From positions 25,334-89,333 of the forward strand of contig JAZKCY010000001.1 of NCBI GenBank assembly GCA_040387855.1: 64,000 bases of DNA, given 5' to 3'. Positions 1 through 64,000 of the stretch are shown here, one piece after another; the first letter of the stretch is position 1; each line of letters starts with the position of its first letter. The stretch comes from Patescibacteria group bacterium. Its GTDB lineage: Bacteria > Patescibacteriota > Minisyncoccia > Phycocordibacterales > JAKAEA01. Below the pieces are notes generated by a model. That model made no database searches and was not told the origin of the DNA. It worked only from the letters and a program-made list of their open reading frames with translations. The translations under genes were made by a program, and so were the position numbers.

Positions 1-34
1 TATGAAGCATATTTTTATTTTGTTAATTTTTGCG

Positions 35-64
35 ACAAAAAACCCCGTATCATATGATACAGGG
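35..64 (-). terminator. intrinsic terminator downstream of rpsT
   Basis: hairpin ccccgtatcatatgatacaggg (43-64) followed on the minus strand by a T-run (plus 35-42 acaaaaaa). Confidence 0.5.
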
Positions 65-72
65 TTATTTGT

Positions 73-342
73 TTATTTTGCTGATGCTTTTTTGATAAGC
101 TTTGAAAGTCGTGACTTCTTTCGGCTCGCTGCATTCTTCTTAATGAGATTTGTTTTAGCAGCCTTGTCGATAGCTTGATAAGCTTGAGCAAGAAGAGTCA
201 TCGCCTCCTTAGTGTTCTTGTCAGTAACGAATTTTTTAATCTTCTTTACAACAGAACCCATAGCATCCTTTCGGCGTTGGTTATATACTCGCTTTGTTTT
301 TGAAGCTCGTAGCGCCTTTTTTGCTGATGATGTAATTGGCAT
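73..342 (-). CDS. rpsT: 30S ribosomal protein S20
   Basis: 89 aa basic protein; SAKKA..R.S...R..N...K start and overall Lys/Ala-rich S20-like sequence. Confidence 0.85.
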   Translation of the reverse strand: MPITSSAKKALRASKTKRVYNQRRKDAMGSVVKKIKKFVTDKNTKEAMTLLAQAYQAIDKAAKTNLIKKNAASRKKSRLSKLIKKASAK

Positions 343-414
343 AGGCCAGATAATACCTTATATATATAGAAAAGGCAAGAAGAGTGGTTTATCTCCACAT
401 GCTATACTATTTCC

Positions 415-993
415 ATGATTGCCCGACTTACTGGAACAATAGTCCATGCCGATACACGCTTTATGATTCTTGACGTTAATGGCGTAGGATATAAGGTTTT
501 TACAACTACAGGGATATTAGAAAAAAACCTTACGGATAGCGTTACATTTTGGACCCATTTGGCAGTGCGCGAAGATGCACTTGATCTCTATGGCTTCCCT
601 ACACGAGATGAATTAGAGTTCTTTCAACTACTTATTACTGTAAACGGTATTGGCCCAAAAAGTGCATTGGGAATATTAAACATGGCAAGTGTTGCTACTA
701 TTCGCCAAGCAATTCTCACAGAAGATCCAGCGTATCTCACAAAAGTTTCAAGTATTAGTAAAAAGAATGCTGAAAAAATTGTGCTCGAGCTTAAAGGTAA
801 ACTTGCTGATATCTTTACAGAAGGAGCTGAAGAAGTTCCTCAGAGTCATGAATCTGATGCTCTTGAGGCACTTAAATCACTTGGCTACCAAGAACGAGAT
901 GCTCGAGATGCACTCAAAAAAGTCCCCAAAGAAATTACCGATACGGCAGAATGCATTCGTCACGCATTAAAAGCACTTTCTACAAGCAAATAA
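415..993 (+). CDS. ruvA: Holliday junction DNA helicase RuvA
   Basis: 192 aa; MIARLTG..V start, HhH region GIGPKSALGIL, typical RuvA length. Confidence 0.85.
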   Translation: MIARLTGTIVHADTRFMILDVNGVGYKVFTTTGILEKNLTDSVTFWTHLAVREDALDLYGFPTRDELEFFQLLITVNGIGPKSALGILNMASVATIRQAILTEDPAYLTKVSSISKKNAEKIVLELKGKLADIFTEGAEEVPQSHESDALEALKSLGYQERDARDALKKVPKEITDTAECIRHALKALSTSK

Positions 994-1012
994 AAAGCTT
1001 ATTATAGAGCAT

Positions 1013-2308
1013 ATGGACATTATCCTCAGAGCGGCACGAAAACTTATCCCTAACGGTATTTTTGAAACATTTCAACCGGCATATCACTATACATGGGCTG
1101 TATATAGTGCTATGCGATATCGCTACCCTTCTCGTCATATCAATGTAATTGCTATTACTGGCACAAAAGGTAAGTCGAGTACAACAGAGATAGTGAATGC
1201 AATTTTAGAAGGCGCTGGTAAAAAAACTGCAGTTGCAGGGACTATTCGGTTTAAAGTTGGTGACAAATCATGGTCAAACAACTACAAAATGAGCGTGCCT
1301 GGACGTGGATTTATTCAAAAATTCCTACGGCAAGCAGTGGACGCAGGATGCGAATACGCAGTATTAGAAATGACCTCAGGAGCGGTACTTCAGTATAGAC
1401 ATCGATTTATAGATTTCGATTCACTTATCTTTTTAAATATTTCTCCAGAGCACATTGAGCAGCATGGAAGTTTTGAAAACTATTTAGCAGCAAAGCTTGA
1501 ATTGGCAAAAGCTTTAGAGCAATCCAAAAAAACACGTAAAATAATCATCGCAAATAAAGATGATGCTGAACACCACAAGTTCTTGGATATAGATGTACCA
1601 GAGAAATATACATTTGGGCTCAAAGATGCTGAACCCTATCAGCTCGATCAATTTGGACTCTATATGACATATAAAGGCCGCAATATGCGTACGCATCTTC
1701 AAGGCACCTTCAATATTTCTAATATATTAGCAGCCCTTACCTACGCTTCTACTCAAGAAATTAGTCCTGAAACAGCACAAAAAGGATTACATAATCTCAC
1801 GGGTATCTTAGGACGTGTACAAAAAATTACTCTGCCTGAAGACCATGCTCATGCAGCAAAACAAAAGTTTAATGTAGTTGTCGATTATGCACATACCGTA
1901 GATTCACTTCAAAAAGTTTATACTGTATTTAAAGATTCTAGAAAGATTTGTGTGATTGGAAATACAGGAGGAGGCCGAGACACTTGGAAGCGACCTGAAA
2001 TGGCACGTGTAGCAAACGAACACTGCTCACATATTATCCTTACCAATGAAGACCCTTATGATGAAGATCCTCAAGCTATTGTTGATCAGATGATTCCTGG
2101 GATCTCTTCTACCCCATTTGAGATTATTATGGATCGCCGAGAAGCAATTCATAAAGCAATATCTCTTGCTCATAAAGGTGACTCAGTAATTATTACGGGA
2201 AAAGGAACTGATCCATATATTATGGAAGCCAATGGTAAGAAGACTAAATGGAGTGATGCAAAAGTTGCTCAGGAAGAATTGGAAAAAGTACTTATGGAGC
2301 GAATCTAA
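1013..2308 (+). CDS. Mur ligase family protein (MurE/MurF-like, short N-terminus)
   Basis: ATP-binding motif AITGTKGKSSTTE; C-terminal Mur ligase domain GxxxGRDxWKRPEM...ILTNEDPYDEDP...GDSVIITGKG. Confidence 0.6.
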   Translation: MDIILRAARKLIPNGIFETFQPAYHYTWAVYSAMRYRYPSRHINVIAITGTKGKSSTTEIVNAILEGAGKKTAVAGTIRFKVGDKSWSNNYKMSVPGRGFIQKFLRQAVDAGCEYAVLEMTSGAVLQYRHRFIDFDSLIFLNISPEHIEQHGSFENYLAAKLELAKALEQSKKTRKIIIANKDDAEHHKFLDIDVPEKYTFGLKDAEPYQLDQFGLYMTYKGRNMRTHLQGTFNISNILAALTYASTQEISPETAQKGLHNLTGILGRVQKITLPEDHAHAAKQKFNVVVDYAHTVDSLQKVYTVFKDSRKICVIGNTGGGRDTWKRPEMARVANEHCSHIILTNEDPYDEDPQAIVDQMIPGISSTPFEIIMDRREAIHKAISLAHKGDSVIITGKGTDPYIMEANGKKTKWSDAKVAQEELEKVLMERI

Positions 2309-2320
2309 TATATAGTTAGA

Positions 2321-3499
2321 TTAGAACAATTCATTAAGTTTTGCACGAGTCATTGGCCCTACTAAGCCATTTTGTGGAATTTTATATTTCTTTTGAAATG
2401 CCTTTACGCCTGTTTCTGTGCATGGACCGAAAGTCCCCGTACTACCACATGAGTATACTCCAGAATTTGTAAGCGCAGTTTGAAGTGCTGAGACATCAGA
2501 TCCACTACTTCCTTTCTTTAAATCCTTCTTCCATGAATATGCGAATGTTGTTTTAGCTGGAGTTGAAATAGTGATTGGCTTTGCTGTGGCAGCCTGTCCA
2601 GTAGCATAGACATCACGATCGCCAAAGAATCTATGCACACCTAAGAATGTTTGCTGAGCTAAATCTTTTGCTACTTGTTCTTGAATAGCTAAATTTCTGT
2701 ACTGAGGTTCATAAATATAACCATACTCAATAAGCGCAACAGCACTCTTTACCGTATCACGTGCTCCAATTGCAATAAGATCCTGATCCTCAACAACGCC
2801 TCGTGATTCACCAGGCAATGTACTTACACTATTCTTAAGAAGAAGCTCTCTCAAAACTGATTCTCCCAATACTGCACTTGTTCGGGCATTTGAGTACTGA
2901 CTTTCAGGAATATACACAGCAATACCAGTATAATCCCCTACTTGGCCCCATGGTCGTCCTCCATGATCATTAATATGAAGATGAAGTGTTATATCAACAT
3001 CATTTTCATTTGCCCATTTATTAATTCCATACAACCGAAGTGCGACTTCAGGACGAGCATCATTATGAGGAACATTTTCTGTTGTTTTTATTTCACCAGC
3101 AGAGATTTTTTGCTGATGGGCAGCTTTACTTGTTGTTATGAAATCCTGAATTTGCTGTCTATTATCTGTGAAGTAGTTTTTAAATGTTGGAGTATATCCC
3201 ATCTGTGTACGCGTAATCTGCACATCTAGTCGTGGATCATTTTTTAAGTAGTCATACAAATACTGTCCAATAGCTACGACAACATCTGCTTCACGAACAT
3301 CACCAAATTCAGTACCCCAATATTCATCATCATGTCCTGGCACAATAAGAATTTTTACTTTCTCACCAGTTTTTGTTGCTGTCTTATATTCATTTATTAG
3401 TTCTAATGGTGTTACGGCATAAGCATTTGAAGCACATCCAAGAATAAAAATCAGACTACTTATACTAAAGATAAAATATTTTAAGCTTTTCTTTTTCAT
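2321..3499 (-). CDS. secreted N-acetylmuramoyl-L-alanine amidase with C-terminal peptidoglycan-binding domain
   Basis: N-terminal signal peptide; Amidase_3-like region ILIVPGHDDEYWG..HLHINDHGG; C-terminal PG_binding_1-like GSSGSDVSALQ..AFQKKY. Confidence 0.7.
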   Translation of the reverse strand: MKKKSLKYFIFSISSLIFILGCASNAYAVTPLELINEYKTATKTGEKVKILIVPGHDDEYWGTEFGDVREADVVVAIGQYLYDYLKNDPRLDVQITRTQMGYTPTFKNYFTDNRQQIQDFITTSKAAHQQKISAGEIKTTENVPHNDARPEVALRLYGINKWANENDVDITLHLHINDHGGRPWGQVGDYTGIAVYIPESQYSNARTSAVLGESVLRELLLKNSVSTLPGESRGVVEDQDLIAIGARDTVKSAVALIEYGYIYEPQYRNLAIQEQVAKDLAQQTFLGVHRFFGDRDVYATGQAATAKPITISTPAKTTFAYSWKKDLKKGSSGSDVSALQTALTNSGVYSCGSTGTFGPCTETGVKAFQKKYKIPQNGLVGPMTRAKLNELF

Positions 3500-3520
3500 A
3501 CGTCTGTATAGTATATACCT

Positions 3521-4435
3521 ATGCCCGAATTACCTGAAGTCCAAACTACTGTTGATGGGATCAATGACGTTGTAAAAGGCCTTACTATTACCGATGTTTG
3601 GACTGATTACAATAGCTTATTTCATGCCGGAAAGGATAATATCAAGAATCCTGAGTATTTTTCACAGTTTAAGAAAGATGTGGTTGGGTCAAAAATTAAA
3701 AATGCCTCACGTGTAGGTAAAAATGTACTCATTCATTTATCGAATAAAAAAACTATTTTGACCCACATGAAAATGACTGGGCACTATATGTATGGGAAAT
3801 ATGTATATAGAGATAAAATCTGGCAACCAGAAGCTCAAGACGGCCCGCTACGAGATCCATTTAACCGACATATTCACTTGGTCTTTAGCCTGTCCGATGG
3901 CAAACATCTTGCATTTTCAGACCTTCGAAAGTTTGCCAAAGTGTTCATCTTTGATACTGAAAACGAAAAAACTATTGAAGATCTGATGGGTATTGGGCCT
4001 GATCCCCTCGACTCTAGTTTTAGCTATGAAGTTTTCAAGAGCCAGCTTCTAAAACGCCCCACATGGAAAATAAAACTTGCCCTCATGAGTCAGGAACTTA
4101 TTGCTGGTATTGGAAATATTTATTCTGATGAGATGCTCTGGGAATCAGATATCCATCCAGAATCTCATGTGGGTAAAATTCCTGAAAAGAATTTCAAAAA
4201 AATGTTTAGTGTTACTACTCCTCTCCTGCAACGTGGTATCGATTTTGGTGGTGACTCAGATTCAGATTACCGCAACATACATGGTGAATCTGGGAATTTT
4301 CAAAATAAACATCATGCATATCGTCGCACGGGAGAAGCTTGTGATAAAAAAGGTTGTAATGGCACAATAGCCCGCCTCAAAATGGGTGGCCGCAGTGCTC
4401 ACTTTTGTGATATTCATCAAGTAAGATTTACCTAG
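3521..4435 (+). CDS. mutM: formamidopyrimidine-DNA glycosylase (Fpg/Nei family)
   Basis: MPELPEVQT catalytic N-terminus (Pro2/Glu3), C-terminal zinc finger C-x2-C...C-x2-H region. Confidence 0.85.
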   Translation: MPELPEVQTTVDGINDVVKGLTITDVWTDYNSLFHAGKDNIKNPEYFSQFKKDVVGSKIKNASRVGKNVLIHLSNKKTILTHMKMTGHYMYGKYVYRDKIWQPEAQDGPLRDPFNRHIHLVFSLSDGKHLAFSDLRKFAKVFIFDTENEKTIEDLMGIGPDPLDSSFSYEVFKSQLLKRPTWKIKLALMSQELIAGIGNIYSDEMLWESDIHPESHVGKIPEKNFKKMFSVTTPLLQRGIDFGGDSDSDYRNIHGESGNFQNKHHAYRRTGEACDKKGCNGTIARLKMGGRSAHFCDIHQVRFT

Positions 4436-4929
4436 ATATTAAGCATTCTAAAGAGTGCAATACCAAGCGACACTCCCACGTTAAGAGACTCTTTCTTCCC
4501 TTTCATTGGGATTTCCGCAATAACATCACAGCGACTTAACAGTGAAGCAGGAATTCCTTCTACTTCATTCCCCACTATAAAAAGAACGGGCTGCTTTACC
4601 TTTACTTTCTTATAATCTTGAGCTTTTTTGTCTTGTTCTATTCCTATAATTTGTATTGGTTCCAAAAGAGTCTCAAGTTTTTTTAGTACAAATCCTGGAG
4701 TTTTAAAATACTCCCATTCTACAGAAAGCTCCCCGCCAAGAGACACTTTTGATAATTCTTTTACTTCTCTCCCAAAACGATCTACCGGAGTTGGTGTATA
4801 TCCTGTGAGAAAAATCTTTTTTATACCAGCTGCATCTGCAGTTCGAAAAATAGAGCCAACATTATGAACACTCCTAATGTTATGAAGTAATAGATAACTG
4901 CTTTTTAATGGATTATTAGCTTTTGTCAT
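4432..4929 (-). CDS. SpoU/TrmH family RNA 2'-O-methyltransferase
   Basis: 165 aa; SpoU_methylase-like motifs VGSIFRTADAAG, FIVGNEVEGI, NVGVSLGIAL. Confidence 0.7.
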   Translation of the reverse strand: MTKANNPLKSSYLLLHNIRSVHNVGSIFRTADAAGIKKIFLTGYTPTPVDRFGREVKELSKVSLGGELSVEWEYFKTPGFVLKKLETLLEPIQIIGIEQDKKAQDYKKVKVKQPVLFIVGNEVEGIPASLLSRCDVIAEIPMKGKKESLNVGVSLGIALFRMLNI

Positions 4930-5028
4930 ATTTAGATAGATTTATAGGGACAATACTACGCAATATTAGACTTTTTGCAAAAAATAAGCTATATTTTTTG
5001 GTACCGCCTTGAGCGATCTCAAGGAAAT

Positions 5029-5101
5029 CCGGCCATAGCTCAGTTGGTAGAGCACCTGCCTTTTAAGCAGAGGGTCGTTGGTTCGATTCCAACTGGCCGG
5101 A
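5029..5101 (+). tRNA. tRNA-Lys (anticodon TTT)
   Basis: cloverleaf: acceptor CCGGCCA/TGGCCGG, D-arm GCTCAGTTGGTAGAGC, anticodon loop CTTTTAA, T-loop GGTTCGATTCC. Confidence 0.8.
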
Positions 5102-5105
5102 CACG

Positions 5106-5140
5106 AAAAAAGCCACATACATAGATATGTGGCTTTTTGT
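5106..5140. terminator. bidirectional intrinsic terminator between tRNA-Lys and the beta-helix gene
   Basis: aaaaaagccacatacatagatatgtggctttttg: 10-bp stem flanked by A-run and T-run. Confidence 0.6.
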
Positions 5141-5153
5141 TGGATTGTGAGAT

Positions 5154-8150
5154 TTAAATACTTGTGAAGTTTAACTTTGTCTTAAACTGCTGTACCGCAG
5201 CCGCACCTGTATACTGATTTCGCCAATTATCTTTTGATTGATTTCGAGCTTCTGTGATGAATGCATCAAAGTTTGATGAAACATCTGGAGCAACAGTAAT
5301 TGGTACATTTATAGAACCGTCAGGATATGTGAGCACACTACTTCGTTTTACCAGCCCTGAAAAATAATTCTTTCGTAGTACTACTGGATCTGCAGCATAT
5401 TGATTTAATGCAGTAAGACCAAAGCGATTAATATCAATAGCTACGGGCCAGCTATATACAATGTTTCTTTCATAGACAAGATTGTGAATACCAATAGCGT
5501 CAGCTTGATAGGTACCAGTTCCTGTTTCCATAAGAATTGCTGGAAACTGAGTTGTAGTATTGAATGCAATTATGTTATCAGAGATTGTTGCAGCCTTAAC
5601 GTTTGCTACCTGAAGTCCAATACCTCGATCATGGGTAGATGCACCTGAGTTTTCAATTTGAAGGTTGCCTATCATTACGTTGTTCTTCACCCTCCCCGTA
5701 ATACCTCCCGGATGTGGTCGCCCACCACCATTCACAAGACCAAATGACATATGAATAGGATTTTTATAGAAGAAGTTGTTCTCTGATACTCCCCCACTTC
5801 GCAATTGCAATCCGTGACTTCCTGAACGAGAAATAATGTTATTTCGTACTGTAACGTTCCAGTTTATACCATGGATATATGCATTGTGAGTAAAGTTTGA
5901 ACCATTTCCTCCAAACATATCTCTTCCGTTATTATCTAAAACGTTTTCTTCGATAAGCAATCCATCAGATCCATAACTATAGATTCCCTGGGCATAATCT
6001 GTACTTGCCATATCAGGATTGAAGTTATCGACAATTACAGATCTTCGAACTGTTAGATTTTTTACGACCTGCGGCTTTGTCTGTGAACTAAAATCACCAG
6101 TAGCTGAGAATGATATACCCTTAAAGAATTGATGAACCTTTAGATCTTCGTAAAGAAGATTCCCTCCACCAAATGATCCCTCATTGTTGATTCCTGTTCC
6201 ATCATATTTACTTCCTCTAAACTCAATACTTACGATAGCGAGATTTTTAGTTCCAAGGCCGAGTCGTAATCCATCCCCACTTGGAGGAGCAATAATTGGT
6301 CGTGGGCCTGAACCATACGCAGCAATTACCATTTTATCTGAATTTGATCTTCCCGATATACCAACGGAACTAGCATGTGGGCCGGTGTAATTTTTTAACG
6401 ATTCAGGAAATGTATCTCCACGTTTTAATAAAATCTGATCAGGATACCCACTTCGTACCATCGTAAAAGCTTTAGTCACAGTTTGTACTGGGCTGCCAAT
6501 TGTTCCATCATTTGCGTTATTACCTGAATTTGCTACGTAAATTACTTTTGAATCAAGCTTTGGAGAAATATCTGTATATCCACTGACAACTGGTGGAGTA
6601 GGTATAGTTGGAGGAGTAACTGGTGGAGTCACAGGTGGAGGTGGTGGCACAACAACTACAATTAATGACGATTTTACCGCAGTTCCTCCTGGGCCGGTAC
6701 AAGTAAGTGTATACGTATTATTTGATGAAATACCTGCGATAGTTTGAGAACCTGATACAGACTTTGTTCCCGTCCATCCACCTGATGCTATACATGAAGT
6801 TGCATTAGTTGAAGACCATGTAATAGTTGCAGCGCCTCCAGTAGTAACACTTGTAGGAGTACTTAGATATACTGAAGGAGCTTCAGCAACAATTGGAGCT
6901 GTTACTACAAATCGAATAGTTTGAGGTGTTCCAGCTACGAGTACTCCGCTACTTGATTTAGAAAATGGAATCATCTTTAGAGTATGACTACCGATACTTG
7001 GAGTCCATTGATTTGGCATTCCACCTGTATCACCTGCCATAAAGAACGGCCGAGATCCTTGATATCCAAATTTTGTTACCCCATCTAAATCAAATTGCAC
7101 AGCAACTGTATTATCTGGAGCTAATGCCAAAATATTTAATTTATTTGTTGGAAGTAGTGATACATCAAAAGCAGCACCATCAGGTAATGGATTAAAGCCA
7201 CTAATAGGAGTACTCATTTGTGCATTATACAAAACTGCAGATTGAATTGTAGCAACGGGAGTTGGAGGCGGTGGCGGAGGTAATGGAGCGGGTTCAATTG
7301 TAAATCGCATTACTGATGACTTACCAGGTACAAAAATACCATTTGATTCTTTATATGGCGTTATAGTAACAGTGTGCGCTCCAGGAGTTGGATTCCAATT
7401 TGCATAATCCCCACTAGCATCTCCCATAAGACTATATGGTGCCACAGATTCTGTTCTATAATTTATCTGACTATCATATCCAAACTGGACTTTGGCTAAT
7501 TTTTCGCCATTTGCTGGTTCTACAGTCAGTGTAAATGTTTTTGTCTTAAGATCAGCAAGCTTAATCACTTCTCCATCTCGAATTATTGTATACCCGGAAA
7601 TCTTAGTATTTGTTGTTGTATTAACAAGTGATGCAGTAGTGATTTGCGTAGGTGGTACAACATCTATAACAGTAAACTGTATTGATCGTGATGTACCTTG
7701 AACTCCTTGAGCATTCGCTTTTGTAAATGGAGTTGCTTTTACTACATGTTTACCAACTGGAGGAGTCCAGGGTAAATAACCTTCTGTCTCACCTCCCCCA
7801 GTTAAAGAATATGCAGGAAGTGCTTCTGTTTGATAATTTTGATTACCATCAAGAGCAAATCTCACACTTCCAGTAACTGCAGGATTTGTATTCGCACGCA
7901 TACTAAGATTTTTTGTTGGCAACGTAGCAAGATTCAACACAGCACCATCTGCCATATTTTCGTAGCCGGCCACAGGCTTGCTTGTATCTGCATTAATAAG
8001 CGTAAAGCTGACGACATTTGGAGATGAGGCTGTTCCGATTGTTAGAGCACTTTGTGAAGTCGAGTTTTGTTGTATGAGTGTCCCGGTAACAATGAAGCTA
8101 CCTGCGAGGACTAATGTAGTCAATGCAAAGAGTGATACTTTTTTTAACAC
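5154..8150 (-). CDS. large secreted protein: signal peptide, three ~110-aa repeats, Ig-like domain, Pro-rich linkers, C-terminal right-handed beta-helix domain
   Basis: N-terminal hydrophobic signal; three internal repeats with conserved motifs (NADT..PV.GYE, LPTKNL, W.P..G.H); PPPPPPTP and PPPPPVTPPVTPP linkers; C-terminal PbH1-like repeats (NHNAYIHGINWNVTVRNNII, HGLQLRSGG); paralog of 8227-10932. Confidence 0.75.
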   Translation of the reverse strand: MLKKVSLFALTTLVLAGSFIVTGTLIQQNSTSQSALTIGTASSPNVVSFTLINADTSKPVAGYENMADGAVLNLATLPTKNLSMRANTNPAVTGSVRFALDGNQNYQTEALPAYSLTGGGETEGYLPWTPPVGKHVVKATPFTKANAQGVQGTSRSIQFTVIDVVPPTQITTASLVNTTTNTKISGYTIIRDGEVIKLADLKTKTFTLTVEPANGEKLAKVQFGYDSQINYRTESVAPYSLMGDASGDYANWNPTPGAHTVTITPYKESNGIFVPGKSSVMRFTIEPAPLPPPPPPTPVATIQSAVLYNAQMSTPISGFNPLPDGAAFDVSLLPTNKLNILALAPDNTVAVQFDLDGVTKFGYQGSRPFFMAGDTGGMPNQWTPSIGSHTLKMIPFSKSSSGVLVAGTPQTIRFVVTAPIVAEAPSVYLSTPTSVTTGGAATITWSSTNATSCIASGGWTGTKSVSGSQTIAGISSNNTYTLTCTGPGGTAVKSSLIVVVVPPPPPVTPPVTPPTIPTPPVVSGYTDISPKLDSKVIYVANSGNNANDGTIGSPVQTVTKAFTMVRSGYPDQILLKRGDTFPESLKNYTGPHASSVGISGRSNSDKMVIAAYGSGPRPIIAPPSGDGLRLGLGTKNLAIVSIEFRGSKYDGTGINNEGSFGGGNLLYEDLKVHQFFKGISFSATGDFSSQTKPQVVKNLTVRRSVIVDNFNPDMASTDYAQGIYSYGSDGLLIEENVLDNNGRDMFGGNGSNFTHNAYIHGINWNVTVRNNIISRSGSHGLQLRSGGVSENNFFYKNPIHMSFGLVNGGGRPHPGGITGRVKNNVMIGNLQIENSGASTHDRGIGLQVANVKAATISDNIIAFNTTTQFPAILMETGTGTYQADAIGIHNLVYERNIVYSWPVAIDINRFGLTALNQYAADPVVLRKNYFSGLVKRSSVLTYPDGSINVPITVAPDVSSNFDAFITEARNQSKDNWRNQYTGAAAVQQFKTKLNFTSI

Positions 8151-8226
8151 AGTCAGTAATTTGTTACGTACTAATAATTTATGTAGTAATTATAATACGA
8201 ATTCAACAGTTAACCAACGTAGAACA

Positions 8227-10932
8227 TTAAAAGTTCAACCGAGTTTTTACATAATTATTTGCTGCTTGAGCAGTAAACTGATCTTGCCAATTATCTTTTG
8301 ATTGATTTCGAGCACCGGCGATGAACGCATCAAAGTTTGCTGAAATATCTGGTGAAACAGTTATTGGAGGATTTACTGTCCCTGTTGGGAAACTAAAAAT
8401 AGGGCTACTTTCCACCAAACCTGAAATATAGTTGTTTCTAAATACCACATTACTTGCTGAGTTTTTAGCTGTTCCACCTACGCTTAAGATGTAGCTATTT
8501 ATTTCTACCGCTTTTGGCCATGAGTAAATAATATTTCGTTCAAAGGTAACATTATGAAGACCTGAAGCATCTGCCTCGTAAGCCCCTCTTCCTGGTTCCA
8601 TAAGCAATGCAGTTCTATCAGTTGTATTAAATGCCATTATATTATTTGATATTGTGGCACTCTTAATATTTGCGAGAAGCATTGCCTGTCCTCGAGTTCC
8701 TGAATCAGTTCCATCTGGGACATCAATCTTTCTTGTTCCTATCATTACATTATTACTTACAGTCCCGGTTACTCCTCCACTCACCTGATATCCAGCACCG
8801 TGAACTAATCCAAATGACATATGGGTTGGATTTTTGTAGAAAAAGTTACCTTCTGCAATACCTCCACTTCGAAGCTGAAGGCCGTGACTTGCAGCATTTG
8901 AGCTAATGTTATTTCGGATAGTTACATTCCAATTGATAGCATTGATGTAGAGATTTTGATGGCGAGGAGTACCTCCCCAACCACTCGCATTTCGGCCGTT
9001 ATTATCAATTACTGAATCCTCAATAAGTAGGTTATCTACTCCATAGGTATAAATTCCAGTTGCTTCATTAGAATCTGCAGGATCAGGATTATAGTTATCT
9101 ATTACTACAGAGCGTCGAATAACAACGTTCTTCATTGTCTGAGTACTTGTGCGACTTGGTTTTGCTGTTGCTGAGAATGAAATTCCTTTACTGAATTTTT
9201 CGATTTTCACATCTTCAACAAGAATGTTTGATCCTCCTGTTGAAATACCTGTACTATCAATACCACGTTCTGAATACTTACCAATAAGATGGATCCCTAC
9301 AATTGCAAGATTGCTTGTATTGTTAACCAATCTAATTCCGGGGCCTGTTGTTGGAGAAATAATTGGTCGAGCGCCTGTACCATATGACGCAATCACAAAC
9401 TTCTCAGTATTTGAACGCCCAGAAATACTTCCAGATCCTGAAGTTACTCTCAAAGTAGTTGTCCATGTGTCACCTTTCTTAAGAAGAATCTGATCTGGGA
9501 ATCCACTTCTAACCATTCCTAATGCTTTTGTAAAACTTTGAACTGGAGATGTAATTGTCCCATCATTTGAATCACTTCCACTAGAATTCGATACATAGAT
9601 TACGCGTGAATCAAATTTTGGAGAAATGTTTGTATACCCACTTACAACAGGACTTGTTGGTGGTATTGGATCAGGAGTAACTACAGGTGGAGGTGTTGGT
9701 GTAACAGGATCAGGAATTGTAGGAGGTAGAGGAACCGTAACGGTTACAGAAACAGTTTTAGATGCTGTTCCCCCCGCTCCAGTACATACAATAGTAAATG
9801 TCTTACCTGTCGTTACGCCAGATACTGTTTCTGAACCTGATGTTGATTTTGTTCCAGACCAATCACCAGATGCTACACATGACGTTGCATTAGTTGAAGA
9901 CCAGGCAACAGTAACATTACTTCCACTTTCAACTGATACTGGGGCACTCAAAAATACTGTTGGAGCCTCAGGGATAACAACAGGTGGTAAAACGGGTGGT
10001 GGAGTAACTGGTGGTGTAACTGGCGGTGTAACTGGAGTAGTTGGTGGAGTTACAGGAGCAGGTGCAACCACTCTAAATGAGATAGTTCGTGGAACACTTG
10101 ATACAAAAACTGCCCCTGCCTGTGCATACTTAGTAATAGTAATAGTATGATTTCCTACTGCTGGAGTCCATGCATTTAAGACACCGTCACTATCCCCTGC
10201 TAATGAATACGGAGCATTTACTTCTGTTCGATAATTTATAACACCATTGTAATCAAACTGAACTTTTGCAATTGATTCACCTGCTGGTAGATTTAATTTA
10301 ATATTAAGATTTTTATTTGGAAGAGAATTTAAATTTATGATATCCCCATTCTTCATGGATGAAAATGCTGGATACACAATTTGCGTATTTGTATTTACTA
10401 AAGAGAGCGTAAAATCCTGAGATGGTGCGCTTACATCAATGATCGTAAACTGTAGAGTTTTAGCTGTTCCTGCTGATCCAGCACCTGATAATCCAGTATA
10501 TGGAGTAGCTTGCATAAGATGTTTACCAAGAGTTGGAGTCCATGCAGCATAATCTCCTGAAGCATCACCATACATAGCAAATGGTGATGTGTTTTCAAAA
10601 TTGACATATGATCCACTATCCATTGAAAATTTTACACTCTTTATATAAGTCCCACTTGTATTTGCTCTAATATTAAGATTTTTGGTAGGTAATGTTGCTA
10701 AGTTGAGCACTACACCATCGGAAATTACTTCATATCCTGGTACGGGATTATTCGTATCAGCATTTATGAGAGTAAAACTTGTCACGGCAGGTTTCTCAGT
10801 ACTGAAAAGACTTCCAATGGCAGCAGGCACAGACATTGGGTAATTAATAAGTGCTCCAGTGACTACAAAACTTCCAGCTAGGATCGCAACAGCAAGAACA
10901 GCGAGTAATGATTTTTTTAACACAGTGGGCAA
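8227..10932 (-). CDS. large secreted beta-helix protein, tandem paralog of 5154-8150
   Basis: signal peptide; same repeat-Ig-linker-beta-helix architecture (PVTPPVTPPVTPP linker; HQNLYINAINWNVTIRNNIS; HGLQLRSGG); C-terminal motif ARNQSKDNW shared with paralog. Confidence 0.75.
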   Translation of the reverse strand: MPTVLKKSLLAVLAVAILAGSFVVTGALINYPMSVPAAIGSLFSTEKPAVTSFTLINADTNNPVPGYEVISDGVVLNLATLPTKNLNIRANTSGTYIKSVKFSMDSGSYVNFENTSPFAMYGDASGDYAAWTPTLGKHLMQATPYTGLSGAGSAGTAKTLQFTIIDVSAPSQDFTLSLVNTNTQIVYPAFSSMKNGDIINLNSLPNKNLNIKLNLPAGESIAKVQFDYNGVINYRTEVNAPYSLAGDSDGVLNAWTPAVGNHTITITKYAQAGAVFVSSVPRTISFRVVAPAPVTPPTTPVTPPVTPPVTPPPVLPPVVIPEAPTVFLSAPVSVESGSNVTVAWSSTNATSCVASGDWSGTKSTSGSETVSGVTTGKTFTIVCTGAGGTASKTVSVTVTVPLPPTIPDPVTPTPPPVVTPDPIPPTSPVVSGYTNISPKFDSRVIYVSNSSGSDSNDGTITSPVQSFTKALGMVRSGFPDQILLKKGDTWTTTLRVTSGSGSISGRSNTEKFVIASYGTGARPIISPTTGPGIRLVNNTSNLAIVGIHLIGKYSERGIDSTGISTGGSNILVEDVKIEKFSKGISFSATAKPSRTSTQTMKNVVIRRSVVIDNYNPDPADSNEATGIYTYGVDNLLIEDSVIDNNGRNASGWGGTPRHQNLYINAINWNVTIRNNISSNAASHGLQLRSGGIAEGNFFYKNPTHMSFGLVHGAGYQVSGGVTGTVSNNVMIGTRKIDVPDGTDSGTRGQAMLLANIKSATISNNIMAFNTTDRTALLMEPGRGAYEADASGLHNVTFERNIIYSWPKAVEINSYILSVGGTAKNSASNVVFRNNYISGLVESSPIFSFPTGTVNPPITVSPDISANFDAFIAGARNQSKDNWQDQFTAQAANNYVKTRLNF

Positions 10933-11002
10933 ATTAATAGTATCTTAATAATAGATATCATTATTATAGTACATATCTCTGCCACAACAAATGCATACCT
11001 GT

Positions 11003-11725
11003 CTATATCTCTAAAATATATTTCTCTAATGCTACATCAAATTCATGTATTCCCCTTCTCGCTTTGTGATAGATATCAACTAATTTAGCTGAATGCTCTT
11101 TTACTTCTTGTTCGGTATAATTTTTTAGAAATCCCTGAGATTTTTGAAACACAAATGGATTGAGTCCTGACTCCTGAGCTGTTTTTGATTTTGCTGCTTG
11201 AAGCATAGCTTTAATTTGCCAAAACAAAATCCCGTGAATCTCCTCAGGAGCTGAGTTATTCATAAGTGCCTTCTGGTAGAGCACCCACAACTGCTTTCTA
11301 TCTCTTCGTCCTAATGCATCAGTAAGTGAGAATATATTAAAATCTTTATTCTTTTTCTCTGGTTCTTCTTTGAGTGAAAATTCTTGAACCTTCTCCGCAT
11401 TCTTTTCAAATTTTGTGAGTTCTGCTTTGTTAAGTGTCCCTTCAAGGAATACAAAAATATTATCTGAAGCCGCGATGTCTTTAATTCTGGACATTATTTC
11501 TTCTTTCGCCTCTTTATTGCGAAAAACCATATCCATTTCAACAATAGTCTTTGAAGAAAAAAGTCCCATCCCTCCAATATATTCATCTAGATATGAAGGT
11601 TCAAATGTTTCGTCATTTATTTTCACATGTGAAGCATCTGGCTTTTTCTTGATAAGCGAACCCACAAGATCATGAAGCTTGTTGCGAGATTTAATTATAT
11701 CTGAGCCGTACAATAGATAAATCAT
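11003..11725 (-). CDS. holA: DNA polymerase III delta subunit-like (short)
   Basis: MIYLLYGSD N-terminus and NIFSLTDALGRRDRKQLW motif typical of HolA; only 240 aa. Confidence 0.55.
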   Translation of the reverse strand: MIYLLYGSDIIKSRNKLHDLVGSLIKKKPDASHVKINDETFEPSYLDEYIGGMGLFSSKTIVEMDMVFRNKEAKEEIMSRIKDIAASDNIFVFLEGTLNKAELTKFEKNAEKVQEFSLKEEPEKKNKDFNIFSLTDALGRRDRKQLWVLYQKALMNNSAPEEIHGILFWQIKAMLQAAKSKTAQESGLNPFVFQKSQGFLKNYTEQEVKEHSAKLVDIYHKARRGIHEFDVALEKYILEI

Positions 11726-11742
11726 GCTGAATACAATACTAA

Positions 11743-14154
11743 TTATTTAGATTCCATATCACCCCAGGTTGGTCCTACTGCCTTATTGGCAATTATTGGC
11801 ACACCTTTTGTCTGCTCTAACGTAAGTGTCGTTTGCATAATATCTGGAATAATATCAAACGCTTCCTGAATTTTATCTTCCTTCACTTCAAAAATAAGTT
11901 CGTCATGTACTTGCAAAAGCATTCGCACATCATCTGTGAGTTTCTTTTTCTCAAGAGCTTCATTAATTCTGATCATCGCAACCTTAATCATATCAGCTGA
12001 TGTCCCTTGAATTGGTGCATTAATTGCCATTCGTTCTGCAGATGCTCGAATAAATGGTAAGTGAGAATTGATACCTTCAAAATAGCGGCGACGACCAAGC
12101 ATTGTTTCAGTGAATCCAGTACGTGCGGTTTCTTTTTTCACATCTTCAAGATACTGTGCAATTCCAGTAAATGTAGAAAAGTATTCATTATAAAATCTCT
12201 GGGCTTCTTCTCGAGTTCCTCCAAGATTTGCTTTGAGGGCATTAACGCCCATACCATAGAGAATTCCGAAGTTGATAATCTTTGCTTTACGTCGCATTTC
12301 TTTATCAACTTTTTCTGCAGGTACTTTAAAAACCTGAGCAGCAACTTCAGTATGTACATCTCTTCCAGATTTAAAAATTTCTATAAGCTTTTCGTCGCCA
12401 GAAATGACAGCAGCTAAACGAAGTTCGATCTGTGAGTAATCAAAAGCTACTAGCTTGAAGCCTTTTTCTGCAACAAATCCCTTTCTGATCTTTCTACCAA
12501 GCTCTGATTTAATAGGAATGTTCTGGAGATTAGGATTTTGAGATGACATACGGCCTGTAACTGCGCCGTTTTGTACAAATGTTGTGTGAAGCCGTCCATC
12601 TGCTTCTACAAGAGTTGGTATACTATCTATGTAGGTAGACAAAAGCTTCTGCAATTCTCGATACTGCATTATGCACTGAATAATAGGATGTAAATCGGCG
12701 AGCTTCTCAAGTTCTGATTCTCGAGTCGACATTGCTCCCCCGGCAGTTTTCTTTTGACCCTTGGCTTTTAGACCCATTTTCTCAAAGAGAACAACACCAA
12801 GTTGCTTTGGAGAATTTATATTAAATTCTTCACCAGCATGTTCCCAAATTTCTTTTTGGAGTCTGTCTAAATTAGTGTGATATTCAATACTTAAATTTTT
12901 AAGATAAATAGTATCCACCTTAATCCCCCGGGTATGCATAGCATCAAGCACAGGAAACAATGGAGCTTCTATTTCATTAAATATTTTTGAAAGACCCTTC
13001 TTTTCTATTTCAGCTAAAATAATCTTTCGAGCTTCAGAAAACTTTTTTGTCTTAGCAAATGCATAGATATCTTCAAGTTCTGGATTAGCAAGATTTGAAT
13101 CTATAACCCATAGGGCCAAAGCTGTTTCTCGGAGTTCTTGAGCATCTATCTCTTCTTTATCTTTTTCTTCTTCCTGTGGTGTTTCTATTATGTCTCCAAA
13201 CGCGTCGGTGTGACCCAAAACTTCTTTTACTCTAATACTCAAAGAGCGAAATTCAAGCTCAGTAAAAAGCTTTTCAACAGCATCCATATCTACAGCCTCT
13301 TTCCATTCTTTTTCAGGAATTTTAAAATCAATTGGTGCGTCACGTCGAATAGTAGCTAGCATTTTTGAGAACAATGCTTCTTCTTCCCCATCTTCTAAAA
13401 GCTGTGCTATACGTGGAGATACTCCTGCTTCTTTTTGAAACTTTTCTTTGTCTTTTTTAAGAGCTACATACATTTCTTCTATAGTTCCAAACTTTTGAAT
13501 AAGAGTTGTTGCTGTTTTTTCTCCAATGCCTTTGATACCAATAATATTGTCTGAGGTATCACCACGTAATCCTTTAAAATCAGTGAGAAACTTTGGTAGA
13601 AATCCAAAGCGTTCTACCACGGCTGCCTCATCATATAAAATAGTATCTTTAATTCCCTTTCGAAGCGTGTAGACCTGCACTTTGCCATCTTTCACAAGCT
13701 GCATGGTATCCATATCACCCGATGAGATAACAATTTCATACTCATCATTTTTATCCATGATTTCACAAATAGTACCGAGCATGTCGTCGGCTTCAAATCC
13801 AGGCTTATCATATATAGGTATAGAAAACGCCTCAAAAATCTTTCGAGAACTTTTCATTTGGGCCACAAGTTCTGGATCTGCTTTTTTACGTCCAGCTTTA
13901 TATTCTTTATAAGCTTCGTGTCGGTATGTGGCCTGAGGAAGATCGTAACAGGCAATAACATAGCTTGGCTTAAGTTCTTCAATGATCTTCATGATCATTG
14001 TTGATAGACCATAAAGAGCTCCTGTTGGCTCACCTTTTGAAGACGCAAAGTCGGGCATTGCATGATACGCTCGATGCAAAATTGCATGAGCATCGAGAAG
14101 GATAATTCGCTTTTTATCTGAGAGTTTTGGTCGTGGCATTGAGGTATTATACAA
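11743..14154 (-). CDS. polA: DNA polymerase I
   Basis: 803 aa; 5'-3' exonuclease N-terminus (ILLDAHAILHRAYHA), polymerase motifs (DYSQIELR, QVHDELIFE); no obvious 3'-5' exonuclease DxE motif. Confidence 0.9.
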   Translation of the reverse strand: MYNTSMPRPKLSDKKRIILLDAHAILHRAYHAMPDFASSKGEPTGALYGLSTMIMKIIEELKPSYVIACYDLPQATYRHEAYKEYKAGRKKADPELVAQMKSSRKIFEAFSIPIYDKPGFEADDMLGTICEIMDKNDEYEIVISSGDMDTMQLVKDGKVQVYTLRKGIKDTILYDEAAVVERFGFLPKFLTDFKGLRGDTSDNIIGIKGIGEKTATTLIQKFGTIEEMYVALKKDKEKFQKEAGVSPRIAQLLEDGEEEALFSKMLATIRRDAPIDFKIPEKEWKEAVDMDAVEKLFTELEFRSLSIRVKEVLGHTDAFGDIIETPQEEEKDKEEIDAQELRETALALWVIDSNLANPELEDIYAFAKTKKFSEARKIILAEIEKKGLSKIFNEIEAPLFPVLDAMHTRGIKVDTIYLKNLSIEYHTNLDRLQKEIWEHAGEEFNINSPKQLGVVLFEKMGLKAKGQKKTAGGAMSTRESELEKLADLHPIIQCIMQYRELQKLLSTYIDSIPTLVEADGRLHTTFVQNGAVTGRMSSQNPNLQNIPIKSELGRKIRKGFVAEKGFKLVAFDYSQIELRLAAVISGDEKLIEIFKSGRDVHTEVAAQVFKVPAEKVDKEMRRKAKIINFGILYGMGVNALKANLGGTREEAQRFYNEYFSTFTGIAQYLEDVKKETARTGFTETMLGRRRYFEGINSHLPFIRASAERMAINAPIQGTSADMIKVAMIRINEALEKKKLTDDVRMLLQVHDELIFEVKEDKIQEAFDIIPDIMQTTLTLEQTKGVPIIANKAVGPTWGDMESK

Positions 14155-14578
14155 CTTCTATATCTCTTGTCGTTTCATCCACAACAGTAAACACTATTTT
14201 CTGAATTTGTGTAGGTAAAATCCCTGATACTTTCTCTGGCCATTCTAAAAATATAAGATTTTTAGGGTTAGAAATAATTTCCTTCCAGCCTAAATTAACG
14301 AGTTCTTCTTCCCTATCCAATCTGTACGCATCTATATGAATAAGATGATCAAAAGTAGCATGATCCAGCTTATATATTTTTTCTATAATAAATGTAGGAC
14401 TTGTCACTGTTTCGGTAACCCCTAAGGCTTCCGCTACAGATTGTGTAAAAGTAGTTTTACCAGCACCAAGGTTGCCATAAAGACCTACAAGAGTTGCCTG
14501 TGGACCGGGTATAAATGTTGCAACTACCTGTTTTGCAAGCGCTTTTGTTTGTTCAAGATTTGAGCATCGTACTTTCAT
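14147..14578 (-). CDS. tsaE: tRNA threonylcarbamoyladenosine biosynthesis protein TsaE
   Basis: P-loop GNLGAGKTTFTQ; ~143 aa from ATG at 14578 (the track's longer ORF begins at TTG). Confidence 0.8.
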   Translation of the reverse strand: MKVRCSNLEQTKALAKQVVATFIPGPQATLVGLYGNLGAGKTTFTQSVAEALGVTETVTSPTFIIEKIYKLDHATFDHLIHIDAYRLDREEELVNLGWKEIISNPKNLIFLEWPEKVSGILPTQIQKIVFTVVDETTRDIEVV

Positions 14579-14605
14579 ATATAAGGCATAGTACCACAAA
14601 CGAAA

Positions 14606-14636
14606 GGGCGCGCTTCACATCTTGCGAAGCGCGCCC
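14606..14636 (-). terminator. GC-rich intrinsic terminator downstream of the GC-island lipoprotein gene
   Basis: gggcgcgcttc-acatcttgc-gaagcgcgccc: 11-bp GC stem, followed on minus strand by TTTCGTTTGTGG. Confidence 0.6.
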
Positions 14637-14674
14637 GGTTGTACTTTAAAGAACCTCCTTGTTCTTTACCTGTT

Positions 14675-15211
14675 TTACTTGTTGTACCACGCACCGTTGC
14701 GTAGCACACGAGGGCCTGGGCCGCTCGATTTGGACGTGCCGCTCGAAGATTTGGTCTTCTGCTGCCTGTCCTGAATCGGAATGGCCGGTGGCGTGTAGGA
14801 ACGGATGTCCCATCGCACCACCTCATGACGGATCTGCGCTCGGCGCCCGAGGACCTCGTTCTCCGCGAACCGAATGGCTCGTGTAGCAGCGTTCCCGAGG
14901 AACACCTGCTTCGGAGTGCCATAGCCTTCCTTGCGGAAGACCTTGGCTTCGAGGTGTACTTTGCCACCGGAAGCAGCATAGCCCACATCGACGCGAGCCG
15001 TCTCAGGGTACCCGATGATCGAATCCTTGAAGGAACCGTCGGGCTGCCAGATGTCGCAGAGGTGGCCATTGCCGTAGATCTCGATCACGGTATCAGCGAT
15101 GCTGTTGCTGACCACCAATGTGTTGGAACTTGGACGAGGCCCTGTGCAGCCCACCGAAGCCGAAGCGACGATGGCGAGCAAAACGGCCGGAATCAGGGAC
15201 GAAACACGCAT
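14675..15211 (-). CDS. lipoprotein of unknown function encoded on a high-GC island
   Basis: ATG at 15211 preceded by GGAG Shine-Dalgarno; MRVSSLIPAVLLAIVASASVGC lipoprotein signal with lipobox; strong GC3 codon bias; about 60% GC versus about 38% in the flanks. Confidence 0.7.
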   Translation of the reverse strand: MRVSSLIPAVLLAIVASASVGCTGPRPSSNTLVVSNSIADTVIEIYGNGHLCDIWQPDGSFKDSIIGYPETARVDVGYAASGGKVHLEAKVFRKEGYGTPKQVFLGNAATRAIRFAENEVLGRRAQIRHEVVRWDIRSYTPPAIPIQDRQQKTKSSSGTSKSSGPGPRVLRNGAWYNK

Positions 15212-15349
15212 GTCGGACTCCAAAAAACGCTGAAAAACAAAGATATTGAACGTGAAACCTCAGACCCAATTATAGCACTATTTACAGCAAAAGTCAATAT
15301 ATACTTATACACTACATTTCCCCTGTATTAAATGAGATAATGTCTCTAT

Positions 15350-17026
15350 ATGGTTGTCTTTGACGAAGAAAAGCAGGATAAAAAATTAGAAGATTTGCAT
15401 CGCGATGAAGAAGAAGGATTAGCTAAAGCTTTATCAACACGATACGGTATTCATTATATAGATCTCACGACTGTTGCTATTAATAGTGATGCCCTTCGCG
15501 TGGTAAAAGAAGAAGATGCTCGAGACGCAACGCTTGCGGTTTTTGATATCGTTGGTAAAAAAATTAAAGTTGCTGTCCTTGCGCCTGGAAATCCAAAGAC
15601 TGAGGCTATTCTTGAGGATCTTAAAACTAAGGGATACATTCCAACCCTCTACATGGTTTCTATTGATAGTCTTAAAAAAGTATGGGTTCGCTATAAAGAC
15701 CTTTCTTTTTCTTTTGAAACAAAGGGTGGAGCTCTTGATATTTCTAATGACGAAATCACAAACTTCCTTAAAGATGTGCACAGTGTTGAGGATGTAAAAC
15801 GACTTATCGACACTACCCTCACCCAAAAGAAGGGCTACAAGATTTCACGACTTCTTGAAATCATGATTTCAAGTGCTCTTGCCTTGAAAGCTTCTGACCT
15901 TCATATTGAACCTGAAGAAAAATTTGTCCGTATTCGATTTCGTATCGACGGCGTGCTTAATGACTTTTTGCACTTTGATCACGATACCTTCCGACTGCTC
16001 CTTTCTCGAATCAAATTGATTGCAGGAATGAAACTCAATCTTAACGGTGCTCAAGACGGCCGATTTAGTATTATGCTTGAAGATACTGAAATTGAAATTC
16101 GAGCATCAATTTTGCCAGGAGCATATGGAAACTCTATAGTGCTTCGAGTTCTCAATCCTAGTGCTATCAATGTATCACTCGAATCGATGGGTATTCCTCC
16201 AAAGCTTCTAGAAATACTATTAAGAGAAGTAGAAAAACCGGAAGGCATGATCCTAACCACAGGCCCTACCGGTTCCGGAAAAACCACTACCCTCTATGCT
16301 TTTTTACGCAAGGTTTTTAGCCCTGAGATTAAAGTTATTACTATTGAAAACCCCGTTGAATATCACCTTCCAGGCATCGTGCAAACACAGATTAATCCAG
16401 ATACTGGATACACATTCTTAGAAGGTTTGCGTTCAGCACTTCGACAAGATCCCGACATTATCATGGTTGGAGAAATTCGAGATACAGAGACAGCAGAAAT
16501 CGCAGTAAACTCAGCGCTTACTGGCCACTTAGTGTTCTCTACCCTTCACACAAATAATGCAGCTGGAACATTTCCACGTCTTATAGACCTTGGAGTAGAT
16601 CCAAAAATTCTCACATCAGCACTTTCTGTTTCAATGGCACAACGATTGGTGCGACGACTTTGTACCTGTGCTGAAGAAATGCCAATAGAAGGCCGAGATA
16701 AAATTATTATTGATAGAATCTTGGGGACTATAAAAAATGTGAGTGAATACTTGCCTACAATTCCTACTATTATTGGAAAAGCAAAAGGCTGTGAAAAATG
16801 TAACTTCACAGGATATAAAGGACGCGTGGGAGTATTTGAAGCAATTCTTCGAAGTGAAAAAGTTGAACAAGCTATTCGAGAAAATCCAAGTGAGCGAGAA
16901 ATTTGGAAAGCTGCTGAAGATCAGGGTATCTTAAATATGAAACAAGACGGAATTATTAAAATTCTCCAAAAAATGACGTCTATTCAGGAGTTAGAACGAG
17001 TGATCGACCTTGAAGCCGAGCTCTAG
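15350..17026 (+). CDS. pilB: type IV pilus assembly ATPase PilB (GspE family)
   Basis: Walker A GPTGSGKTTTL, motif TLHTNNAAG, C-terminal tetracysteine CTCA...CEKC, N-terminal GSPII_E-N-like domain. Confidence 0.85.
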   Translation: MVVFDEEKQDKKLEDLHRDEEEGLAKALSTRYGIHYIDLTTVAINSDALRVVKEEDARDATLAVFDIVGKKIKVAVLAPGNPKTEAILEDLKTKGYIPTLYMVSIDSLKKVWVRYKDLSFSFETKGGALDISNDEITNFLKDVHSVEDVKRLIDTTLTQKKGYKISRLLEIMISSALALKASDLHIEPEEKFVRIRFRIDGVLNDFLHFDHDTFRLLLSRIKLIAGMKLNLNGAQDGRFSIMLEDTEIEIRASILPGAYGNSIVLRVLNPSAINVSLESMGIPPKLLEILLREVEKPEGMILTTGPTGSGKTTTLYAFLRKVFSPEIKVITIENPVEYHLPGIVQTQINPDTGYTFLEGLRSALRQDPDIIMVGEIRDTETAEIAVNSALTGHLVFSTLHTNNAAGTFPRLIDLGVDPKILTSALSVSMAQRLVRRLCTCAEEMPIEGRDKIIIDRILGTIKNVSEYLPTIPTIIGKAKGCEKCNFTGYKGRVGVFEAILRSEKVEQAIRENPSEREIWKAAEDQGILNMKQDGIIKILQKMTSIQELERVIDLEAEL

Positions 17027-17105
17027 CAACAATACAAAACAAAACTGTGTATTGTGAAGTTGTGCCTTTTATAAAATAGCGTACTATTCTATATGTGGGC
17101 ACAAG

Positions 17106-17277
17106 AAAATCCGCCCCATGAATCTCTAGACAATACTTTTAATAATGAACATTAAAAGTTAAATGTTTCTCTAAGTAGTACCACAGTACGTTACACAAGG
17201 TAACAACCAGAGTACACTCGAATAAACACTATGTAACCTCGGAAGGCTTTTTGTCTAGAGATTTATAGCGCGGATTT
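17106..17277. repeat. long imperfect inverted repeat (27-bp arms, 24/27 matching, ~117-bp spacer) in pilB-ruvB intergenic region
   Basis: left arm aaaatccgccccatgaatctctagacaa (17106-17133) and right arm ttgtctagagatttatagcgcggattt (17251-17277); 13-bp perfect core ttgtctagagatt. Confidence 0.6.
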
Positions 17278-17302
17278 AAAAAAACATACCTCATCAATAG
17301 GT

Positions 17303-18352
17303 ATGGATGTATACTATCACGAAACAATACCAATGTCAAGCGACTTTGAGCCACAAATTCCTCCGCAGGAAGATAAACTATTCTTAGATACAGCACTACG
17401 CCCTAGTCAGTGGGACGATTATATAGGTCAAAAAGCAATCAAGGATAATCTCAACATTCTTTTAACTGCTGCTCGTGAACGAAATACTGTTCCTGAACAT
17501 ATCCTTTTTTATGGCCCTCCAGGACTTGGAAAGACTACCTTGGCTCATCTTGTTGCAAAAGAAATGAACGCCCAAATTAAAGTCACCTCGGGCCCTGCTA
17601 TTGAAAAGGTTGGTGATCTTGCATCAGTGCTCACCAATCTGTCTCCTGGTGATATTTTGTTTATAGACGAGATCCATCGACTTAATAAAGCTATTGAAGA
17701 AATATTATATCCTGCCATGGAATCAGGAAGTTTGGATATTATTATTGGTAAAGGTCCATCAGCCCGCACTATTCAGCTTGATCTTCCGCCGTTTACTCTT
17801 ATTGCAGCTACAACACGGATTTCGCTTCTCTCTTCCCCACTTCGATCACGGTTTTCTGGAGGAGTATTTCGATTGGAATTTTATACTAATGAAGAAATCG
17901 AAGAAATCGTAAAACGATCTTCAAAAATTCTAACTATCGAAATTGGAAATGAAGGTGCTGCAGAAATTGCAAAACGCAGCCGTTCAACTCCACGAACAGC
18001 CAACTACTTTTTAAAACGCTGTCGTGATTATGCGCAAGTTCACAAAACCGATCTTGATAAAACAGCAGTAGATAAAGCTCTTGATATGCTTGGTATTGAT
18101 GACAAAGGACTTACTGCTTCTGATCGATCTATCCTTGAAGCTATTATTAAAAAATACAACGGCGGCCCTGTAGGATTAAATACTATCGCAGCGTCTCTTT
18201 CAGAAGAGCAAGCAACAATAGAGGAATTTAATGAGCCATACTTATTGCAAATCGGTATGCTCGAACGAACATCTCGAGGGCGTACTGCGACTGACGCAGC
18301 ATATACTCATTTAGGTATGAAACCACCTGAACGACAAGAAAAGTTGATCTAG
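17303..18352 (+). CDS. ruvB: Holliday junction DNA helicase RuvB
   Basis: AAA+ Walker A GPPGLGKTTLA, Walker B ILFIDEIHR, RuvB C-terminal domain. Confidence 0.9.
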   Translation: MDVYYHETIPMSSDFEPQIPPQEDKLFLDTALRPSQWDDYIGQKAIKDNLNILLTAARERNTVPEHILFYGPPGLGKTTLAHLVAKEMNAQIKVTSGPAIEKVGDLASVLTNLSPGDILFIDEIHRLNKAIEEILYPAMESGSLDIIIGKGPSARTIQLDLPPFTLIAATTRISLLSSPLRSRFSGGVFRLEFYTNEEIEEIVKRSSKILTIEIGNEGAAEIAKRSRSTPRTANYFLKRCRDYAQVHKTDLDKTAVDKALDMLGIDDKGLTASDRSILEAIIKKYNGGPVGLNTIAASLSEEQATIEEFNEPYLLQIGMLERTSRGRTATDAAYTHLGMKPPERQEKLI

Positions 18353-18381
18353 CTACGCTCTATTGTTACTATAGTTACACT

Positions 18382-18912
18382 ATGGCAGGACATAATAAAT
18401 GGTCAAAAATTAAGCGACAAAAAGGTGCTTCAGATGCACAAAAGAGTAAGACATTTACTAAGCTCGTTCGATATATCACCGTTGAAGCTAAAAAATCCGC
18501 TGGTAATCTTGCTTCTCCAGGACTTGCAGCAGCAATAAAAAAAGCCAAAGAAAGTAATATGCCAAACGATACTATTGATCGTGCGGTAAAGAAAGCAACC
18601 ACTGACAATTCTGCATCAATGGAAAACATTACTTATGAAGCGTATGGCCCAGGAGGTTGTGCGCTTGTTATTGAAACCCTCACTGATAATAGAAATAAAG
18701 CTGCTCAGGAAATCAAACATATTCTCTCTAAGAACGGCTTTGCATTAGCTGCCATGGGCGCTGCTACATGGGCATTTAAAAAAGAACATCAGGAATGGAT
18801 TCCAGAAACAACAACTCCCCTTTCTCCAGAAGATAGCACCAAACTTGAAGAACTTATGAACGAGCTTGAAGAAAACGATGAGGTGCAAGAAGTATACACA
18901 AACGCTGAATAA
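18382..18912 (+). CDS. YebC/PmpR family protein, truncated (N-terminal and middle domains plus acidic tail)
   Basis: MAGHNKWSKIKRQKGASDAQKSKTFTKL matches YebC N-terminus; only 176 aa ending in acidic ELEENDEVQE tail. Confidence 0.7.
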   Translation: MAGHNKWSKIKRQKGASDAQKSKTFTKLVRYITVEAKKSAGNLASPGLAAAIKKAKESNMPNDTIDRAVKKATTDNSASMENITYEAYGPGGCALVIETLTDNRNKAAQEIKHILSKNGFALAAMGAATWAFKKEHQEWIPETTTPLSPEDSTKLEELMNELEENDEVQEVYTNAE

Positions 18913-18914
18913 TC

Positions 18915-19406
18915 ATGCGAATCATTGCTATAGATCCTGGCTACGAACGCCTAGGCATTGCCATCTTAGATAAAGAACCACGTGGAAAAGAAATGCTCGT
19001 ATATTCTAATTGCTTTTTTACACCAAAAACAAAAGCCCATCACGAACGTCTAGCAATGGTAGCCGAAGAAATTGCTCGAATTATTAATGAGTTTAATCCA
19101 GAAGCGTTAGCTATAGAAACACTCTTCTTTAGTAAAAACACTACAACAGCGTTGCTAGTAGCAGAGGCACGAGGAGTAATACTTGCTGAATGTTCACGCA
19201 AAGGACTGAAAGTATACGAGTATAATCCGTCTGCTATTAAGATAGCCGTAACAGGACATGGTAAAAGTGATAAAACCCAAGTTACAGCTATGGTTGAGCG
19301 ACTAGTAGCTATTTCAAAGCCTATCAAATATGACGACGAATATGACGCAATAGCCGTAGGAATAACGCTTTTTGCGACAGAACGATTTGGTTATCCACAA
19401 AAATGA
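18915..19406 (+). CDS. ruvC: crossover junction endodeoxyribonuclease RuvC
   Basis: MRIIAIDPGYERLG catalytic Asp start, RuvC length 163 aa, follows yebC as in many bacteria. Confidence 0.85.
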   Translation: MRIIAIDPGYERLGIAILDKEPRGKEMLVYSNCFFTPKTKAHHERLAMVAEEIARIINEFNPEALAIETLFFSKNTTTALLVAEARGVILAECSRKGLKVYEYNPSAIKIAVTGHGKSDKTQVTAMVERLVAISKPIKYDDEYDAIAVGITLFATERFGYPQK

Positions 19407-19486
19407 TTCTAAATATTTGCAAAAAAATAGCGGATTTGATACAACGAGGTGACAAAAAATTATAAAGATCATTTAGAAATAGAAAA

Positions 19487-19741
19487 ATGGGTAAAGGCAT
19501 GATTCAAGATGAATACACATCATTAGATGAAAACGAAGTCTCCTTCAGTGAATTAGAGGAGGACGAAGACGATGATGATAAAGATGAGGATGATGAAGAA
19601 GCTCCCATCACCGAGGATGATGACGACGATGCTGTAGATGAAGAAGATGAAGATTGGGATGCAGAAGATGATGCATTTGGAGATGAAGAGGATGCAGAAG
19701 ATGATGCATTTGGAATCGATAAAGACGAAGAAGAATATTAA
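19487..19741 (+). CDS. highly acidic low-complexity protein (D/E-rich), unknown function
   Basis: 84 aa, about 60% Asp/Glu, contains a tandem 36-nt repeat encoding DAEDDAFG twice; followed by a terminator hairpin. Confidence 0.4.
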   Translation: MGKGMIQDEYTSLDENEVSFSELEEDEDDDDKDEDDEEAPITEDDDDDAVDEEDEDWDAEDDAFGDEEDAEDDAFGIDKDEEEY

Positions 19742-19790
19742 AATAAAAACACCCACACTGATCCAGTGCGGGTATTTTTATTTTAATATT
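19742..19790. terminator. bidirectional terminator between acidic protein gene and tyrS
   Basis: aaaacacccacactgatccagtgcgggtatttttatttt: stem cccacactg/cagtgcggg with flanking A and T runs. Confidence 0.55.
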
Positions 19791-21209
19791 TTATTTTACT
19801 ACAATCTTTAAGAATCTACGTTTACCTATTTTGTATACTCCGTCTTGTTCTATTTTTTGAAACGGATCAGACACTTGAGTATCCAGTATCATTTCCGTCA
19901 CAGCTCCTTCATCAAGTAGTCGTCGCCATTCAGTCTTAGATGCTATAATTTTTTCTGCGAGTAATACATCTACCAGCATTGTCCCCTTCTCCACCTCAGC
20001 TGATTCTACATTTTCTGGAATGCCACCTTTCTTAAATGTATTGTTGAAATTTTCTTCTGCTTTATCTGCCGCCAATTGTCCGTGATAGATAGCAACTATT
20101 TGTTTTGCTAATTTCATCTTAAGAATTTTTGGATTGAGATCTTTATCAGCAAGGTCTTTTTTTATATCTTCAAGTTCATCTGTTGGAGTAAATGTACAGA
20201 GCTCAAAGTAATTAAGAACAGATGTATCAGGAATAGACATTACTTTGCCATACATATCACTTGGTTCGTCTGTAATACCAATATAGTTATTAAGACTCTT
20301 AGACATCTTTTCTTTACCATCAAGTCCTTCAAGAAGTTTGAAAGAAAGTACTGCCTGAGGTTCTTGAGGCGGCATATTATTTTTCATTACAGTTCTACCC
20401 ATAAGCATATTGAAGGTTTGATCTGTTCCCCCTACTTCAAGATCACAGCTACCGTAAATTGCATGCAGCACTGATGAGTCAATTCCCTGAAGCACTGGGT
20501 ACATCATTTCATGCATGTATAGCTCTTCATTGTTTTTGATTCGCTGCTGAAACATGTCACGCTCAATAAGCTGAGAATGCGTTATTTTTCGGAGCGTCCA
20601 CAAAAGATTACGCATGGTAATGACAGACACATTTTCTCGCATCTTCAAATCAGTAATTTGCATTCGAGTACTTTCAAACACAGCAGCCTTACCTATAAAA
20701 CTATTACCATCTACTTCAATATGTTTCTGAGGATCGTTGTTGTCTGTAATAGATAATCGAGGATCATTTACTGTGAGATCTGTAATTGCTGTAAACCAAT
20801 CTGAGTTTCGAATCCATGAAAAAACACGTGCATCAGTAAGCAAAATAGAATCTATCTGATCTAGATATGTCTTCATATTTTCAACTACTGCCGCCTGATC
20901 AATTTCTGGACGAACTTTGCTTTTACCTGTTGGATCACCAATCTGAGCTGTATAATCACCAACCAAGAAAATCACCTTGCAGCCCAACTCCTGAAATTTT
21001 CGTAATTTTCGAAAAACCACAGCATGACCCAGGTGAATATCTGGACGTGTTGGGTCAACACCAAATTTAATAACAATAGGCTTTGTATATTCCCCTCGAG
21101 CCTTCTTTAGGAGTTTTTGCTTAAAACTTCCATCTGGGTCGATAAATTCACCCACTCCTCGCTTAAGCAGCTCATCAATTTCTAGTTCTAGATTTTTTAT
21201 ATCACTCAT
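19791..21209 (-). CDS. tyrS: tyrosine--tRNA ligase
   Basis: class I HIGH-type motif HLGH in GVDPTRPDIHLGHAV, KMSKS motif, C-terminal S4-like domain; start placed at MSDIKN (ATG 21209), the track's longer N-terminus is probably not translated. Confidence 0.8.
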   Translation of the reverse strand: MSDIKNLELEIDELLKRGVGEFIDPDGSFKQKLLKKARGEYTKPIVIKFGVDPTRPDIHLGHAVVFRKLRKFQELGCKVIFLVGDYTAQIGDPTGKSKVRPEIDQAAVVENMKTYLDQIDSILLTDARVFSWIRNSDWFTAITDLTVNDPRLSITDNNDPQKHIEVDGNSFIGKAAVFESTRMQITDLKMRENVSVITMRNLLWTLRKITHSQLIERDMFQQRIKNNEELYMHEMMYPVLQGIDSSVLHAIYGSCDLEVGGTDQTFNMLMGRTVMKNNMPPQEPQAVLSFKLLEGLDGKEKMSKSLNNYIGITDEPSDMYGKVMSIPDTSVLNYFELCTFTPTDELEDIKKDLADKDLNPKILKMKLAKQIVAIYHGQLAADKAEENFNNTFKKGGIPENVESAEVEKGTMLVDVLLAEKIIASKTEWRRLLDEGAVTEMILDTQVSDPFQKIEQDGVYKIGKRRFLKIVVK

Positions 21210-21273
21210 ACCGCATAAATTTAGCATATTAAGGCCATTTTGTCTTATATATGTATGTGATAGGATTAACCTA

Positions 21274-23787
21274 ATGAAAAAAAGAGTAACGGGTTGGTTA
21301 TTGAGGAGAGATAGCTGGAAACAGCTTATTTTGCTTGCTGTAATAGTATTATTATTCATAAGTGGTGGTATTTTCTTGTGGGTCGCAACGCTTAAGATCC
21401 CCGATTTAGAGTCTTTTCAAGATAAAATCCTCTCTGGGTCAACTCGTCTCTATGACAAAACTGGTGAAATAGTTTTGTATGACCTCAATAAAGATGTACG
21501 CCAGCAAGTTGTTCCGTATGAAAACATCTCTCCTTACATTAAAAATGCAACTATAGCTATTGAAGATAGTGAATTTTATGTTCACAAAGGTGTTCGACCA
21601 ATGGCATTTCTTCGAGCAGTTATTGTGAACCTTCAATCTGGAGAGTTCAAACAAGGAGGATCAACTATTACACAGCAGGTTATTAAGAACGCTCTCCTTA
21701 CCTCAGACAAACGAATCTCTCGTAAAATAAAAGAATGGGTTCTTGCTCTTAAGCTTGAGCGTATCATGACAAAAGATCAAATCTTGAATTTGTATCTTAA
21801 TGGCTCACCATACGGAGGAAATGCCTACGGTGTAGAAGAAGCAAGTAAGCGTTTCTTTAACAAATCAGCTAAAGATCTTACGCTTGCTGAATCAGCATAT
21901 CTTGCAGCAATTCCTCAAGCTCCAAGCACCTATTCTCCTTTTGGAAAACATGTTGATAAACTAGAAACTCGAAAAAATGTTGTTCTTCAACGAATGAAAG
22001 AACTCAACTTCATTTCTGAAGCCGAGTATGAAACTGCTCGAGCAGAAAAAGTAACCTTTACTAAGCAAGATATAAATAGCATCAAAGCACCTCACTTCTC
22101 GATGTTTATTAAAGAATATCTCATAGAGAAATATGGTGAAGATGTAGTAAATACTGGTGGTCTTAAGGTAATTACAACGCTTGATTATAAGCTCCAAGAA
22201 AAAGCTGAAGCTATAGTTAAAGAGAATGCATTAAAAAATACTAAAAATTTTAATGCAACAAATGCAGGAATGATTGCTATTGATCCTGCAACAGGACAAC
22301 TGCTTGTCATGGTAGGTTCACGTGATTACTTCGACAAAGAAATTGATGGTAACTTCAACATTACAACGGCACACCGACAGCCAGGTTCTTCATTTAAGCC
22401 ATTTGCCTACGTAACAGCATTTACTAAAGGATATACGCCTGAAACAGTACTCTTTGATGTACCTACGCAGTTTTCAACAAATTGTGATGCATATGGAAAC
22501 CCAACATCTCCTGGAATTCAAAAAGATAGTTGTTACATGCCAAATAACTATGACTTAAACTTTAGAGGTCCAATGAGTCTAAGAAACGCCTTAGCACAAT
22601 CAATCAACATCCCAGCGATTAAAACTCTGTATCTAGCAGGAATGAAAGATACTCTTCAAACAGCTCGAGATTTGGGAATCACAAGTTTAAGTAATGTAAA
22701 TCAATATGGACTTACACTTGTGCTTGGAGGTGGCGAAGCTTCCCCACTCGAGATGACAGGCGCATACGGTGTGTTTGCCAACAACGGAATGAGAAATCCA
22801 ACTACTGGAATTCTTAAAATCACCGATCGAGAAGGAAAAGTATTAGAAGAATTTAAGGCAGATCCAAAACAAGTAGTTCCAGAGCAATCAGTACTCTTAC
22901 TCAATGATGTATTGAGTGATAATGTGGCTCGACTTCCATTGAACGGCCCAGGCTCTGCAACTGACTTTGGTTCTCGCCAAGTAGCTCTCAAAACTGGTAC
23001 AACAAACGATACTCGTGATACATGGATCATTGGATATACACCTCAAATTGCAGTAGGAGCTTGGGCTGGAAACAATGACAACTCTGTAATGATTCGAAAA
23101 ACTTCAGGACTTATCATTGCTCCAATGTGGCGACAATTTATGAATGAGGCTTTGAAAGATCTTCCTGAAGTTGCCTTCAAAGAACCAGAACCTATTGATC
23201 CAAATCTCAAACCAATCCTTCGAGGATCATGGCAAGGAGGTCAGACATATACTGTTGATCGAACAACTGGACTACCGGCAACTGATGCAACACCTCCAGA
23301 AAATCGTGAAGAGAGATCAAGCGGAGGTGAGGTTCACACGATTCTTCACTACGTAGATAAAAATAATCCTACAGGTAATCCACCAGCAAACCCTGCAAGT
23401 GATTCACAGTATTATCTATGGGAAACTCCGGTACGAAACTGGGCAGAAAAAAATGGTGCTGCTTCCCCTAATCCACAACAAAATCAACAGCAGCCTCAAA
23501 ATGGTGCTCCCCTTGTGATAATTACAAGTCCAACTGCCAACGCAAGCTTCAATAAATCCGACCGAATGAATGCAGCTATTTCAACTCAAAGCCAAACTCC
23601 TCTCAAGCGAGCAGAGTTCTACATTAACGGAACGTATGTTGGAGTAAAAAACAGTGCACCATTCAACTTAGATATTGATCTGAGCCTCAGTCCTGCTTCA
23701 CAAGGAAGCAATAATCAACTTAAGGTTGTTGTCTTCGATCAAAACGAAGTAAAAAATGAAACAACTTTACAGTTCAGTATAAAATAA
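21274..23787 (+). CDS. class A penicillin-binding protein (glycosyltransferase + transpeptidase)
   Basis: GT51 motifs EDSEFYVHKGV and GGSTITQQVIKN; transpeptidase SSFKP (SxxK) and KTGTT; N-terminal membrane anchor; extra C-terminal Gln/Pro-rich domain. Confidence 0.85.
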   Translation: MKKRVTGWLLRRDSWKQLILLAVIVLLFISGGIFLWVATLKIPDLESFQDKILSGSTRLYDKTGEIVLYDLNKDVRQQVVPYENISPYIKNATIAIEDSEFYVHKGVRPMAFLRAVIVNLQSGEFKQGGSTITQQVIKNALLTSDKRISRKIKEWVLALKLERIMTKDQILNLYLNGSPYGGNAYGVEEASKRFFNKSAKDLTLAESAYLAAIPQAPSTYSPFGKHVDKLETRKNVVLQRMKELNFISEAEYETARAEKVTFTKQDINSIKAPHFSMFIKEYLIEKYGEDVVNTGGLKVITTLDYKLQEKAEAIVKENALKNTKNFNATNAGMIAIDPATGQLLVMVGSRDYFDKEIDGNFNITTAHRQPGSSFKPFAYVTAFTKGYTPETVLFDVPTQFSTNCDAYGNPTSPGIQKDSCYMPNNYDLNFRGPMSLRNALAQSINIPAIKTLYLAGMKDTLQTARDLGITSLSNVNQYGLTLVLGGGEASPLEMTGAYGVFANNGMRNPTTGILKITDREGKVLEEFKADPKQVVPEQSVLLLNDVLSDNVARLPLNGPGSATDFGSRQVALKTGTTNDTRDTWIIGYTPQIAVGAWAGNNDNSVMIRKTSGLIIAPMWRQFMNEALKDLPEVAFKEPEPIDPNLKPILRGSWQGGQTYTVDRTTGLPATDATPPENREERSSGGEVHTILHYVDKNNPTGNPPANPASDSQYYLWETPVRNWAEKNGAASPNPQQNQQQPQNGAPLVIITSPTANASFNKSDRMNAAISTQSQTPLKRAEFYINGTYVGVKNSAPFNLDIDLSLSPASQGSNNQLKVVVFDQNEVKNETTLQFSIK

Positions 23788-23792
23788 ATCTT

Positions 23793-23838
23793 GAGTTTCA
23801 AAATAAAAACACCCTTGATCAAAAGTCAGGGTGTTTTT
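23793..23838. terminator. bidirectional terminator after PBP gene
   Basis: aaaataaaaacacccttgatcaaaagtcagggtgtttttattt: stem cacccttga/tcagggtg with A and T flanks. Confidence 0.5.
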
Positions 23839-23840
23839 AT

Positions 23841-24137
23841 TTATCGAATATCTCGAGGACAGTTCTCCCCCATGGTACGCTCTAGATCCTTCAAAATGGA
23901 TCGCTTACGCATGTAGAGTTCATTGCGGATACTTGGAGAGGCAGTGATGTATAAAATACTTTCCTTGAGGTTTATATCGCCTTCTTCTAACTGAATACGT
24001 GAGACATTATGTATTGAAGCGAGAATTGGTTTTTTAACAAGTGCCGGTGATTGAACAAGCTTAGCAAACTTTTCCAAAAGATGCTGGAGATTATTCATGG
24101 TATCTCTAGTATACCTCATGTATATTCCCTTCAACAT
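23841..24137 (-). CDS. small DUF721/DciA-like protein downstream of dnaN
   Basis: 98 aa; C-terminal ILYITASPSIRNELYMRKRSILKDL resembles the DUF721 core (V.V.SP.W.QEL...L...L); position next to dnaN is typical for this family. Confidence 0.4.
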   Translation of the reverse strand: MLKGIYMRYTRDTMNNLQHLLEKFAKLVQSPALVKKPILASIHNVSRIQLEEGDINLKESILYITASPSIRNELYMRKRSILKDLERTMGENCPRDIR

Positions 24138-24150
24138 AGATGTGTGTGGA

Positions 24151-25248
24151 TTATTTGTTAATCGGCATGACGAGATATAAGAAAGAACGTTCGTTAACGC
24201 CTCTTATTACAAGTGGTCTGTTTAAACCGTTAAATTCCAAGGCAACTGAATCTGAATCTACAGACTGGAAGCAATCTACTACGTATTTGTAATTATAGTT
24301 TATCTCAAGATCGTCACCTTCACATACAGCTTCTAGTGCCGTGCTGTTTTCTCCAACATCAGCATTTCTCGTACTCAACATAAACTTCTTTTCTGAAGGA
24401 AGAATCTTAAAATTGAGTTTATTAAACTTATCAGAGAAAAGAGTAGCTATTTTTAAAGCTTTAATAAGATCTTGTTTTAATACAGTACAGACTGTTTTAT
24501 ATTCTTTTGGAATAATTTGTCGATAATCTGGAAATACACCATCTACAACTCGTGATGTTAAATACGTACCATCAAACTTAAATGAAATTTGGTTTTTTGT
24601 AAGAGCAACTTCAACATCTCCATGACATGCATCAAGAATTCTAATAATGTCATTGATACTTTTAACCGGAATTAGAAGCTGACCAATATCCTGAGCATTT
24701 TTCATTTTTACTTTCTTTTCCGCCAAACGGAAAGAATCGGTAGCAACGAACACTACCTGATCATCGTCAGAGTAGATATACACGCTTGAGAGCTCCGGTT
24801 TCATGCTCGAGGTAGCAGATGCATAGCTTACAGATTTGATGCCCTTCACGAGGTCGCGAGCGGCCAATAACAGTTTCTTATCCCCTTCGAGCATAGGAAT
24901 AGTAGGAAAGTCATCATGGTTAAGAGATTTAATAACAGTAGTGTTTGAATCAGTAGTTACTTTTACATTTCCTTCTATCACTTCAAGAGTAATAAGGTTA
25001 CTTGAGATATTTGATAGAAAATTTGAAATGATTGATCCAGGAATAGCTACTTTACCTTCTGTATAGACTTTTACAGGAATAGTGATTTCAATTCCAAGAT
25101 CCATATTTGTAGATCGAATAATAAGATCATGTTTTGTTGCTTCAAAGAGAATACAACTTAAAACCGGTAGGGTTAAATTTTTCCCTGTGATCTTATCTGC
25201 TTTGCTTATCGCATCAACCAATTTCTCTCGTGCTGCTTCGATCTTCAT
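24151..25248 (-). CDS. dnaN: DNA polymerase III beta sliding clamp
   Basis: 365 aa, three-domain clamp, MKIEAAREKLVDAISKADKITGKN typical DnaN start; immediately downstream of dnaA. Confidence 0.9.
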   Translation of the reverse strand: MKIEAAREKLVDAISKADKITGKNLTLPVLSCILFEATKHDLIIRSTNMDLGIEITIPVKVYTEGKVAIPGSIISNFLSNISSNLITLEVIEGNVKVTTDSNTTVIKSLNHDDFPTIPMLEGDKKLLLAARDLVKGIKSVSYASATSSMKPELSSVYIYSDDDQVVFVATDSFRLAEKKVKMKNAQDIGQLLIPVKSINDIIRILDACHGDVEVALTKNQISFKFDGTYLTSRVVDGVFPDYRQIIPKEYKTVCTVLKQDLIKALKIATLFSDKFNKLNFKILPSEKKFMLSTRNADVGENSTALEAVCEGDDLEINYNYKYVVDCFQSVDSDSVALEFNGLNRPLVIRGVNERSFLYLVMPINK

Positions 25249-25295
25249 ATATATTAATTATCTTTAATTAAAAGATTTATTACTACTATTAACCC

Positions 25296-25490
25296 TGTGG
25301 ATACTGTGTATAACTCTGGGGATAGCTGTGGGTAACGGTTTTTCTTCATTTGCATATCCCCTCACTTGTGGATATGCACTGTGGATTCCGGATAAGTTAT
25401 CCACCTGTTATTTTTTATCACCAATTCATCCTCATCTAGTTCACACGCTCTACACAATTTATATCCACTTTGTCCCCAGGTTTATCCACA
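25296..25490. promoter_or_regulatory. DnaA-box cluster in dnaA-dnaN intergenic region (origin-associated)
   Basis: perfect TTATCCACA at 25482-25490, near-perfect TTATCCACC (25397-25405), plus tgtggatac, tgtgggtaa, tgtggatat, tgtggatt variants. Confidence 0.7.
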
Positions 25491-25521
25491 GTTTTGTCCC
25501 CAGCTATTTCCCATGTGTTTT

Positions 25522-26898
25522 TTAGAACATTGATCTAATCTGCTTCAATTCCTGAGCTAAGATATGATTTGTCTTTAGCTCATTTTTAATCTTTTCACAT
25601 GAGTGAATAACTGTTGTATGGTCTCTTCCGCCCAACTTTTGGCCTATTGATGGATATGAAACATCAAATTCTTCTCGAAGAACATACATTATGAGCTGAC
25701 GAGGCCGAACTACTTCTTTTCGGCGTGTTTTCTCATAAATGCTCGCTTCCTCTATATTATAGAAGTCAGCAATGGTTTTAATTACATCCTTAACAGATAC
25801 CGCTTTTTTGGGTTTAGCGTTATTTTTAATGATATTTTTAACCTCATTTACATTAAGTTCCCTTCCCCGAAGCTGAGACTGCATAAGTACAGAATTTAAG
25901 GCACCTTCAAGCTCTCGAATGTTTCCATCTATAGTGGAAGCCAAATATTCGATAATATCAGGAGAAAGATCGACATTTTGAAGCTTTGCTTTTGCACGTA
26001 AAATTGCAGCACGTGATTCTTGATCTGGATGAGGTACATCAATAATCATTCCCGCTCCGAAGCGTGATTTTAAGCGCTCTTCTAGGTTTGGAATATAGTT
26101 TGGGTGCTTATCTGATGAGAAAATAATCTGCTTATTATCATCGTATAAGTTGTTAAATAAGTGGAATAATTCTTCTTGAGACTTTTCTTTGTTAGAGAAA
26201 AACTGAATATCATCCATGATAAGTACATCATATTTACGATATTTTTCTTTAAAGTTATTTATTTTGTTATTTTGAAGTGAATTTATGTAATCAAGTGAAA
26301 ATTTTTCCGATGTTACATAGAAAATCTTCTTAGATGTAGCCGTTTTTAAGTAATTTCCTATTGCTTGAATAAGATGAGTCTTTCCTCGACCTGTATCTCC
26401 ATATATAAAGAGTGGATTATACGTAATTCCAGGTTTCTTTATTACTGCCTGACTTGCAGCATAAGCAAGTTCATTAAATGGCCCTACTACGAATGATTCA
26501 AAGGTATAGCGAGGATTTAGATTATCATCTTTATTAATATAGAAATCATTGAGTGGGAGCTCAGAAGTAGGGTTTGTTGGGAGGGTGTTTCTTTGAGATT
26601 GCTGAATTTCTTGTCTCTTTGGTTCATCTTTTGAAACTACATATTCTAAACCTCGAATATCAGCATTGTTTCGAAGGCATTTCAAGATAAATTTATGAAA
26701 TTTATTATAGAGCCAATCTTTTACAAACACATTAGGAACGCTTAGATACACCATTCCATCATCAACTCTAGATATGTGTGTATCTTTAAACCACATATTG
26801 AAGTTAGCCTTAGAAACTTCAATTTCAATTTCAGCAAGTGCACTTTCCCATAATCTCTTGGTGTCCATAATATGTTTTAGGAAAATTAGTGTGGACAT
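25522..26898 (-). CDS. dnaA: chromosomal replication initiator protein DnaA
   Basis: AAA+ Walker A GDTGRGKTHL, DnaA C-terminal HTH, N-terminal domain; start placed at ATG 26898 preceded by GGAGG (the track's longer ORF begins at an overlapping TTG). Confidence 0.9.
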   Translation of the reverse strand: MSTLIFLKHIMDTKRLWESALAEIEIEVSKANFNMWFKDTHISRVDDGMVYLSVPNVFVKDWLYNKFHKFILKCLRNNADIRGLEYVVSKDEPKRQEIQQSQRNTLPTNPTSELPLNDFYINKDDNLNPRYTFESFVVGPFNELAYAASQAVIKKPGITYNPLFIYGDTGRGKTHLIQAIGNYLKTATSKKIFYVTSEKFSLDYINSLQNNKINNFKEKYRKYDVLIMDDIQFFSNKEKSQEELFHLFNNLYDDNKQIIFSSDKHPNYIPNLEERLKSRFGAGMIIDVPHPDQESRAAILRAKAKLQNVDLSPDIIEYLASTIDGNIRELEGALNSVLMQSQLRGRELNVNEVKNIIKNNAKPKKAVSVKDVIKTIADFYNIEEASIYEKTRRKEVVRPRQLIMYVLREEFDVSYPSIGQKLGGRDHTTVIHSCEKIKNELKTNHILAQELKQIRSMF

Positions 26899-27026
26899 AG
26901 TATATACCTCCAAGAATTTTTCGAGAACTTGTGCACAGTCTATAAGTATGTTGATAACTTGTGGATAAGTGAAAAACCCTTGATAACCATTTACAATTTC
27001 ACACTTTTATTCTATACTCCCCTATT
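26899..27026. promoter_or_regulatory. oriC-proximal region between dnaA and rpmH with DnaA box and AT-rich tracts
   Basis: perfect DnaA box (tgtggataa, 26960-26968, complement of TTATCCACA), AT-rich repeats ttgataac; divergent dnaA and rpmH promoters expected here. Confidence 0.6.
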
Positions 27027-27161
27027 ATGTCTCAAACATACCAACCTAAACGAAGTAAACGAGCAAAGACCCATGGGTTTCTCGTTCGCTCAGCATCACG
27101 AACTGGCCGAAATACTATCAAGCGACGACGAGCAAAAGGACGTCATAAATTGACCGTATAA
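27027..27161 (+). CDS. rpmH: 50S ribosomal protein L34
   Basis: 44 aa ORF not in the supplied track: [44 protein letters not shown] matches L34 (KRTHGF, RRRAKGR). Confidence 0.85.
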
Positions 27162-27170
27162 ACATATTTT

Positions 27171-27512
27171 ATGCTTCCTCGAAACCGTAGGGTTTCAAAA
27201 AGCCTTTTCAATGAGGCAATGAAAGGTGGAAAAACCTTTCATTCACCTCATTTTCTACTCCGACTCAGTTCTGGAATGCCACAAGAACTGAGTCGTTGTG
27301 CTATAACGATATCTAAAAAAGTAGATACAAGAGCTACTGAACGTAATAGATTACGTAGAAAACTGTCTTCATATATAGAAGAGATCCTAGCTACCCTACC
27401 GTCTGGTTATATTGTCCTTATTTCCGTTAAAAAGGGGCTTACACGCTCTACTGTTGAAGAATGTGGTGCAGAGCTCGTTCAGTTGGTACATAGAGCTACA
27501 GGTAAGATTTAG
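27171..27512 (+). CDS. rnpA: ribonuclease P protein component
   Basis: 113 aa basic protein immediately after rpmH; LPRNRR..K..F motif typical of RnpA. Confidence 0.8.
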   Translation: MLPRNRRVSKSLFNEAMKGGKTFHSPHFLLRLSSGMPQELSRCAITISKKVDTRATERNRLRRKLSSYIEEILATLPSGYIVLISVKKGLTRSTVEECGAELVQLVHRATGKI

Positions 27513-27547
27513 GAGCTCTTTTTATTTACATTTGATACAATCAACTC

Positions 27548-28264
27548 ATGTTTAAAACACTTTTCTATATACCTATATACAATGCATTAGTTTTTATTAT
27601 TGATATTCTCCCAGGGCACAGTGCTGGTTGGGCTGTGGTTCTGCTTACTATACTAATCCGTTTTGTTCTCTATCCTCTTGCGAAAAAATCAATCAAAACT
27701 CAGATTTTGATGAAACGCATAGAGCCTGAAGCAAAGCGAATTCGAGAAAATGTTGCAGATAAGCAAGATCAAGCTCGACAGCTTATGAAGCTCTATAAAG
27801 ATAATGATATTAATCCATTTGCTGGATTATTCCTCCTTATTCTCCAGTTCCCTATTCTCATTGGTCTCTATAATGTGTTTCGAAGTGGTTTACCAAAAAT
27901 TGATGTAAGTATTTTGTACTCATTTGTTCAAGAACCTACAATAGTTGTGATGACGTTCTTAGGAACTGATCTACTTCAGCGAAGTTTTATTCTCGCCCTT
28001 ATAGCTGTTATTACTCAGTTTATTCAAATTAATCTTGCTCTCCCAAAACAGCCTCCAACTGCTCCTAACCCAAACAAAAAGCCATCATTTCAAGATGACT
28101 TTGCTAAGAGTATGAATACTCAAATGCGGTATATATTTCCTTTGATTATCTTCCCTATAGCCTATATTTCATCGGTAATCTCACTCTATTTCATAACTAG
28201 TAACATCTTTATGTCTATTCAAGAGGTATACATTCGTCGACGTCTAGAAAAAGGGATTAAATAA
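27548..28264 (+). CDS. yidC: membrane protein insertase YidC/Oxa1 family (short form)
   Basis: 238 aa polytopic; LYPL..K core; rpmH-rnpA-yidC order. Confidence 0.8.
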   Translation: MFKTLFYIPIYNALVFIIDILPGHSAGWAVVLLTILIRFVLYPLAKKSIKTQILMKRIEPEAKRIRENVADKQDQARQLMKLYKDNDINPFAGLFLLILQFPILIGLYNVFRSGLPKIDVSILYSFVQEPTIVVMTFLGTDLLQRSFILALIAVITQFIQINLALPKQPPTAPNPNKKPSFQDDFAKSMNTQMRYIFPLIIFPIAYISSVISLYFITSNIFMSIQEVYIRRRLEKGIK

Positions 28265-28272
28265 CTAGATTA

Positions 28273-29493
28273 CTAAACTTGAGGTTCATTTAGTGTACTT
28301 TGTGGAGTAATTCTTAGACTCCATAGTGAGAAATCTTTCTTGTTACCAAAGATAAAGAAGTTCCCATCAGGACTTATTGTGGGATTAATAACATCGATTG
28401 ATTGTTTATAGGTTGCTACCAATGAGCCTACGAGTTCTGGTGCTGTTCCGGGTATTATTTTATAAATAGCATCATTTGATGATGTGAATCCTAAATACCA
28501 TACATCAGGATATGCTCCATCAAAGAGAGATTCGGGTACTGCACAATAAAGTGTATCTGTTTGTACTGTTGACCATGTACATTTATCTGTAAGCGTATTT
28601 ACACCAGTATTAATTACCGTAGCATCTTTAAGAGACAGAATATTTAACGTGTTGTTACTATCTGAATATGCTAAATGAGTCGCTGTAGGATTCACAAGAA
28701 CGGTTAATCCTCTAATATCACCTAAGACCTTTTTAAATTCTTGTGTTTTTGGGTTTAAAAAGTACGCGAACCCATCATCGGTGGCTGAAGCATTGGTCGC
28801 CAACATAATAGTATTTGCTTCTGGCCAAGATACTATCCATTCGCTCACTGATGAGTCAAATATCTTTTTTGGGTTAGAACCGTCATATGCTGCAACTATC
28901 CCATCGGCTCCATCAGCAGTTTTTTGTATATAAAATATCTCTTTACCTGAAGGTGAGTACGCAACAGATCGAATATTTATTGGATACGAAGTAAACTGCG
29001 CTGTAGATGTGGCTGATGTAGAAAAGACATATCCTGATGTGTAAATGTCAGCATGTGCTTCATCAACATAACGTAACAATACATTCTTTCCTTGAGGATC
29101 CATTTGAGATTCATACACAGTAGGGACGGTTGTATTAACAACTTTTCTAAGCTCCCCTGTTCCAGGATATACATCACTAATATGTCCTGTTCCTCGCTCT
29201 GTATATCGTATGATGGTCGTGCTTGCAATGCTTACTGCTGCTCCACCTGCCACTGGTGCAGATGATACTTTCACAAGAATACTTGCTAAAAATGGATTTT
29301 GATTTGGTGTGGATGTTGTTGACTGATTTGGTGGAAGACTTGCAACTGGTCTGTCTCCTGAAATTGGAAAATCTGTCGTAATAACATCCGTAGAATCATT
29401 TTGATTTGATGAACGGAAAAATAAAAAATATGTAGCAATCCCAACTGCAAGTATAAAGAATATGATTCCTCCAATAAATAGTTTTTTTAACAT
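28273..29493 (-). CDS. membrane-anchored beta-propeller (TolB/PD40-like) protein
   Basis: N-terminal signal-anchor; repeated blades with SPSGKEIFY and SPDGNFFIF-type PD40 motifs; last gene of the T4SS-like array. Confidence 0.5.
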   Translation of the reverse strand: MLKKLFIGGIIFFILAVGIATYFLFFRSSNQNDSTDVITTDFPISGDRPVASLPPNQSTTSTPNQNPFLASILVKVSSAPVAGGAAVSIASTTIIRYTERGTGHISDVYPGTGELRKVVNTTVPTVYESQMDPQGKNVLLRYVDEAHADIYTSGYVFSTSATSTAQFTSYPINIRSVAYSPSGKEIFYIQKTADGADGIVAAYDGSNPKKIFDSSVSEWIVSWPEANTIMLATNASATDDGFAYFLNPKTQEFKKVLGDIRGLTVLVNPTATHLAYSDSNNTLNILSLKDATVINTGVNTLTDKCTWSTVQTDTLYCAVPESLFDGAYPDVWYLGFTSSNDAIYKIIPGTAPELVGSLVATYKQSIDVINPTISPDGNFFIFGNKKDFSLWSLRITPQSTLNEPQV

Positions 29494-29505
29494 GTTCGCA
29501 CTTTA

Positions 29506-31551
29506 TTATATCGCAGGTTTACCAAATCCTTCACGAACACGGTTGATAACTTGCTTGGCTGTGTAGTTTGGTCTCCAGTTATTAATATCATTTTTCATTG
29601 CTTCTTGTATAAGTGAGAGATAACCATCATTAGCATATTCAGGATGTGGATAGGTCACGCCAGTTATAGGAGAACTAACTGTTAATACATTACGAGCATC
29701 AACAATTCCTGTTGGGAATGAGTTTTGGGTAACAATAATATTACTTGAAGATTCCTTCCCTGTTCCACCGGGAGTAATACTTCCTTCTACCAATAGTGCT
29801 TTTGACCAGTTAAAGACGATATTATCTTTCAATGTTAAGTCATGAATTCCTACTGCAAGATGTGCATAATCCCCCACTCCACTTTCCAATTGTATTGCAG
29901 GAAAATTTGATCCAGTTCGGTTGTTTGCAATAATATTTCCTGAAGCCACAGTATTACCCCCTGGTTTAATATTTCCAAAAATAATACCAAACCCTCGCGG
30001 TTCACTGCCAATATTCTTAGCACCCACCATTACGTTGTTTGTAATTCGTCCTACTACACCATTTGGATGTCCTGTTCCACTACCGTTAACGAGCCCAAAT
30101 GATAAGTGGATTGCATTGTCATAAAAGAGGTTGTTTTCTACCACCCCACCTGCTCGTGCCTGAAGACCATGGCTTGATGCAAAAGCAAAGATGTTATTTC
30201 TGACCGTTACATTCCAATTGAGTGCATGAATATATGCATTGTGATTTCTTGTGGTTTCCCCTCCTCCATCGAGACGTCGTCCATTACTAAAAAACACATT
30301 ATCTTCTAATAGAATTCCATCAGTCTGATCTATATATAAACCTGAAGAGTCTCCGCCTGTTTTTGAATGACTATTTGTAATAACTGAGCGTCTCAATTTG
30401 AAGTTTCGGTTTTTATTATTGATTACAGAACCATCATTAGTTGTCATATTCAAGGTGATTCCCATTCGGAACCCTTCGATATAGGCATCCTCAATTGTTA
30501 CATCGTGAACTCCCTGACATCCTTCCATCGCAATTCCTTGATTGTTTGAAGTAGTTGTATGAAGATGAATACTTTGGATGAGGATATTACCAGTATTTGA
30601 GCAAATTCGAATTCCAGTTCCTTGTCCAGGAATTGAAATCTTTGGACGTGGTCCTGAACCATACGCCAACACCTTAACACCGTTTCTTCCGGTAAGATCA
30701 AATCCGGATGTCCATGTATCTCCTCGTTTGAGGTAGATAAAATCAGGGTTCTTTGTAAGAGCTTTGTTTATGCTTGAAATTGGGGCTGCCTCGGTTCCGG
30801 GATTACTGTCATTACCCGATGTGCTAACATATACTTTTTTACTTGTTGGTGATGGTGTGACTTGGGTAAAATTGTTTGAGTATGCTGGTTCTGGTTGTAC
30901 TGGTGGAGGTGTGTATGATGGACCTGGTTGTGTTCCACCTGGAATTGTTCCCCCTCCTCCTGTATTAGGGTTATAAACACCTGTGCTCCCTCCTGGAAGG
31001 CCCAACGGTCCACCACTGCTATCGCCAGGTACGTAGATTCCTGCATCTTCAGGATTATATTTAGGTAGTTCATATGATGCGGGTGTTCGTGGATTCAACT
31101 TTGGTCGAGGTACTCCTGGAACCTGTCTTCCTACACTTTCAGCGCCCTTTGAAACTGTATCTGGGTTAAGAGAAGAAGGGTTGAGTGTATAGATTATGAG
31201 CCAAGATCCAATTACGAGAATCAATCCCCACAAGGTTCTTTTAATTATATCTTTACCTTCTCTTTTACCTGTAATAGCATCACTCGACATATAGAGAATT
31301 CCACCATATACAAGCATAAATACAGCAATAACTCCTGATATGCTCACGAGAATTCTGTACATCGAATTTGCATAGACACTCAATCCATTTTCAGCAGGTA
31401 ACGTTGCTCCAGTTTCTGTAGGAAGTGGTGCTAGGAATTGATATGCTTCTCCTACTTCCCCAGCTGCAAATACATGAGCGATTGGAAAAAGTAGTGCACA
31501 CACTACTCCTATAACTACAATCTTAAAACTATTATTGAGTAGGTGTTTCAT
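29506..31551 (-). CDS. fusion protein: VirB2/TrbC-pilin-like N-terminus, Pro/Gly-rich linker, C-terminal right-handed beta-helix domain
   Basis: signal peptide then two hydrophobic helices separated by a short loop (ILVSISGVIAVFMLVYGGILYM, LWGLILVIGSWLIIYTLNP); about 120-aa P/G-rich linker; beta-helix with NHNAYIHALNWNVTVRNNIF, HGLQARAGG, paralogous to 5154-8150 and 8227-10932. Confidence 0.6.
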   Translation of the reverse strand: MKHLLNNSFKIVVIGVVCALLFPIAHVFAAGEVGEAYQFLAPLPTETGATLPAENGLSVYANSMYRILVSISGVIAVFMLVYGGILYMSSDAITGKREGKDIIKRTLWGLILVIGSWLIIYTLNPSSLNPDTVSKGAESVGRQVPGVPRPKLNPRTPASYELPKYNPEDAGIYVPGDSSGGPLGLPGGSTGVYNPNTGGGGTIPGGTQPGPSYTPPPVQPEPAYSNNFTQVTPSPTSKKVYVSTSGNDSNPGTEAAPISSINKALTKNPDFIYLKRGDTWTSGFDLTGRNGVKVLAYGSGPRPKISIPGQGTGIRICSNTGNILIQSIHLHTTTSNNQGIAMEGCQGVHDVTIEDAYIEGFRMGITLNMTTNDGSVINNKNRNFKLRRSVITNSHSKTGGDSSGLYIDQTDGILLEDNVFFSNGRRLDGGGETTRNHNAYIHALNWNVTVRNNIFAFASSHGLQARAGGVVENNLFYDNAIHLSFGLVNGSGTGHPNGVVGRITNNVMVGAKNIGSEPRGFGIIFGNIKPGGNTVASGNIIANNRTGSNFPAIQLESGVGDYAHLAVGIHDLTLKDNIVFNWSKALLVEGSITPGGTGKESSSNIIVTQNSFPTGIVDARNVLTVSSPITGVTYPHPEYANDGYLSLIQEAMKNDINNWRPNYTAKQVINRVREGFGKPAI

Positions 31552-32524
31552 AATTAATTAAAATGTTTTGTGATTCTGATTGCAAAATGTTTGGAATACT
31601 ACTTACCTCTACTCCCACCTGGGTTTTTCCTGAAGTAGTTCCATTCGGACGACGTAGTAGGAGTGTGCTTTCTGAGGTATTCAAATCTGTACCATTGATA
31701 CTCCACACAAAAGAAAGTGTAGGTGTTCCTCCTCTAAAGTCTGTAGAGAAGTTGTAAGGTACGGCACGAAGGCTTATTTCTTCTTGCTCAAGACTACCCT
31801 GTGTACTTAGTGCTCTGTTGTAGAGGGTCCCATAAAGCGGACTCTGTGCATAAAATATTACTGATGGTTGTACGGGTGTAAGATTTAAAGACTGTGTTGC
31901 AATTTGTGATCCGTCAGATGTGGATACAGATACAGAAATATTTATGTTTTTGATTACTATGTCGCCTGTTACTGTAATAGTGTCTTTCCCATAGCCAGAG
32001 GCATCATTTATGAGTTTTCCATCATACTGCCATCGATAAACAAGTTTTTTTCGATCAACTGGTTTATTGCCTACTCGAATATCTGGAATTGCAGTTACTA
32101 CTACATTGCCTTGATATGGAAACTGAGCTTTCCCTTTAAAAAAAGGTGGAGTATATGAATCTGCTTGCCAAATAAGATCTACCGTTGATGGTTGGATGAT
32201 GAAACTTGCATCAGCATTTCCTGCCACAACAGTAACTATTGTCTTAGAATTAGCAGATTGACCTTCTAATGTAAAATAGCGCTCCCCTATTCCTTCAAGT
32301 TTTTTTACGCCATTAACTTCCCAGGTAATTAATGTTGTATTGAGATCAAATGAAAATGATTCTGCGGTAAATGTTACTGATTGACCGGGCTTTGGAGTTT
32401 GTGGACTAGCTCGAAGTGTAATTGATTCACTAAATGAAGGTGGTGTCTGTGCTAAACCAACATGAGCAAAACTCATGCTAAAAATAGAAACAATAATTAA
32501 GGTACTTAAACCCTTCTTAAACAT
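31532..32524 (-). CDS. secreted protein with Ig-like beta-sandwich domains, unknown function
   Basis: N-terminal signal peptide, Thr/Ser/Val-rich beta-strand pattern, no catalytic motifs. Confidence 0.45.
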   Translation of the reverse strand: MFKKGLSTLIIVSIFSMSFAHVGLAQTPPSFSESITLRASPQTPKPGQSVTFTAESFSFDLNTTLITWEVNGVKKLEGIGERYFTLEGQSANSKTIVTVVAGNADASFIIQPSTVDLIWQADSYTPPFFKGKAQFPYQGNVVVTAIPDIRVGNKPVDRKKLVYRWQYDGKLINDASGYGKDTITVTGDIVIKNINISVSVSTSDGSQIATQSLNLTPVQPSVIFYAQSPLYGTLYNRALSTQGSLEQEEISLRAVPYNFSTDFRGGTPTLSFVWSINGTDLNTSESTLLLRRPNGTTSGKTQVGVEVSSIPNILQSESQNILINYETPTQ

Positions 32525-32552
32525 ATAAATAAGTATACACTAGTGTCCGCTG

Positions 32553-33686
32553 TTACGCTGCTCTTTTATTCCCCAATGCTGGCATAGGTCGAGATGTCTG
32601 TGGTCGAATTTGCATTGGTTTACCCTGTTGTTGAGGTTGTCGAATATTTTGGAGTGGTTGTTGACGCATCATGGGACGCTCAGACGACTGAGAAGATCGT
32701 GACCCACTATTTCCATCATAATAAGAAGTATTTTCTCGCTGCCGTTCAACTGCATAATCATCTTCTTCATCTTGCATGCCTTGAAGTTGCTGATTATATT
32801 CAATAGCCATCTGCCGTTTTTGCTCATTTTTAGCATGCATAGCAGCTGCTTCTGCTTTCATTTTTATCATTTTATTCCTTGTACGTGTAGCAATGAAGGT
32901 TGTCATTATCGTACCTACAATAGTCCAAGGAATCCAACTAATAAATGGCAGCCAGCTCAATATTGAACATATAATATATACACCAAAGATTTTTGGCATC
33001 AATATTAATTTCCCAAACTTTTTTAAAAGTACGGCAACCCACAGAATAGAATACATAATACCTGTAAGGGTACCCATAAGTGGTAGAAGTCCGATTGCCC
33101 AGAAAATAACTGAGCAAACTGCCAATCGAGCAGTAATCGACATGTTTTTCATGAAGCCTTTGGGAGTAAAATGGATGTGTTTAGCCATTTTCTTAGCAGC
33201 ACCGCGCACTCGTGATCCAGCACTCTTTATGTTTTTTCCAGCATTTTCGGCAGATGCACTGAGTTTTTTTGTGGCTTTTGCTGTTTCTTCTGCTAATTTT
33301 CCTCCAGCCTCCAGTCCTTTTCCTGCAAATTGTGCACCGATTGAGGCTCCTTTACCCAATGCTCCTACAGCAATCATAGGCACACCCACGACAGCACCTA
33401 CTGCAGTAGCACTAGCAGCTTTACCTGCATTCATGAGTGCATCACTGCCTGCTCCAGTGGCTTTTGCTGCTGCTTGTACACCTTTACCAACGTTTTTCAC
33501 TCCCTTTCCTGCAATCTCTCCTGCTTGGCTTGCATGTTTTGCAGTTGCAGCTGAATGTTGCACCATTGAACCAACACGTTCAACGTTTCTGCCTGCATGA
33601 TCTACACGTTGAGACATGTGATGAGCTTCCCGTTGGCGTGGGCTTTTTTCAAACTCAGATGGTTCTGATCGTTTTATTCCATCCAT
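32553..33686 (-). CDS. membrane protein with A/G/K-rich N-terminal region, three or four TM helices, Gln-rich C-terminus (T4SS accessory candidate)
   Basis: low-complexity AGKGVKNVGKGVQAAAKATGAG region; TM segments ITARLAVCSVIFWAIGLLPLMG etc.; directly downstream of the VirB4 gene. Confidence 0.4.
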   Translation of the reverse strand: MDGIKRSEPSEFEKSPRQREAHHMSQRVDHAGRNVERVGSMVQHSAATAKHASQAGEIAGKGVKNVGKGVQAAAKATGAGSDALMNAGKAASATAVGAVVGVPMIAVGALGKGASIGAQFAGKGLEAGGKLAEETAKATKKLSASAENAGKNIKSAGSRVRGAAKKMAKHIHFTPKGFMKNMSITARLAVCSVIFWAIGLLPLMGTLTGIMYSILWVAVLLKKFGKLILMPKIFGVYIICSILSWLPFISWIPWTIVGTIMTTFIATRTRNKMIKMKAEAAAMHAKNEQKRQMAIEYNQQLQGMQDEEDDYAVERQRENTSYYDGNSGSRSSQSSERPMMRQQPLQNIRQPQQQGKPMQIRPQTSRPMPALGNKRAA

Positions 33687-33696
33687 AGACTAATGT

Positions 33697-35502
33697 TTAA
33701 TTTCCCAATTCTTCTTTTGCTTTTCGAATAGCGAGGATTTGAGATGGATCTGAGGTAATGATTTGATCTTCTGTATATGAAGCAATAATTTTGACAGCTA
33801 CGTGTTTTACACCGGCAAAGAAGATCCCTTCCCCTACTCCTGATTCTAAAAGAAGATATTTTTCTTCATCTGTAAGATTGAACGTTGCCTGAAGCTTATC
33901 AATAGATGTTGGAGACTGCTTCAAAAGCATTTGGATAGATGAGTTGGTAATAATTGGCATACCGTAAGGAGATTTTAGGAAGTCATCTACGTCTTGAGTA
34001 ATTGTCGCGAGTCCAAGATAATATTTTCGTCCTCGTTTTGCTAAAGAAAGCAAGAATGAAGCCGTATCTTCTGATTTCATCATCCACCAAGCCTCGTCGA
34101 TAACAAGCAATCGCTTTTTAATATCACGTCGAATTGCATTCCAAATGTAGTGAGTCACAATATACATTGCGATTGGTTTCAATTCGTCTTCCATGTCTCG
34201 CACTGAGAACACTATGAACTTTTTGTTCATATCTACGTTTGTAGGACGGTTGATAAATCCTGACCATGTTCCTTTTGTGTATTTGGTCATTCGTTGAGCC
34301 AGTGACTCCCCTCCTTCCATACCTGCAAGCACCAATTCGAAGTCTGAAAGTAGAGGTGGTTCTATATTTGAGAAATCTGATTCAGGTGTAATATCTTTAA
34401 GAGCATATGTTTCGGTAATTGCTCGATCAATAATTGCATCTTCTTCAGGTGAAAGACCTCCAAGCATGATTCGGAAGAGTCCTACGAGGTTAATGATATT
34501 TGATCGCAATACTGATGAAGATGATTCATCTTCATGGATAGGTGGAAGATCAAATGGATTGATATGGTGCTCTGAGTTTAAAGAAATATTGAAATAGCGG
34601 CCTCCAGTAGCTTCTGCAAGGTATTCATATTCTCGCTCTGGGTCAATTACAATCACATCAGCATCAAACATTAATGTACGCACAATTTCGAGCTTTGTAG
34701 CGTATGATTTACCAGATCCAGACTTAGCAAATGTGATTGAGTTGTAGTTTTCAAGAGAAAAACGATCAAACAACACAAGACTAGAATTATGACGGTTAAT
34801 TCCATAGAGTATTCCCTTATCTGAAGTAAGATCGAATGATACGAATGGGAAAATACTTGAAAGTGGTGTTGAGTTAATTTTAGAATTTACGGCAAGACCA
34901 TCGTTTCCAAGTGGGAGCATACTTTTAAAGCCTTGTTCTTGTTGAAACAGAGCAGGTTTAATGTATACAAGCTTTGATTCAAGAATAGATTTAATTTCTG
35001 ACTCTATCTTATCGAGTTCTGCATCAGATTCACCATAAATAGACAAATAAAGGCCAACATCAAAGAGTTTCTCTTGTGCTTGTTGAAGATTGTCTCGAAG
35101 GTTTTCAAGATCCTGATATGCAGTATCAAGCATAGGGTCACGTACTAGGCCCTTCTCTTCTCGAATAGAAATCTGACTTTGAATTTCTGCTACCTTCTTT
35201 TGAAAGTGTCGGAGGATTGTAGCTGTCTCAATTGGGTGAATAAAAATAGAAATATCAAAAATCCGATCGAGATTAATGATTGGAGAGAACCAGTTTTCAG
35301 AAAGAAATCGTGGATATGAAATAACAAAAAATGTTCGAACTATCTTGTCCCCTAAGTTTAGGGATCGAGGTGAAATTTTTAATGCAGAAGGAGCAATAAT
35401 ATCTTTAAGTTCTAATGCAGATGCTTCGTAAATTTGCTGAGGTAACGCAGAACTAATATCAGCCTGTGAATCTTTTTTATTAAATAAGTTAAATAGTCCC
35501 AT
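33697..35502 (-). CDS. VirB4/TrbE-family ATPase, C-terminal 601-aa portion (second half of a split VirB4)
   Basis: Walker A AKSGSGKS, Walker B LLVIDEAWWM, conserved FQQEQGF and IAPSALK..P..L..GDK motifs matching Gram-positive VirB4 homologs (Tn916 Orf16 / TcpF / PrgJ type). Confidence 0.8.
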   Translation of the reverse strand: MGLFNLFNKKDSQADISSALPQQIYEASALELKDIIAPSALKISPRSLNLGDKIVRTFFVISYPRFLSENWFSPIINLDRIFDISIFIHPIETATILRHFQKKVAEIQSQISIREEKGLVRDPMLDTAYQDLENLRDNLQQAQEKLFDVGLYLSIYGESDAELDKIESEIKSILESKLVYIKPALFQQEQGFKSMLPLGNDGLAVNSKINSTPLSSIFPFVSFDLTSDKGILYGINRHNSSLVLFDRFSLENYNSITFAKSGSGKSYATKLEIVRTLMFDADVIVIDPEREYEYLAEATGGRYFNISLNSEHHINPFDLPPIHEDESSSSVLRSNIINLVGLFRIMLGGLSPEEDAIIDRAITETYALKDITPESDFSNIEPPLLSDFELVLAGMEGGESLAQRMTKYTKGTWSGFINRPTNVDMNKKFIVFSVRDMEDELKPIAMYIVTHYIWNAIRRDIKKRLLVIDEAWWMMKSEDTASFLLSLAKRGRKYYLGLATITQDVDDFLKSPYGMPIITNSSIQMLLKQSPTSIDKLQATFNLTDEEKYLLLESGVGEGIFFAGVKHVAVKIIASYTEDQIITSDPSQILAIRKAKEELGN

Positions 35503-35515
35503 TCTCGTTAATATG

Positions 35516-36154
35516 CTAGTTTATTTTGATTGGCTTTTCTGTGTCTCCAGGATTGAATAACTTATAGAAAAGCTCTACTACCTCTTCTGTTCCGAGCTGC
35601 ACGACTCTAATCCCGCATCGCACAAGTCCCTGCTCTACAACTGATACACGCTCTTCGAGCTGTGCTCTATTTTCTTCATATATTTCATCATCCCGGCGCT
35701 TTACTTCTGCGGCTCCCTTACTTCGCTTGAAAAAGCTTAATGGACTAGCCCCCTGACTAATAGAAGGGCTATAAGGAACAACAATAAAGAAACTCTTAGT
35801 CATAATATTTGTAGTTTCAGTAAAGTTCTTTATGAAGTTTATATATTCTTGGGTCTGAATTTTCAAAAGATCAATAACCTGTTCTTTAAGGCGGTTCTCA
35901 AGAAGGGCTAGATATGGCCGGATATCAAGCTTTCGTGATTGTACAAAGATCTGAATAGAAAAATCTAATGAGTTTAAAAAGTCCTGGAACTGATAGAGAG
36001 TGGCATTTTGCTCTTCTTCAGATTTCAACGCAAAGTTTACTGAAGATGCTAAAACAATAGCTCGCATAGATCCATCTTTAAGGATTGCATATCCATCACG
36101 TATTTCTTTAATGGGAACAAATTCTTGAGTTGCCTTGCCAGGTTGTGAAGCCAT
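35516..36154 (-). CDS. VirB4 N-terminal domain encoded as a separate 212-aa ORF
   Basis: FVPIKEIRDGYAILKDGSMRAIVLASSVNFALKSEEEQNATLYQFQDFLN parallels the conserved N-terminus of Gram-positive VirB4 proteins; stop TAG 13 nt upstream of the ATPase ORF start, different frame. Confidence 0.6.
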   Translation of the reverse strand: MASQPGKATQEFVPIKEIRDGYAILKDGSMRAIVLASSVNFALKSEEEQNATLYQFQDFLNSLDFSIQIFVQSRKLDIRPYLALLENRLKEQVIDLLKIQTQEYINFIKNFTETTNIMTKSFFIVVPYSPSISQGASPLSFFKRSKGAAEVKRRDDEIYEENRAQLEERVSVVEQGLVRCGIRVVQLGTEEVVELFYKLFNPGDTEKPIKIN

Positions 36155-36203
36155 GATTACATTGTACCATGATCATGAACTACTCTCGTATATAAAATGT
36201 GAA

Positions 36204-36656
36204 TTACTTTTGGAGTGGACTCTTACTTCCCTCTTTTGTAACGGGATTTAAGGCTTCTTTTGTATCGAGACTCCAGCTTAAATCTTTTAGTTTACTATCT
36301 GAAAGCTTTGGAATAAATGCAGATGTTGGATCTGAATCTACAGCTGCATCTTTTTTAGCTGCCATTATTTGGCGTTGTTCATGTCTCCAGATATAGAGTT
36401 TGGGATTTACTAAATAATTAAATGCTGATTCTAATACTACAATGAGAGGCTTGTTGTTAATTCTATAGAATGCAAACATTCCTGAAATTGCGCAGATTGG
36501 AAGTATAACTACGAGTGCTAGTAAGAAGCTTGGTATAAAAAGATAGGCAATAACAGACATCCCTGCCCCTCCGGCAAGATAAATAAACTGTTTGAGGGTG
36601 AGTGGCCCAAAGATCTTATCTTCAACTTCTATAAATTGAGGAATTTGAAACCGCAT
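36204..36656 (-). CDS. PrgI/VirB3-like small membrane protein
   Basis: 150 aa; conserved F.PLTLKQF.YLAGGAG core followed by two TM helices; immediately upstream of VirB4 as in Gram-positive T4SS. Confidence 0.6.
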   Translation of the reverse strand: MRFQIPQFIEVEDKIFGPLTLKQFIYLAGGAGMSVIAYLFIPSFLLALVVILPICAISGMFAFYRINNKPLIVVLESAFNYLVNPKLYIWRHEQRQIMAAKKDAAVDSDPTSAFIPKLSDSKLKDLSWSLDTKEALNPVTKEGSKSPLQK

Positions 36657-36696
36657 AGTTGTTCTATGCGGTTCATTATATCATATTTAATTTTTA

Positions 36697-37575
36697 TTAT
36701 GCTGTGGGTGGTTCTCTGTAGGGATCAGATCCATCTCTAGGTTTATTCTTCGCGCCCAAGTTCATTTCTTCTGTTGGAACTCGTGATGTTCCTTGGAGTT
36801 TTGATTGAAATATACTTGTAGGTGTAGGACCTGTTGGGATATTTTGTGGTGGCTCAGGATTAATTCGTTGTATTGGAACTTGAACTGGTGTTGATACTGG
36901 TTTTACAGGTTCAATATGTGGAGTTGGGATTGGCGCCGGTCCTGACATAAAGTGATCTCTCAATAAGTGGTCTGAAGGAGTGGATGGAAATACGGGTGGA
37001 GGTGTTGGAACGCCTGTATTTATAGTGATTTTAGGATATGTTGTGCTAGGACTTGAGTGTGCTGTATCAGTTGAAGGTCTGTTTTTGGGCATTAATGGCA
37101 CTGGGCCATCAGTCTTATATCCCCCAACGGTTGGTGAGTCTGGAAAGTTAAGAGTGATTTTTGGTCGAGGTGCAGTTTGTTGTGTAGAAGATGGTGAAAC
37201 AGCACCTGTACTTAGTGGATTCACTGCTTGTGCAGTATCCCCTATTTCTCCCATAGCCTCAGCCATGAGCATAAATACTGGTTCTAAAAGTATTGCATCG
37301 ATATCAATGAGAAGATCTTGCGCATCATCCTCATTAAGATTGTATCCATTTTGAATTTCAACAAGAAATTCTTGAACCGGCATGATTCCAACAAGAAGTG
37401 CAAATACTAGTTGATCAAAATCTCCTAACTTAATTGGGGGAATGTAGAAATCATCTGCAATACCGTAAATTTCTGATGTTACTTCTTCAGACATAATGAA
37501 TTCCTGAAGTGATGGAGGAAGTTCATTAAATGCTGCATCTAGTTGTTCGGAGGTGTATTTCATAATTATAGCCAA
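36697..37575 (-). CDS. hypothetical protein with globular N-domain and Pro/Thr-rich C-terminal tail
   Basis: 292 aa, no TM helices, long P/T/S-rich low-complexity C-terminus; overlaps VirB6-like gene end by 10 nt (operonic). Confidence 0.4.
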   Translation of the reverse strand: MAIIMKYTSEQLDAAFNELPPSLQEFIMSEEVTSEIYGIADDFYIPPIKLGDFDQLVFALLVGIMPVQEFLVEIQNGYNLNEDDAQDLLIDIDAILLEPVFMLMAEAMGEIGDTAQAVNPLSTGAVSPSSTQQTAPRPKITLNFPDSPTVGGYKTDGPVPLMPKNRPSTDTAHSSPSTTYPKITINTGVPTPPPVFPSTPSDHLLRDHFMSGPAPIPTPHIEPVKPVSTPVQVPIQRINPEPPQNIPTGPTPTSIFQSKLQGTSRVPTEEMNLGAKNKPRDGSDPYREPPTA

Positions 37576-40541
37576 TTTTCCTTACCTTTACCTGTGAGTT
37601 GTTTGTGGATGTCTCTCATTCGTTTGAGCTCTACCTCTGCAGTCTTTCGTGCCTTGAGTAATGCCTTTGAAGCATCATCTGTACCAGTAACCCCAGTACC
37701 TGCTGCAACAGCTGCTTCAAGCTGAGCTCGTTCACGAGAAGGTGTACCCGCACTACTGTCACTATATTTATCAGCAGTCTTTTTAAGGTGTTGACCAATT
37801 TCAAGTATTTGTTCTGGAGTGAGTTTTCCTGACTTACGTGCAGCTTCAGCTTGTTCATACGTAAGAAGGGTCGCGACTTTTTCTTGTGTGAGAGTTCCTG
37901 CTTTCAATCCCTTGATCATGTTTGGATTAGCCTTAGCATCAGTAATGATTTTCTTGATTTCTTCTTCAGATTTATTATCTGCAACTGCATCATCAAGTGC
38001 ATCCTGAAGATCTGCGAGCTTGTCTTCATCTGATTTCTTGGTGTTTCTCATTTGATCCATATGTTTCTGAGCTACTCTACTGTAGCCAGCCATACCTCCA
38101 CCACCTCGAGCTACCGTGATTGCTCCACGTGCAACACCAGCAGTAGCTCCTACTCCCGCTCCAAGTGCTGCACCTGCACCACCACCACCTGCTATTTGTC
38201 CTGCTACAGCACCTGTTGCAGTATAGTTAACAACACGAGCTATCTGTTGTTTCCAAGTCTTATTTCCAAGCTGTGCAGCATATGTATTTCGTTTTTCCTC
38301 AATATTTCGAACAGCTCGTCGTTGGAGTTTCTTAAGATTGTCTTCTTCTGTTTTAATTGCTTTGCTTGCTTTCTCAACTTGTTCAGGTGTTGCCCCGGCA
38401 GCAATCGCCTTTCTTTCAACGTCCTTAAGATCCTTAATTGCTTTTTGTGATGCCTCAATATTATTCCAATCATCACCACCAATCATTCCTTTGGATCCAA
38501 AGCGTGCTCGTATTGCTGCACCCACACGAGTTGCACCACCTCGATCTCTTCGAGCCTCTATCTTTCGATCTTGTTCTTCTGCTCTACCAGCATAACCTCC
38601 CTTGTTGCCTCCCTTTCCTAGCACTTTGCTCATACCACCAACATTTCGGAGATCGTATTCTGAAGATGCTCGCTTTTGAAGAAGTTCCAAACGCTGCTTT
38701 GCTCGTGAATCCCCTGCTTTTGCAGCAAGTTCAAGCGTTGATTTTTCTTTACCTAATCTATATTGAGCATATCTACCTACAGTATTTCTACCTGCAGATG
38801 CTCCCAATCCAGCGGTAGCCATACCTGCAGCTCCTCGTGCACCCCGCGCTGCTCCCCGAGCTCCGTTTATTGTACCTTGTCCCATGCGTCGAACTGCATT
38901 TGATGAAATACCTTGTACCTTATTAAATGCTGCTCCTGTCATTCCTCCAGCACCAGATGCAACTGATGTTGCTAAAACTGCTGCTGCATTTATAAGACCA
39001 ATAAGTAATACGAAATTAAAGATTTGTGATGCTTCGTTTGTTTCACCTGTTTTTGGTGAAAATCCGCTTGCAAGTGTTCCTGCAATTTGTGTTGATCCAG
39101 AACTGGTATTTACATCAGTTTTGCCTTTAATTTTAAGTTGCTCAGCTAAAATGAATACTAATAGAATGAGAATCATGTACAGTGGTGCGAATACCAACTG
39201 AGACATAAGAGTACTCCACCACTTCTTTGCCCAACCATTTGTTGCAGGAAGAATATAACCGAAATATCCTATAGGAGAAAGGATAAGAAGGAAAAGTAAT
39301 ACAATAAATCGAATGAGTAAGAGTGCTGAAATATAGAGAAATGTTAACCCTACGGCAACGAGAAATACAGATCCACCAATTCCTAAAATAAGAATTGAGT
39401 TCCATCCTCCAGTCAAAAGATTAGCATGGCCGTTTTTGGGATCATACAGAGATGTAATGTTTAAGTACCCTGCCATTTTATTAGAAATATTTCCAATAGT
39501 ATCTGCATTTCCTGTCCCCTCAGTACTTTTTGCAAATTCTTTGTGGAACTGTGTCGTGAGAATATTCGATCCGTCGATGAGAACTTTTGTAAAAAACAGA
39601 CTGAAGTTGATAAGAATTCCAAAGATAATCAGATTACGAAGTACTCGTTTTGTATCAATATTGCTAAATCCTAAAATAGTGTTAACTGCTATATATATGA
39701 GTATATATATGAGCGTCATATTGCAGAGATCTCGAATAAGTGCCCAGCCATAATTAATACCACTCAAAGTCTGAACCTTGTCAGCCATTGTGGTGATCGT
39801 AAATTGAATTGTGTAGTTTAAAGCAAGACCTGTAATACCTACAAACCATGCTGCTGCTGAAATTGCAGTGAATGCCATCCAGGCTGCGACATATTTAAGA
39901 CAGGCTTCAAGATTTACTGGAGTTGTACTCAATTCGATTCTACATGCTGCTTCAGCAAGGGCCATACCCTGTCCAGCTTTATCAAATTTTGCACCCGATT
40001 CATCAGTTGGATCTATCATCTTGGCCATCTGATTTCTATCGTTGGTACCATTCGCAAGTGCAGAATTAACCCAATTAATGTTAGTAGCCATTTGAGCAGG
40101 ATCTTGGGTGATCTTGAAATCCTGCATGTCATTCATATAATTGGTAAGTGCCTGCATATGAGGTCTCATTCTCTCTGCAAGATCTTTATTTCCAGACGTA
40201 ATAGCATTATTGTATTGCTTTGCTGAGGTTACATAAAGATTGTGAACTTTGTCATATTGAGTTAAAAACTGCATACACATATCATTGGGAGGATTTGTAC
40301 AGTGTGGTCGTACTTCATATCCATGGGCAAATCTACCACCTTGATTTCCTCCTTTTTGTTCCCCTTCAATTAATGCTCCGGGTATTAGAACTCGTGCACC
40401 TCCAATAGTGTCTTGATAACCAGGTACTTTATTTCCTATACGGAAGTCATAGAAAATGTCAGCTTGTGCACTATTTGCTCCAGCAACAAAGAGTGTAATT
40501 GCTAGTACGAATATATTAATGAGTAGAAATAATTTCTTCAT
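37566..40541 (-). CDS. VirB6/TrbL-like polytopic membrane protein with extracellular N-domain and ~450-aa disordered A/G/K/R-rich C-terminal tail
   Basis: signal peptide; at least 6 TM helices incl. LSPIGYFGYILPATNGWAKKWWSTLMSQLVFAPLYMILILLVFIL; C-terminus low complexity with coiled-coil segments. Confidence 0.6.
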   Translation of the reverse strand: MKKLFLLINIFVLAITLFVAGANSAQADIFYDFRIGNKVPGYQDTIGGARVLIPGALIEGEQKGGNQGGRFAHGYEVRPHCTNPPNDMCMQFLTQYDKVHNLYVTSAKQYNNAITSGNKDLAERMRPHMQALTNYMNDMQDFKITQDPAQMATNINWVNSALANGTNDRNQMAKMIDPTDESGAKFDKAGQGMALAEAACRIELSTTPVNLEACLKYVAAWMAFTAISAAAWFVGITGLALNYTIQFTITTMADKVQTLSGINYGWALIRDLCNMTLIYILIYIAVNTILGFSNIDTKRVLRNLIIFGILINFSLFFTKVLIDGSNILTTQFHKEFAKSTEGTGNADTIGNISNKMAGYLNITSLYDPKNGHANLLTGGWNSILILGIGGSVFLVAVGLTFLYISALLLIRFIVLLFLLILSPIGYFGYILPATNGWAKKWWSTLMSQLVFAPLYMILILLVFILAEQLKIKGKTDVNTSSGSTQIAGTLASGFSPKTGETNEASQIFNFVLLIGLINAAAVLATSVASGAGGMTGAAFNKVQGISSNAVRRMGQGTINGARGAARGARGAAGMATAGLGASAGRNTVGRYAQYRLGKEKSTLELAAKAGDSRAKQRLELLQKRASSEYDLRNVGGMSKVLGKGGNKGGYAGRAEEQDRKIEARRDRGGATRVGAAIRARFGSKGMIGGDDWNNIEASQKAIKDLKDVERKAIAAGATPEQVEKASKAIKTEEDNLKKLQRRAVRNIEEKRNTYAAQLGNKTWKQQIARVVNYTATGAVAGQIAGGGGAGAALGAGVGATAGVARGAITVARGGGGMAGYSRVAQKHMDQMRNTKKSDEDKLADLQDALDDAVADNKSEEEIKKIITDAKANPNMIKGLKAGTLTQEKVATLLTYEQAEAARKSGKLTPEQILEIGQHLKKTADKYSDSSAGTPSRERAQLEAAVAAGTGVTGTDDASKALLKARKTAEVELKRMRDIHKQLTGKGKENWL

Positions 40542-40542
40542 G

Positions 40543-42459
40543 CTATTGAATAACCTGCACTTGTCGAACTATCTTTGAACTTGAACCATTCACATCGGTA
40601 ACACTATATGTAATGTTGTGAACTCCTGGCAGACTTGTATTTATTGTACCTGTTCCTTCTACGGTAATATTTGCAGAAATATCTACACCATTATTATCTA
40701 CTGCAGTTGCACCTGGATCAATAAATTGCTGACCAACATTAATAGTTGTGTATGAAACTCGTCCCTGACTATCTGCTTTTAATGTAATCTTTGGCTTTGC
40801 ATACTGATATGCTTCAATCTCACCTATATATAATGGACCTCTTCCAATTCCTTGTACACGCACAACTCGTCCTTTCACGGCAGGAACAAAGAAGATGTTT
40901 GCCTGACCAATAAAGTCATGTTTGATTGCTTCTGAACTATGAACTATTTTTCCATCTTTATCGAGAATATCCACACGGAATGAGATTTCTTGATCGTTGA
41001 GTGGTGGATTTGAATTTCGTTGGTAAATTATGATTTTTCCAAACGTATAGTCTTTAGTAAGACGGACTTCCAAATATGGATCGTCTACAGCTGCTGTTCG
41101 AGCTCCGTCATATGACGCACCATCTTCTTCATCAAGAAAACCAGAATCACTTTCATCAGTTTTATCCCCGTCTATCAATTTATCGTAATCAACCCTTGTT
41201 CTTCCCGCCCCATCTTTCACATGGCCAGTTCCTTTTACGGCAACGTTTTCTTCAGGATTTATATTTTCATCTTCCTCTACTGTTGAGCCATTTTGATTTT
41301 CAGCGTTTTCTCGGGCTGCATCAGCAGCTCCGTTTCCAAGATCTGTAAAACCCTTTAAGTAATCATCTCGAAGATTATCAAACGGTCGAGTTGTTCCCCC
41401 ATTTCCTGTATTACCATGTCCGGTTGAACCAAGAAGACCGTGTGCTCCGGCTATTGTTCGAGTAAAGATTTGGTTTGCCAATGCATAATAAAGTTTTTCA
41501 AAACTATCAACAAATCCTAGTTGATCTTTTTCTATTCCCAATGCCTGATTGAGAGATTCACCAATAGTACTTCCTGGAGTTTTGATTTCACAATTGTCAC
41601 CTTCATCTGTTTTAAATACTCGAGCTGGTTTTTTACCAGGTTGAGTTGGTGGGTTTTTTGACCCCCCGTATTCTGTATACGTAGTATTATCTTTTCGCTT
41701 ACATTCTGTCCATGATAGAAAGCCTCCTCCCCAATTGAGTTTCATTTCTTCTAATAAATTTTTGTCACCAATTCGAACAGCAAGTTCTGATTGGGCACTA
41801 AGATATGCCCCCTGATAGGTGTTCTTAGGCTTTTGAGTCATTTCAAACCATCCTGCCCATCCACCCTCATCAAAATCTTGATAAAATTTATCTACATTTT
41901 GAACAACCTGCGTCAACGTACATTGGGCTTGTTCAGCATATTGATTTTGGTAGGAATAGTTGAGAGCAAGAGCTATTTTTATATCTATTTGAAAAGGTTT
42001 ACACATGAAGCCTAAGGGACTTCCTAAAATAAACTCACCTGCCACTTGGTCTGCTGCATCAATAAAAAGTTGTTGTGGATCAGTTACAAATGATGGACTT
42101 CCGTTGAAGCCACTATTGATCCATGTTACGAGAGAATCAGTAACCTTAGCGATAACCATCTTAACAACAGGTTGCAGCAAACTGTCTAAAATGCAATCTT
42201 TAAAAAAGCCGGCATAAACTGAGCCATCCTTTACTGCAGCACTAATTGCTTCTAATTTTGCTACAGGCACTCCATATGCTTTTGTTGCTGCAGATTCACC
42301 TTTTGACCATCCTAGTGCTACTACGAAATATCCTCCACATTCTGCCCAGCCGGCTTTTGCTTCCTTTGGTTTATCAACAATAAAACTTATAGATGCAACA
42401 ATAGCTACTATAAGAAGTAGGGTTGTTGATTTTTTAAGTATCGTTAATAAATTTTTCAT
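40543..42459 (-). CDS. secreted protein with C-terminal discoidin-like and Ig-like domains
   Basis: signal peptide; C-terminal region with F5/8-type-C-like and bacterial Ig-like beta-sandwich patterns (TINVGQQFIDPGATAVDNNG..ITYSVTDVNGSSS); adjacent (2-nt gap) to VirB6-like gene. Confidence 0.45.
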   Translation of the reverse strand: MKNLLTILKKSTTLLLIVAIVASISFIVDKPKEAKAGWAECGGYFVVALGWSKGESAATKAYGVPVAKLEAISAAVKDGSVYAGFFKDCILDSLLQPVVKMVIAKVTDSLVTWINSGFNGSPSFVTDPQQLFIDAADQVAGEFILGSPLGFMCKPFQIDIKIALALNYSYQNQYAEQAQCTLTQVVQNVDKFYQDFDEGGWAGWFEMTQKPKNTYQGAYLSAQSELAVRIGDKNLLEEMKLNWGGGFLSWTECKRKDNTTYTEYGGSKNPPTQPGKKPARVFKTDEGDNCEIKTPGSTIGESLNQALGIEKDQLGFVDSFEKLYYALANQIFTRTIAGAHGLLGSTGHGNTGNGGTTRPFDNLRDDYLKGFTDLGNGAADAARENAENQNGSTVEEDENINPEENVAVKGTGHVKDGAGRTRVDYDKLIDGDKTDESDSGFLDEEDGASYDGARTAAVDDPYLEVRLTKDYTFGKIIIYQRNSNPPLNDQEISFRVDILDKDGKIVHSSEAIKHDFIGQANIFFVPAVKGRVVRVQGIGRGPLYIGEIEAYQYAKPKITLKADSQGRVSYTTINVGQQFIDPGATAVDNNGVDISANITVEGTGTINTSLPGVHNITYSVTDVNGSSSKIVRQVQVIQ

Positions 42460-42463
42460 ATAG

Positions 42464-43528
42464 TTAATATAGTCCTAATGCCATTTGAAACCCAGGCTCA
42501 TCTTGTCTATAGGTAACATTAAATTTTGTATATACTCCTTGCATCGATTTTAAAGAGACCTGAATTTGCTCCATAGTTTTAATATATGTTTGGATTCCGA
42601 ATACTGAAGACACTGGATCAGTAAACATTTGCATAATGAGCTGATCAGAATAAACAGCATTTAAAAATCCATTCATGAGATCAACATGTAATGTACTCAT
42701 ACTATAAGGAACTGAAGTTGTCTTTAACTCTCGTATAATATTTTCGTATGAAGCAATGATTTTAGGGATCTTTTCTAAATATTCTGGACTCTGTGTATTT
42801 GAAGCCTGCCCAGCAAGGTAAAGTTCATTAATAATTATGTCCCCTTCCATTTGATTAATGCTGTTTTTCGCAAAAATACTTCCAATTGTATTTCCGTAAT
42901 TTTTTATACTAGTGCTCGTATCATCAATAACTGCAATATTGTTTATTGTAAATCTCTGACCACCGCTTACAGATCCTTCATAAGTGGCTAGAACTTGTTG
43001 AATGAGTGCTGTTTGATCAGTTTCATTTACTTCGCCTGAAGTCTGTTTGAGTTTCATATATTGCTCAAAGAAGTCTCTACCAAATCTTGCTGTGATTGAG
43101 CTGTCGATTTCTCCAGATGCTGCTGTACTACTTGCTGTTGTGGTCGTGTTTGATATTGCTGTTGCAAGCTTGTCATCAGGCCCTGCAATCATTGGATCTC
43201 TTTGAGCTTTTACTTCTGCTCCGTCTGAAGTGCCGTCTCCATCGGTATCAGCAAGCTTTGGATTTGTTTTCCATAGTACCTCTTCCCAATCTTTTAGTGT
43301 GTCATTGTCTGTGTCATTTTCTAGAATTTGGTTTTTAATTACATTTGAAGTATCAGCAATGAGATTTGTGGGCTGACTTTCTAAATTAATTTTTGATGAA
43401 TAGATAGCAGCAAAAGCAATACTCCCAACGGCGATGCCGCAGGCTCCAAATAATGTTATTACCTTTTTTGATGGCAGTACCAAAGTGATATTATTATGCC
43501 TTATCATTATAGCAGGCTTCGCTTCCAA
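42464..43528 (-). CDS. membrane-anchored protein with thrombospondin type 3-like Ca-binding repeats
   Basis: N-terminal TM anchor; DTDNDTLKD...DTDGDGTSDGAE DxDxDG repeats; first gene of the co-directional array. Confidence 0.45.
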   Translation of the reverse strand: MEAKPAIMIRHNNITLVLPSKKVITLFGACGIAVGSIAFAAIYSSKINLESQPTNLIADTSNVIKNQILENDTDNDTLKDWEEVLWKTNPKLADTDGDGTSDGAEVKAQRDPMIAGPDDKLATAISNTTTTASSTAASGEIDSSITARFGRDFFEQYMKLKQTSGEVNETDQTALIQQVLATYEGSVSGGQRFTINNIAVIDDTSTSIKNYGNTIGSIFAKNSINQMEGDIIINELYLAGQASNTQSPEYLEKIPKIIASYENIIRELKTTSVPYSMSTLHVDLMNGFLNAVYSDQLIMQMFTDPVSSVFGIQTYIKTMEQIQVSLKSMQGVYTKFNVTYRQDEPGFQMALGLY

Positions 43529-43542
43529 CTTTATACCTCAGC

Positions 43543-44688
43543 TTGGGGATAAATAGAGTGTGTTATACTTTTTCTATGATAAAAAAAGTTGGGATATTTC
43601 TTTTTGCTGCCACCACTGTATTTATTTTTTCTAAAAGTGTGTCAGCCTATGTTTTTTCACAAACCTTAAAAGTCGGACAAACACATCCTGATGTTAAGGA
43701 ATTACAAAAGATTCTTAATCAAGATCCACAAACACGAATAAGCAGTACTGGAGTTGGTTCTTCAGGACAAGAAACTACTTATTTTGGCCAAATGACCTTC
43801 CAAGCAGTGATAAAATTTCAGAATAAGTATGCTTCAGAGGTACTTTTGCCTGCTGGCTTAACAAAAGGTACTGGCTTTGTGGGTGCTGCAACAATAAAAA
43901 AGCTTAATTCATTAAGCGCTGGTGGACAAACCACTACAGTTACTAGTCAAAATGGCTTAAATCAACAATCAATTGATCCACTTGCAGCCTTTTATGTTCC
44001 CTACGCTGAACGAATCAATATATATGCTACTGATTATAAGTTTGATGAAGTCAAAAAAACTGTTATTTCTAGGGTTAATAATGCAATTAGTACTGGTAAA
44101 AACCCTGATTTAAGCGATATTGTAAATAAACCAGCTTCTGCTATGGGTGAAGTTTTCCTTCAGGGGGCTTCTTCTGCTGTCGTTAGTGTGGGTGGAACCC
44201 TCACCCTTAATGGAACAGGATTTACCTCAAATAACACTCTATATATAGGAGATACCTATGCCGTTAAGAATGTGGCTTCAAATGGAGGTATTCTAAACAT
44301 AAAAGTCCCTCCAGTTCCCTTTGGCAGATATGATATCGCTATAAGAAATAGTAAGGGATTAAGTAATACGGGAGTTATTGTTGTTACAAACGACGGTAAA
44401 AGCCATGTAAAAATAGATTCTATTGAGCCTGCAAAGATTTCCTATGGGCAAACTCTTACGTTAAAAGGCTCTGGTTTTACATCATCAAATGACGTTATTA
44501 CTATTCATGGTATTCAAAAAGGAGTGGTTTCTTCAGATGGCACCACGATTTCATTTGCTTTTACCCCTGAAAACATGAGAGAAATTGCAAAATATAGCAG
44601 AAACCAAACAGATATGTCGGTTCCTATCACTATTGTGAATGCGAATGGTGTATTTGTTCACCCTTCTGGTTTTAGATTAAGTTACTAA
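43543..44688 (+). CDS. secreted protein with peptidoglycan-binding domain and two IPT/TIG-like Ig domains
   Basis: signal peptide; PG_binding_1-like VGQTHPDVKELQKILN...AVIKFQNKY; repeated LTLNGTGFTSNNTLYIGD / LTLKGSGFTSSNDVITIHG. Confidence 0.5.
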   Translation: MGINRVCYTFSMIKKVGIFLFAATTVFIFSKSVSAYVFSQTLKVGQTHPDVKELQKILNQDPQTRISSTGVGSSGQETTYFGQMTFQAVIKFQNKYASEVLLPAGLTKGTGFVGAATIKKLNSLSAGGQTTTVTSQNGLNQQSIDPLAAFYVPYAERINIYATDYKFDEVKKTVISRVNNAISTGKNPDLSDIVNKPASAMGEVFLQGASSAVVSVGGTLTLNGTGFTSNNTLYIGDTYAVKNVASNGGILNIKVPPVPFGRYDIAIRNSKGLSNTGVIVVTNDGKSHVKIDSIEPAKISYGQTLTLKGSGFTSSNDVITIHGIQKGVVSSDGTTISFAFTPENMREIAKYSRNQTDMSVPITIVNANGVFVHPSGFRLSY

Positions 44689-44690
44689 AT

Positions 44691-45086
44691 ATGAATATGA
44701 AAATCATTAAAAAAAACATACTCCTAACTGTTGGCCTTATAATTGCTCTTTTTTTCTCAGTCGCACCTTTAGCTAATGCACAAGGTATGTATTACGGTGG
44801 ATTTCATACAGTGTTTTTGCCCTGTACATCAACAAGTAATATGTGGTATTTAGTAATTCCTTTTTATTTACAAGGTACAGGAGGAGTTCCAACCGGAGCA
44901 ACAATTACAACCACAAACTACTCAGGATTGACTAGATATGCTAACTTTTTTATTCATTCTGGTAACTGGTCAACGGGAAGATTAGCAAGCAATTCATCAC
45001 AGTGTCAGATTTATCTTGTATATACAACTATAACTATCCCAAATATGTATACCTTTGATGAGTCTACGATTGGAACATCACCGTAG
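44691..45086 (+). CDS. small secreted protein, unknown function
   Basis: 131 aa with N-terminal signal peptide (LLTVGLIIALFFSVAPLANA). Confidence 0.35.
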   Translation: MNMKIIKKNILLTVGLIIALFFSVAPLANAQGMYYGGFHTVFLPCTSTSNMWYLVIPFYLQGTGGVPTGATITTTNYSGLTRYANFFIHSGNWSTGRLASNSSQCQIYLVYTTITIPNMYTFDESTIGTSP

Positions 45087-45866
45087 AATCTCAGTAAGTT
45101 TCTTCCAAGCTAAAAGCCCGACGTCCTCAGCGCGGGCTTTTTCATTGATTCCAGCGCTTATAAGGGCATTACTAATGTCTTTTTCAGGAAAAGCTGTGTG
45201 TAAATTACCAGCGAGCATTTTTCTCTTGTGAGCAAAACCTGCTTTAATAACAGTAAAAAATTCTTCTTCTGTAATAGTATTGAAAAAGTCTCGTGAAATA
45301 CTATCTATTAAAAGAATAGCAGAATCTACTTTAGGTTGTGGTGAAAAATATTTTGCAGCTACTTTACCAATGTACTTTGGGGTTCCATAGGCTTTTACGC
45401 TAAGCGATAAAATACTTTCTTTTTCATCTCGAGCTACTATTCGCTGCGCAACTTCCTTTTGGACGAGTAAAACCATAAGTGATGGTTGATAGTGGGTCTC
45501 CAAAAACTTCCTAAAAATAATTCCAGTTAAATAGTACGGAATATTTGCTACAAGTTTGTAGTATTGCCCATCAGCTTTTAAATATGCTGGATCAAACTCT
45601 AGAATGTCTTGTTCATGTATTTCTAACTTTTTTTGCTCATAAGCTTCTTTGAATTCTTCCTTAAGATATGGAATAAGCCGAGTGTCTTTTTCTATAGCGA
45701 TAACTTTTCCAGCATGCTCAATAAGTAATTTCGTAAGAGCCCCCTTCCCTGGTCCTATTTCTAATATTACATCTGTATTTTCAATGCGTGCAGCTTGAAT
45801 AATTTCTCTAAGCGCTCCTTGCGATTTAAGAAAATTCTGTCCAAGTGATTTTTTTGCTGGAATCAT
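45078..45866 (-). CDS. rsmA: 16S rRNA (adenine1518/1519-N6)-dimethyltransferase
   Basis: SLGQNFL start motif, SAM-binding EIGPGKGALT. Confidence 0.85.
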   Translation of the reverse strand: MIPAKKSLGQNFLKSQGALREIIQAARIENTDVILEIGPGKGALTKLLIEHAGKVIAIEKDTRLIPYLKEEFKEAYEQKKLEIHEQDILEFDPAYLKADGQYYKLVANIPYYLTGIIFRKFLETHYQPSLMVLLVQKEVAQRIVARDEKESILSLSVKAYGTPKYIGKVAAKYFSPQPKVDSAILLIDSISRDFFNTITEEEFFTVIKAGFAHKRKMLAGNLHTAFPEKDISNALISAGINEKARAEDVGLLAWKKLTEILR

Positions 45867-45867
45867 G

Positions 45868-47817
45868 TTAATCGAAATAAACGGTCTTCAGCGCTCTGCG
45901 ATTCTCTCCCTTGCGTGTTTCTGGTTCGGTGAGCTCGTCATCAAGTTCCATAACAAACTCTGACGGGATGTTCATCTGCTTAGATCCGAAAATGGTTCGC
46001 ATACCAGCATAACTTAAATACAATTTTTTGCGAGCTCGGGTGAGCGCTACGTAGTAAAGGCGCCGTTCTTCTTCTGTGTCTATCTTGCTATCGTCTTGGC
46101 CCATTCTTCGATGTGGAAACAAGTTTTCTTCAAGGCCAGCAATAAAAACATAGTCAAATTCAAGGCCTTTTGATGCATGAACAGTCATGAGTTTAATGGC
46201 ACTTTGATCTTTAATGAGTGTGTCTTGATCACTTGCAAGTGCTGCATCTGCAAGGAGTTGATCAATTCCCTCTTCGATAGAAACCTCATCATACTTTGTT
46301 GCGAGTGTTACAAGTTCTTTAATGTTTTCTAAACGTTCTACATCTTCTTCAAGTTTACTTGCCTTTAACATGTCTTCTATTCCAGAAACTCTGATTATAA
46401 ACTTCATTGTTTCACTTGGTTTTTTTTCACTTGCTGCCTGGCGGATTTCATCGAGCACACTATAAAAACTTTCAATTTTTGCTTTTGTTGCTGCAGGCAA
46501 GCTATCTTTTTGCCCAGCAAAAAGTTTGACCAAAGTGACTTTTCCTAAGCCTCGAGCTGGAACATTAATGATTCTTTTTAAGTCAGATAATCCTTCTGGA
46601 TTAAGGGCCGCTCGCAAGTATGAAAGCACATCTTTAACTTCTTTTCGCTCAAAGAATTTAACTCCAAGAACTTGATAAGGAAGTGAATTATGAAGTAGTG
46701 CTTCTTCTAATGCTCGAGACTGAAAGTTTGCTCTATAGAGGATAGCGATCTCTCGAGGATCAATTCCTTTTTGAATAAGTTGGGCTGCCTTTTCAGCTAC
46801 AAAGTCTGCTTCATCCGATTCATCATACCCACTATAAATACCAATCGGATCCCCTGCTCCATTTTGAGTGAAAAGGTTCTTCTTTCTTCGATTTTTATTT
46901 TTCTCAATAACTTTATTTGCAGCATTAAGAATAGTTTGGGTAGATCGATAGTTCTGTTCAAGGAGCACTACTTTTGCTTCTGGGTAATCTGCTTCGAAGT
47001 TTAAAATATTTTTAAGATCTGCACCTCGCCATGAGTAAATCATTTGATCTATATCACCCACAACACAAATATTTCTGCTTTTAGCTGAAAGAAGCTGAGC
47101 AATAGTGTATTGCACTTTGTTTGTATCTTGGTACTCATCGATGTGAATATACTTCCAGATACTTTGATAGTGCTCGAGTACTTCTTTATTATTTTTTAAT
47201 AGAAGAACAGTCTTAAGAAGCAGATCATCAAAATCCAATGCTTTTTCTTTTAATAGGATTGCCTCATAACGTTTCCATACATCAGATACAATTCGGAGGA
47301 AGTATTGATTCCCGGCTTTGCCACTAAAGCTTTCAGCTGTCTCCAGATCTCCTTTAGCCTTTGAAATGGCATTCATAACCTTCGCAGGTTCAAATTGCTT
47401 GGGATCATACCCAGCACCTTCCAATGCCTCCTTTATGGCTCGTTTTGCGTCATTCTTATCAAATATTGCAAAGTGACGTGGCAAACCAATGTGTTTAGCA
47501 TTCTCTTTTAATATATGAACACCTAATGAGTGAAAGGTACTAAGAAATGGTTTGTCATGGAATGAGAGAGGCAAATTTAATTCTTTATCTTCATGAAGGA
47601 GTTTCTCAACGCGTTCTTTCATTTCTTTTGCTGCTTTATTTGTGAATGTAATTGCTAAAATATCTCGTGGTGAAACTCCTTGTTTAATTAAGTGAAGAAT
47701 TCGAAAAGTAACAGTTTTTGTTTTCCCTGCTCCCGCTCCAGCAAGAATAAGAAGCGGCCCATCCTTGTGAATTGCCGCTTCTCGTTGTTCGGTATTAAGA
47801 CCATCTAAATAATTCAT
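45868..47817 (-). CDS. pcrA: UvrD/PcrA/Rep family DNA helicase
   Basis: Walker A AGAGAGKTKT, motifs II DEYQDTN, helicase C-terminal GLEFD; 649 aa. Confidence 0.8.
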   Translation of the reverse strand: MNYLDGLNTEQREAAIHKDGPLLILAGAGAGKTKTVTFRILHLIKQGVSPRDILAITFTNKAAKEMKERVEKLLHEDKELNLPLSFHDKPFLSTFHSLGVHILKENAKHIGLPRHFAIFDKNDAKRAIKEALEGAGYDPKQFEPAKVMNAISKAKGDLETAESFSGKAGNQYFLRIVSDVWKRYEAILLKEKALDFDDLLLKTVLLLKNNKEVLEHYQSIWKYIHIDEYQDTNKVQYTIAQLLSAKSRNICVVGDIDQMIYSWRGADLKNILNFEADYPEAKVVLLEQNYRSTQTILNAANKVIEKNKNRRKKNLFTQNGAGDPIGIYSGYDESDEADFVAEKAAQLIQKGIDPREIAILYRANFQSRALEEALLHNSLPYQVLGVKFFERKEVKDVLSYLRAALNPEGLSDLKRIINVPARGLGKVTLVKLFAGQKDSLPAATKAKIESFYSVLDEIRQAASEKKPSETMKFIIRVSGIEDMLKASKLEEDVERLENIKELVTLATKYDEVSIEEGIDQLLADAALASDQDTLIKDQSAIKLMTVHASKGLEFDYVFIAGLEENLFPHRRMGQDDSKIDTEEERRLYYVALTRARKKLYLSYAGMRTIFGSKQMNIPSEFVMELDDELTEPETRKGENRRALKTVYFD

Positions 47818-47859
47818 GTAGAAACTATATCACTCATAAAACCAAAAACAAAAAACCGC

Positions 47860-48924
47860 CTATTCGAGCGGTTTGTTGTTGGCATTTTTTTTGTTTTTTG
47901 GGTGTGTCGGATCTCGCTTTATGATTTCAAATGCTTTTTTGCTGAGGAATCCTCGTAGTATGGTTCTTAAAATAGAAGTTTTGGGAGGAACTTCTATTTG
48001 CTGAAATACTGGAGCTGTGGAACTACCTCGAGCTTCGGGTAACGGCATATGTTCCCCATTATTTCCTTCTTCTGCTTTTTCCCCGACAAATAATTCATCT
48101 ACCTTTTGATCAAGTGTACTACTTGATTCATGAGATTTTAATGCTTCTAGTTTTTCAACGAGGGTATCTTTTAATCTAACTTGGCTGTCCCGCTGTTTTA
48201 TTATAGTCTCTATTTTAGCCTTATATGCTGCAACTCTTGCTGTTTCATATGCAGGTAGAGCGAGAAATTTTTGTTCTAACAATGCTCGCTCTGCTTCTAA
48301 TGCGTGAATGGTTTCAGAAATTGAAACTACTTCTGCAGCAATTGACTCTGGAGTGTTTCCTACAAAATCATTTTCTTTAAAAATATGAAAATCTGAATCC
48401 GTGTTGAGAACTGGATCGAGTTGTGTTCTCAATGCTTCAATTCTTTCAGTGAGTGATGGTCCTTTTTGAGTAGATGCAATTTCTAGTGCTGGTTTTGGAA
48501 ATTGTTGTTTTTTAAACAAGAGTTTTTCAGTGACAATTGGTTCAATAGCTTGCTCAATTACAGTGTGACTTTTTTTAGATCGTGTTTTGCGAGCAGTAAT
48601 TCCATCCATTGTTCTGTGTGAAGAATGTGGATGATTGATTTTTCTTTTTTCTGTGCGTTCTTTTTTGTGGTGCCCTTCTGGTTGAACATCTTGATTTTCA
48701 AAATCAACTTCTTCGTAGCCAAAAACATCACGATCACTATCCACATAAGCAGTTCCAAAAAAATCTCGGCGTTCTGACATCTCTAAATCGTACCACGAGT
48801 ACCCAAGCTCGACCTGTGGATAGCTGGTTGACTTCCCATCTGTATAGTCTATAGTTACTCCAGGCGCAATTTCTGCGCTCAACCTCCCGAACTCTGAGCT
48901 CGAATTATGGCTAATTAAAGCCAT
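47860..48924 (-). CDS. hypothetical protein with coiled-coil region
   Basis: 354 aa, no recognisable motifs, basic C-terminus. Confidence 0.3.
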   Translation of the reverse strand: MALISHNSSSEFGRLSAEIAPGVTIDYTDGKSTSYPQVELGYSWYDLEMSERRDFFGTAYVDSDRDVFGYEEVDFENQDVQPEGHHKKERTEKRKINHPHSSHRTMDGITARKTRSKKSHTVIEQAIEPIVTEKLLFKKQQFPKPALEIASTQKGPSLTERIEALRTQLDPVLNTDSDFHIFKENDFVGNTPESIAAEVVSISETIHALEAERALLEQKFLALPAYETARVAAYKAKIETIIKQRDSQVRLKDTLVEKLEALKSHESSSTLDQKVDELFVGEKAEEGNNGEHMPLPEARGSSTAPVFQQIEVPPKTSILRTILRGFLSKKAFEIIKRDPTHPKNKKNANNKPLE

Positions 48925-49021
48925 TTATCAGCAACTACCGAATTCTACCCTTAATTTTAGGCTTATTTTACAGACCCCACAGGATCCTGGCCAAGCTAGA
49001 CCAAAATCTACGATTGCCCAG

Positions 49022-50128
49022 GTGACAAAGTTTGCTGTTATTGGATTACTTGTATCCAGATTGGCCCTTCCATCGATGATGATTGGCGTATCAGGAACAG
49101 CAGAAGCAAGTATCATTTCAGCGATGTCAGGTGTATTTGGTACCCAAGTTCAGGCCGCTGATGATGGCTTAACACCAAATTCTCAGAAAATGTCTCTATT
49201 AGAGGCACCTATGAACCCAACTGTTTCAACAACGGTAGATTCTTCTGTTGCCTTAATTGATGATAACGCTCTTGTTTCTCAGCCGGAAATTTTGACTAAA
49301 GCTGAGGTTTCTAGCCCTGTTATTCCAGAAAACAATAGTATTACCACCTATACAGTTAAGTCTGGTGATACAGTGAGTGGAATAGCTAAAAAGTTTAACA
49401 TTTCAGTAAATACTGTAATTTGGGCGAATAGTCTTAAGAAAGATAGTATGCTCACTGTTGGTAAAACGCTCGTAATATTACCTATTTCAGGAGTTAAGCA
49501 TGTTGTTAAAAAGGGAGATAACCTACAATCTATTGCGTTACAGTATAAGGGAAATCTCCAGGAAGTATTAGCATATAATGATCTTGCAGTAGATGATTCC
49601 CTTAAGATTGGTGAAGTAATCGTCGTTCCCGATGGTGAAATTACATCAAAGGCTGCATCAACATTAGCTGCTAATACAACAAAGACTCCTGCTAAGACCT
49701 CTGTTGCTAAGAAAGTTGCCTCTGTTGCTATTGGTGTTGGTATTGCTAGTGCTGATAATGCTCCATCTAGTGGATATTATACTCGTCCTATTAAGGCCGG
49801 AGTGCGAACCCAGGGATTACATGGTAATAACGGAGTTGATCTTGCTGACTCATGTGGTACTTCATTATATGCTGCTGCTGCTGGAACAGTCGTTATTGCA
49901 AAGGAAAATGGTGCATACAATGGTGGATACGGAAATTATGTCGTACTAAGTCATTCAAACGGCAGTCAAACACTCTATGCCCATATGCAAACTGTTGCAA
50001 TTGGTGAAGGTTCACAAGTTACTAAAGGACAGTATATTGGAACTGTGGGTGCAACTGGAAAAGTGTATGGTGCTACTGGATGTCATGTTCACTTTGAAGT
50101 TCGAAACGGACCGAGTAATCCATTTTAA
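49022..50128 (+). CDS. secreted LysM-domain M23 family metallopeptidase
   Basis: two LysM repeats (YTVKSGDTVSGIAKKFNISVNTVIWAN; HVVKKGDNLQSIALQY); C-terminal M23 motifs HGNNGVDLA and GATGCHVHFEV; N-terminal signal. Confidence 0.8.
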   Translation: MTKFAVIGLLVSRLALPSMMIGVSGTAEASIISAMSGVFGTQVQAADDGLTPNSQKMSLLEAPMNPTVSTTVDSSVALIDDNALVSQPEILTKAEVSSPVIPENNSITTYTVKSGDTVSGIAKKFNISVNTVIWANSLKKDSMLTVGKTLVILPISGVKHVVKKGDNLQSIALQYKGNLQEVLAYNDLAVDDSLKIGEVIVVPDGEITSKAASTLAANTTKTPAKTSVAKKVASVAIGVGIASADNAPSSGYYTRPIKAGVRTQGLHGNNGVDLADSCGTSLYAAAAGTVVIAKENGAYNGGYGNYVVLSHSNGSQTLYAHMQTVAIGEGSQVTKGQYIGTVGATGKVYGATGCHVHFEVRNGPSNPF

Positions 50129-50134
50129 TAATTC

Positions 50135-51694
50135 TCAGTAATTTTTCTTAGGTCTATACTGAAATGCTTCTAAAACCGCTTCGTGATCAACGGCGGTTTT
50201 TTCGTGTAAATCTGCAATGGTACGAGCCAGTTTCATCATTCGATGATGAGCTCGTCCGGACAAATGTAATCGTTCTGATGAGTTGTTAAGAATTGCTTTT
50301 GCTTCAGGGGTTAGATCAACATATTTACCAATATCACGAGCACTCATTTCGCTGTTCATCTTTATGGAACGAGAATGATTTTTGAATCGTTCAGCTTGGA
50401 TAGTCCGGGCACGTTTCACTCGCTCTTTTATAATTTCAGTGGGTACATTTGTTGATACTGATTCACTGAGTGCAGAATGATTGATTACAGAAACCTCAGT
50501 CCACATATCAACTCGATCAATTATCGGTCCTGATATTTTACGTTGATAGCGTGCAAGTACATAAGGAGTACATATGCATTCTTTGTGTTTAATTCCATAA
50601 TTTCCACAAGGACATGGATTCATGGCGATAATTAGAATTGCTTGTGCAGGAAATGTATTAGTTCCACGCGCTCGAGAGATTGTTACCACTCGTTCCTCAA
50701 GTGGTTGACGAAGCGCATCAATAACTTTACGATCAAATTCTGGAAATTCATCCATGAAAAGTACTCCTCTATGAGCCAAAGTTATTTCACCGGGTTTTGG
50801 AACAGATCCACCTCCGACAATAGAAATATAGGAAGCAGTATGATGTGGTGCCCGAAATGGAGGATGAAATATAATGTCTTCCTTTAGTATTCCAGCAACT
50901 GAATGTATAGAAGTTACTTCAAGCATTTCTTCAAATGTAAGATTGGGTAGGATGTGTCTAAAAGCTCGAGCAAGCATAGTCTTCCCTGTCCCTGGGGGTC
51001 CAAACATAGCGATATTGTGTCCCCCTGCAGCTGCTATCTCAAGCGCTCGCTTTGCTCCTTCTTGACCCTGTACATCAGCAAAATCTATATCACATATGAA
51101 TTGTTGTTCCGAAAGAATAGTTGGTTCTTGGGCTTTAAGTTGAACTTCTTCTAATAGGTGTATATCTTTTTTTCTTTTCGAACAGATATGATTAATAATA
51201 TCTTTGATATGTTCAACTCCATATATAGTTATTCCTGAAATTAACGCTGCTTCACGTGCATTAGCTTTGGGTAAATAGACATCTGTAAAGCCTTGTGCTT
51301 TCGCCTCTCTGACCAAAGGTAAGACCCCAGGAATTGCTCGTAACTGACCATCCAATGATAACTCTCCTAGAAATAACTTTCTCTCTGCATCAAATCGAAT
51401 ATCATCACATGCTAATAAATATGCTAAAGCCATTGGAACATCAAAACTAGGACCTTCTTTTTTTATATCAGCAGGAGCAAGTGAAATTACTACTTTTTGA
51501 TTTTTGCTTTTGGGAGAGTCAAAACCTGAATTTTTAATTGCAGCCGCGATACGATCTCTTGATTCTTCAACCGCTTTATCTGGTAATCCCACTACAGTAA
51601 AAGAATGTAACCCCTTGGAAAGGTCTACCTCAATTGAAATAACTGTCGCTTTAATTAAACTTGCTTGAGCACTATACACTTTTGCAAAACTCAT
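50135..51694 (-). CDS. comM: YifB/ComM family Mg-chelatase-like AAA+ ATPase
   Basis: N-terminal Lon-like domain, Walker A GPPGTGKTMLA, C-terminal ChlI region. Confidence 0.8.
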   Translation of the reverse strand: MSFAKVYSAQASLIKATVISIEVDLSKGLHSFTVVGLPDKAVEESRDRIAAAIKNSGFDSPKSKNQKVVISLAPADIKKEGPSFDVPMALAYLLACDDIRFDAERKLFLGELSLDGQLRAIPGVLPLVREAKAQGFTDVYLPKANAREAALISGITIYGVEHIKDIINHICSKRKKDIHLLEEVQLKAQEPTILSEQQFICDIDFADVQGQEGAKRALEIAAAGGHNIAMFGPPGTGKTMLARAFRHILPNLTFEEMLEVTSIHSVAGILKEDIIFHPPFRAPHHTASYISIVGGGSVPKPGEITLAHRGVLFMDEFPEFDRKVIDALRQPLEERVVTISRARGTNTFPAQAILIIAMNPCPCGNYGIKHKECICTPYVLARYQRKISGPIIDRVDMWTEVSVINHSALSESVSTNVPTEIIKERVKRARTIQAERFKNHSRSIKMNSEMSARDIGKYVDLTPEAKAILNNSSERLHLSGRAHHRMMKLARTIADLHEKTAVDHEAVLEAFQYRPKKNY

Positions 51695-51731
51695 ATGTAT
51701 AGACTACTTTATTTAGTATAAAGAAATAATA

Positions 51732-51758
51732 AAACCTCTAATTTTTTAGAGGTTTTAC
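51732..51758. terminator. bidirectional terminator between comM and dksA-like gene
   Basis: aaacctctaattttttagaggttt perfect 9-bp stem with T/A-rich flanks. Confidence 0.55.
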
Positions 51759-51765
51759 TTCATAT

Positions 51766-52128
51766 TTATTTCATGTGGGCAATGCACGTTTTTGCTGCAG
51801 GATTTGCTTCAAGTCGAGCTTCTTCAATTTCTTTACTGCACTCTTCACAAATTCCGTATGTATTGTTTTCGATTTTAGAAAGAGCACTGTCTATTTCCAT
51901 TAATCGTTGATCGAGAGAATTTACCATGCCATTATTATTTTCGTAGGATTCAATTCGGTCTGCAACTTCATTGGGATCAGCTCGTAATGTGTCCATATCT
52001 GCAGGCCGTGCCTCCCAATCATCTTGATTTTGTGTGTTTTTAACAACACCGATACTTTTTAATTCTTCAAGAACTAACGTTTTTTCTTTTTGAAGCTTGT
52101 CTTTAAAGAAATGTATATCATTTTTCAT
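51766..52128 (-). CDS. DksA/TraR family C4-type zinc-finger protein
   Basis: C-terminal CEECSKEIEEARLEANPAAKTCIAH zinc finger, coiled-coil N-terminus. Confidence 0.7.
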   Translation of the reverse strand: MKNDIHFFKDKLQKEKTLVLEELKSIGVVKNTQNQDDWEARPADMDTLRADPNEVADRIESYENNNGMVNSLDQRLMEIDSALSKIENNTYGICEECSKEIEEARLEANPAAKTCIAHMK

Positions 52129-52171
52129 AGTATATATCGTAACAATCTAATAAATTGGTGCAATGTTTAAT

Positions 52172-53197
52172 CTACCGTACCAACTGATACGTAGAAAGAC
52201 GGCTAAATATTTCTTTTAATGCGTCCTCATCAGTAGTAAGTACTAATGTATTTTGATCAGAAAATGAATACATAAGTAAAGGCGTTCCATTCATGTCTTT
52301 AAGTATTCGGACGTCTTTATTTCGTATATCAATATCTTGAAATGATTCACCCCCAAAGGTTGTTGTTGTAGAATTAAAAAGTGAAAGATACGGGTTTAAA
52401 TCATCAAACATTGATGCTTCCCACTGTATCATGCTTGCAAAAGCTGTTTGATAAGAATTAACTTTAAATACTATATAAGCTTTATCTCCATCTGCTTCGT
52501 GATACATTCCTGAGCTATAGAGCGGTTGTATGGTTCTAATAAGTGAATCGGGTAAACGTGCAGATACTAATGCTGCAAATCGAGGACCATTTATTGGAAT
52601 TGAAGGTTCGACTGTGTCTGTGCTTGGAATAGTAGTTGATGCCGTAAGGAATTTTAATCGAACTAACGTATTTAGAGCCGCGCCTGCTTGAATTCCCTCT
52701 CGTTGCAATGCATCTGGAATTTGATCATTAGATTGTAAAACAATACTTTGTGTTGATTCAGTTGAAAAAAGTAATTCTTCTGTATAGGGTACTACTACTT
52801 CTGCTTTAAGAAATACATGAATAATAGTATAGACGGTTACAGCCATACCACTTCCAATCATGAGGATAATACTTAAAATAAGTAGAAAGGCATTGCGTTT
52901 TGGATCTGTATAGGTGGGCTGAACAGCTTCTTTCTGTTTTTCTGCGACAGCTATCTTAACAACAGTTGCTCCTTGTTTACGTACTGCTTCTGCTACATCA
53001 CTTTGATATGTGCGTAAATTTTGTAGTTCTGCAGGCTTATGAAGTGTATCAATAGAATCTTGAATTGTAGGTTTAGGTAGAGGAACATCTGCTTCGTTAG
53101 CAGCGTTAAAAGATTTAAGAACATTTGTGTCAGCATCAATTGTTGGGTAAAGAGGTTTACCTGCAATTCCATTTGCATTCAATGGTTCTTCATTCAT
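52172..53197 (-). CDS. hypothetical single-pass membrane protein
   Basis: 341 aa; one TM helix (AFLLILSIILMIGSGMAVTVYTII); no recognised motifs. Confidence 0.3.
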   Translation of the reverse strand: MNEEPLNANGIAGKPLYPTIDADTNVLKSFNAANEADVPLPKPTIQDSIDTLHKPAELQNLRTYQSDVAEAVRKQGATVVKIAVAEKQKEAVQPTYTDPKRNAFLLILSIILMIGSGMAVTVYTIIHVFLKAEVVVPYTEELLFSTESTQSIVLQSNDQIPDALQREGIQAGAALNTLVRLKFLTASTTIPSTDTVEPSIPINGPRFAALVSARLPDSLIRTIQPLYSSGMYHEADGDKAYIVFKVNSYQTAFASMIQWEASMFDDLNPYLSLFNSTTTTFGGESFQDIDIRNKDVRILKDMNGTPLLMYSFSDQNTLVLTTDEDALKEIFSRLSTYQLVR

Positions 53198-53218
53198 GTC
53201 ACCTATACTATATCACAA

Positions 53219-53857
53219 CTATTTTGCTTCAGGTGGTATTGTGTCCTCAGGTTGTGTTGATTCTACAACTTCTTTAAGTGTTGCCTTAGACGTATTCTGA
53301 TTCTTATTTTGCTGGCGAGGAATTTTAAATCTTCTTTCGTTGCGAGCAGCTGGACCAATGAGATATCTGCGCACGTTCTCAGAAAGATCAATAAATTCAT
53401 CTGCGACTTCTTTTAATCGTTGAGAAGATGATTGTCCAAATGATACAACTTCTACCTGACAACCTTGGTTTATTTTTAGGTATTCTACCAATGGTACAAA
53501 ATCGCCGTCTCCTGATACTAGAATAATAGTATCAAGCTTTGGAGCCATTTTAATTGCATCTACAGCGAGTCCTACATCCCAATCTGCTTTTTTTGCACCT
53601 CCAAAAAATATTTGAAGGTCTTTAGTTCGGGTTTCAATCCCCATTTTACTTAATGCATCAAAAAAGTTTCGCTCATCCCCTGCTTCAGTTGATATAACAT
53701 ACGCCATCGCTCGGATAAGTGATCGTCCTGCTAACGTATCTTTCAGAATTTGGCCAAAGTTAACTCGAGCTTGATAAAGATTTTTTGCACTGTGATAGAG
53801 ATTTTGTGCATCGATAAATACACCAACGCGTTGCTCTTTGTGTTTAATAACTGTCAT
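53219..53857 (-). CDS. NYN domain (LabA/DUF88-like) protein
   Basis: VGVFIDAQNLYHSAKNL...ILVSGDGDFVPLVEYL pattern of NYN/PIN-like nuclease fold. Confidence 0.65.
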   Translation of the reverse strand: MTVIKHKEQRVGVFIDAQNLYHSAKNLYQARVNFGQILKDTLAGRSLIRAMAYVISTEAGDERNFFDALSKMGIETRTKDLQIFFGGAKKADWDVGLAVDAIKMAPKLDTIILVSGDGDFVPLVEYLKINQGCQVEVVSFGQSSSQRLKEVADEFIDLSENVRRYLIGPAARNERRFKIPRQQNKNQNTSKATLKEVVESTQPEDTIPPEAK

Positions 53858-53924
53858 AAATATATAAAAATGATAAGTACCGTCTGTTTATAAAAATGTC
53901 ACTTCAAACTTGTATTAAAAATAC

Positions 53925-53952
53925 AAGAGCGTGACCATATGATCACGCTCTT
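53925..53952 (-). terminator. intrinsic terminator downstream of rpsO
   Basis: agagcgtga-ccatatga-tcacgctct 9-bp stem followed on minus strand by GTATTTTTAATAC. Confidence 0.55.
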
Positions 53953-53958
53953 AGTATA

Positions 53959-54231
53959 TTACGCTTTCTTCTTTAAGTTAAGCTTTTTGGTGATTGCACC
54001 GTATCGCTTAGCATCTTTCTTTTGAAGATAGTTGAGATGTGACGCTCGATCGGCAACCATTTGGAGGAGTCCTCGTCGTGAATGCTTATCTTTTGCATGT
54101 GTCTTGAGGTGATCGGTAAGTTCCTCAATTCGCTTAGTCAAAATGGAAATCTGGACCTCAGGAGATCCTGTATCTGTGGCGTGTACGGCCATATCCTTGA
54201 TGATTTTCTGCTTTTTGGTCTTGGTTAACAT
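53959..54231 (-). CDS. rpsO: 30S ribosomal protein S15
   Basis: TGSPEVQISILTKRIEELTDHLK..HKKDKHSRRGLL matches S15; start placed at ATG 54231 (MLTKTKK), upstream extension in the track is unlikely. Confidence 0.85.
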   Translation of the reverse strand: MLTKTKKQKIIKDMAVHATDTGSPEVQISILTKRIEELTDHLKTHAKDKHSRRGLLQMVADRASHLNYLQKKDAKRYGAITKKLNLKKKA

Positions 54232-54301
54232 GATTAGGAATAATAGCATAAAGCCATGAAAAATGCAAGCCTCTAGCACTATTTTCTGATATACTAGACC
54301 C

Positions 54302-55252
54302 ATGACACTTTCTGAGTTAAAAACTCAATTTCTTGAATACACTGAGATAGAAAAGGGCCGTAGTTTAAAGACGGTTCGCAATTATGACTTCTATTTAACT
54401 ACGTTTTTAAGCCATACTAAGCTCACTAATCCTAAAGATATTACTGATTCTGTACTTCACAACTATAGATTGTGGCTTAACCGCAAGCCTTCAGGTACAA
54501 AAGAGTCAGGAGTTCAGGGTAAATCAGAAACTCTCAAAAAGAAGACACAAAATTACTATTTGATAGCGTTACGTGCATTCTTAAAGTACTTAGTTCGTAT
54601 GGGCGTTCCCTCTTTGCAGCCAGAACGTATAGACTTAGCCAAAGTACCAGAACGAAGCATTGATATTATTTCTCATGAGGAACTTGAACGTTTATTAAAT
54701 GCTCCTGCCGCAGTTACGATAGAAAAACCTGAAGATGAACTCAGGGCATTGCGAGATAAAGCCATATTAGAGCTATTTTTTTCAACTGGTCTTCGAGTTT
54801 CAGAGCTATGTTCCCTTTCAAATGATCTCGATATATCAAAAGATGAGTTTTCTATTCGAGGTAAAGGTGAAAAGATACGAGTCGTCTTTATTTCTACTGA
54901 AGCAAGGGCTTCACTTAAGGCTTATTTAGCTAAACGCACCGATATGGATGATGCATTATTCATTCAAGTTGGTAAAAATGCTAAAAATGCTGAATCTTTG
55001 CGATTAACACCACGTTCCATAGAACGTATCATCAAACAGTACGCAATAATGGCAGGAATTTCCAAAAAAGTTACACCGCACGTTATTCGTCACAGCTTTG
55101 CTACAGATTTGCTCTCCAATGGCGCAGATTTACGTTCAGTACAGGCGTTACTTGGCCATGCTCATATTGGAACCACTCAGATCTATACCCACGTAACTGA
55201 CAAACATTTAAAAGATATCCATAAGAAGTTTCATTCAGGGAATAAGAGTTAA
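54302..55252 (+). CDS. tyrosine recombinase XerC/XerD-like
   Basis: C-terminal catalytic RHSFAT...LLGHAHIGTTQIYTHV (R-H-R-Y), N-terminal SAM-like core-binding domain. Confidence 0.8.
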   Translation: MTLSELKTQFLEYTEIEKGRSLKTVRNYDFYLTTFLSHTKLTNPKDITDSVLHNYRLWLNRKPSGTKESGVQGKSETLKKKTQNYYLIALRAFLKYLVRMGVPSLQPERIDLAKVPERSIDIISHEELERLLNAPAAVTIEKPEDELRALRDKAILELFFSTGLRVSELCSLSNDLDISKDEFSIRGKGEKIRVVFISTEARASLKAYLAKRTDMDDALFIQVGKNAKNAESLRLTPRSIERIIKQYAIMAGISKKVTPHVIRHSFATDLLSNGADLRSVQALLGHAHIGTTQIYTHVTDKHLKDIHKKFHSGNKS

Positions 55253-55266
55253 AGCTTAGATGATTA

Positions 55267-55545
55267 CTAGCTAAGATTTTTTACGAGATTTACCAAGATT
55301 TCTTGAAGCAATTTGGGTGAAACAATATGCCAAAGTTTTCGTTTGCCCTTAACCTCATAGTGCACTAAACCACGTTTTTTAAGGGTTTTTAATGACGAAT
55401 ATATTGTCATTCTAGGTATTCCACTGTTTTTAGCTATATCTGAGATTTGAGCATGTGGGTTGGATTTCAGAAATATAAGCAGTTGCACTTCTTTTCGAGA
55501 AAGCATCAAAAAATCGACTATTGTTTGATTAATAGGAAATGACAT
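55267..55545 (-). CDS. winged-helix transcriptional regulator (ArsR/TrmB-like)
   Basis: 92 aa; HTH ISDIAKNSGIPRMTIYSSLKTLKKRGLV. Confidence 0.5.
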   Translation of the reverse strand: MSFPINQTIVDFLMLSRKEVQLLIFLKSNPHAQISDIAKNSGIPRMTIYSSLKTLKKRGLVHYEVKGKRKLWHIVSPKLLQEILVNLVKNLS

Positions 55546-55548
55546 ATA

Positions 55549-56328
55549 ATGCCGAGTATGAACTTTATCTCATGGAACGTCAACGGGATCCGAGCAGTAC
55601 ATAAAAAGGGTAATTTTAAGTGGATTATTGATCAGGATGCTGATTTTTTCTGTTTACAAGAAGTAAAAGCAGAGCGAGATCAACTTATTGATGAAATTCA
55701 GAATATTAAAGGATATTACTCATATTTTGATCATTCAAAGGGCCGAAAGGGCTATAGTGGCGTGGCTATATATACTAAACATGAGCCTCTAAAAATAGAA
55801 TTGGGAATGAATATCCCTGAACTCGATCAAGAAGGGCGCATGATTGGCTTATATTACAAAGATTTTGTGTTGTTCAACGTCTATTTTCCTAACGGTGGCG
55901 GTGGACCCGTGCGATTAGACTTTAAATTAAAATTTTACGATGCTTTCCTCAATCATATACAGTCTATTAGGAAGACGGGCAAAAAGATTGTTTTTTGCGG
56001 TGACATTAATACGGCTCATGAAGCCATTGATCTTGCTCGTCCTAAGGAAAATGAAGAGAACACCGGGTTCTTACCGGAAGAACGCGCATGGCTCGATGAG
56101 GTAGTTAATGCAGGATATGTTGATGTATATCGACATTTTTATCCTACTAAAACAGGTGCTTATACGTATTGGGATCAAAAGTCTGCAGCACGAGAACGAA
56201 ATGTGGGATGGCGAATTGATTACTTTTTTGTCTCACAAGAACTCCTGAAAGATGTGAAATCAATAAAGATTCATAGCGAAATTCGAGGGTCCGATCATTG
56301 TCCTCTCGAAATGGAGCTTAAGAAATAA
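55549..56328 (+). CDS. xth: exodeoxyribonuclease III (AP endonuclease)
   Basis: SWNVNGIRA start, catalytic motifs LQEVK, GDINTAH, SDHCPL. Confidence 0.85.
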   Translation: MPSMNFISWNVNGIRAVHKKGNFKWIIDQDADFFCLQEVKAERDQLIDEIQNIKGYYSYFDHSKGRKGYSGVAIYTKHEPLKIELGMNIPELDQEGRMIGLYYKDFVLFNVYFPNGGGGPVRLDFKLKFYDAFLNHIQSIRKTGKKIVFCGDINTAHEAIDLARPKENEENTGFLPEERAWLDEVVNAGYVDVYRHFYPTKTGAYTYWDQKSAARERNVGWRIDYFFVSQELLKDVKSIKIHSEIRGSDHCPLEMELKK

Positions 56329-56333
56329 GGGTA

Positions 56334-56365
56334 AAGCGAGCTCATGTGTTGACATGAGCTCGCTT
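56334..56365 (+). terminator. intrinsic terminator of xth
   Basis: aagcgagctcatgt-gttgac-acatgagctcgctt perfect 13-bp stem followed by tcgttttgtgtg. Confidence 0.7.
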
Positions 56366-56390
56366 TCGTTTTGTGTGTGGTGTAATATTG

Positions 56391-56418
56391 TTGACACTTT
56401 TTATGGTAGTGATATGAT
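56391..56418 (+). promoter_or_regulatory. consensus sigma70-type promoter (TTGACA-16 nt-TATGAT) with no downstream ORF
   Basis: TTGACA at 56391-56396, 16-nt spacer, TATGAT at 56413-56418. Confidence 0.5.
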
Positions 56419-56424
56419 CATACC

Positions 56425-56717
56425 AGGTCAATAGTCAGTGCATCACTCAATGAGTGTTGACGGATTAGTCAGTTTCCCAGTCGTAGCGGAGTAAGATTAG
56501 AGAGTTGTTCGGCTCATTATGCCAGACCCCCTCAATCTTCACTTCCTCCTCGGAAACCTAACCAATCCTTCAACTCCATCGCTTGATCACCCTAAAGAAA
56601 TCGAATCCTCGTCGCCGCTATCTAGCAGCAACGAGGATTCTTCATATCTGGATATGTTGTTATCATATATTCAAACAAAAAAGAGCTCAGAATGTTATTC
56701 CTAGCTCTTTTTTGTTG
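56425..56717 (+). ncRNA. candidate small non-coding RNA / orphan transcription unit (about 290 nt)
   Basis: bounded by consensus promoter and a hairpin+T-run terminator (56681-56717); only a low-complexity 61-aa ORF without RBS; internal hairpins incl. gaatcctcgt...acgaggattc (10-bp stem) and a CCUCCU-containing C/U-rich stretch. Confidence 0.35.
56681..56717. terminator. bidirectional terminator (cca on minus strand / orphan transcript on plus strand)
   Basis: aagagct-cagaatgttattcct-agctctt flanked by aaaaaa (plus 56675-80) and tttttgttg. Confidence 0.6.
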
Positions 56718-56734
56718 CTTCTCTTTTAAATTCA

Positions 56735-58216
56735 CTATTCTACATGATATTTCTTTCTGATTTCCCCCACTTTCTCTTCTTCTACCTGTTCTTGGATTTG
56801 TTTCCCCTTCTCACCTAATGCTTTAAGCTCTTCTTCTGGAAGCTTAATAAGCTCTCCTGCTCTCATTTCTAAGTATTCAGCCGTATTTAGCTTTGGATCT
56901 TCCAATACTTCTTCTAAAAGCGCATGGAGTGTATACCCTATCTTACGTCCTGGTGTTTCACGAGTAACCTCCATAATCCTCTTCCCGTCTATCTTAAGCA
57001 TGCCTACAGATATTGGATCCCGCATGACTTCCTCAATCATTGCCTGGTATTTACGTAATCTATAAGGATTCTCCTTAGGTCTCCCCGTCCCTATCCGATC
57101 TGCTACTCGTACGTTCATAAGATCCCAAACATTCTCCTTCCCTACGTTTGCCACCATTCTTCGTACGGCGGAGTGAGTAATTGTCTCAGTATCTGAGAAA
57201 AACATGTGCCATCTAACAAGTTTCACCACTTTTTCTATAAGTTTCTGTGGAAACTTGAGATCCATGAGGATTCTCTTGGCAATTCGTGCCCCCACTACCT
57301 CGTGCCCGTAAAACGTCCATTTCGACTCCCCTGGTCTCCTTGTGTCTGGTTTGCCTATATCATGCAACAGTGAGGCTAATCGGACGTCGAGAGGCCATTT
57401 TTTATCTGCACTCAACTGTAATGAACGGATTAAATGTTCCCACACGTTATACTTATGTACACCTCCCTGCTCTATTCCAATACTTTTTTCAAATTCCGGA
57501 GATATAAACCGTAGAACATTATACTTTTGAGCAAGTTCCATCCCCCGCTGTGGATAATCAGACATAATCATCTTTGAGAATTCATCTCGTACTCGTTCTT
57601 TAGATATATGGATCAATAAGTCAGAGTTATCCACAAGTGCCTTTTCTGTATCGGACTCAATAGTAAAATTCAATTCACATGAAAGTCGGATAGCCCGCAA
57701 GATACGCAAAGCATCTTCCTGGAATCGGTCATGTGGATTACCAACAGTACGTAGAATTCCGTCCTTTAAATCAGTCTGTCCTTTATAAAGGTCAATAATA
57801 TGTCCGTTAGAAGGATCTAAGGCTATAGCGTTAATAGTGAAGTCACGTCTTTTAAGGTCGTCCTTTATATCTTTGCTGAAAGTTATGCTGTCTGGACGTC
57901 GCACGTCTGTATACTTTGTCTCTAATCTATATGGGGTGACTTCTATGACTTTGACTGTTTCGTCTACCTTATCCCCTTCTGTCTTTACACCAACTGTCCC
58001 ATAAGCGTTTTCATAAAACGTCTCTGAAAAAAGTCCTATAATTTCTTCTGGAGTTGCATTAGTTGTAATATCCCAATCTTTTGGCTTTCTGTTGATAAGT
58101 AGATCTCTAATACATCCTCCAACCAAATATGCTTCAAAATTTGCCTTTTGAAGCGTCGTTGCTACAGCTTGAACTTCCGTTGGGATTTTCTCAATAAGTG
58201 AGGTTTGTAGGGACAT
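56735..58216 (-). CDS. cca: CCA-adding tRNA nucleotidyltransferase with HD domain
   Basis: PolyA_pol head domain LVGGCIRDLLINRKPKDWD, HD motif LLHDIGK; start placed at ATG 58216 (MSLQTS) because the track's longer ORF overlaps two tRNA genes. Confidence 0.8.
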   Translation of the reverse strand: MSLQTSLIEKIPTEVQAVATTLQKANFEAYLVGGCIRDLLINRKPKDWDITTNATPEEIIGLFSETFYENAYGTVGVKTEGDKVDETVKVIEVTPYRLETKYTDVRRPDSITFSKDIKDDLKRRDFTINAIALDPSNGHIIDLYKGQTDLKDGILRTVGNPHDRFQEDALRILRAIRLSCELNFTIESDTEKALVDNSDLLIHISKERVRDEFSKMIMSDYPQRGMELAQKYNVLRFISPEFEKSIGIEQGGVHKYNVWEHLIRSLQLSADKKWPLDVRLASLLHDIGKPDTRRPGESKWTFYGHEVVGARIAKRILMDLKFPQKLIEKVVKLVRWHMFFSDTETITHSAVRRMVANVGKENVWDLMNVRVADRIGTGRPKENPYRLRKYQAMIEEVMRDPISVGMLKIDGKRIMEVTRETPGRKIGYTLHALLEEVLEDPKLNTAEYLEMRAGELIKLPEEELKALGEKGKQIQEQVEEEKVGEIRKKYHVE

Positions 58217-58277
58217 TATGGTTGTATAGTAAGATATCTTTTGATTTTTTGCTAATAATCCGTATGATGTAGTAATT

Positions 58278-58349
58278 GCACTCGTGGTGAAATGGATATC
58301 ACAACGGTCTTCGGAACCGTTATTGGGGGTTCGAATCCCTCCGAGTGCA
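58278..58349 (+). tRNA. tRNA-Arg (anticodon TCG)
   Basis: acceptor GCACTCG/CGAGTGC, D-arm GTGA-AATGGATA-TCAC, anticodon stem ACGGT/ACCGT with loop CTTCGGA, T-loop GGTTCGAATCC. Confidence 0.7.
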
Positions 58350-58353
58350 CATT

Positions 58354-58424
58354 GCGGGCATGGTTTAGTGGTAGAACACGTCCTTGCCAAGGATGAGACG
58401 GGAGTTCGATTCTCCCTGCCCGCA
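58354..58424 (+). tRNA. tRNA-Gly (anticodon GCC)
   Basis: acceptor GCGGGCA/TGCCCGC, anticodon loop TTGCCAA, T-loop AGTTCGATTCTC; 4 nt after tRNA-Arg. Confidence 0.8.
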
Positions 58425-58447
58425 CCCTAGCCCGTGTCTAAAGATTA

Positions 58448-58475
58448 AAGCCGAGTGTACTACTCGGCTTTGTCT
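58448..58475 (+). terminator. terminator after tRNA-Arg/Gly pair
   Basis: aaagccgagtgtactactcggcttt 8-bp stem followed by gtctttat. Confidence 0.5.
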
Positions 58476-58778
58476 TTATCAAGTCCCTTAGTTTTTAAGA
58501 GTTATATACAGTTAGCCGTAGTTACCCTCAAAACTGTGGATAACTATGTGGATATGTGTATAAAAGACAATGTCATATAGATGAGTCAATATGGCTTTTA
58601 CTCAAAAATATGGCCTTGTATGGCCACAATTATCAGACACTGTCTATAATAGATGACTTAGAGAGTTATACACACATACACACAATATGTTTCACGTGAA
58701 ACAGTCTATATTGGTTATTCATGAAACCTTTATCTAAACTAGAGCTAGTTTTCATGTACATCAAATTATAGTTGTTTC

Positions 58779-59207
58779 ATGAATAACGATGATGTGGAGT
58801 CAAAAGCAGATACAAGAACCAATAAACGCATAATTGGGGATAGTGGTGAAGACATTGTGTGTACGTTTCTTATGAAACAGGGATTTAAGATACTTGATCG
58901 TAACTATTTAAAACCATATGGGGAATTGGATATTGTGGGTAGTAAGGACGGAAAGTATCATTTTATTGAGGTAAAAACAGTTTCATGTGAAATGGATAGC
59001 TTTGTTACACGTAGAACATCAGATAGATATCGACCTGAAGATAATGTTCACGCATGGAAACTACGTAAGTTGGGTAGGGTTATTCAGGCTTATTTGTTAC
59101 ACAAGAAACTTTTTGATGCGGATTGGCAGTTTGATGTAGCTCTTGTTTACTTAGACTCAAAGACAGGGAAGTCTGTAATCGAAATGCTTGAGGATATTAT
59201 TCTATAA
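58779..59207 (+). CDS. YraN (UPF0102) family endonuclease-like protein
   Basis: GEDIVCTFLMKQGFKILDRNYLKPYGELDIV...HFIEVKT pattern of YraN family. Confidence 0.65.
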   Translation: MNNDDVESKADTRTNKRIIGDSGEDIVCTFLMKQGFKILDRNYLKPYGELDIVGSKDGKYHFIEVKTVSCEMDSFVTRRTSDRYRPEDNVHAWKLRKLGRVIQAYLLHKKLFDADWQFDVALVYLDSKTGKSVIEMLEDIIL

Positions 59208-59251
59208 GTCTTTTGATAAAAATACTGTTATATGCTAGTCTGTATGAACAT

Positions 59252-59324
59252 CGGAGCGTGGTGTAACGGCTAACATTCCTGTTTTGGGAACAGGCGACTC
59301 CGGGTTCGAATCCCGGCGCTCCGA
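59252..59324 (+). tRNA. tRNA-Pro (anticodon TGG)
   Basis: acceptor CGGAGCG/CGCTCCG, anticodon stem CCTGT/ACAGG loop TTTGGGA, T-arm CCGGG-TTCGAAT-CCCGG. Confidence 0.8.
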
Positions 59325-59330
59325 CATTGT

Positions 59331-59657
59331 ATGTCTGCTAAGTTTCAGAAAAAAGTAGAAGACTTTACCTGTGAACATTGTGGTAAAGAGGTTAACGGCA
59401 ATGGTTTTACGAATCATTGTCCTTCTTGTTTGTGGAGTAAACATGTGGATAATAACCCGGGAGATAGGGGAGCAGAGTGTCAGGGTATGATGCAGCCCAT
59501 CTACTGTGTTCAAGAAAAAGACTTGTTTATCCTTACCAGTAAGTGTGTTGTGTGTGGCCTTGAAAAGCGAAATAGGCTTACATCTCAGGATAATGTTGAT
59601 GTTGCCTTTGAAATTGTAGAGAAGGCTAATAGAAAGCTTCTAGGCCTTGATAAATAG
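59331..59657 (+). CDS. RNHCP-domain-like zinc-ribbon protein
   Basis: 108 aa; CEHCGK...GFTNHCPSCLWSKH...CVVCG cysteine pattern with NHCP motif; starts 7 nt after tRNA-Pro. Confidence 0.5.
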   Translation: MSAKFQKKVEDFTCEHCGKEVNGNGFTNHCPSCLWSKHVDNNPGDRGAECQGMMQPIYCVQEKDLFILTSKCVVCGLEKRNRLTSQDNVDVAFEIVEKANRKLLGLDK

Positions 59658-59683
59658 GGAAGATCTGCTATAGTAATTGCATT

Positions 59684-59754
59684 GCGGGATTAGTTAAATG
59701 GTATAACAACAGTTTTCCAAACTGTGGTCAGGAGTTCGATTCCCCTATCCCGCA
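59684..59754 (+). tRNA. tRNA-Gly (anticodon TCC)
   Basis: acceptor GCGGGAT/ATCCCGC, D-arm GTTA-AATGGTA-TAAC, anticodon stem ACAGT/ACTGT loop TTTCCAA, T-loop TTCGATT. Confidence 0.75.
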
Positions 59755-59787
59755 CTCGACAAGCTCGTGCTAAAGCACAAAACAAAA

Positions 59788-59816
59788 GACTCACTAATTA
59801 GTGAGTCTTTTGTTAT
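59788..59816 (+). terminator. terminator after tRNA-Gly(TCC)
   Basis: aaagactcactaattagtgagtcttttg 9-bp stem plus T-run. Confidence 0.55.
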
Positions 59817-59836
59817 TCATGAAACGTTATTCTTTG

Positions 59837-60397
59837 TTAAACTTGAGGGGGAAGTGATGTTTTACGTGTAACAGCGTTTCCAATTACTGCTGCTAGAGCA
59901 ATGAGGACAATAATGGCTACCATATAGATCCATGGATTTTTAGGGCCAGAAATATAGTGCCAGATATGGCGGTGAACGAAACCAATTGAGAGTGCACCCC
60001 ACCATCCAAGCTGAGAAATAGTAGAAGCAAGGCCAGTTTTAAATACTAAATTAGGCGGAAGATCATTAACATCTCCTAGTCTGTCGGTCGCTTTCTTAAT
60101 AAAGTGTAAGAATATTCCGTTTAAGCCAAGCATTGCTACAAAGAAGAGCTTTATCCATGTAAGGTTATCTATGAAGCCTTTAAGTGTAATAAGACCAATA
60201 CCAGAGAGAACGAGACCAACCCAGCCAATCCAGATAAGTCTTTGAGTGACTTCAGCAATCTGAGCAACAGTTTTTAAAGGAAGTTTTTTCAACATCCATA
60301 GTACTCCACTAAAATCAATTGCAATAACAGCACCAAACCCTGTAATCAAAGAAACAATATGTATAAAAAGAAAAACAAAAAATACTGGTGTATCCAT
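59837..60397 (-). CDS. hypothetical polytopic membrane protein
   Basis: 186 aa, 5-6 predicted TM helices, no known motif. Confidence 0.4.
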   Translation of the reverse strand: MDTPVFFVFLFIHIVSLITGFGAVIAIDFSGVLWMLKKLPLKTVAQIAEVTQRLIWIGWVGLVLSGIGLITLKGFIDNLTWIKLFFVAMLGLNGIFLHFIKKATDRLGDVNDLPPNLVFKTGLASTISQLGWWGALSIGFVHRHIWHYISGPKNPWIYMVAIIVLIALAAVIGNAVTRKTSLPPQV

Positions 60398-60447
60398 AAT
60401 GAAATAGTATAGCAGAGATATTTATTTAAATAAAAACAAATAACAAA

Positions 60448-60485
60448 AAACCCCTGAGCGTAGTCGAGGGGTTTTTTGTTGTGAA
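60448..60485. terminator. bidirectional terminator between membrane protein gene and hup
   Basis: aaaaaacccctgagcgtagtcgaggggttttttgttg. Confidence 0.6.
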
Positions 60486-60499
60486 AATAAGATGGAGTC

Positions 60500-60772
60500 T
60501 TATTTTACAGCGTCCTTAAGAGCCTTTGCTGCTCGGAACTTAGGAACTCGCATTGCTGGTACATCTACCATCTCTCCAGTTCGAGGATTTCGAGCCTTTC
60601 GAGCCTGTCGCTGCTTTGCTGAGAAGATTCCCAAACCTGCGATTGAAACTTCTTCACCCTTCTTTAGAGAACCTACGATAGCTTCAATCATTGTTTCAAC
60701 TGCCTGCTCTGCCTGAACCTTTGTTCCTCCAAGCTTTGCGTGTACTGCATCTACGATACTTGCTTTATTCAT
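60500..60772 (-). CDS. hup: DNA-binding protein HU
   Basis: 90 aa; MNKASIVDAV...GFGTF-like IAGLGIFS, RNPRTGE arm motif. Confidence 0.9.
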   Translation of the reverse strand: MNKASIVDAVHAKLGGTKVQAEQAVETMIEAIVGSLKKGEEVSIAGLGIFSAKQRQARKARNPRTGEMVDVPAMRVPKFRAAKALKDAVK

Positions 60773-60881
60773 TGTAATAATTATTACGTTTCTAATTACC
60801 GATGCGACCCTGATATGTTCTATATTATATAATATGGCTTATAATAAGGATAGCTCTGAAAAAACTATAAAATATAACTTG

Positions 60882-62411
60882 CTATCTGGCAAATTCGATG
60901 ACGCGGGTCTCTCGAATGACTGTTACTTTAATTTCTCCGGGATATTTTAGTTCGTTTTCAATTCGTTGTGCGATCTCTCGTGCGATAGTTTTAGATTCCA
61001 AATCATTAACATCTTGAGGAGTGATAAATACCCTTATTTCTCGGCCTGCTTGGAGAGCATAGGCTTTTTCAACTCCCTTAAATGAATTAGCAATTCCTTC
61101 AAGATCTTCTAATCTCTTAAGATAATTTTCAACAGTATCACGTCGTGCACCTGGACGTGATCCAGAAATAGCATCTGCGACCTGCACAATAACTGATTCA
61201 ACCGTTTCATATGGATATTCTCCATGGTGTGCTTGCATTGCTTTAATGATTTCTTCTTGTGCACCAAACTTTTGAAGTATTCGGCGACCAATTTCAACAT
61301 GTGTTCCTTGAACTTCGTGATCAACAGCCTTACCTATGTCATGTAGCAGTGCGCCGGCTTTGGCGATTGAAACATTCGCACCAAGTTCTTCAGCAATCAT
61401 TCCGGCAATATGGGCCATTTCAATTGAGTGGGCGAGAACATTTTGTCCGTAACTTGTTCTAAAATGGAGGCGACCTACAATATGTACAATTCGTGGATCT
61501 AAATTGAAGATTCCACATTCATATACTGCCTGTTCACCCTTTTCTTTAATAACTTTATTAATTTCATTCTTTGCTTTTTCAACCATTTCTTCTATTTTTG
61601 CAGGTTGAATACGGCCATCAGCAATAAGATAATCAAGGGCAACACGAGCAATTTGTCGTCGGACAGGATTAAATGATGAAATAGTAATTGCACCAGGAGT
61701 ATCATCAATAATGATTTCTACACCAGTTGCACGTTCGAAAGCTTTAATATTTCGGCCTTCTTTACCAATAATCTTACCTTTGATTTCATCATTAGGAATT
61801 GGCACGCTTGTTGCCATAACATCTGATGACATTGAATTACCAAGGCGCTGTATAGCAGTGGTTAAGATTTCTTGGGCACGTTTTTCAAGAGTTTCTTGGC
61901 CCTGCATCTCTAATTTCTGCATTCGTACCAAAATATCTTCTTCATATTTCTTTTCTACAATGACCGTTATGGCGGATCGGGCTTCTCCTTCAGTCATTCG
62001 TGCTACATGCTCAAGTTCCCGATGCTTTTGTGCCTCGAGATTGTCTGCTTTTTCCTTAATAGCCTTAATTTCAGCTATCTTTTGCTTTAATACTTCAACT
62101 TCCTGATCAATATCAACCTGTCTGTTATCTAAAAGTTCTTCTTTTTTAATCAGACGGTCCTCAGTTTTCTTCAGTTTATCTTCTTTTTCCTTTATTTCTG
62201 CGCGTACTTCTCGTAAGGTATCGATTGATTTTTTCTCAGCATCAGCAGTAATTCTCTTTGATTCTTCTTGAGCATCTGAGAGAATTCGCTTGATTTCGGA
62301 TTCAACTGAACCCTTTTTACTAAGAGCTATAGCCAATCGCAGGAAATAACCCCCTACGAGTCCAATGCATCCGATCGCAATCGAAAGCATAAGCGCTAAT
62401 TGTAATGACAT
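60882..62411 (-). CDS. rny: ribonuclease Y
   Basis: N-terminal TM anchor, coiled coil, KH domain (IGKEGRNIK), HD domain (LLHDIGKA). Confidence 0.9.
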   Translation of the reverse strand: MSLQLALMLSIAIGCIGLVGGYFLRLAIALSKKGSVESEIKRILSDAQEESKRITADAEKKSIDTLREVRAEIKEKEDKLKKTEDRLIKKEELLDNRQVDIDQEVEVLKQKIAEIKAIKEKADNLEAQKHRELEHVARMTEGEARSAITVIVEKKYEEDILVRMQKLEMQGQETLEKRAQEILTTAIQRLGNSMSSDVMATSVPIPNDEIKGKIIGKEGRNIKAFERATGVEIIIDDTPGAITISSFNPVRRQIARVALDYLIADGRIQPAKIEEMVEKAKNEINKVIKEKGEQAVYECGIFNLDPRIVHIVGRLHFRTSYGQNVLAHSIEMAHIAGMIAEELGANVSIAKAGALLHDIGKAVDHEVQGTHVEIGRRILQKFGAQEEIIKAMQAHHGEYPYETVESVIVQVADAISGSRPGARRDTVENYLKRLEDLEGIANSFKGVEKAYALQAGREIRVFITPQDVNDLESKTIAREIAQRIENELKYPGEIKVTVIRETRVIEFAR

Positions 62412-62598
62412 TGTTTCACAGTGGTCTCACCGCAAGCTGTATCTTTATGCGTCTGTTAGTCTGAGTTCAGTAAAGAAAGGAATAGAGGGGTTCAGCACGC
62501 AGAAGGCAATCAACAGCAAGGCCACCAATTAATATTTACTAATGATTTTATCATACAAGAGATCTAGCTTTTTGTCGAGAATAGGCTTTTTTATACAA

Positions 62599-62627
62599 AA
62601 ACCCATACAGTAAATCTGTATGGGTTT
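62599..62627 (-). terminator. intrinsic terminator downstream of clpP
   Basis: aaacccatacagtaaatctgtatgggttt, followed on minus strand by TTTTGTAT. Confidence 0.55.
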
Positions 62628-62631
62628 TGAT

Positions 62632-63207
62632 TTAGATGATTTTGTCGATAATACCGTATTTCTTGGCTTCTTCTGCATCCATGAAGTAATCTCGTTCAAC
62701 GTCTCTCTCAATTCGGGCAACTGTTTGACCAGTATTCTTTGCCATAATTTGATTGAGTCTCTCTCGAGTCTTTAAGATTTGCTTTGCTGTTACTTCAATA
62801 TCTGATGCTCGGCCTTCTGCTCCTCCTGATGGCTGGTGAATCATGATCTCAGAGTTGGGAAGGGCAAATCGCTTGCCTTTAGTACCAGCTGAGAGCAAAA
62901 GTGCTCCTGCAGATGCTGCAATACCAATACATACGGTAGAAACATCAGGCTTGATGTGATTCATTGTATCAAGCATTGCGAGTGCTGCAGTTACAGATCC
63001 TCCGGGAGAGTTTATATAAAGAGAAATGTCTTTCTTTGAATCTTCTGACTGAAGGAAGAGCAACTGAGCAACCACGATGTTTGCTACAGTGTCATCAATA
63101 GGACCACCAAGGAAAATAATTCGTTCTTTTAATAAACGTGAATAAATATCGTATGCTCGTTCTCCATTGGGAGACTTTTCAATAACTGTTGGAATTAAAT
63201 AGCTCAT
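62632..63207 (-). CDS. clpP: ATP-dependent Clp protease proteolytic subunit
   Basis: 191 aa; catalytic Ser in [10 protein letters not shown], His in MIHQP, typical ClpP N-terminus. Confidence 0.9.
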
Positions 63208-63328
63208 ATGTGTATATTATAACCGAATTGGTATATTAGTAAATACTTATATATCGTAACTGAATGGGCTTAGTATATGAAAGCGAAAGGTGAAATGCAA
63301 ATTTAGTTGTTTCTGGTAGTATGTCCTT

Positions 63329-64000
63329 ATGAAACTCCAAAGATTCTTTATTGAAGAGCAGCTCCGAAATAAAAAAGACATTACCCTTTATGACGATGAT
63401 TTGATTCATCAGCTCAAGGACGTTTTTCGATTGCGGGTAGGGGATCAAATAATGCTGTTGGACAATTCTGGTTTTGAATATTTGGCAGAAGTTGTGCTAT
63501 TGGCCAGAGGAAAGGGAGAAATCAAGATTATTGATCAATCAGCTGCAATAAATGTACCTAAAGAAGAGGTGTGGCTTTTTGCATCGCTTATAAAGAAGGA
63601 TAATTATGAATGGATTTTGGAAAAGTGTACTGAGCTTGGAGTTTCACATTTTGTCCCAATTGTTTCAGACAGGACTGAAAAGAAAGACTTAAATAGTGAA
63701 CGAGCACAGAAAATTATTAAAGAGGCATCTGAGCAGTCAGAGCGTGGAGTTATGCCTGTCTTATATGATGTGCACACGCTTGAACAAACACTGGAAAAGT
63801 ATGCAGGTACATTTCCTATCTATGCTTTTCATATCGGACAAGAATTCCCAAAGTTTAATTATTCTGAAATTAAAAATAAGCATGCAGATAGAAATGCATC
63901 ACTCAAGCTTCCTGAAGAACCGATTGGGATTTTTGTTGGACCAGAAGGCGGATGGACTGAAAAAGAAGTAGAACTATTTAAACAACATTCAGTGCAAATT
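63329..64000 (+). CDS. rsmE: 16S rRNA (uracil1498-N3)-methyltransferase RsmE, partial (runs off the window end)
   Basis: ORF not in the supplied track; open frame from ATG 63329 to the window end with RsmE motifs including GPEGGWT. Confidence 0.6.
   Translation, partial: MKLQRFFIEEQLRNKKDITLYDDDLIHQLKDVFRLRVGDQIMLLDNSGFEYLAEVVLLARGKGEIKIIDQSAAINVPKEEVWLFASLIKKDNYEWILEKCTELGVSHFVPIVSDRTEKKDLNSERAQKIIKEASEQSERGVMPVLYDVHTLEQTLEKYAGTFPIYAFHIGQEFPKFNYSEIKNKHADRNASLKLPEEPIGIFVGPEGGWTEKEVELFKQHSVQI

Follow-up and report, generated by a model that had tools for sequence, protein, structure and literature searches.

Why would a Patescibacteria chromosome carry the core of a T4SS with neither a relaxase nor a coupling protein (T4CP) nearby, and what could such a system do? 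The locus that raises this question lies in a 64-kb stretch of DNA, which we call the window, where 11 co-directional ORFs tile positions 28273-43528 of the minus strand. Re-deriving the ORFs confirms that the eleven minus-strand genes first predicted here are real, and all are intact. From g1 to g11 they span 406, 681, 330, 377, 601, 212, 150, 292, 991, 638 and 354 aa, and the gaps between them are 12, -20, 28, 10, 13, 49, 40, -10, 1 and 4 nt. The original prediction put every gap at 20 nt or less save one of 40 nt before prgI; that gap is there, but it is not the only exception, as gaps of 28 and 49 nt occur too. There is no excess of terminators or promoters within the array, and its GC and GC3 are those of the housekeeping genes.

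Profile searches bear out the T4SS core that had been read from the sequence (VirB4, PrgI/VirB3, a VirB6-like and a pilin-like protein), and the calls for VirB4, PrgI and the VirB6-like protein, on which the T4SS assignment depends, all hold. The VirB4 ATPase is encoded by g5 (33697..35502), which comprises the middle and C-terminal P-loop domains: it matches the NCBIfam model for the CD1110-family VirB4 (NF045971; 378.9 bits, cutoff 325) over model positions 181-732 of 752, as well as P-loop_TraG (2.6e-26), PDB 4AG5 (2.6e-42) and TrwK (8e-9). Both Walker motifs are intact, with AKSGSGKS at residues 259-266 and LLVIDE at residues 465-470. The N-terminal part of the ATPase is found next door as g6 (35516..36154), a free-standing, TrsD-like protein homologous to the N-terminal domain of VirB4. 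The original prediction missed the identity of this 212-aa protein; it matches the Mycoplasma ICE VirB4 model (4.3e-14, positions 102-239), TrsD NF041427 (4.5e-7) and positions 2-126 of the CD1110 VirB4 model, and PF26593 TraC-like is found in its orthologues. Taken as a pair, g6 and g5 cover an MPF-FATA VirB4 over its full length (model positions 2-126 plus 181-732). In 43/43 loci g6 forms an ORF of its own (205-274 aa), so the split is stable and not a frameshift. The third core gene, g7 (36204..36656), encodes a small PrgI/VirB3-like membrane protein with two TM helices (TM-like segments at residues 24-57); it matches PF12666 PrgI at 45.6 bits (gathering cutoff 27, E 1e-11) and is present in 43/43 loci at a median identity of 50%.

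The polytopic membrane protein g9 (37566..40541; 991 aa) has a signal peptide and an ectodomain of roughly 190 aa, followed by six TM segments (218-528) and a tail of some 430 aa that is hydrophilic and coiled-coil/Gly-Ala-rich. No family directly matches the window copy. Hydropathy and weak matches in a minority of its orthologues suggest an extended VirB6-like protein: 5/33 match TrbL/VirB6 PF04610 (best 6e-5), 4/33 the CD3337/EF1877 mobilome membrane protein and 2/33 the Mbov_0396 ICE TM protein. The gene is present in 43/43 loci, with W266, NFS312-314, D323, N326 and R411 invariant. Directly upstream of prgI sits g8 (36697..37575; likely start 37563, giving 288 aa, V4519_00365), a cytoplasmic accessory protein from an undescribed family. 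Some 100 residues at its N-terminus form a helical domain, a Pro-rich linker follows, and the C-terminus bears a conserved DPYRE(P) motif. The protein has no Pfam or NCBIfam match, nor do its 43 positional orthologues match Pfam, and jackhmmer recovers positional homologues in 43/43 loci. A DP[YF]RE motif lies 2-5 residues from the C-terminus in 38 of 44 family sequences; the family reaches 101 representative clusters at E<1e-3, and two of its members (20-22% identity) immediately precede prgI in other T4SS loci. That a DPYRE-tailed cytoplasmic family always precedes prgI is a small addition to the published picture. The small polytopic protein g4 (32553..33686), with three TM helices in a conserved part at about 170-320, has no family match in profile searches, and jackhmmer finds a positional homologue as the next gene after virB4 in 36/43 loci. 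The window copy carries an extra low-complexity Ala/Gly/Lys-rich N-terminal extension, and the gene contains a 58-nt direct repeat at 33271-33514.

The remaining five genes encode envelope and surface proteins. One is g2 (29506..31551; labelled 'pilin' by NCBI), whose residues 1-125 form a VirB2-like T4SS_pilin domain with a signal peptide and two TM helices, followed by a Gly/Pro-rich linker and a right-handed beta-helix ectodomain (about 230-681). The match to PF18895 is just below the gathering cutoff (25.2 bits against 26.6), and 32/33 orthologues match the same family (best 4.7e-10), two of them also matching TrbC/VirB2. These orthologues range from 140 to 499 aa, and conservation is confined to the roughly 118 N-terminal residues. 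Beta-helix proteins from unrelated phyla share 33-40% identity with the C-terminal domain, the whole fusion is shared by only one other protein (P0086, in the orthologous locus), and in other loci the pilin domain is fused to a VanY/M15 peptidase. The 'pilin' domain bears swappable ectodomains, a beta-helix here and a VanY/M15 peptidase elsewhere, which is a small addition to what has been described.

Adhesin-like domains had also been predicted, of which the TSP3 and Ig domains stand, the discoidin domain is sub-threshold here and clear in homologues, and the beta-propeller is a weak sub-threshold match. The TM-anchored adhesin-type protein g10 (40543..42459), present in 42/43 loci, has a conserved helical, DUF4141-like N-terminal domain of about 330 aa (DUF4141 itself matches 4/52 homologues, best 8.8e-9) and a discoidin-like plus Ig-like head. 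Its Bact_surface_Ig-like match scores 56.8 bits, F5_F8_type_C reaches 1e-11 in homologues, and the C-termini vary across them; AF2 models the C-terminal domains with confidence and the N-domain as helical with low confidence. Its neighbour g11 (42464..43528; NCBI start 43483, giving 339 aa, V4519_00380) is membrane-anchored through an N-terminal TM helix and carries calcium-binding TSP3 repeats (29.6 bits, cutoff 25) and a C-terminal four-helix-bundle domain. At the other end, g3 (31532..32524; 43/43 loci at 33% identity) is a secreted protein with a signal-like N-terminus and about three Ig-like repeats; its Ig_3 match is weak and sub-threshold, and the profile of its orthologues has a weak match to the Ig-like domains of phage Hoc (0.0014). 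Finally, g1 (28273..29493; 43/43 loci at 31% identity) is an extracytoplasmic protein anchored by an N-terminal TM helix at 5-23. It is probably a beta-propeller, judging from matches that are all sub-threshold (Beta-prop_THOC3 2.6e-4, PD40 0.019); a sequence search of the PDB gives none. Beside the array, on the plus strand and divergent, a gene for a surface protein with PG_binding_1 and TIG/IPT domains (43543..44688; PF01471, PF01833) holds the same position in 19/43 loci and is a possible accessory of the system. In locus L083, a PG_binding_1 gene lies just upstream of the array on the opposite strand.

No coupling protein, relaxase, oriT-like repeat or mobile-element integrase had been seen nearby, and profile searches of the 64-kb window, part of a 981,549-bp contig, agree: among ORFs of 90 aa or more that neither lie inside nor largely overlap a longer one, none matches a T4CP or relaxase family, and the window's unannotated ORFs include no extra P-loop protein. 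The sole tyrosine recombinase in the window (54302-55252) is Xer-type, no tRNA adjoins the array, and the only repeats bounding it are chance-level short matches, so the VirD4, relaxase and borders that would point to an ICE are not found within the 64 kb. Within the array we identify no VirB8-like or VirB1-like component; a VirB8-like fold had been proposed as something to look for among its members, and the candidate tested is a four-helix bundle, unlike VirB8. A type IV pilus ATPase of the PilB type is also encoded in the window.

The flanks are indeed housekeeping genes: dnaN, dnaA, rnpA and yidC lie beyond g1, and ksgA and pcrA beyond g11. The dnaN-dnaA intergenic region, 2.8 kb from the array, holds a cluster of six DnaA boxes (25296..25490), a probable oriC: TTATCCACA with at most one mismatch occurs 43 times in the window (20.5 expected), six of these in this cluster, and two further DnaA box matches lie at 26949-26968. 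The same housekeeping genes bracket the array elsewhere, and the order pcrA-ksgA-[g11..g1]-yidC-rnpA-dnaA-dnaN, with minor variation, recurs in 43/43 related species genomes (loci with full flanks) and is also met in more distant loci. This is therefore an ancestral chromosomal module and not an ICE, which strengthens the earlier proposal of a chromosomal, non-conjugative system. All eleven genes, including the seven unnamed accessory ones, are kept in order in most related genomes, and this positional conservation is a small addition to the published picture. At least 578 species genomes contain a relative, and in the 80 best-matching ones VirB4 is 79-90% identical. Their labels are Parcubacteria, Paceibacterota, Zambryski-, Taylor- and Campbellbacteria, with many given as 'Candidatus Saccharibacteria' or 'bacterium'; judged from these relatives, the DNA comes from a Parcubacteria/Paceibacteria-type MAG and not from Saccharibacteria. 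Median identities over the 43 loci are 81% for VirB4, 63% for DnaA and 51% for DnaN, a comparison biased because the loci were selected on VirB4 similarity.

Much of this picture is known. Relaxase-less, origin-proximal T4SSs of Patescibacteria were described in 2023-2025 (PMC10633639, PMC12102498), and these papers already report that relaxase and coupling protein are missing, as well as the pilins, the housekeeping neighbourhood and the non-conjugative interpretation. Quinonero-Coronel et al. (2025, Microb Genom, PMC12102498) nest the Patescibacteria VirB4 clade in MPF-FATA, with TrsD, PrgI, VirB6 and VirB2-like pilins near virB4, relaxase absent, and dnaA, dnaN, rnpA and ksgA adjoining. We consider it very likely that the array is the Paceibacteria version of this Patescibacteria-clade T4SS: vertically inherited, operon-like, oriC-adjacent, derived from monoderm (MPF-FATA) conjugation machinery and without conjugation-specific parts nearby. 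In such a machine, VirB4 (g5), the TrsD N-domain homologue (g6) and PrgI/VirB3 (g7) would make up a membrane platform that energises the system, the extended VirB6-like g9 would provide the channel, and g4 and the DPYRE-tailed g8 may be lineage-specific partners. The proteins g2, g10, g11, g3 and g1 would build a surface structure that touches, and possibly remodels, the host cell envelope, with g2 as a VirB2-like anchor bearing its beta-helix ectodomain. The substrate transported would be something other than relaxase-piloted conjugative DNA.

How well do other explanations fare? A DNA-uptake machine like the Helicobacter ComB T4SS or archaeal Ced, drawing on host or environmental DNA as a source of nucleotides or genes, needs neither of the parts absent from the window, and it would suit Patescibacteria, which cannot synthesise nucleotides de novo; T4SS loci of class ABY1 sit with comF, recG and radA (PMC12102498). 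The P-loop region of VirB4 does weakly match CedB (1.1e-8) and CedD, but only in its generic P-loop part and far below cutoffs, and no ComB- or Ced-specific component was found. Competence in Southlakia epibionticum, moreover, needs ComEC, whose loss abolishes transformation and leaves viability unaffected, whereas the T4SS is essential (PMC12857230), and we regard uptake as unlikely. We hold equally improbable an organelle for attachment only, in which the VirB4 machine assembles a VirB2-type pilus or adhesin-bearing surface fibre and translocates nothing. VirB4-powered pilus biogenesis is established (PMC12102498), and the module conserves a T4SS_pilin-domain gene with several variable-head adhesin-type proteins. 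However, the pilin-domain protein bears large enzyme-like ectodomains (up to 550 aa), which fit a canonical helical pilus poorly, the extended VirB6 channel protein is retained, and the PilB-type ATPase could cover adhesion. Less probable still is a working apparatus for conjugation or mobilisation that relies on T4CP and relaxase genes located elsewhere in the genome. In a dataset of 3,035 genomes, VirD4-like homologues do turn up in 2,918 Patescibacteria genomes, mostly far from virB4, but relaxases occur in only 103 of the 3,035, rarely near virB4, and the T4CP homologue of S. epibionticum is non-essential while its T4SS is essential (PMC12102498); the array, for its part, is fixed between the same genes in 43/43 species and has neither ICE borders nor an integrase nor a shift in composition. 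If the array were what is left of a decaying integrated conjugative element after loss of DNA processing, the missing relaxase, T4CP, VirB1-like and VirB8-like genes would be explained, but this reading is effectively refuted by conservation, since eleven intact ORFs, intact Walker motifs, the VirB4 identity across the best 80 genomes and the conserved gene order indicate strong purifying selection.

For the Paceibacteria version of the Patescibacteria-clade T4SS, a role in host contact is suggested by analogy. A T4SS has been shown to be essential for epibiotic growth in one Saccharibacterium, S. epibionticum, in which no T4CP or relaxase is recognisable (Wang et al., 2023, Cell, PMC10633639; also reviewed in PMC12857230). 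The chromosomal T4SS module of the Patescibacteria is real and biologically important.

We find that the T4SS locus consists of eleven co-directional minus-strand ORFs at 28273-43528, as originally predicted, which we number g1 to g11 from the 28273 end and which encode proteins of 406, 681, 330, 377, 601, 212, 150, 292, 991, 638 and 354 aa. Counted from the same end, successive ORFs are spaced by 12, -20, 28, 10, 13, 49, 40, -10, 1 and 4 nt. The array is tight, as the original prediction held, with the correction that two gaps (28 and 49 nt) exceed the 20 nt which it had given as the upper bound everywhere except for the 40 nt before prgI. Public gene calls give 339 aa for g11 and 288 aa for g8, and our longest-ORF starts for these two genes are probably placed too far upstream. 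Terminator-like and promoter-like sites inside the array show no excess over shuffled sequences, and the scan is therefore uninformative on operon structure.

Profile searches bear out the assignment of g5 (33697-35502, minus strand) as the VirB4 ATPase, with matches in NCBIfam, Pfam and the PDB. Against NF045971, the model for VirB4 of the CD1110 family (cutoff 325), the protein scores 378.9 bits and aligns to positions 181-732 of 752, and against the Mycoplasma ICE VirB4 model it scores 265 bits; these two MPF-FATA models score it best, far above VirB4_CagE at only 122 bits. It matches the Pfam family P-loop_TraG at 2.6e-26, its closest solved structure is the C-terminal domain of Thermoanaerobacter VirB4 (4AG5, 2.6e-42; TrwK, 8e-9), and its nucleotide-binding motifs are intact (Walker A AKSGSGKS at residues 259-266, Walker B LLVIDE at 465-470). 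On these matches g5 is a VirB4-family ATPase and the locus a VirB4-based T4SS, and identity together with model scores assigns this VirB4 to the Patescibacteria clade nested in MPF-FATA.

Directly upstream of virB4 lies g6 (35516-36154, minus strand), which the first reading had left unnamed and which we call TrsD-like from its matches to models of the VirB4 N-domain: positions 102-239 of the Mycoplasma ICE VirB4 model (4.3e-14), positions 2-126 of the CD1110 model, and TrsD itself (4.5e-7). Its orthologues bear the precomputed Pfam family PF26593, TraC-like, and a search of the PDB by sequence and profile gave for g6 no match or only coiled-coil or weak Ig noise. Taken together, the g6 and g5 proteins span a full-length VirB4 of Gram-positive type. 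The TrsD-like gene is kept beside virB4 in all 43 related loci, always as a separate ORF, which rules out a frameshift and makes this a stable TrsD/TrsE-type split. Only g6 stands between virB4 and g7, the PrgI/VirB3-like protein with two TM helices, whose assignment holds at 45.6 bits on PF12666 (cutoff 27).

The VirB6-like call for g9 is probable. Its topology is polytopic: a signal peptide precedes six TM-like segments, and ~430 hydrophilic residues make up the tail. Some of its orthologues match TrbL/VirB6 (5/33, best 6e-5), the CD3337/EF1877 mobilome membrane-protein family (4/33) or the Mbov_0396 ICE transmembrane protein (2/33). No family model matches g9 itself, and the PDB returned for it no sequence or profile match beyond coiled-coil or weak Ig noise; we regard it as a probable 'extended VirB6-like' protein. 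For a VirB8-like component, defined by an NTF2-like alpha+beta domain behind an N-terminal TM helix, the candidate from the array proved to be a four-helix bundle and not VirB8-like. Nor does any gene inside the array carry the lytic transglycosylase, CHAP, NlpC or peptidase domain of a VirB1-like hydrolase. A DipM/NlpD-like protein that combines an M23 peptidase with two LysM domains is encoded at 49022-50128, 5.5 kb from the array, and is a candidate stand-in for the VirB1-type hydrolase, with a role in cell division fitting equally. Such an M23+LysM gene occurs within 10 kb of virB4 in 7 of the 43 related loci.

The pilin-like protein of the original prediction is g2 (29506-31551, minus strand), named 'pilin' by NCBI. 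Its N-terminal T4SS_pilin domain, PF18895, scores 25.2 bits, just below the gathering score of 26.6, and the same family is matched by 32 of 33 orthologues (best 4.7e-10), two of which also match TrbC/VirB2. A VirB2-like pilin near virB4 is therefore present, with an atypical ectodomain: after a 105-aa Gly/Pro linker, the C-terminal ~450 aa form a right-handed beta-helix module with 33-40% identity to proteins of Planctomycetes, myxobacteria and archaea. The full fusion is found in only one other protein, which lies in an orthologous locus. Orthologues range from 140 to 499 aa, with conservation confined to the pilin domain of ~118 aa. Across T4SS loci the domain is thus joined to a right-handed beta-helix in the window and one relative (L082:4773-6908) and to a VanY/M15 peptidase in L084 (13283-14416) and two other orthologues. 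These differing ectodomains suggest that the T4SS_pilin domain is no simple pilus subunit but anchors in the membrane a set of envelope-active modules that can be swapped, and the beta-helix of the window protein might act in a role related to that of a VirB1-type hydrolase.

Among the accessory genes, g8 belongs to a family that lies immediately upstream of prgI here (36697-37575) and in L083 (8001-9296) and L084 (8001-9089), and that in Patescibacteria T4SS loci always occupies this position. In its members an N-terminal helical domain of ~100 aa occurs in one to three copies, a Pro-rich linker follows, and the C-terminus carries a DPYRE(P) motif, which 38 of 44 orthologues have at 2-5 residues before the end. 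A single-sequence search of 1.84 billion representatives returned 101 clusters, and the two members at 20-22% identity occupy the place just ahead of prgI in T4SS loci that otherwise resemble this one. Neither g8, the small polytopic membrane protein g4 nor their 81 positional orthologues match a Pfam family, and by this comparison g8 is an uncatalogued family. Across the related loci tblastn detected neither gene; jackhmmer finds positional homologues of g4 in 36/43 loci and of g8 in 43/43.

The remaining genes encode envelope proteins. In g10 a conserved helical N-terminal domain of ~330 aa is followed by variable C-terminal heads, here discoidin-like and Ig-like, and an AF2 model is confident in the heads and gives the conserved domain pLDDT 40-70. 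The profile of this N-terminal domain finds no match in the PDB, and 4 of 52 homologues match DUF4141 (best 8.8e-9), with the window protein below significance. In Bacteroides conjugative transposons the DUF4141 gene has traG (VirB4) on one side and traJ (VirB6) on the other (PMC10434189), and g10 resembles them in lying within a T4SS cluster near or adjoining a VirB6-type gene and differs in its discoidin/Ig heads and TM anchor; this link gives context and not mechanism. The protein g3 apparently carries three Ig-like repeats (weak matches), and g1 is a probable TM-anchored beta-propeller whose propeller matches are all sub-threshold; for both, sequence and profile searches of the PDB gave no match or only coiled-coil or weak Ig noise.

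The locus sits among housekeeping genes, bounded by dnaN, dnaA, rnpA and yidC at one end and by ksgA and pcrA at the other; a Pfam scan and six DnaA boxes clustered in the dnaN-dnaA spacer (25296-25490) confirm the flanks as first described. Such an origin-proximal chromosomal context, with no relaxase nearby, is that of the published Patescibacteria-clade T4SS (PMC12102498). Relatives of the VirB4 occur in at least 578 stretches of a species-representative genome collection, and the best 80 of these, at 78-90% identity, are labelled Parcubacteria, Paceibacterota, Zambryskibacteria, Taylorbacteria, Campbellbacteria and, for many, generic MAGs; by these labels the genome is of Paceibacteria type and not a member of Saccharibacteria.

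We compared synteny across 43 loci with full 10-kb flanks, picked by VirB4 similarity, one in each of 43 species genomes, and found a fixed, near-invariant order in all of them: pcrA-ksgA-[TIG]-g11-g10-g9-(g8)-g7-g6-g5-(g4)-g3-g2-g1-yidC-rnpA-dnaA-dnaN, where TIG is a divergent PG_binding_1 and TIG/IPT gene. Median identity to the window protein is 81% for VirB4, 66% for TrsD, 63% for DnaA, 56% for PcrA, 51% for DnaN, 50% for PrgI, 49% for KsgA and 26-36% for the envelope proteins, a contrast between core and housekeeping genes that is inflated since the loci were chosen by VirB4 similarity. The T4SS core is clearly under strong constraint. Judged by its conserved order and the positional homologues of all its genes, the whole eleven-gene set is an ancestral chromosomal module.

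Systems of this kind have been described before. Wang et al. (2023; PMC10633639) showed by Tn-seq that epibiotic growth of S. epibionticum requires its T4SS (SEML1_0006-0019). They found the system similar to the conjugative ones of Gram-positive bacteria, with pilins that are essential and with no coupling or relaxase protein that could be recognised, and they propose protein export or another non-DNA role. In the survey of 3,035 genomes by Quinonero-Coronel et al. (2025; PMC12102498), a Patescibacteria clade of 2,425 VirB4 proteins sits within MPF-FATA. The component most often associated is TrsD; genes for PrgI/VirB3, VirB6 and VirB2-like pilins are close to virB4, only 103 genomes have a relaxase, and T4CP homologues, though frequent, seldom lie close to virB4. 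In Paceibacteria and Microgenomatia dnaA, dnaN, rnpA, ksgA and rpmH are abundant neighbours, and the paper states that no adhesins were detected. A 2025 FEMS review (PMC12857230) gives the same picture as both papers. The window agrees in the MPF-FATA affinity of its VirB4, in the TrsD-like, PrgI/VirB3, probable VirB6-like and pilin genes beside it, in having no relaxase or T4CP near, in its chromosomal place by dnaA, dnaN, rnpA and ksgA, and in the non-conjugative role proposed. It differs in having no peptidase or lysozyme gene directly downstream of virB4, and its clade has one pilin-domain gene with a large ectodomain in place of the six small pilins of S. epibionticum. Seven conserved accessory genes (g1, g3, g4, g8, g10, g11 and the g2 ectodomain) go unnamed in the available parts of PMC12102498 and PMC10633639.

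Comparison with the MPF-FATA conjugative systems of Firmicutes, such as TrsC-TrsD-TrsE of pGO1/pSK41, shows shared features: the best VirB4 model is the CD1110 family of C. difficile CTn2, and the TrsD + VirB4 split is as in pGO1. In pCF10 the order is VirB6-like, VirB3-like, VirB4 (PrgH-PrgI-PrgJ), and the window order agrees. In contrast to these systems, the array encodes no T4CP (PcfC/TrsK), no relaxase, no cell-wall hydrolase of PrgK/TrsG type and no VirB8-like protein of PrgL type. One of its proteins has a VirB2-like domain, a component missing from the Gram-positive systems, and the array is chromosomal and vertically inherited whereas theirs are carried on a plasmid or ICE.

Homology, conservation and genomic context are what we observe, and on them we consider it quite likely that the locus is a Patescibacteria T4SS with a non-conjugative role in interaction with a host. 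This agrees with the original prediction of a chromosomal T4SS without conjugation parts, which the literature already reports down to the neighbouring genes. The assembly, its substrate and the direction of transport we infer: VirB4, TrsD and PrgI would form an energising platform at the membrane with the extended VirB6 as channel, g4 and g8 would be lineage-specific partners, and g2, g10, g11, g3 and g1 would make up a surface assembly that touches, and perhaps remodels, the host envelope. Bordetella Ptl, Brucella VirB and Helicobacter ComB are likewise VirB4-based and without an adjoining VirD4-type T4CP, and serve protein export or DNA uptake in place of conjugation; they differ in being diderm MPF-T systems with a VirB7/9/10 outer-membrane core and unrelated accessory genes, and none of them is essential for growth. 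A DNA-uptake machine is an unlikely reading of the array. A fibre serving adhesion only also strikes us as improbable.

Conjugation by way of a distal T4CP and relaxase is in our judgement very unlikely. Among all ORFs of 90 aa or longer across the 64 kb, excluding those inside or largely overlapping a longer ORF, a Pfam scan finds no VirD4/TcpA-type coupling protein, the ORFs checked give no match to a relaxase (MOB) family, no oriT-like repeat was found near the array, and the unannotated large ORFs of the window hold no convincing P-loop. The sole other secretion ATPase in the window, of 558 aa at 15350-17026, is PilB-type, and its identity as VirB11 or T4CP is rejected. The sole tyrosine recombinase (54302-55252), beside rpsO and 10.8 kb from the array, is Xer-type, at 232 bits on the XerA model (cutoff 220) with XerD and XerC close behind. 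No tRNA adjoins the array, the window's tRNA genes being at 5029 and 58278-59755 only, and no repeats bound it, only short chance-level matches being present around it. A 27-nt, 85% inverted pair (28465-28491 / 44473-44499) lies inside conserved coding sequence, and we take it as chance and not as an element border. GC (array 0.387, housekeeping 0.376) and GC3 (0.252 and 0.268) are equal. Within the 64-kb window the predicted absence of relaxase, oriT, coupling protein and mobile-element integrase is thus upheld, and element borders are likewise absent. An ICE, or the decaying remnant of one, is effectively excluded by the conservation of the whole eleven-gene set.

Elsewhere in the window, the PilB-type type IV pilus assembly ATPase scores 433.6 bits on the PilB model, below cutoff, and its gene stands alone, followed by ruvB, yebC and ruvC and not by other pilus genes. 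Between tsaE and this gene, a GC island of 55-63% (14600-15250) stands out from the 38% GC genome. It holds a 178-aa protein (14675-15211, minus strand; NCBI hypothetical V4519_00260) with the lipoprotein signal MRVSSLIPAVLLAIVASASVGC; a strong hairpin terminator, rich in GC, comes after it at ~14606-14636. The protein is a singleton cluster with the NCBI record as sole member, and the island matches nothing in Rfam or the PDB. Either it was acquired recently from a donor of high GC, or the assembly is chimeric here. Far from dnaA, at 57549-58674, eight sites resembling DnaA boxes (TTATCCACA, allowing 1 mismatch; three match perfectly) form a second cluster, which begins within the CCA-adding enzyme gene (56735-58390), continues shortly downstream of it and spans tRNA-Arg and tRNA-Gly. 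Two secreted paralogues of 998 and 901 aa, encoded side by side (5154-8150; 8227-10932), have near-identical N-terminal regions (…SFTLINADT…PV.GYE…); one has a sub-threshold Beta_helix match, and neither matches an NCBIfam family.

Returning to the T4SS, we tentatively offer a joint reading of its parts, possible though doubtful as a whole: a fixed eleven-gene machine, in which g2 would be a VirB2-like two-helix anchor, not a pilus subunit, showing swappable envelope-active ectodomains (the beta-helix here, VanY/M15 in relatives), with a DUF4141-like protein bearing swappable adhesin heads and, from the uncatalogued family always encoded before prgI, a cytoplasmic DPYRE partner, would form an organelle that breaches and attaches to the host envelope and whose variable heads track host range. 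The locus type, its origin-proximal position and the missing conjugation genes are all already published, so the window adds no new principle; what it adds, on a modest scale, is a composition of eleven genes that is fixed in this lineage, the fusions to a pilin anchor, the family with the DPYRE tail and the negative outcome for VirB8.

The T4SS of Patescibacteria are considered among the most intriguing of the T4SS superfamily: no T4SS before had been shown to be indispensable to its own bearer, and they may build a pilus in a monoderm. On a Paceibacteria-type contig of nearly one megabase, the window offers a clean example of the locus in full, and once a Paceibacteria co-culture can be worked with, its unnamed conserved accessory genes (among them the DPYRE family, the fusions to the pilin anchor and the surface proteins with variable heads) could guide structural or genetic work.

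Follow-up and report, generated by a model that had tools for sequence, protein, structure and literature searches.

A VirB4 ATPase is encoded at this locus by two adjacent open reading frames, and the question is whether the pair is a single gene that has been damaged or misread, a gene rejoined during translation, or a VirB4 that is naturally made as two polypeptides. Within the window (the whole stretch of DNA analysed, 64,000 nt) a small ORF of 212 aa (35516-36154, minus strand) is followed on the same strand by a large ORF of 601 aa (33697-35502). The TAG stop of the small ORF (35518-35516) and the ATG start of the large ORF (35502-35500) are separated by a 13-nt intergenic spacer (35503-35515, minus strand). 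The junction reads ...AAA ATA AAC TAG catattaacgaga ATG GGA..., and the frame of the 601-aa ORF is +1 relative to that of the 212-aa ORF. The ORF list and the junction sequence are therefore in agreement with the first-pass annotation, which had described two ORFs in different frames separated by a TAG stop and a 13-nt spacer. The motifs it quoted were also located: the 212-aa ORF contains VPIKEIRDGYAILKDGSMRAIVLASSVNF and YQFQDFLN, whilst IAPSALK (aa 36-42), FQQEQGF (aa 186-192) and both Walker motifs are in the 601-aa ORF. The combined length it gave, about 813 aa, is correct (212 + 601 = 813). No Shine-Dalgarno-like motif is found in the 13-nt spacer, and the other genes of the window have none in front of them either. 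Directly upstream of the 212-aa ORF sits the gene of a PrgI-family (VirB3-like) membrane protein (36204-36656, minus strand; Pfam PrgI, 1e-11), placing the VirB4-type pair next to a VirB3-like protein in a T4SS locus.

The large ORF passes the curated NCBIfam model NF045971 (VirB4-like, CD1110 family) with 378.9 bits against a cutoff of 325, and the match covers positions 181-732 of the 752 in the model. Pfam P-loop_TraG is also matched (92.7 bits, cutoff 25.8; E 2.6e-26). Residues 228-584 constitute the VirB4 C-terminal ATPase domain (PDB 4ag5, E 2.6e-42) and residues 254-558 align to residues 446-741 of TrwK (E 8.3e-9). Walker A (GSGKS, aa 262-266; 34719-34705, minus strand) and the Walker B region (VIDEAW, aa 467-472; 34104-34087, minus strand) lie in this RecA-like C-terminal domain, which is homologous to solved VirB4. 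The score on NF045971 and the more than 8000 homologues of each ORF put the pair far beyond chance. An 803-aa ORF elsewhere in the window (11743-14154) was considered as a second, intact VirB4 and rejected; it is DNA polymerase I. We note that in three relatives (L007, L013 and L052) an intein sits exactly at the Walker A site.

The 601-aa polypeptide does not contain a complete N-terminal domain. Model positions 1-180 are missing from it and are supplied by the 212-aa ORF; on the TIGR00929 and TIGR02746 models it similarly begins at about position 170-190. Since the ATPase domain starts at aa 228, the first ~225 residues of the large ORF belong to the N-terminal domain, and the cut is thus inside the canonical VirB4 N-terminal domain. 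It falls after the first ~200 residues of that domain, not between the domain and the ATPase core. The first-pass annotation had the N-terminal domain separated from the core. Its division into two ORFs holds, but the boundary has to be moved, as the 4ag5 alignment places the second half of the VirB4 N-terminal domain in the 601-aa ORF as well.

Residues 10-132 of the small ORF align to positions 2-126 of the CD1110 VirB4 model (NCBIfam). With the small ORF at positions 2-126 and the large ORF at 181-732, the two are colinear with one VirB4. The small ORF also matches positions 102-239 of the Mycoplasma-ICE VirB4 model (NCBIfam). Its residues 8-126 align to positions 14-142 of the curated TrsD/TraD model NF041427 (E 4.5e-7), but the score of 29.9 bits does not reach the cutoff of 200; TrsD of pSK41 itself scores 227.6 bits. 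The 212-aa protein is on this measure a remote homologue that lies outside the narrow NF041427 subfamily. In the broad sense a TrsD/TraD protein has ~200-230 aa, is a homologue of the VirB4 N-terminus and is encoded between a VirB3-like gene and virB4 (PMC12102498), a description that fits the small ORF. Comparison of the small-protein profile with pSK41 TrsD (hhalign) gave an alignment that is nearly full length (E 5e-5) but of very low identity, and the BLASTP match between the two is marginal. The small ORF corresponds to the known TrsD family in this broad sense, a relation that the first-pass annotation had missed. A local Pfam search of the ORF gave no match, even at E <= 10; the precomputed assignment for a 100%-identical protein (P0001), and for all of its best 120 homologues, is PF26593 ('TraC-like').

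No relative of the small protein was found by sequence in the PDB with a profile of 56 diverse homologues. The hhalign comparison of the profile with the TrwK sequence (residues 14-142, E 0.055) is only weakly suggestive. An AF2 model of the 212-aa protein, calculated with the 56 diverse homologues, has a pLDDT of 89.4. When this model was searched with Foldseek, the top 14 PDB matches were all TrwK/VirB4 chains of R388 and the next ones were noise. The best match has an E of 1e-3, a probability of 1.0 and a query TM of about 0.5. The first alpha/beta subdomain of the N-terminal domain of VirB4 is here a protein of its own, the 212-aa protein, and this predicted fold of the detached piece is a small addition to what is known.

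The two-gene state is found throughout the relatives. Of the more than 8000 homologues of each ORF, the best 120 clusters for the small ORF are all stand-alone proteins of 210-254 aa (68-100% identity), and the best 120 for the large ORF are proteins of 598-659 aa (82-100% identity). The N-terminus of the large ORF is conserved in relatives as MG[IL]FDF. A scan of species-representative genomes gave 80 loci, 63-77% identical, of which 77 have both parts on the contig. Most are labelled Paceibacterota/Parcubacteria (Taylor- and Zambryskibacteria included); some are labelled 'uncultured Candidatus Saccharibacteria' or carry no phylum. At every one of the 77 loci with both parts, a stop codon closes the small ORF and the large ORF opens with an ATG of its own. 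The spacers range from -4 to 464 nt, the commonest being 4 nt (20 loci), 1 nt (10) and 5 nt (8), and frame offsets of 0, 1 and 2 are seen at 14, 45 and 18 loci. The spacer of the closest relative (L001) is also 13 nt long, with an unrelated sequence. In five species a complete gene of 114-134 aa, belonging to PF05635 ('23S rRNA-intervening sequence protein', E 6e-33), is inserted between the halves, and a sixth species retains a remnant of this insert in its spacer. The PrgI (VirB3-like) gene is directly upstream on the same strand at 79 of the 80 loci. Compared with L001, the small gene has a dN/dS of 0.045 and the large gene one of 0.055, with dS near saturation. Both halves are under strong purifying selection.

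Across the lineage, both genes have been kept separate, intact and strongly constrained, and the split itself is a conserved gene arrangement, not damage. Of the four explanations that the first-pass annotation listed without deciding between them, a natural split is thus strongly supported by these two-ORF loci with separate stop and ATG, variable spacer and variable frame. The translational coupling that it attached to the split is plausible at short spacers, but it cannot be obligatory, since relatives tolerate spacers of up to 464 nt and an inserted gene. The annotation had also reasoned that single-ORF orthologues in close relatives, differing by 1 or 2 nt at this site, would indicate a frameshift or an error. 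Close relatives (63-100% identity) all have two ORFs (77/77), and single chains are seen only in a distant clade (46% and 55% identity for the two parts), where the parts are connected by a different in-frame linker and not by a 1-2 nt change.

The distant clade was recognised through P0318 (797 aa), one among the best 150 cluster representatives, which holds both parts. Residues 6-214 of P0318 align to the small ORF and residues 230-796 to the large ORF, with the short linker between them. In its MAG the gene of P0318 is located near dnaA and behind PrgI, the same order as in the window (fused-gene locus L085). When P0318 was used as the query, 116 of its best 120 matches were single chains of 775-807 aa, from Candidatus Colwellbacteria where named. 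The AF2 model of P0318 is of moderate confidence (pLDDT 71, pTM 0.59) and matches TrwK (8rtd_O) end to end (E 3.7e-25, TM 0.63, 806 columns). A tree of the N-terminal domain was calculated by NJ from Poisson distances (90 taxa, 216 columns). In it, 181 of 200 bootstraps group the fused proteins as a monophyletic clade, and 177 of 200 nest them among split forms. The tree is rough, but it favours the Colwellbacteria-type single chain having arisen by secondary re-fusion; with only 216 columns and distant outgroups that do not cluster, the direction from fission to re-fusion is not proven. The re-fused clade is a further small addition to what is known. One protein of this type, P0409 (600 aa, 88% identical to P0318), was considered as a recent fission and rejected: its gene is of the fused type but lacks residues 90-192 and has shifted frame, and the locus is a broken gene or a misassembly.

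The same gene order is known from the staphylococcal plasmids pSK41/pGO1 (S. aureus, MPF_FATA, pGO1 subclass), in which VirB3-like trsC is followed by trsD (227 aa), a 14-nt spacer and trsE (672 aa, DUF87). On the CD1110 model TrsE begins at position 183 and the 601-aa ORF at 181, with 23% identity between the two over 623 aligned columns (E 7e-30). The settings differ, since pSK41, a conjugative plasmid, carries a relaxase and a coupling protein, whereas the locus in the window is chromosomal. A tblastn search for homologues of the small protein identified 391 plasmids, mostly from Bacillus and other Firmicutes but also from haloarchaea. In megaplasmids of Geobacillus and C. perfringens, PrgI is followed by a ~315-aa protein with the same domain and then by a DUF87 ATPase. 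A plasmid of Haloprofundus encodes a 349-aa protein and, 2 nt further on, a 633-aa 'transfer complex protein'; this ATPase, like the large ORF of the window, begins just before the conserved APS motif. The same split point is shared by Staphylococcus pSK41/pGO1, the Firmicute megaplasmids and the haloarchaeal plasmid.

Measured against single-chain VirB4 (TrwK of R388, the CD1110 family of Firmicute ICEs and the Colwellbacteria-type proteins), the pair in the window covers the whole chain in the same order; those proteins are one polypeptide, whereas here there are two, and the cut falls within the N-terminal domain. VirB3-VirB4 fusion proteins, such as Bacteroides TraG and those of Campylobacter, are established (cited in PMC12102498). 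They likewise re-partition VirB3, the VirB4 N-terminus and the ATPase module among genes, but in the opposite direction, as the membrane anchor is joined on in the fusions and the first subdomain is split off in the window. No such fusion was found among the loci examined here, and PMC12102498 found none in its Patescibacteria dataset.

The surroundings of the pair are those of a T4SS locus close to the origin. A protein with a T4SS-pilin-like domain is encoded at 29506-31551 (Pfam 25.2 bits, just under the cutoff of 26.6; E 1.8e-5), dnaA at 25522-26913 and dnaN at 24151-25248; yidC, ksgA and other housekeeping genes surround the T4SS genes. According to Quinonero-Coronel et al. (Microb Genom 2025, PMC12102498), TrsD homologues are found beside virB4 across Patescibacteria, and virB4 is often near dnaA/dnaN, as described for Paceibacteria. 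In that study no other T4SS component was recovered as often in Patescibacteria as TrsD (2,272 homologues, 1,664 of them associated with VirB4), and the trsD homologue of Southlakia epibionticum is listed as essential. The locus in the window, with PrgI, a TrsD-like gene and VirB4 beside dnaA/dnaN, is one of these TrsD-VirB4 pairs. Because it fits the published description, the arrangement was already known: the two-gene arrangement is real, ordinary and published. The passages of that paper covered here contain no reading of the pair as a single VirB4 in two pieces, no shared split point and no TrsD-VirB4 fusions.

Taken together, we consider it very probable that the pair is a natural two-gene VirB4 in a chromosomal, origin-proximal T4SS locus of a Paceibacteria/Parcubacteria genome, in which the motor is made as two polypeptides from adjacent cistrons. 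PrgI/VirB3-like, the 212-aa piece and the 601-aa piece would be expressed in this order from one operon. The tight spacing (13 nt here, mostly 1-5 nt in relatives) points to co-transcription, and translation of the halves is probably near-equimolar and possibly coupled. The two polypeptides would then associate non-covalently to rebuild the VirB4 protomer, the 212-aa protein packing on the 601-aa protein and completing the N-terminal domain, as expected from homology. In R388, the N-terminal domain of VirB4 has VirB3 wrapped around it (PMC9259494). By analogy, we infer that the PrgI-family protein is the partner of the detached N-terminal piece, which would contribute to the PrgI/VirB3-binding surface. 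This contact may dock the hexameric ATPase on the membrane.

A more ambitious proposal is that the TrsD-type piece is more than a harmless product of fission: it could be an adaptor able to dissociate, made or turned over separately, through which the cell regulates docking of the VirB4 hexamer on the PrgI/VirB3 platform. In this proposal the two-piece state would be ancestral and selected in a monoderm and archaeal branch of T4SSs (Patescibacteria, pGO1-type plasmids, Firmicute megaplasmids and haloarchaeal plasmids), and the Colwellbacteria-type single chains would be secondary fusions. We regard it as speculative and rather unlikely.

It is less likely still that the 212-aa protein is an independent accessory factor, that is, a duplicated and diverged VirB4 N-terminus with a job of its own, the ATPase being complete without it. 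Such a role would be in keeping with the treatment of TrsD in PMC12102498, where the passages used here present it as a component in its own right, of no more than 'remote homology' to the N-terminus of VirB4, and assign it no function. It would also suit the Gracilibacteria, in which (same passages) TrsD homologues do not adjoin virB4, and those homologues that carry long disordered tails. The 601-aa ORF, however, starts at ~181 of the 752-position single-chain model; as it lacks the region corresponding to the small protein, there has been no duplication of the N-terminus. In the fused clade, moreover, the two parts follow one another in canonical order within one chain, and the model of P0318 matches TrwK over the whole length. 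An accessory role is thus improbable.

Programmed ribosomal frameshifting or bypass of the stop codon, giving one VirB4 polypeptide, might be suspected from the +1 relation of the downstream frame and from the closeness of the stop to the ATG. A TAA at 35523-35521 in the downstream frame, overlapping the last upstream codons, leaves only 2-3 nt for such an event, and there is no slippery sequence in them. Relatives show offsets of 0, 1 or 2 and spacers, up to 464 nt long, that can hold complete genes; even in the closest relative the sequence of the spacer is unrelated. Unlike programmed +1 frameshift genes (for example of the prfB type), the 77 loci have no conserved shift site, junction sequence or frame relation. 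The programmed frameshift raised by the first-pass annotation is refuted by the variable frames and spacers and by the missing slippery site, and we see almost no chance of its being correct.

An error of sequencing or assembly, or a frameshift that inactivates what is or was a single 813-aa gene, could account for two ORFs in different frames, 13 nt apart, that sum to a typical VirB4 length, and single-chain orthologues do exist in another clade, but this has only the slightest likelihood, since the two-gene state recurs in every one of the 77 independently assembled species (77/77), as it does in hundreds of protein clusters of separate projects, a conserved N-terminus marks the start of the large ORF itself, dN/dS is about 0.05 in both genes, and a truly broken gene (that of P0409, locus L088) looks different, with aa 90-192 deleted, a change of frame and N-domain residues still on the ATPase ORF. 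The error and the pseudogene entertained in the first-pass annotation are both refuted by these observations. The comparative locus data and the TAA in the downstream frame at the junction thus exclude error, pseudogenisation and programmed frameshifting alike.

For annotation, pairs of this kind should not be flagged as a frameshifted or pseudogenised virB4, and the 'hypothetical' 212-aa protein is better named as a VirB4 N-terminal subunit (TrsD-like). Nothing here will surprise a T4SS specialist. The colinear mapping of the two ORFs, the split point shared by very distant hosts and the re-fused clade nevertheless suggest that VirB4's missing first subdomain is TrsD, which probably also belongs to the surface that binds VirB3. 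TrsD, previously without an assigned function, would thereby gain a testable role. In S. epibionticum, the one system tested, the T4SS is essential for epibiotic growth (PMC10633639), and the whole machine of the window would serve the same lifestyle. The role suggested for TrsD therefore bears on a T4SS that is essential to the epibiotic life of Patescibacteria.

Three open reading frames flanking the PrgI–VirB4 genes of the window gave no Pfam match. The largest (37566–40541, minus strand) encodes a 991-residue polytopic membrane protein and is a candidate for the VirB6-like channel subunit. The others encode a 292-residue proline-rich protein (36697–37575, minus strand) and a 377-residue membrane protein (32553–33686, minus strand); among 80 related loci, a homologue of the latter was found in just one. 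A T2SSE/PilB-type ATPase (15350–17026, plus strand; E 2.3e-112) lies 17 kb away from the type IV secretion (T4SS) genes, and the window is thus predicted to encode type IV pilus machinery as well. Upstream of the 46 long ORFs of the window, a Shine–Dalgarno-like motif (GGAG/GAGG/AGGA) at functional distance is absent in almost all cases and the regions are merely A/T-rich, which suggests that initiation in this organism is Shine–Dalgarno-independent.

The 212-residue protein, the detached first subdomain of the VirB4 N-terminal domain, lacks the disordered C-terminal tail (100–230 residues, rich in P, Q, T and A) observed in its stand-alone homologues P0263, P0288 and P0323. Bacillus accounts for 284 of the 391 plasmid matches to this protein. 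Two large plasmids, Geobacillus pGspE55-1 and C. perfringens pJFP838A, both typed as ‘non-mobilizable’, share in the same order TlpA, a sigma-70 factor, PrgI, an N-terminal-piece protein and a DUF87 ATPase, with a few extra genes interspersed. This shared order suggests that Firmicute megaplasmids bear a conserved, unannotated T4SS-like module.

In five species a small gene for a PF05635 ‘23S rRNA-intervening sequence protein’ (a four-helix bundle) lies precisely in the gap separating the two VirB4 genes (L017:4625–5045, L026:4625–5071, L032:4628–5091, L037:4649–5059 and L068:2975–3419; coordinates local to each locus), with short inverted repeats on both sides. One further species retains only the 3′ end (L030:2508–2604). 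The gene resembles a small mobile insertion with repeated use of this intergenic site. A palindromic ‘GTCATTCCCGCGAAAGCGGGAATCC’-like element (REP/MITE-like) was also observed within the intergenic spacers of two other loci (L047:4628–4691 and L074:4643–4836). Three related species carry an intein of about 663 residues inside the Walker A motif of VirB4 (L007:4643–8437; same position in L013 and L052). It contains a LAGLIDADG homing endonuclease and is bounded by GSGK|S...HN|SYATK; despite the intein the reading frame is uninterrupted (1264–1266 residues).

A single VirB4 of 775–807 residues uniting both parts is found across a whole clade, Candidatus Colwellbacteria wherever named (for example L085:544–2937; proteins P0391–P0509). 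In a rough neighbour-joining tree the fused forms are monophyletic and nested among the split forms. At one locus (L088:1282–3470) a fused-type virB4 has lost residues 90–192 and changed frame, and the gene caller reports a 600-residue protein. It is either a genuinely broken gene or a misassembly, and it contrasts usefully with the clean VirB4 split.
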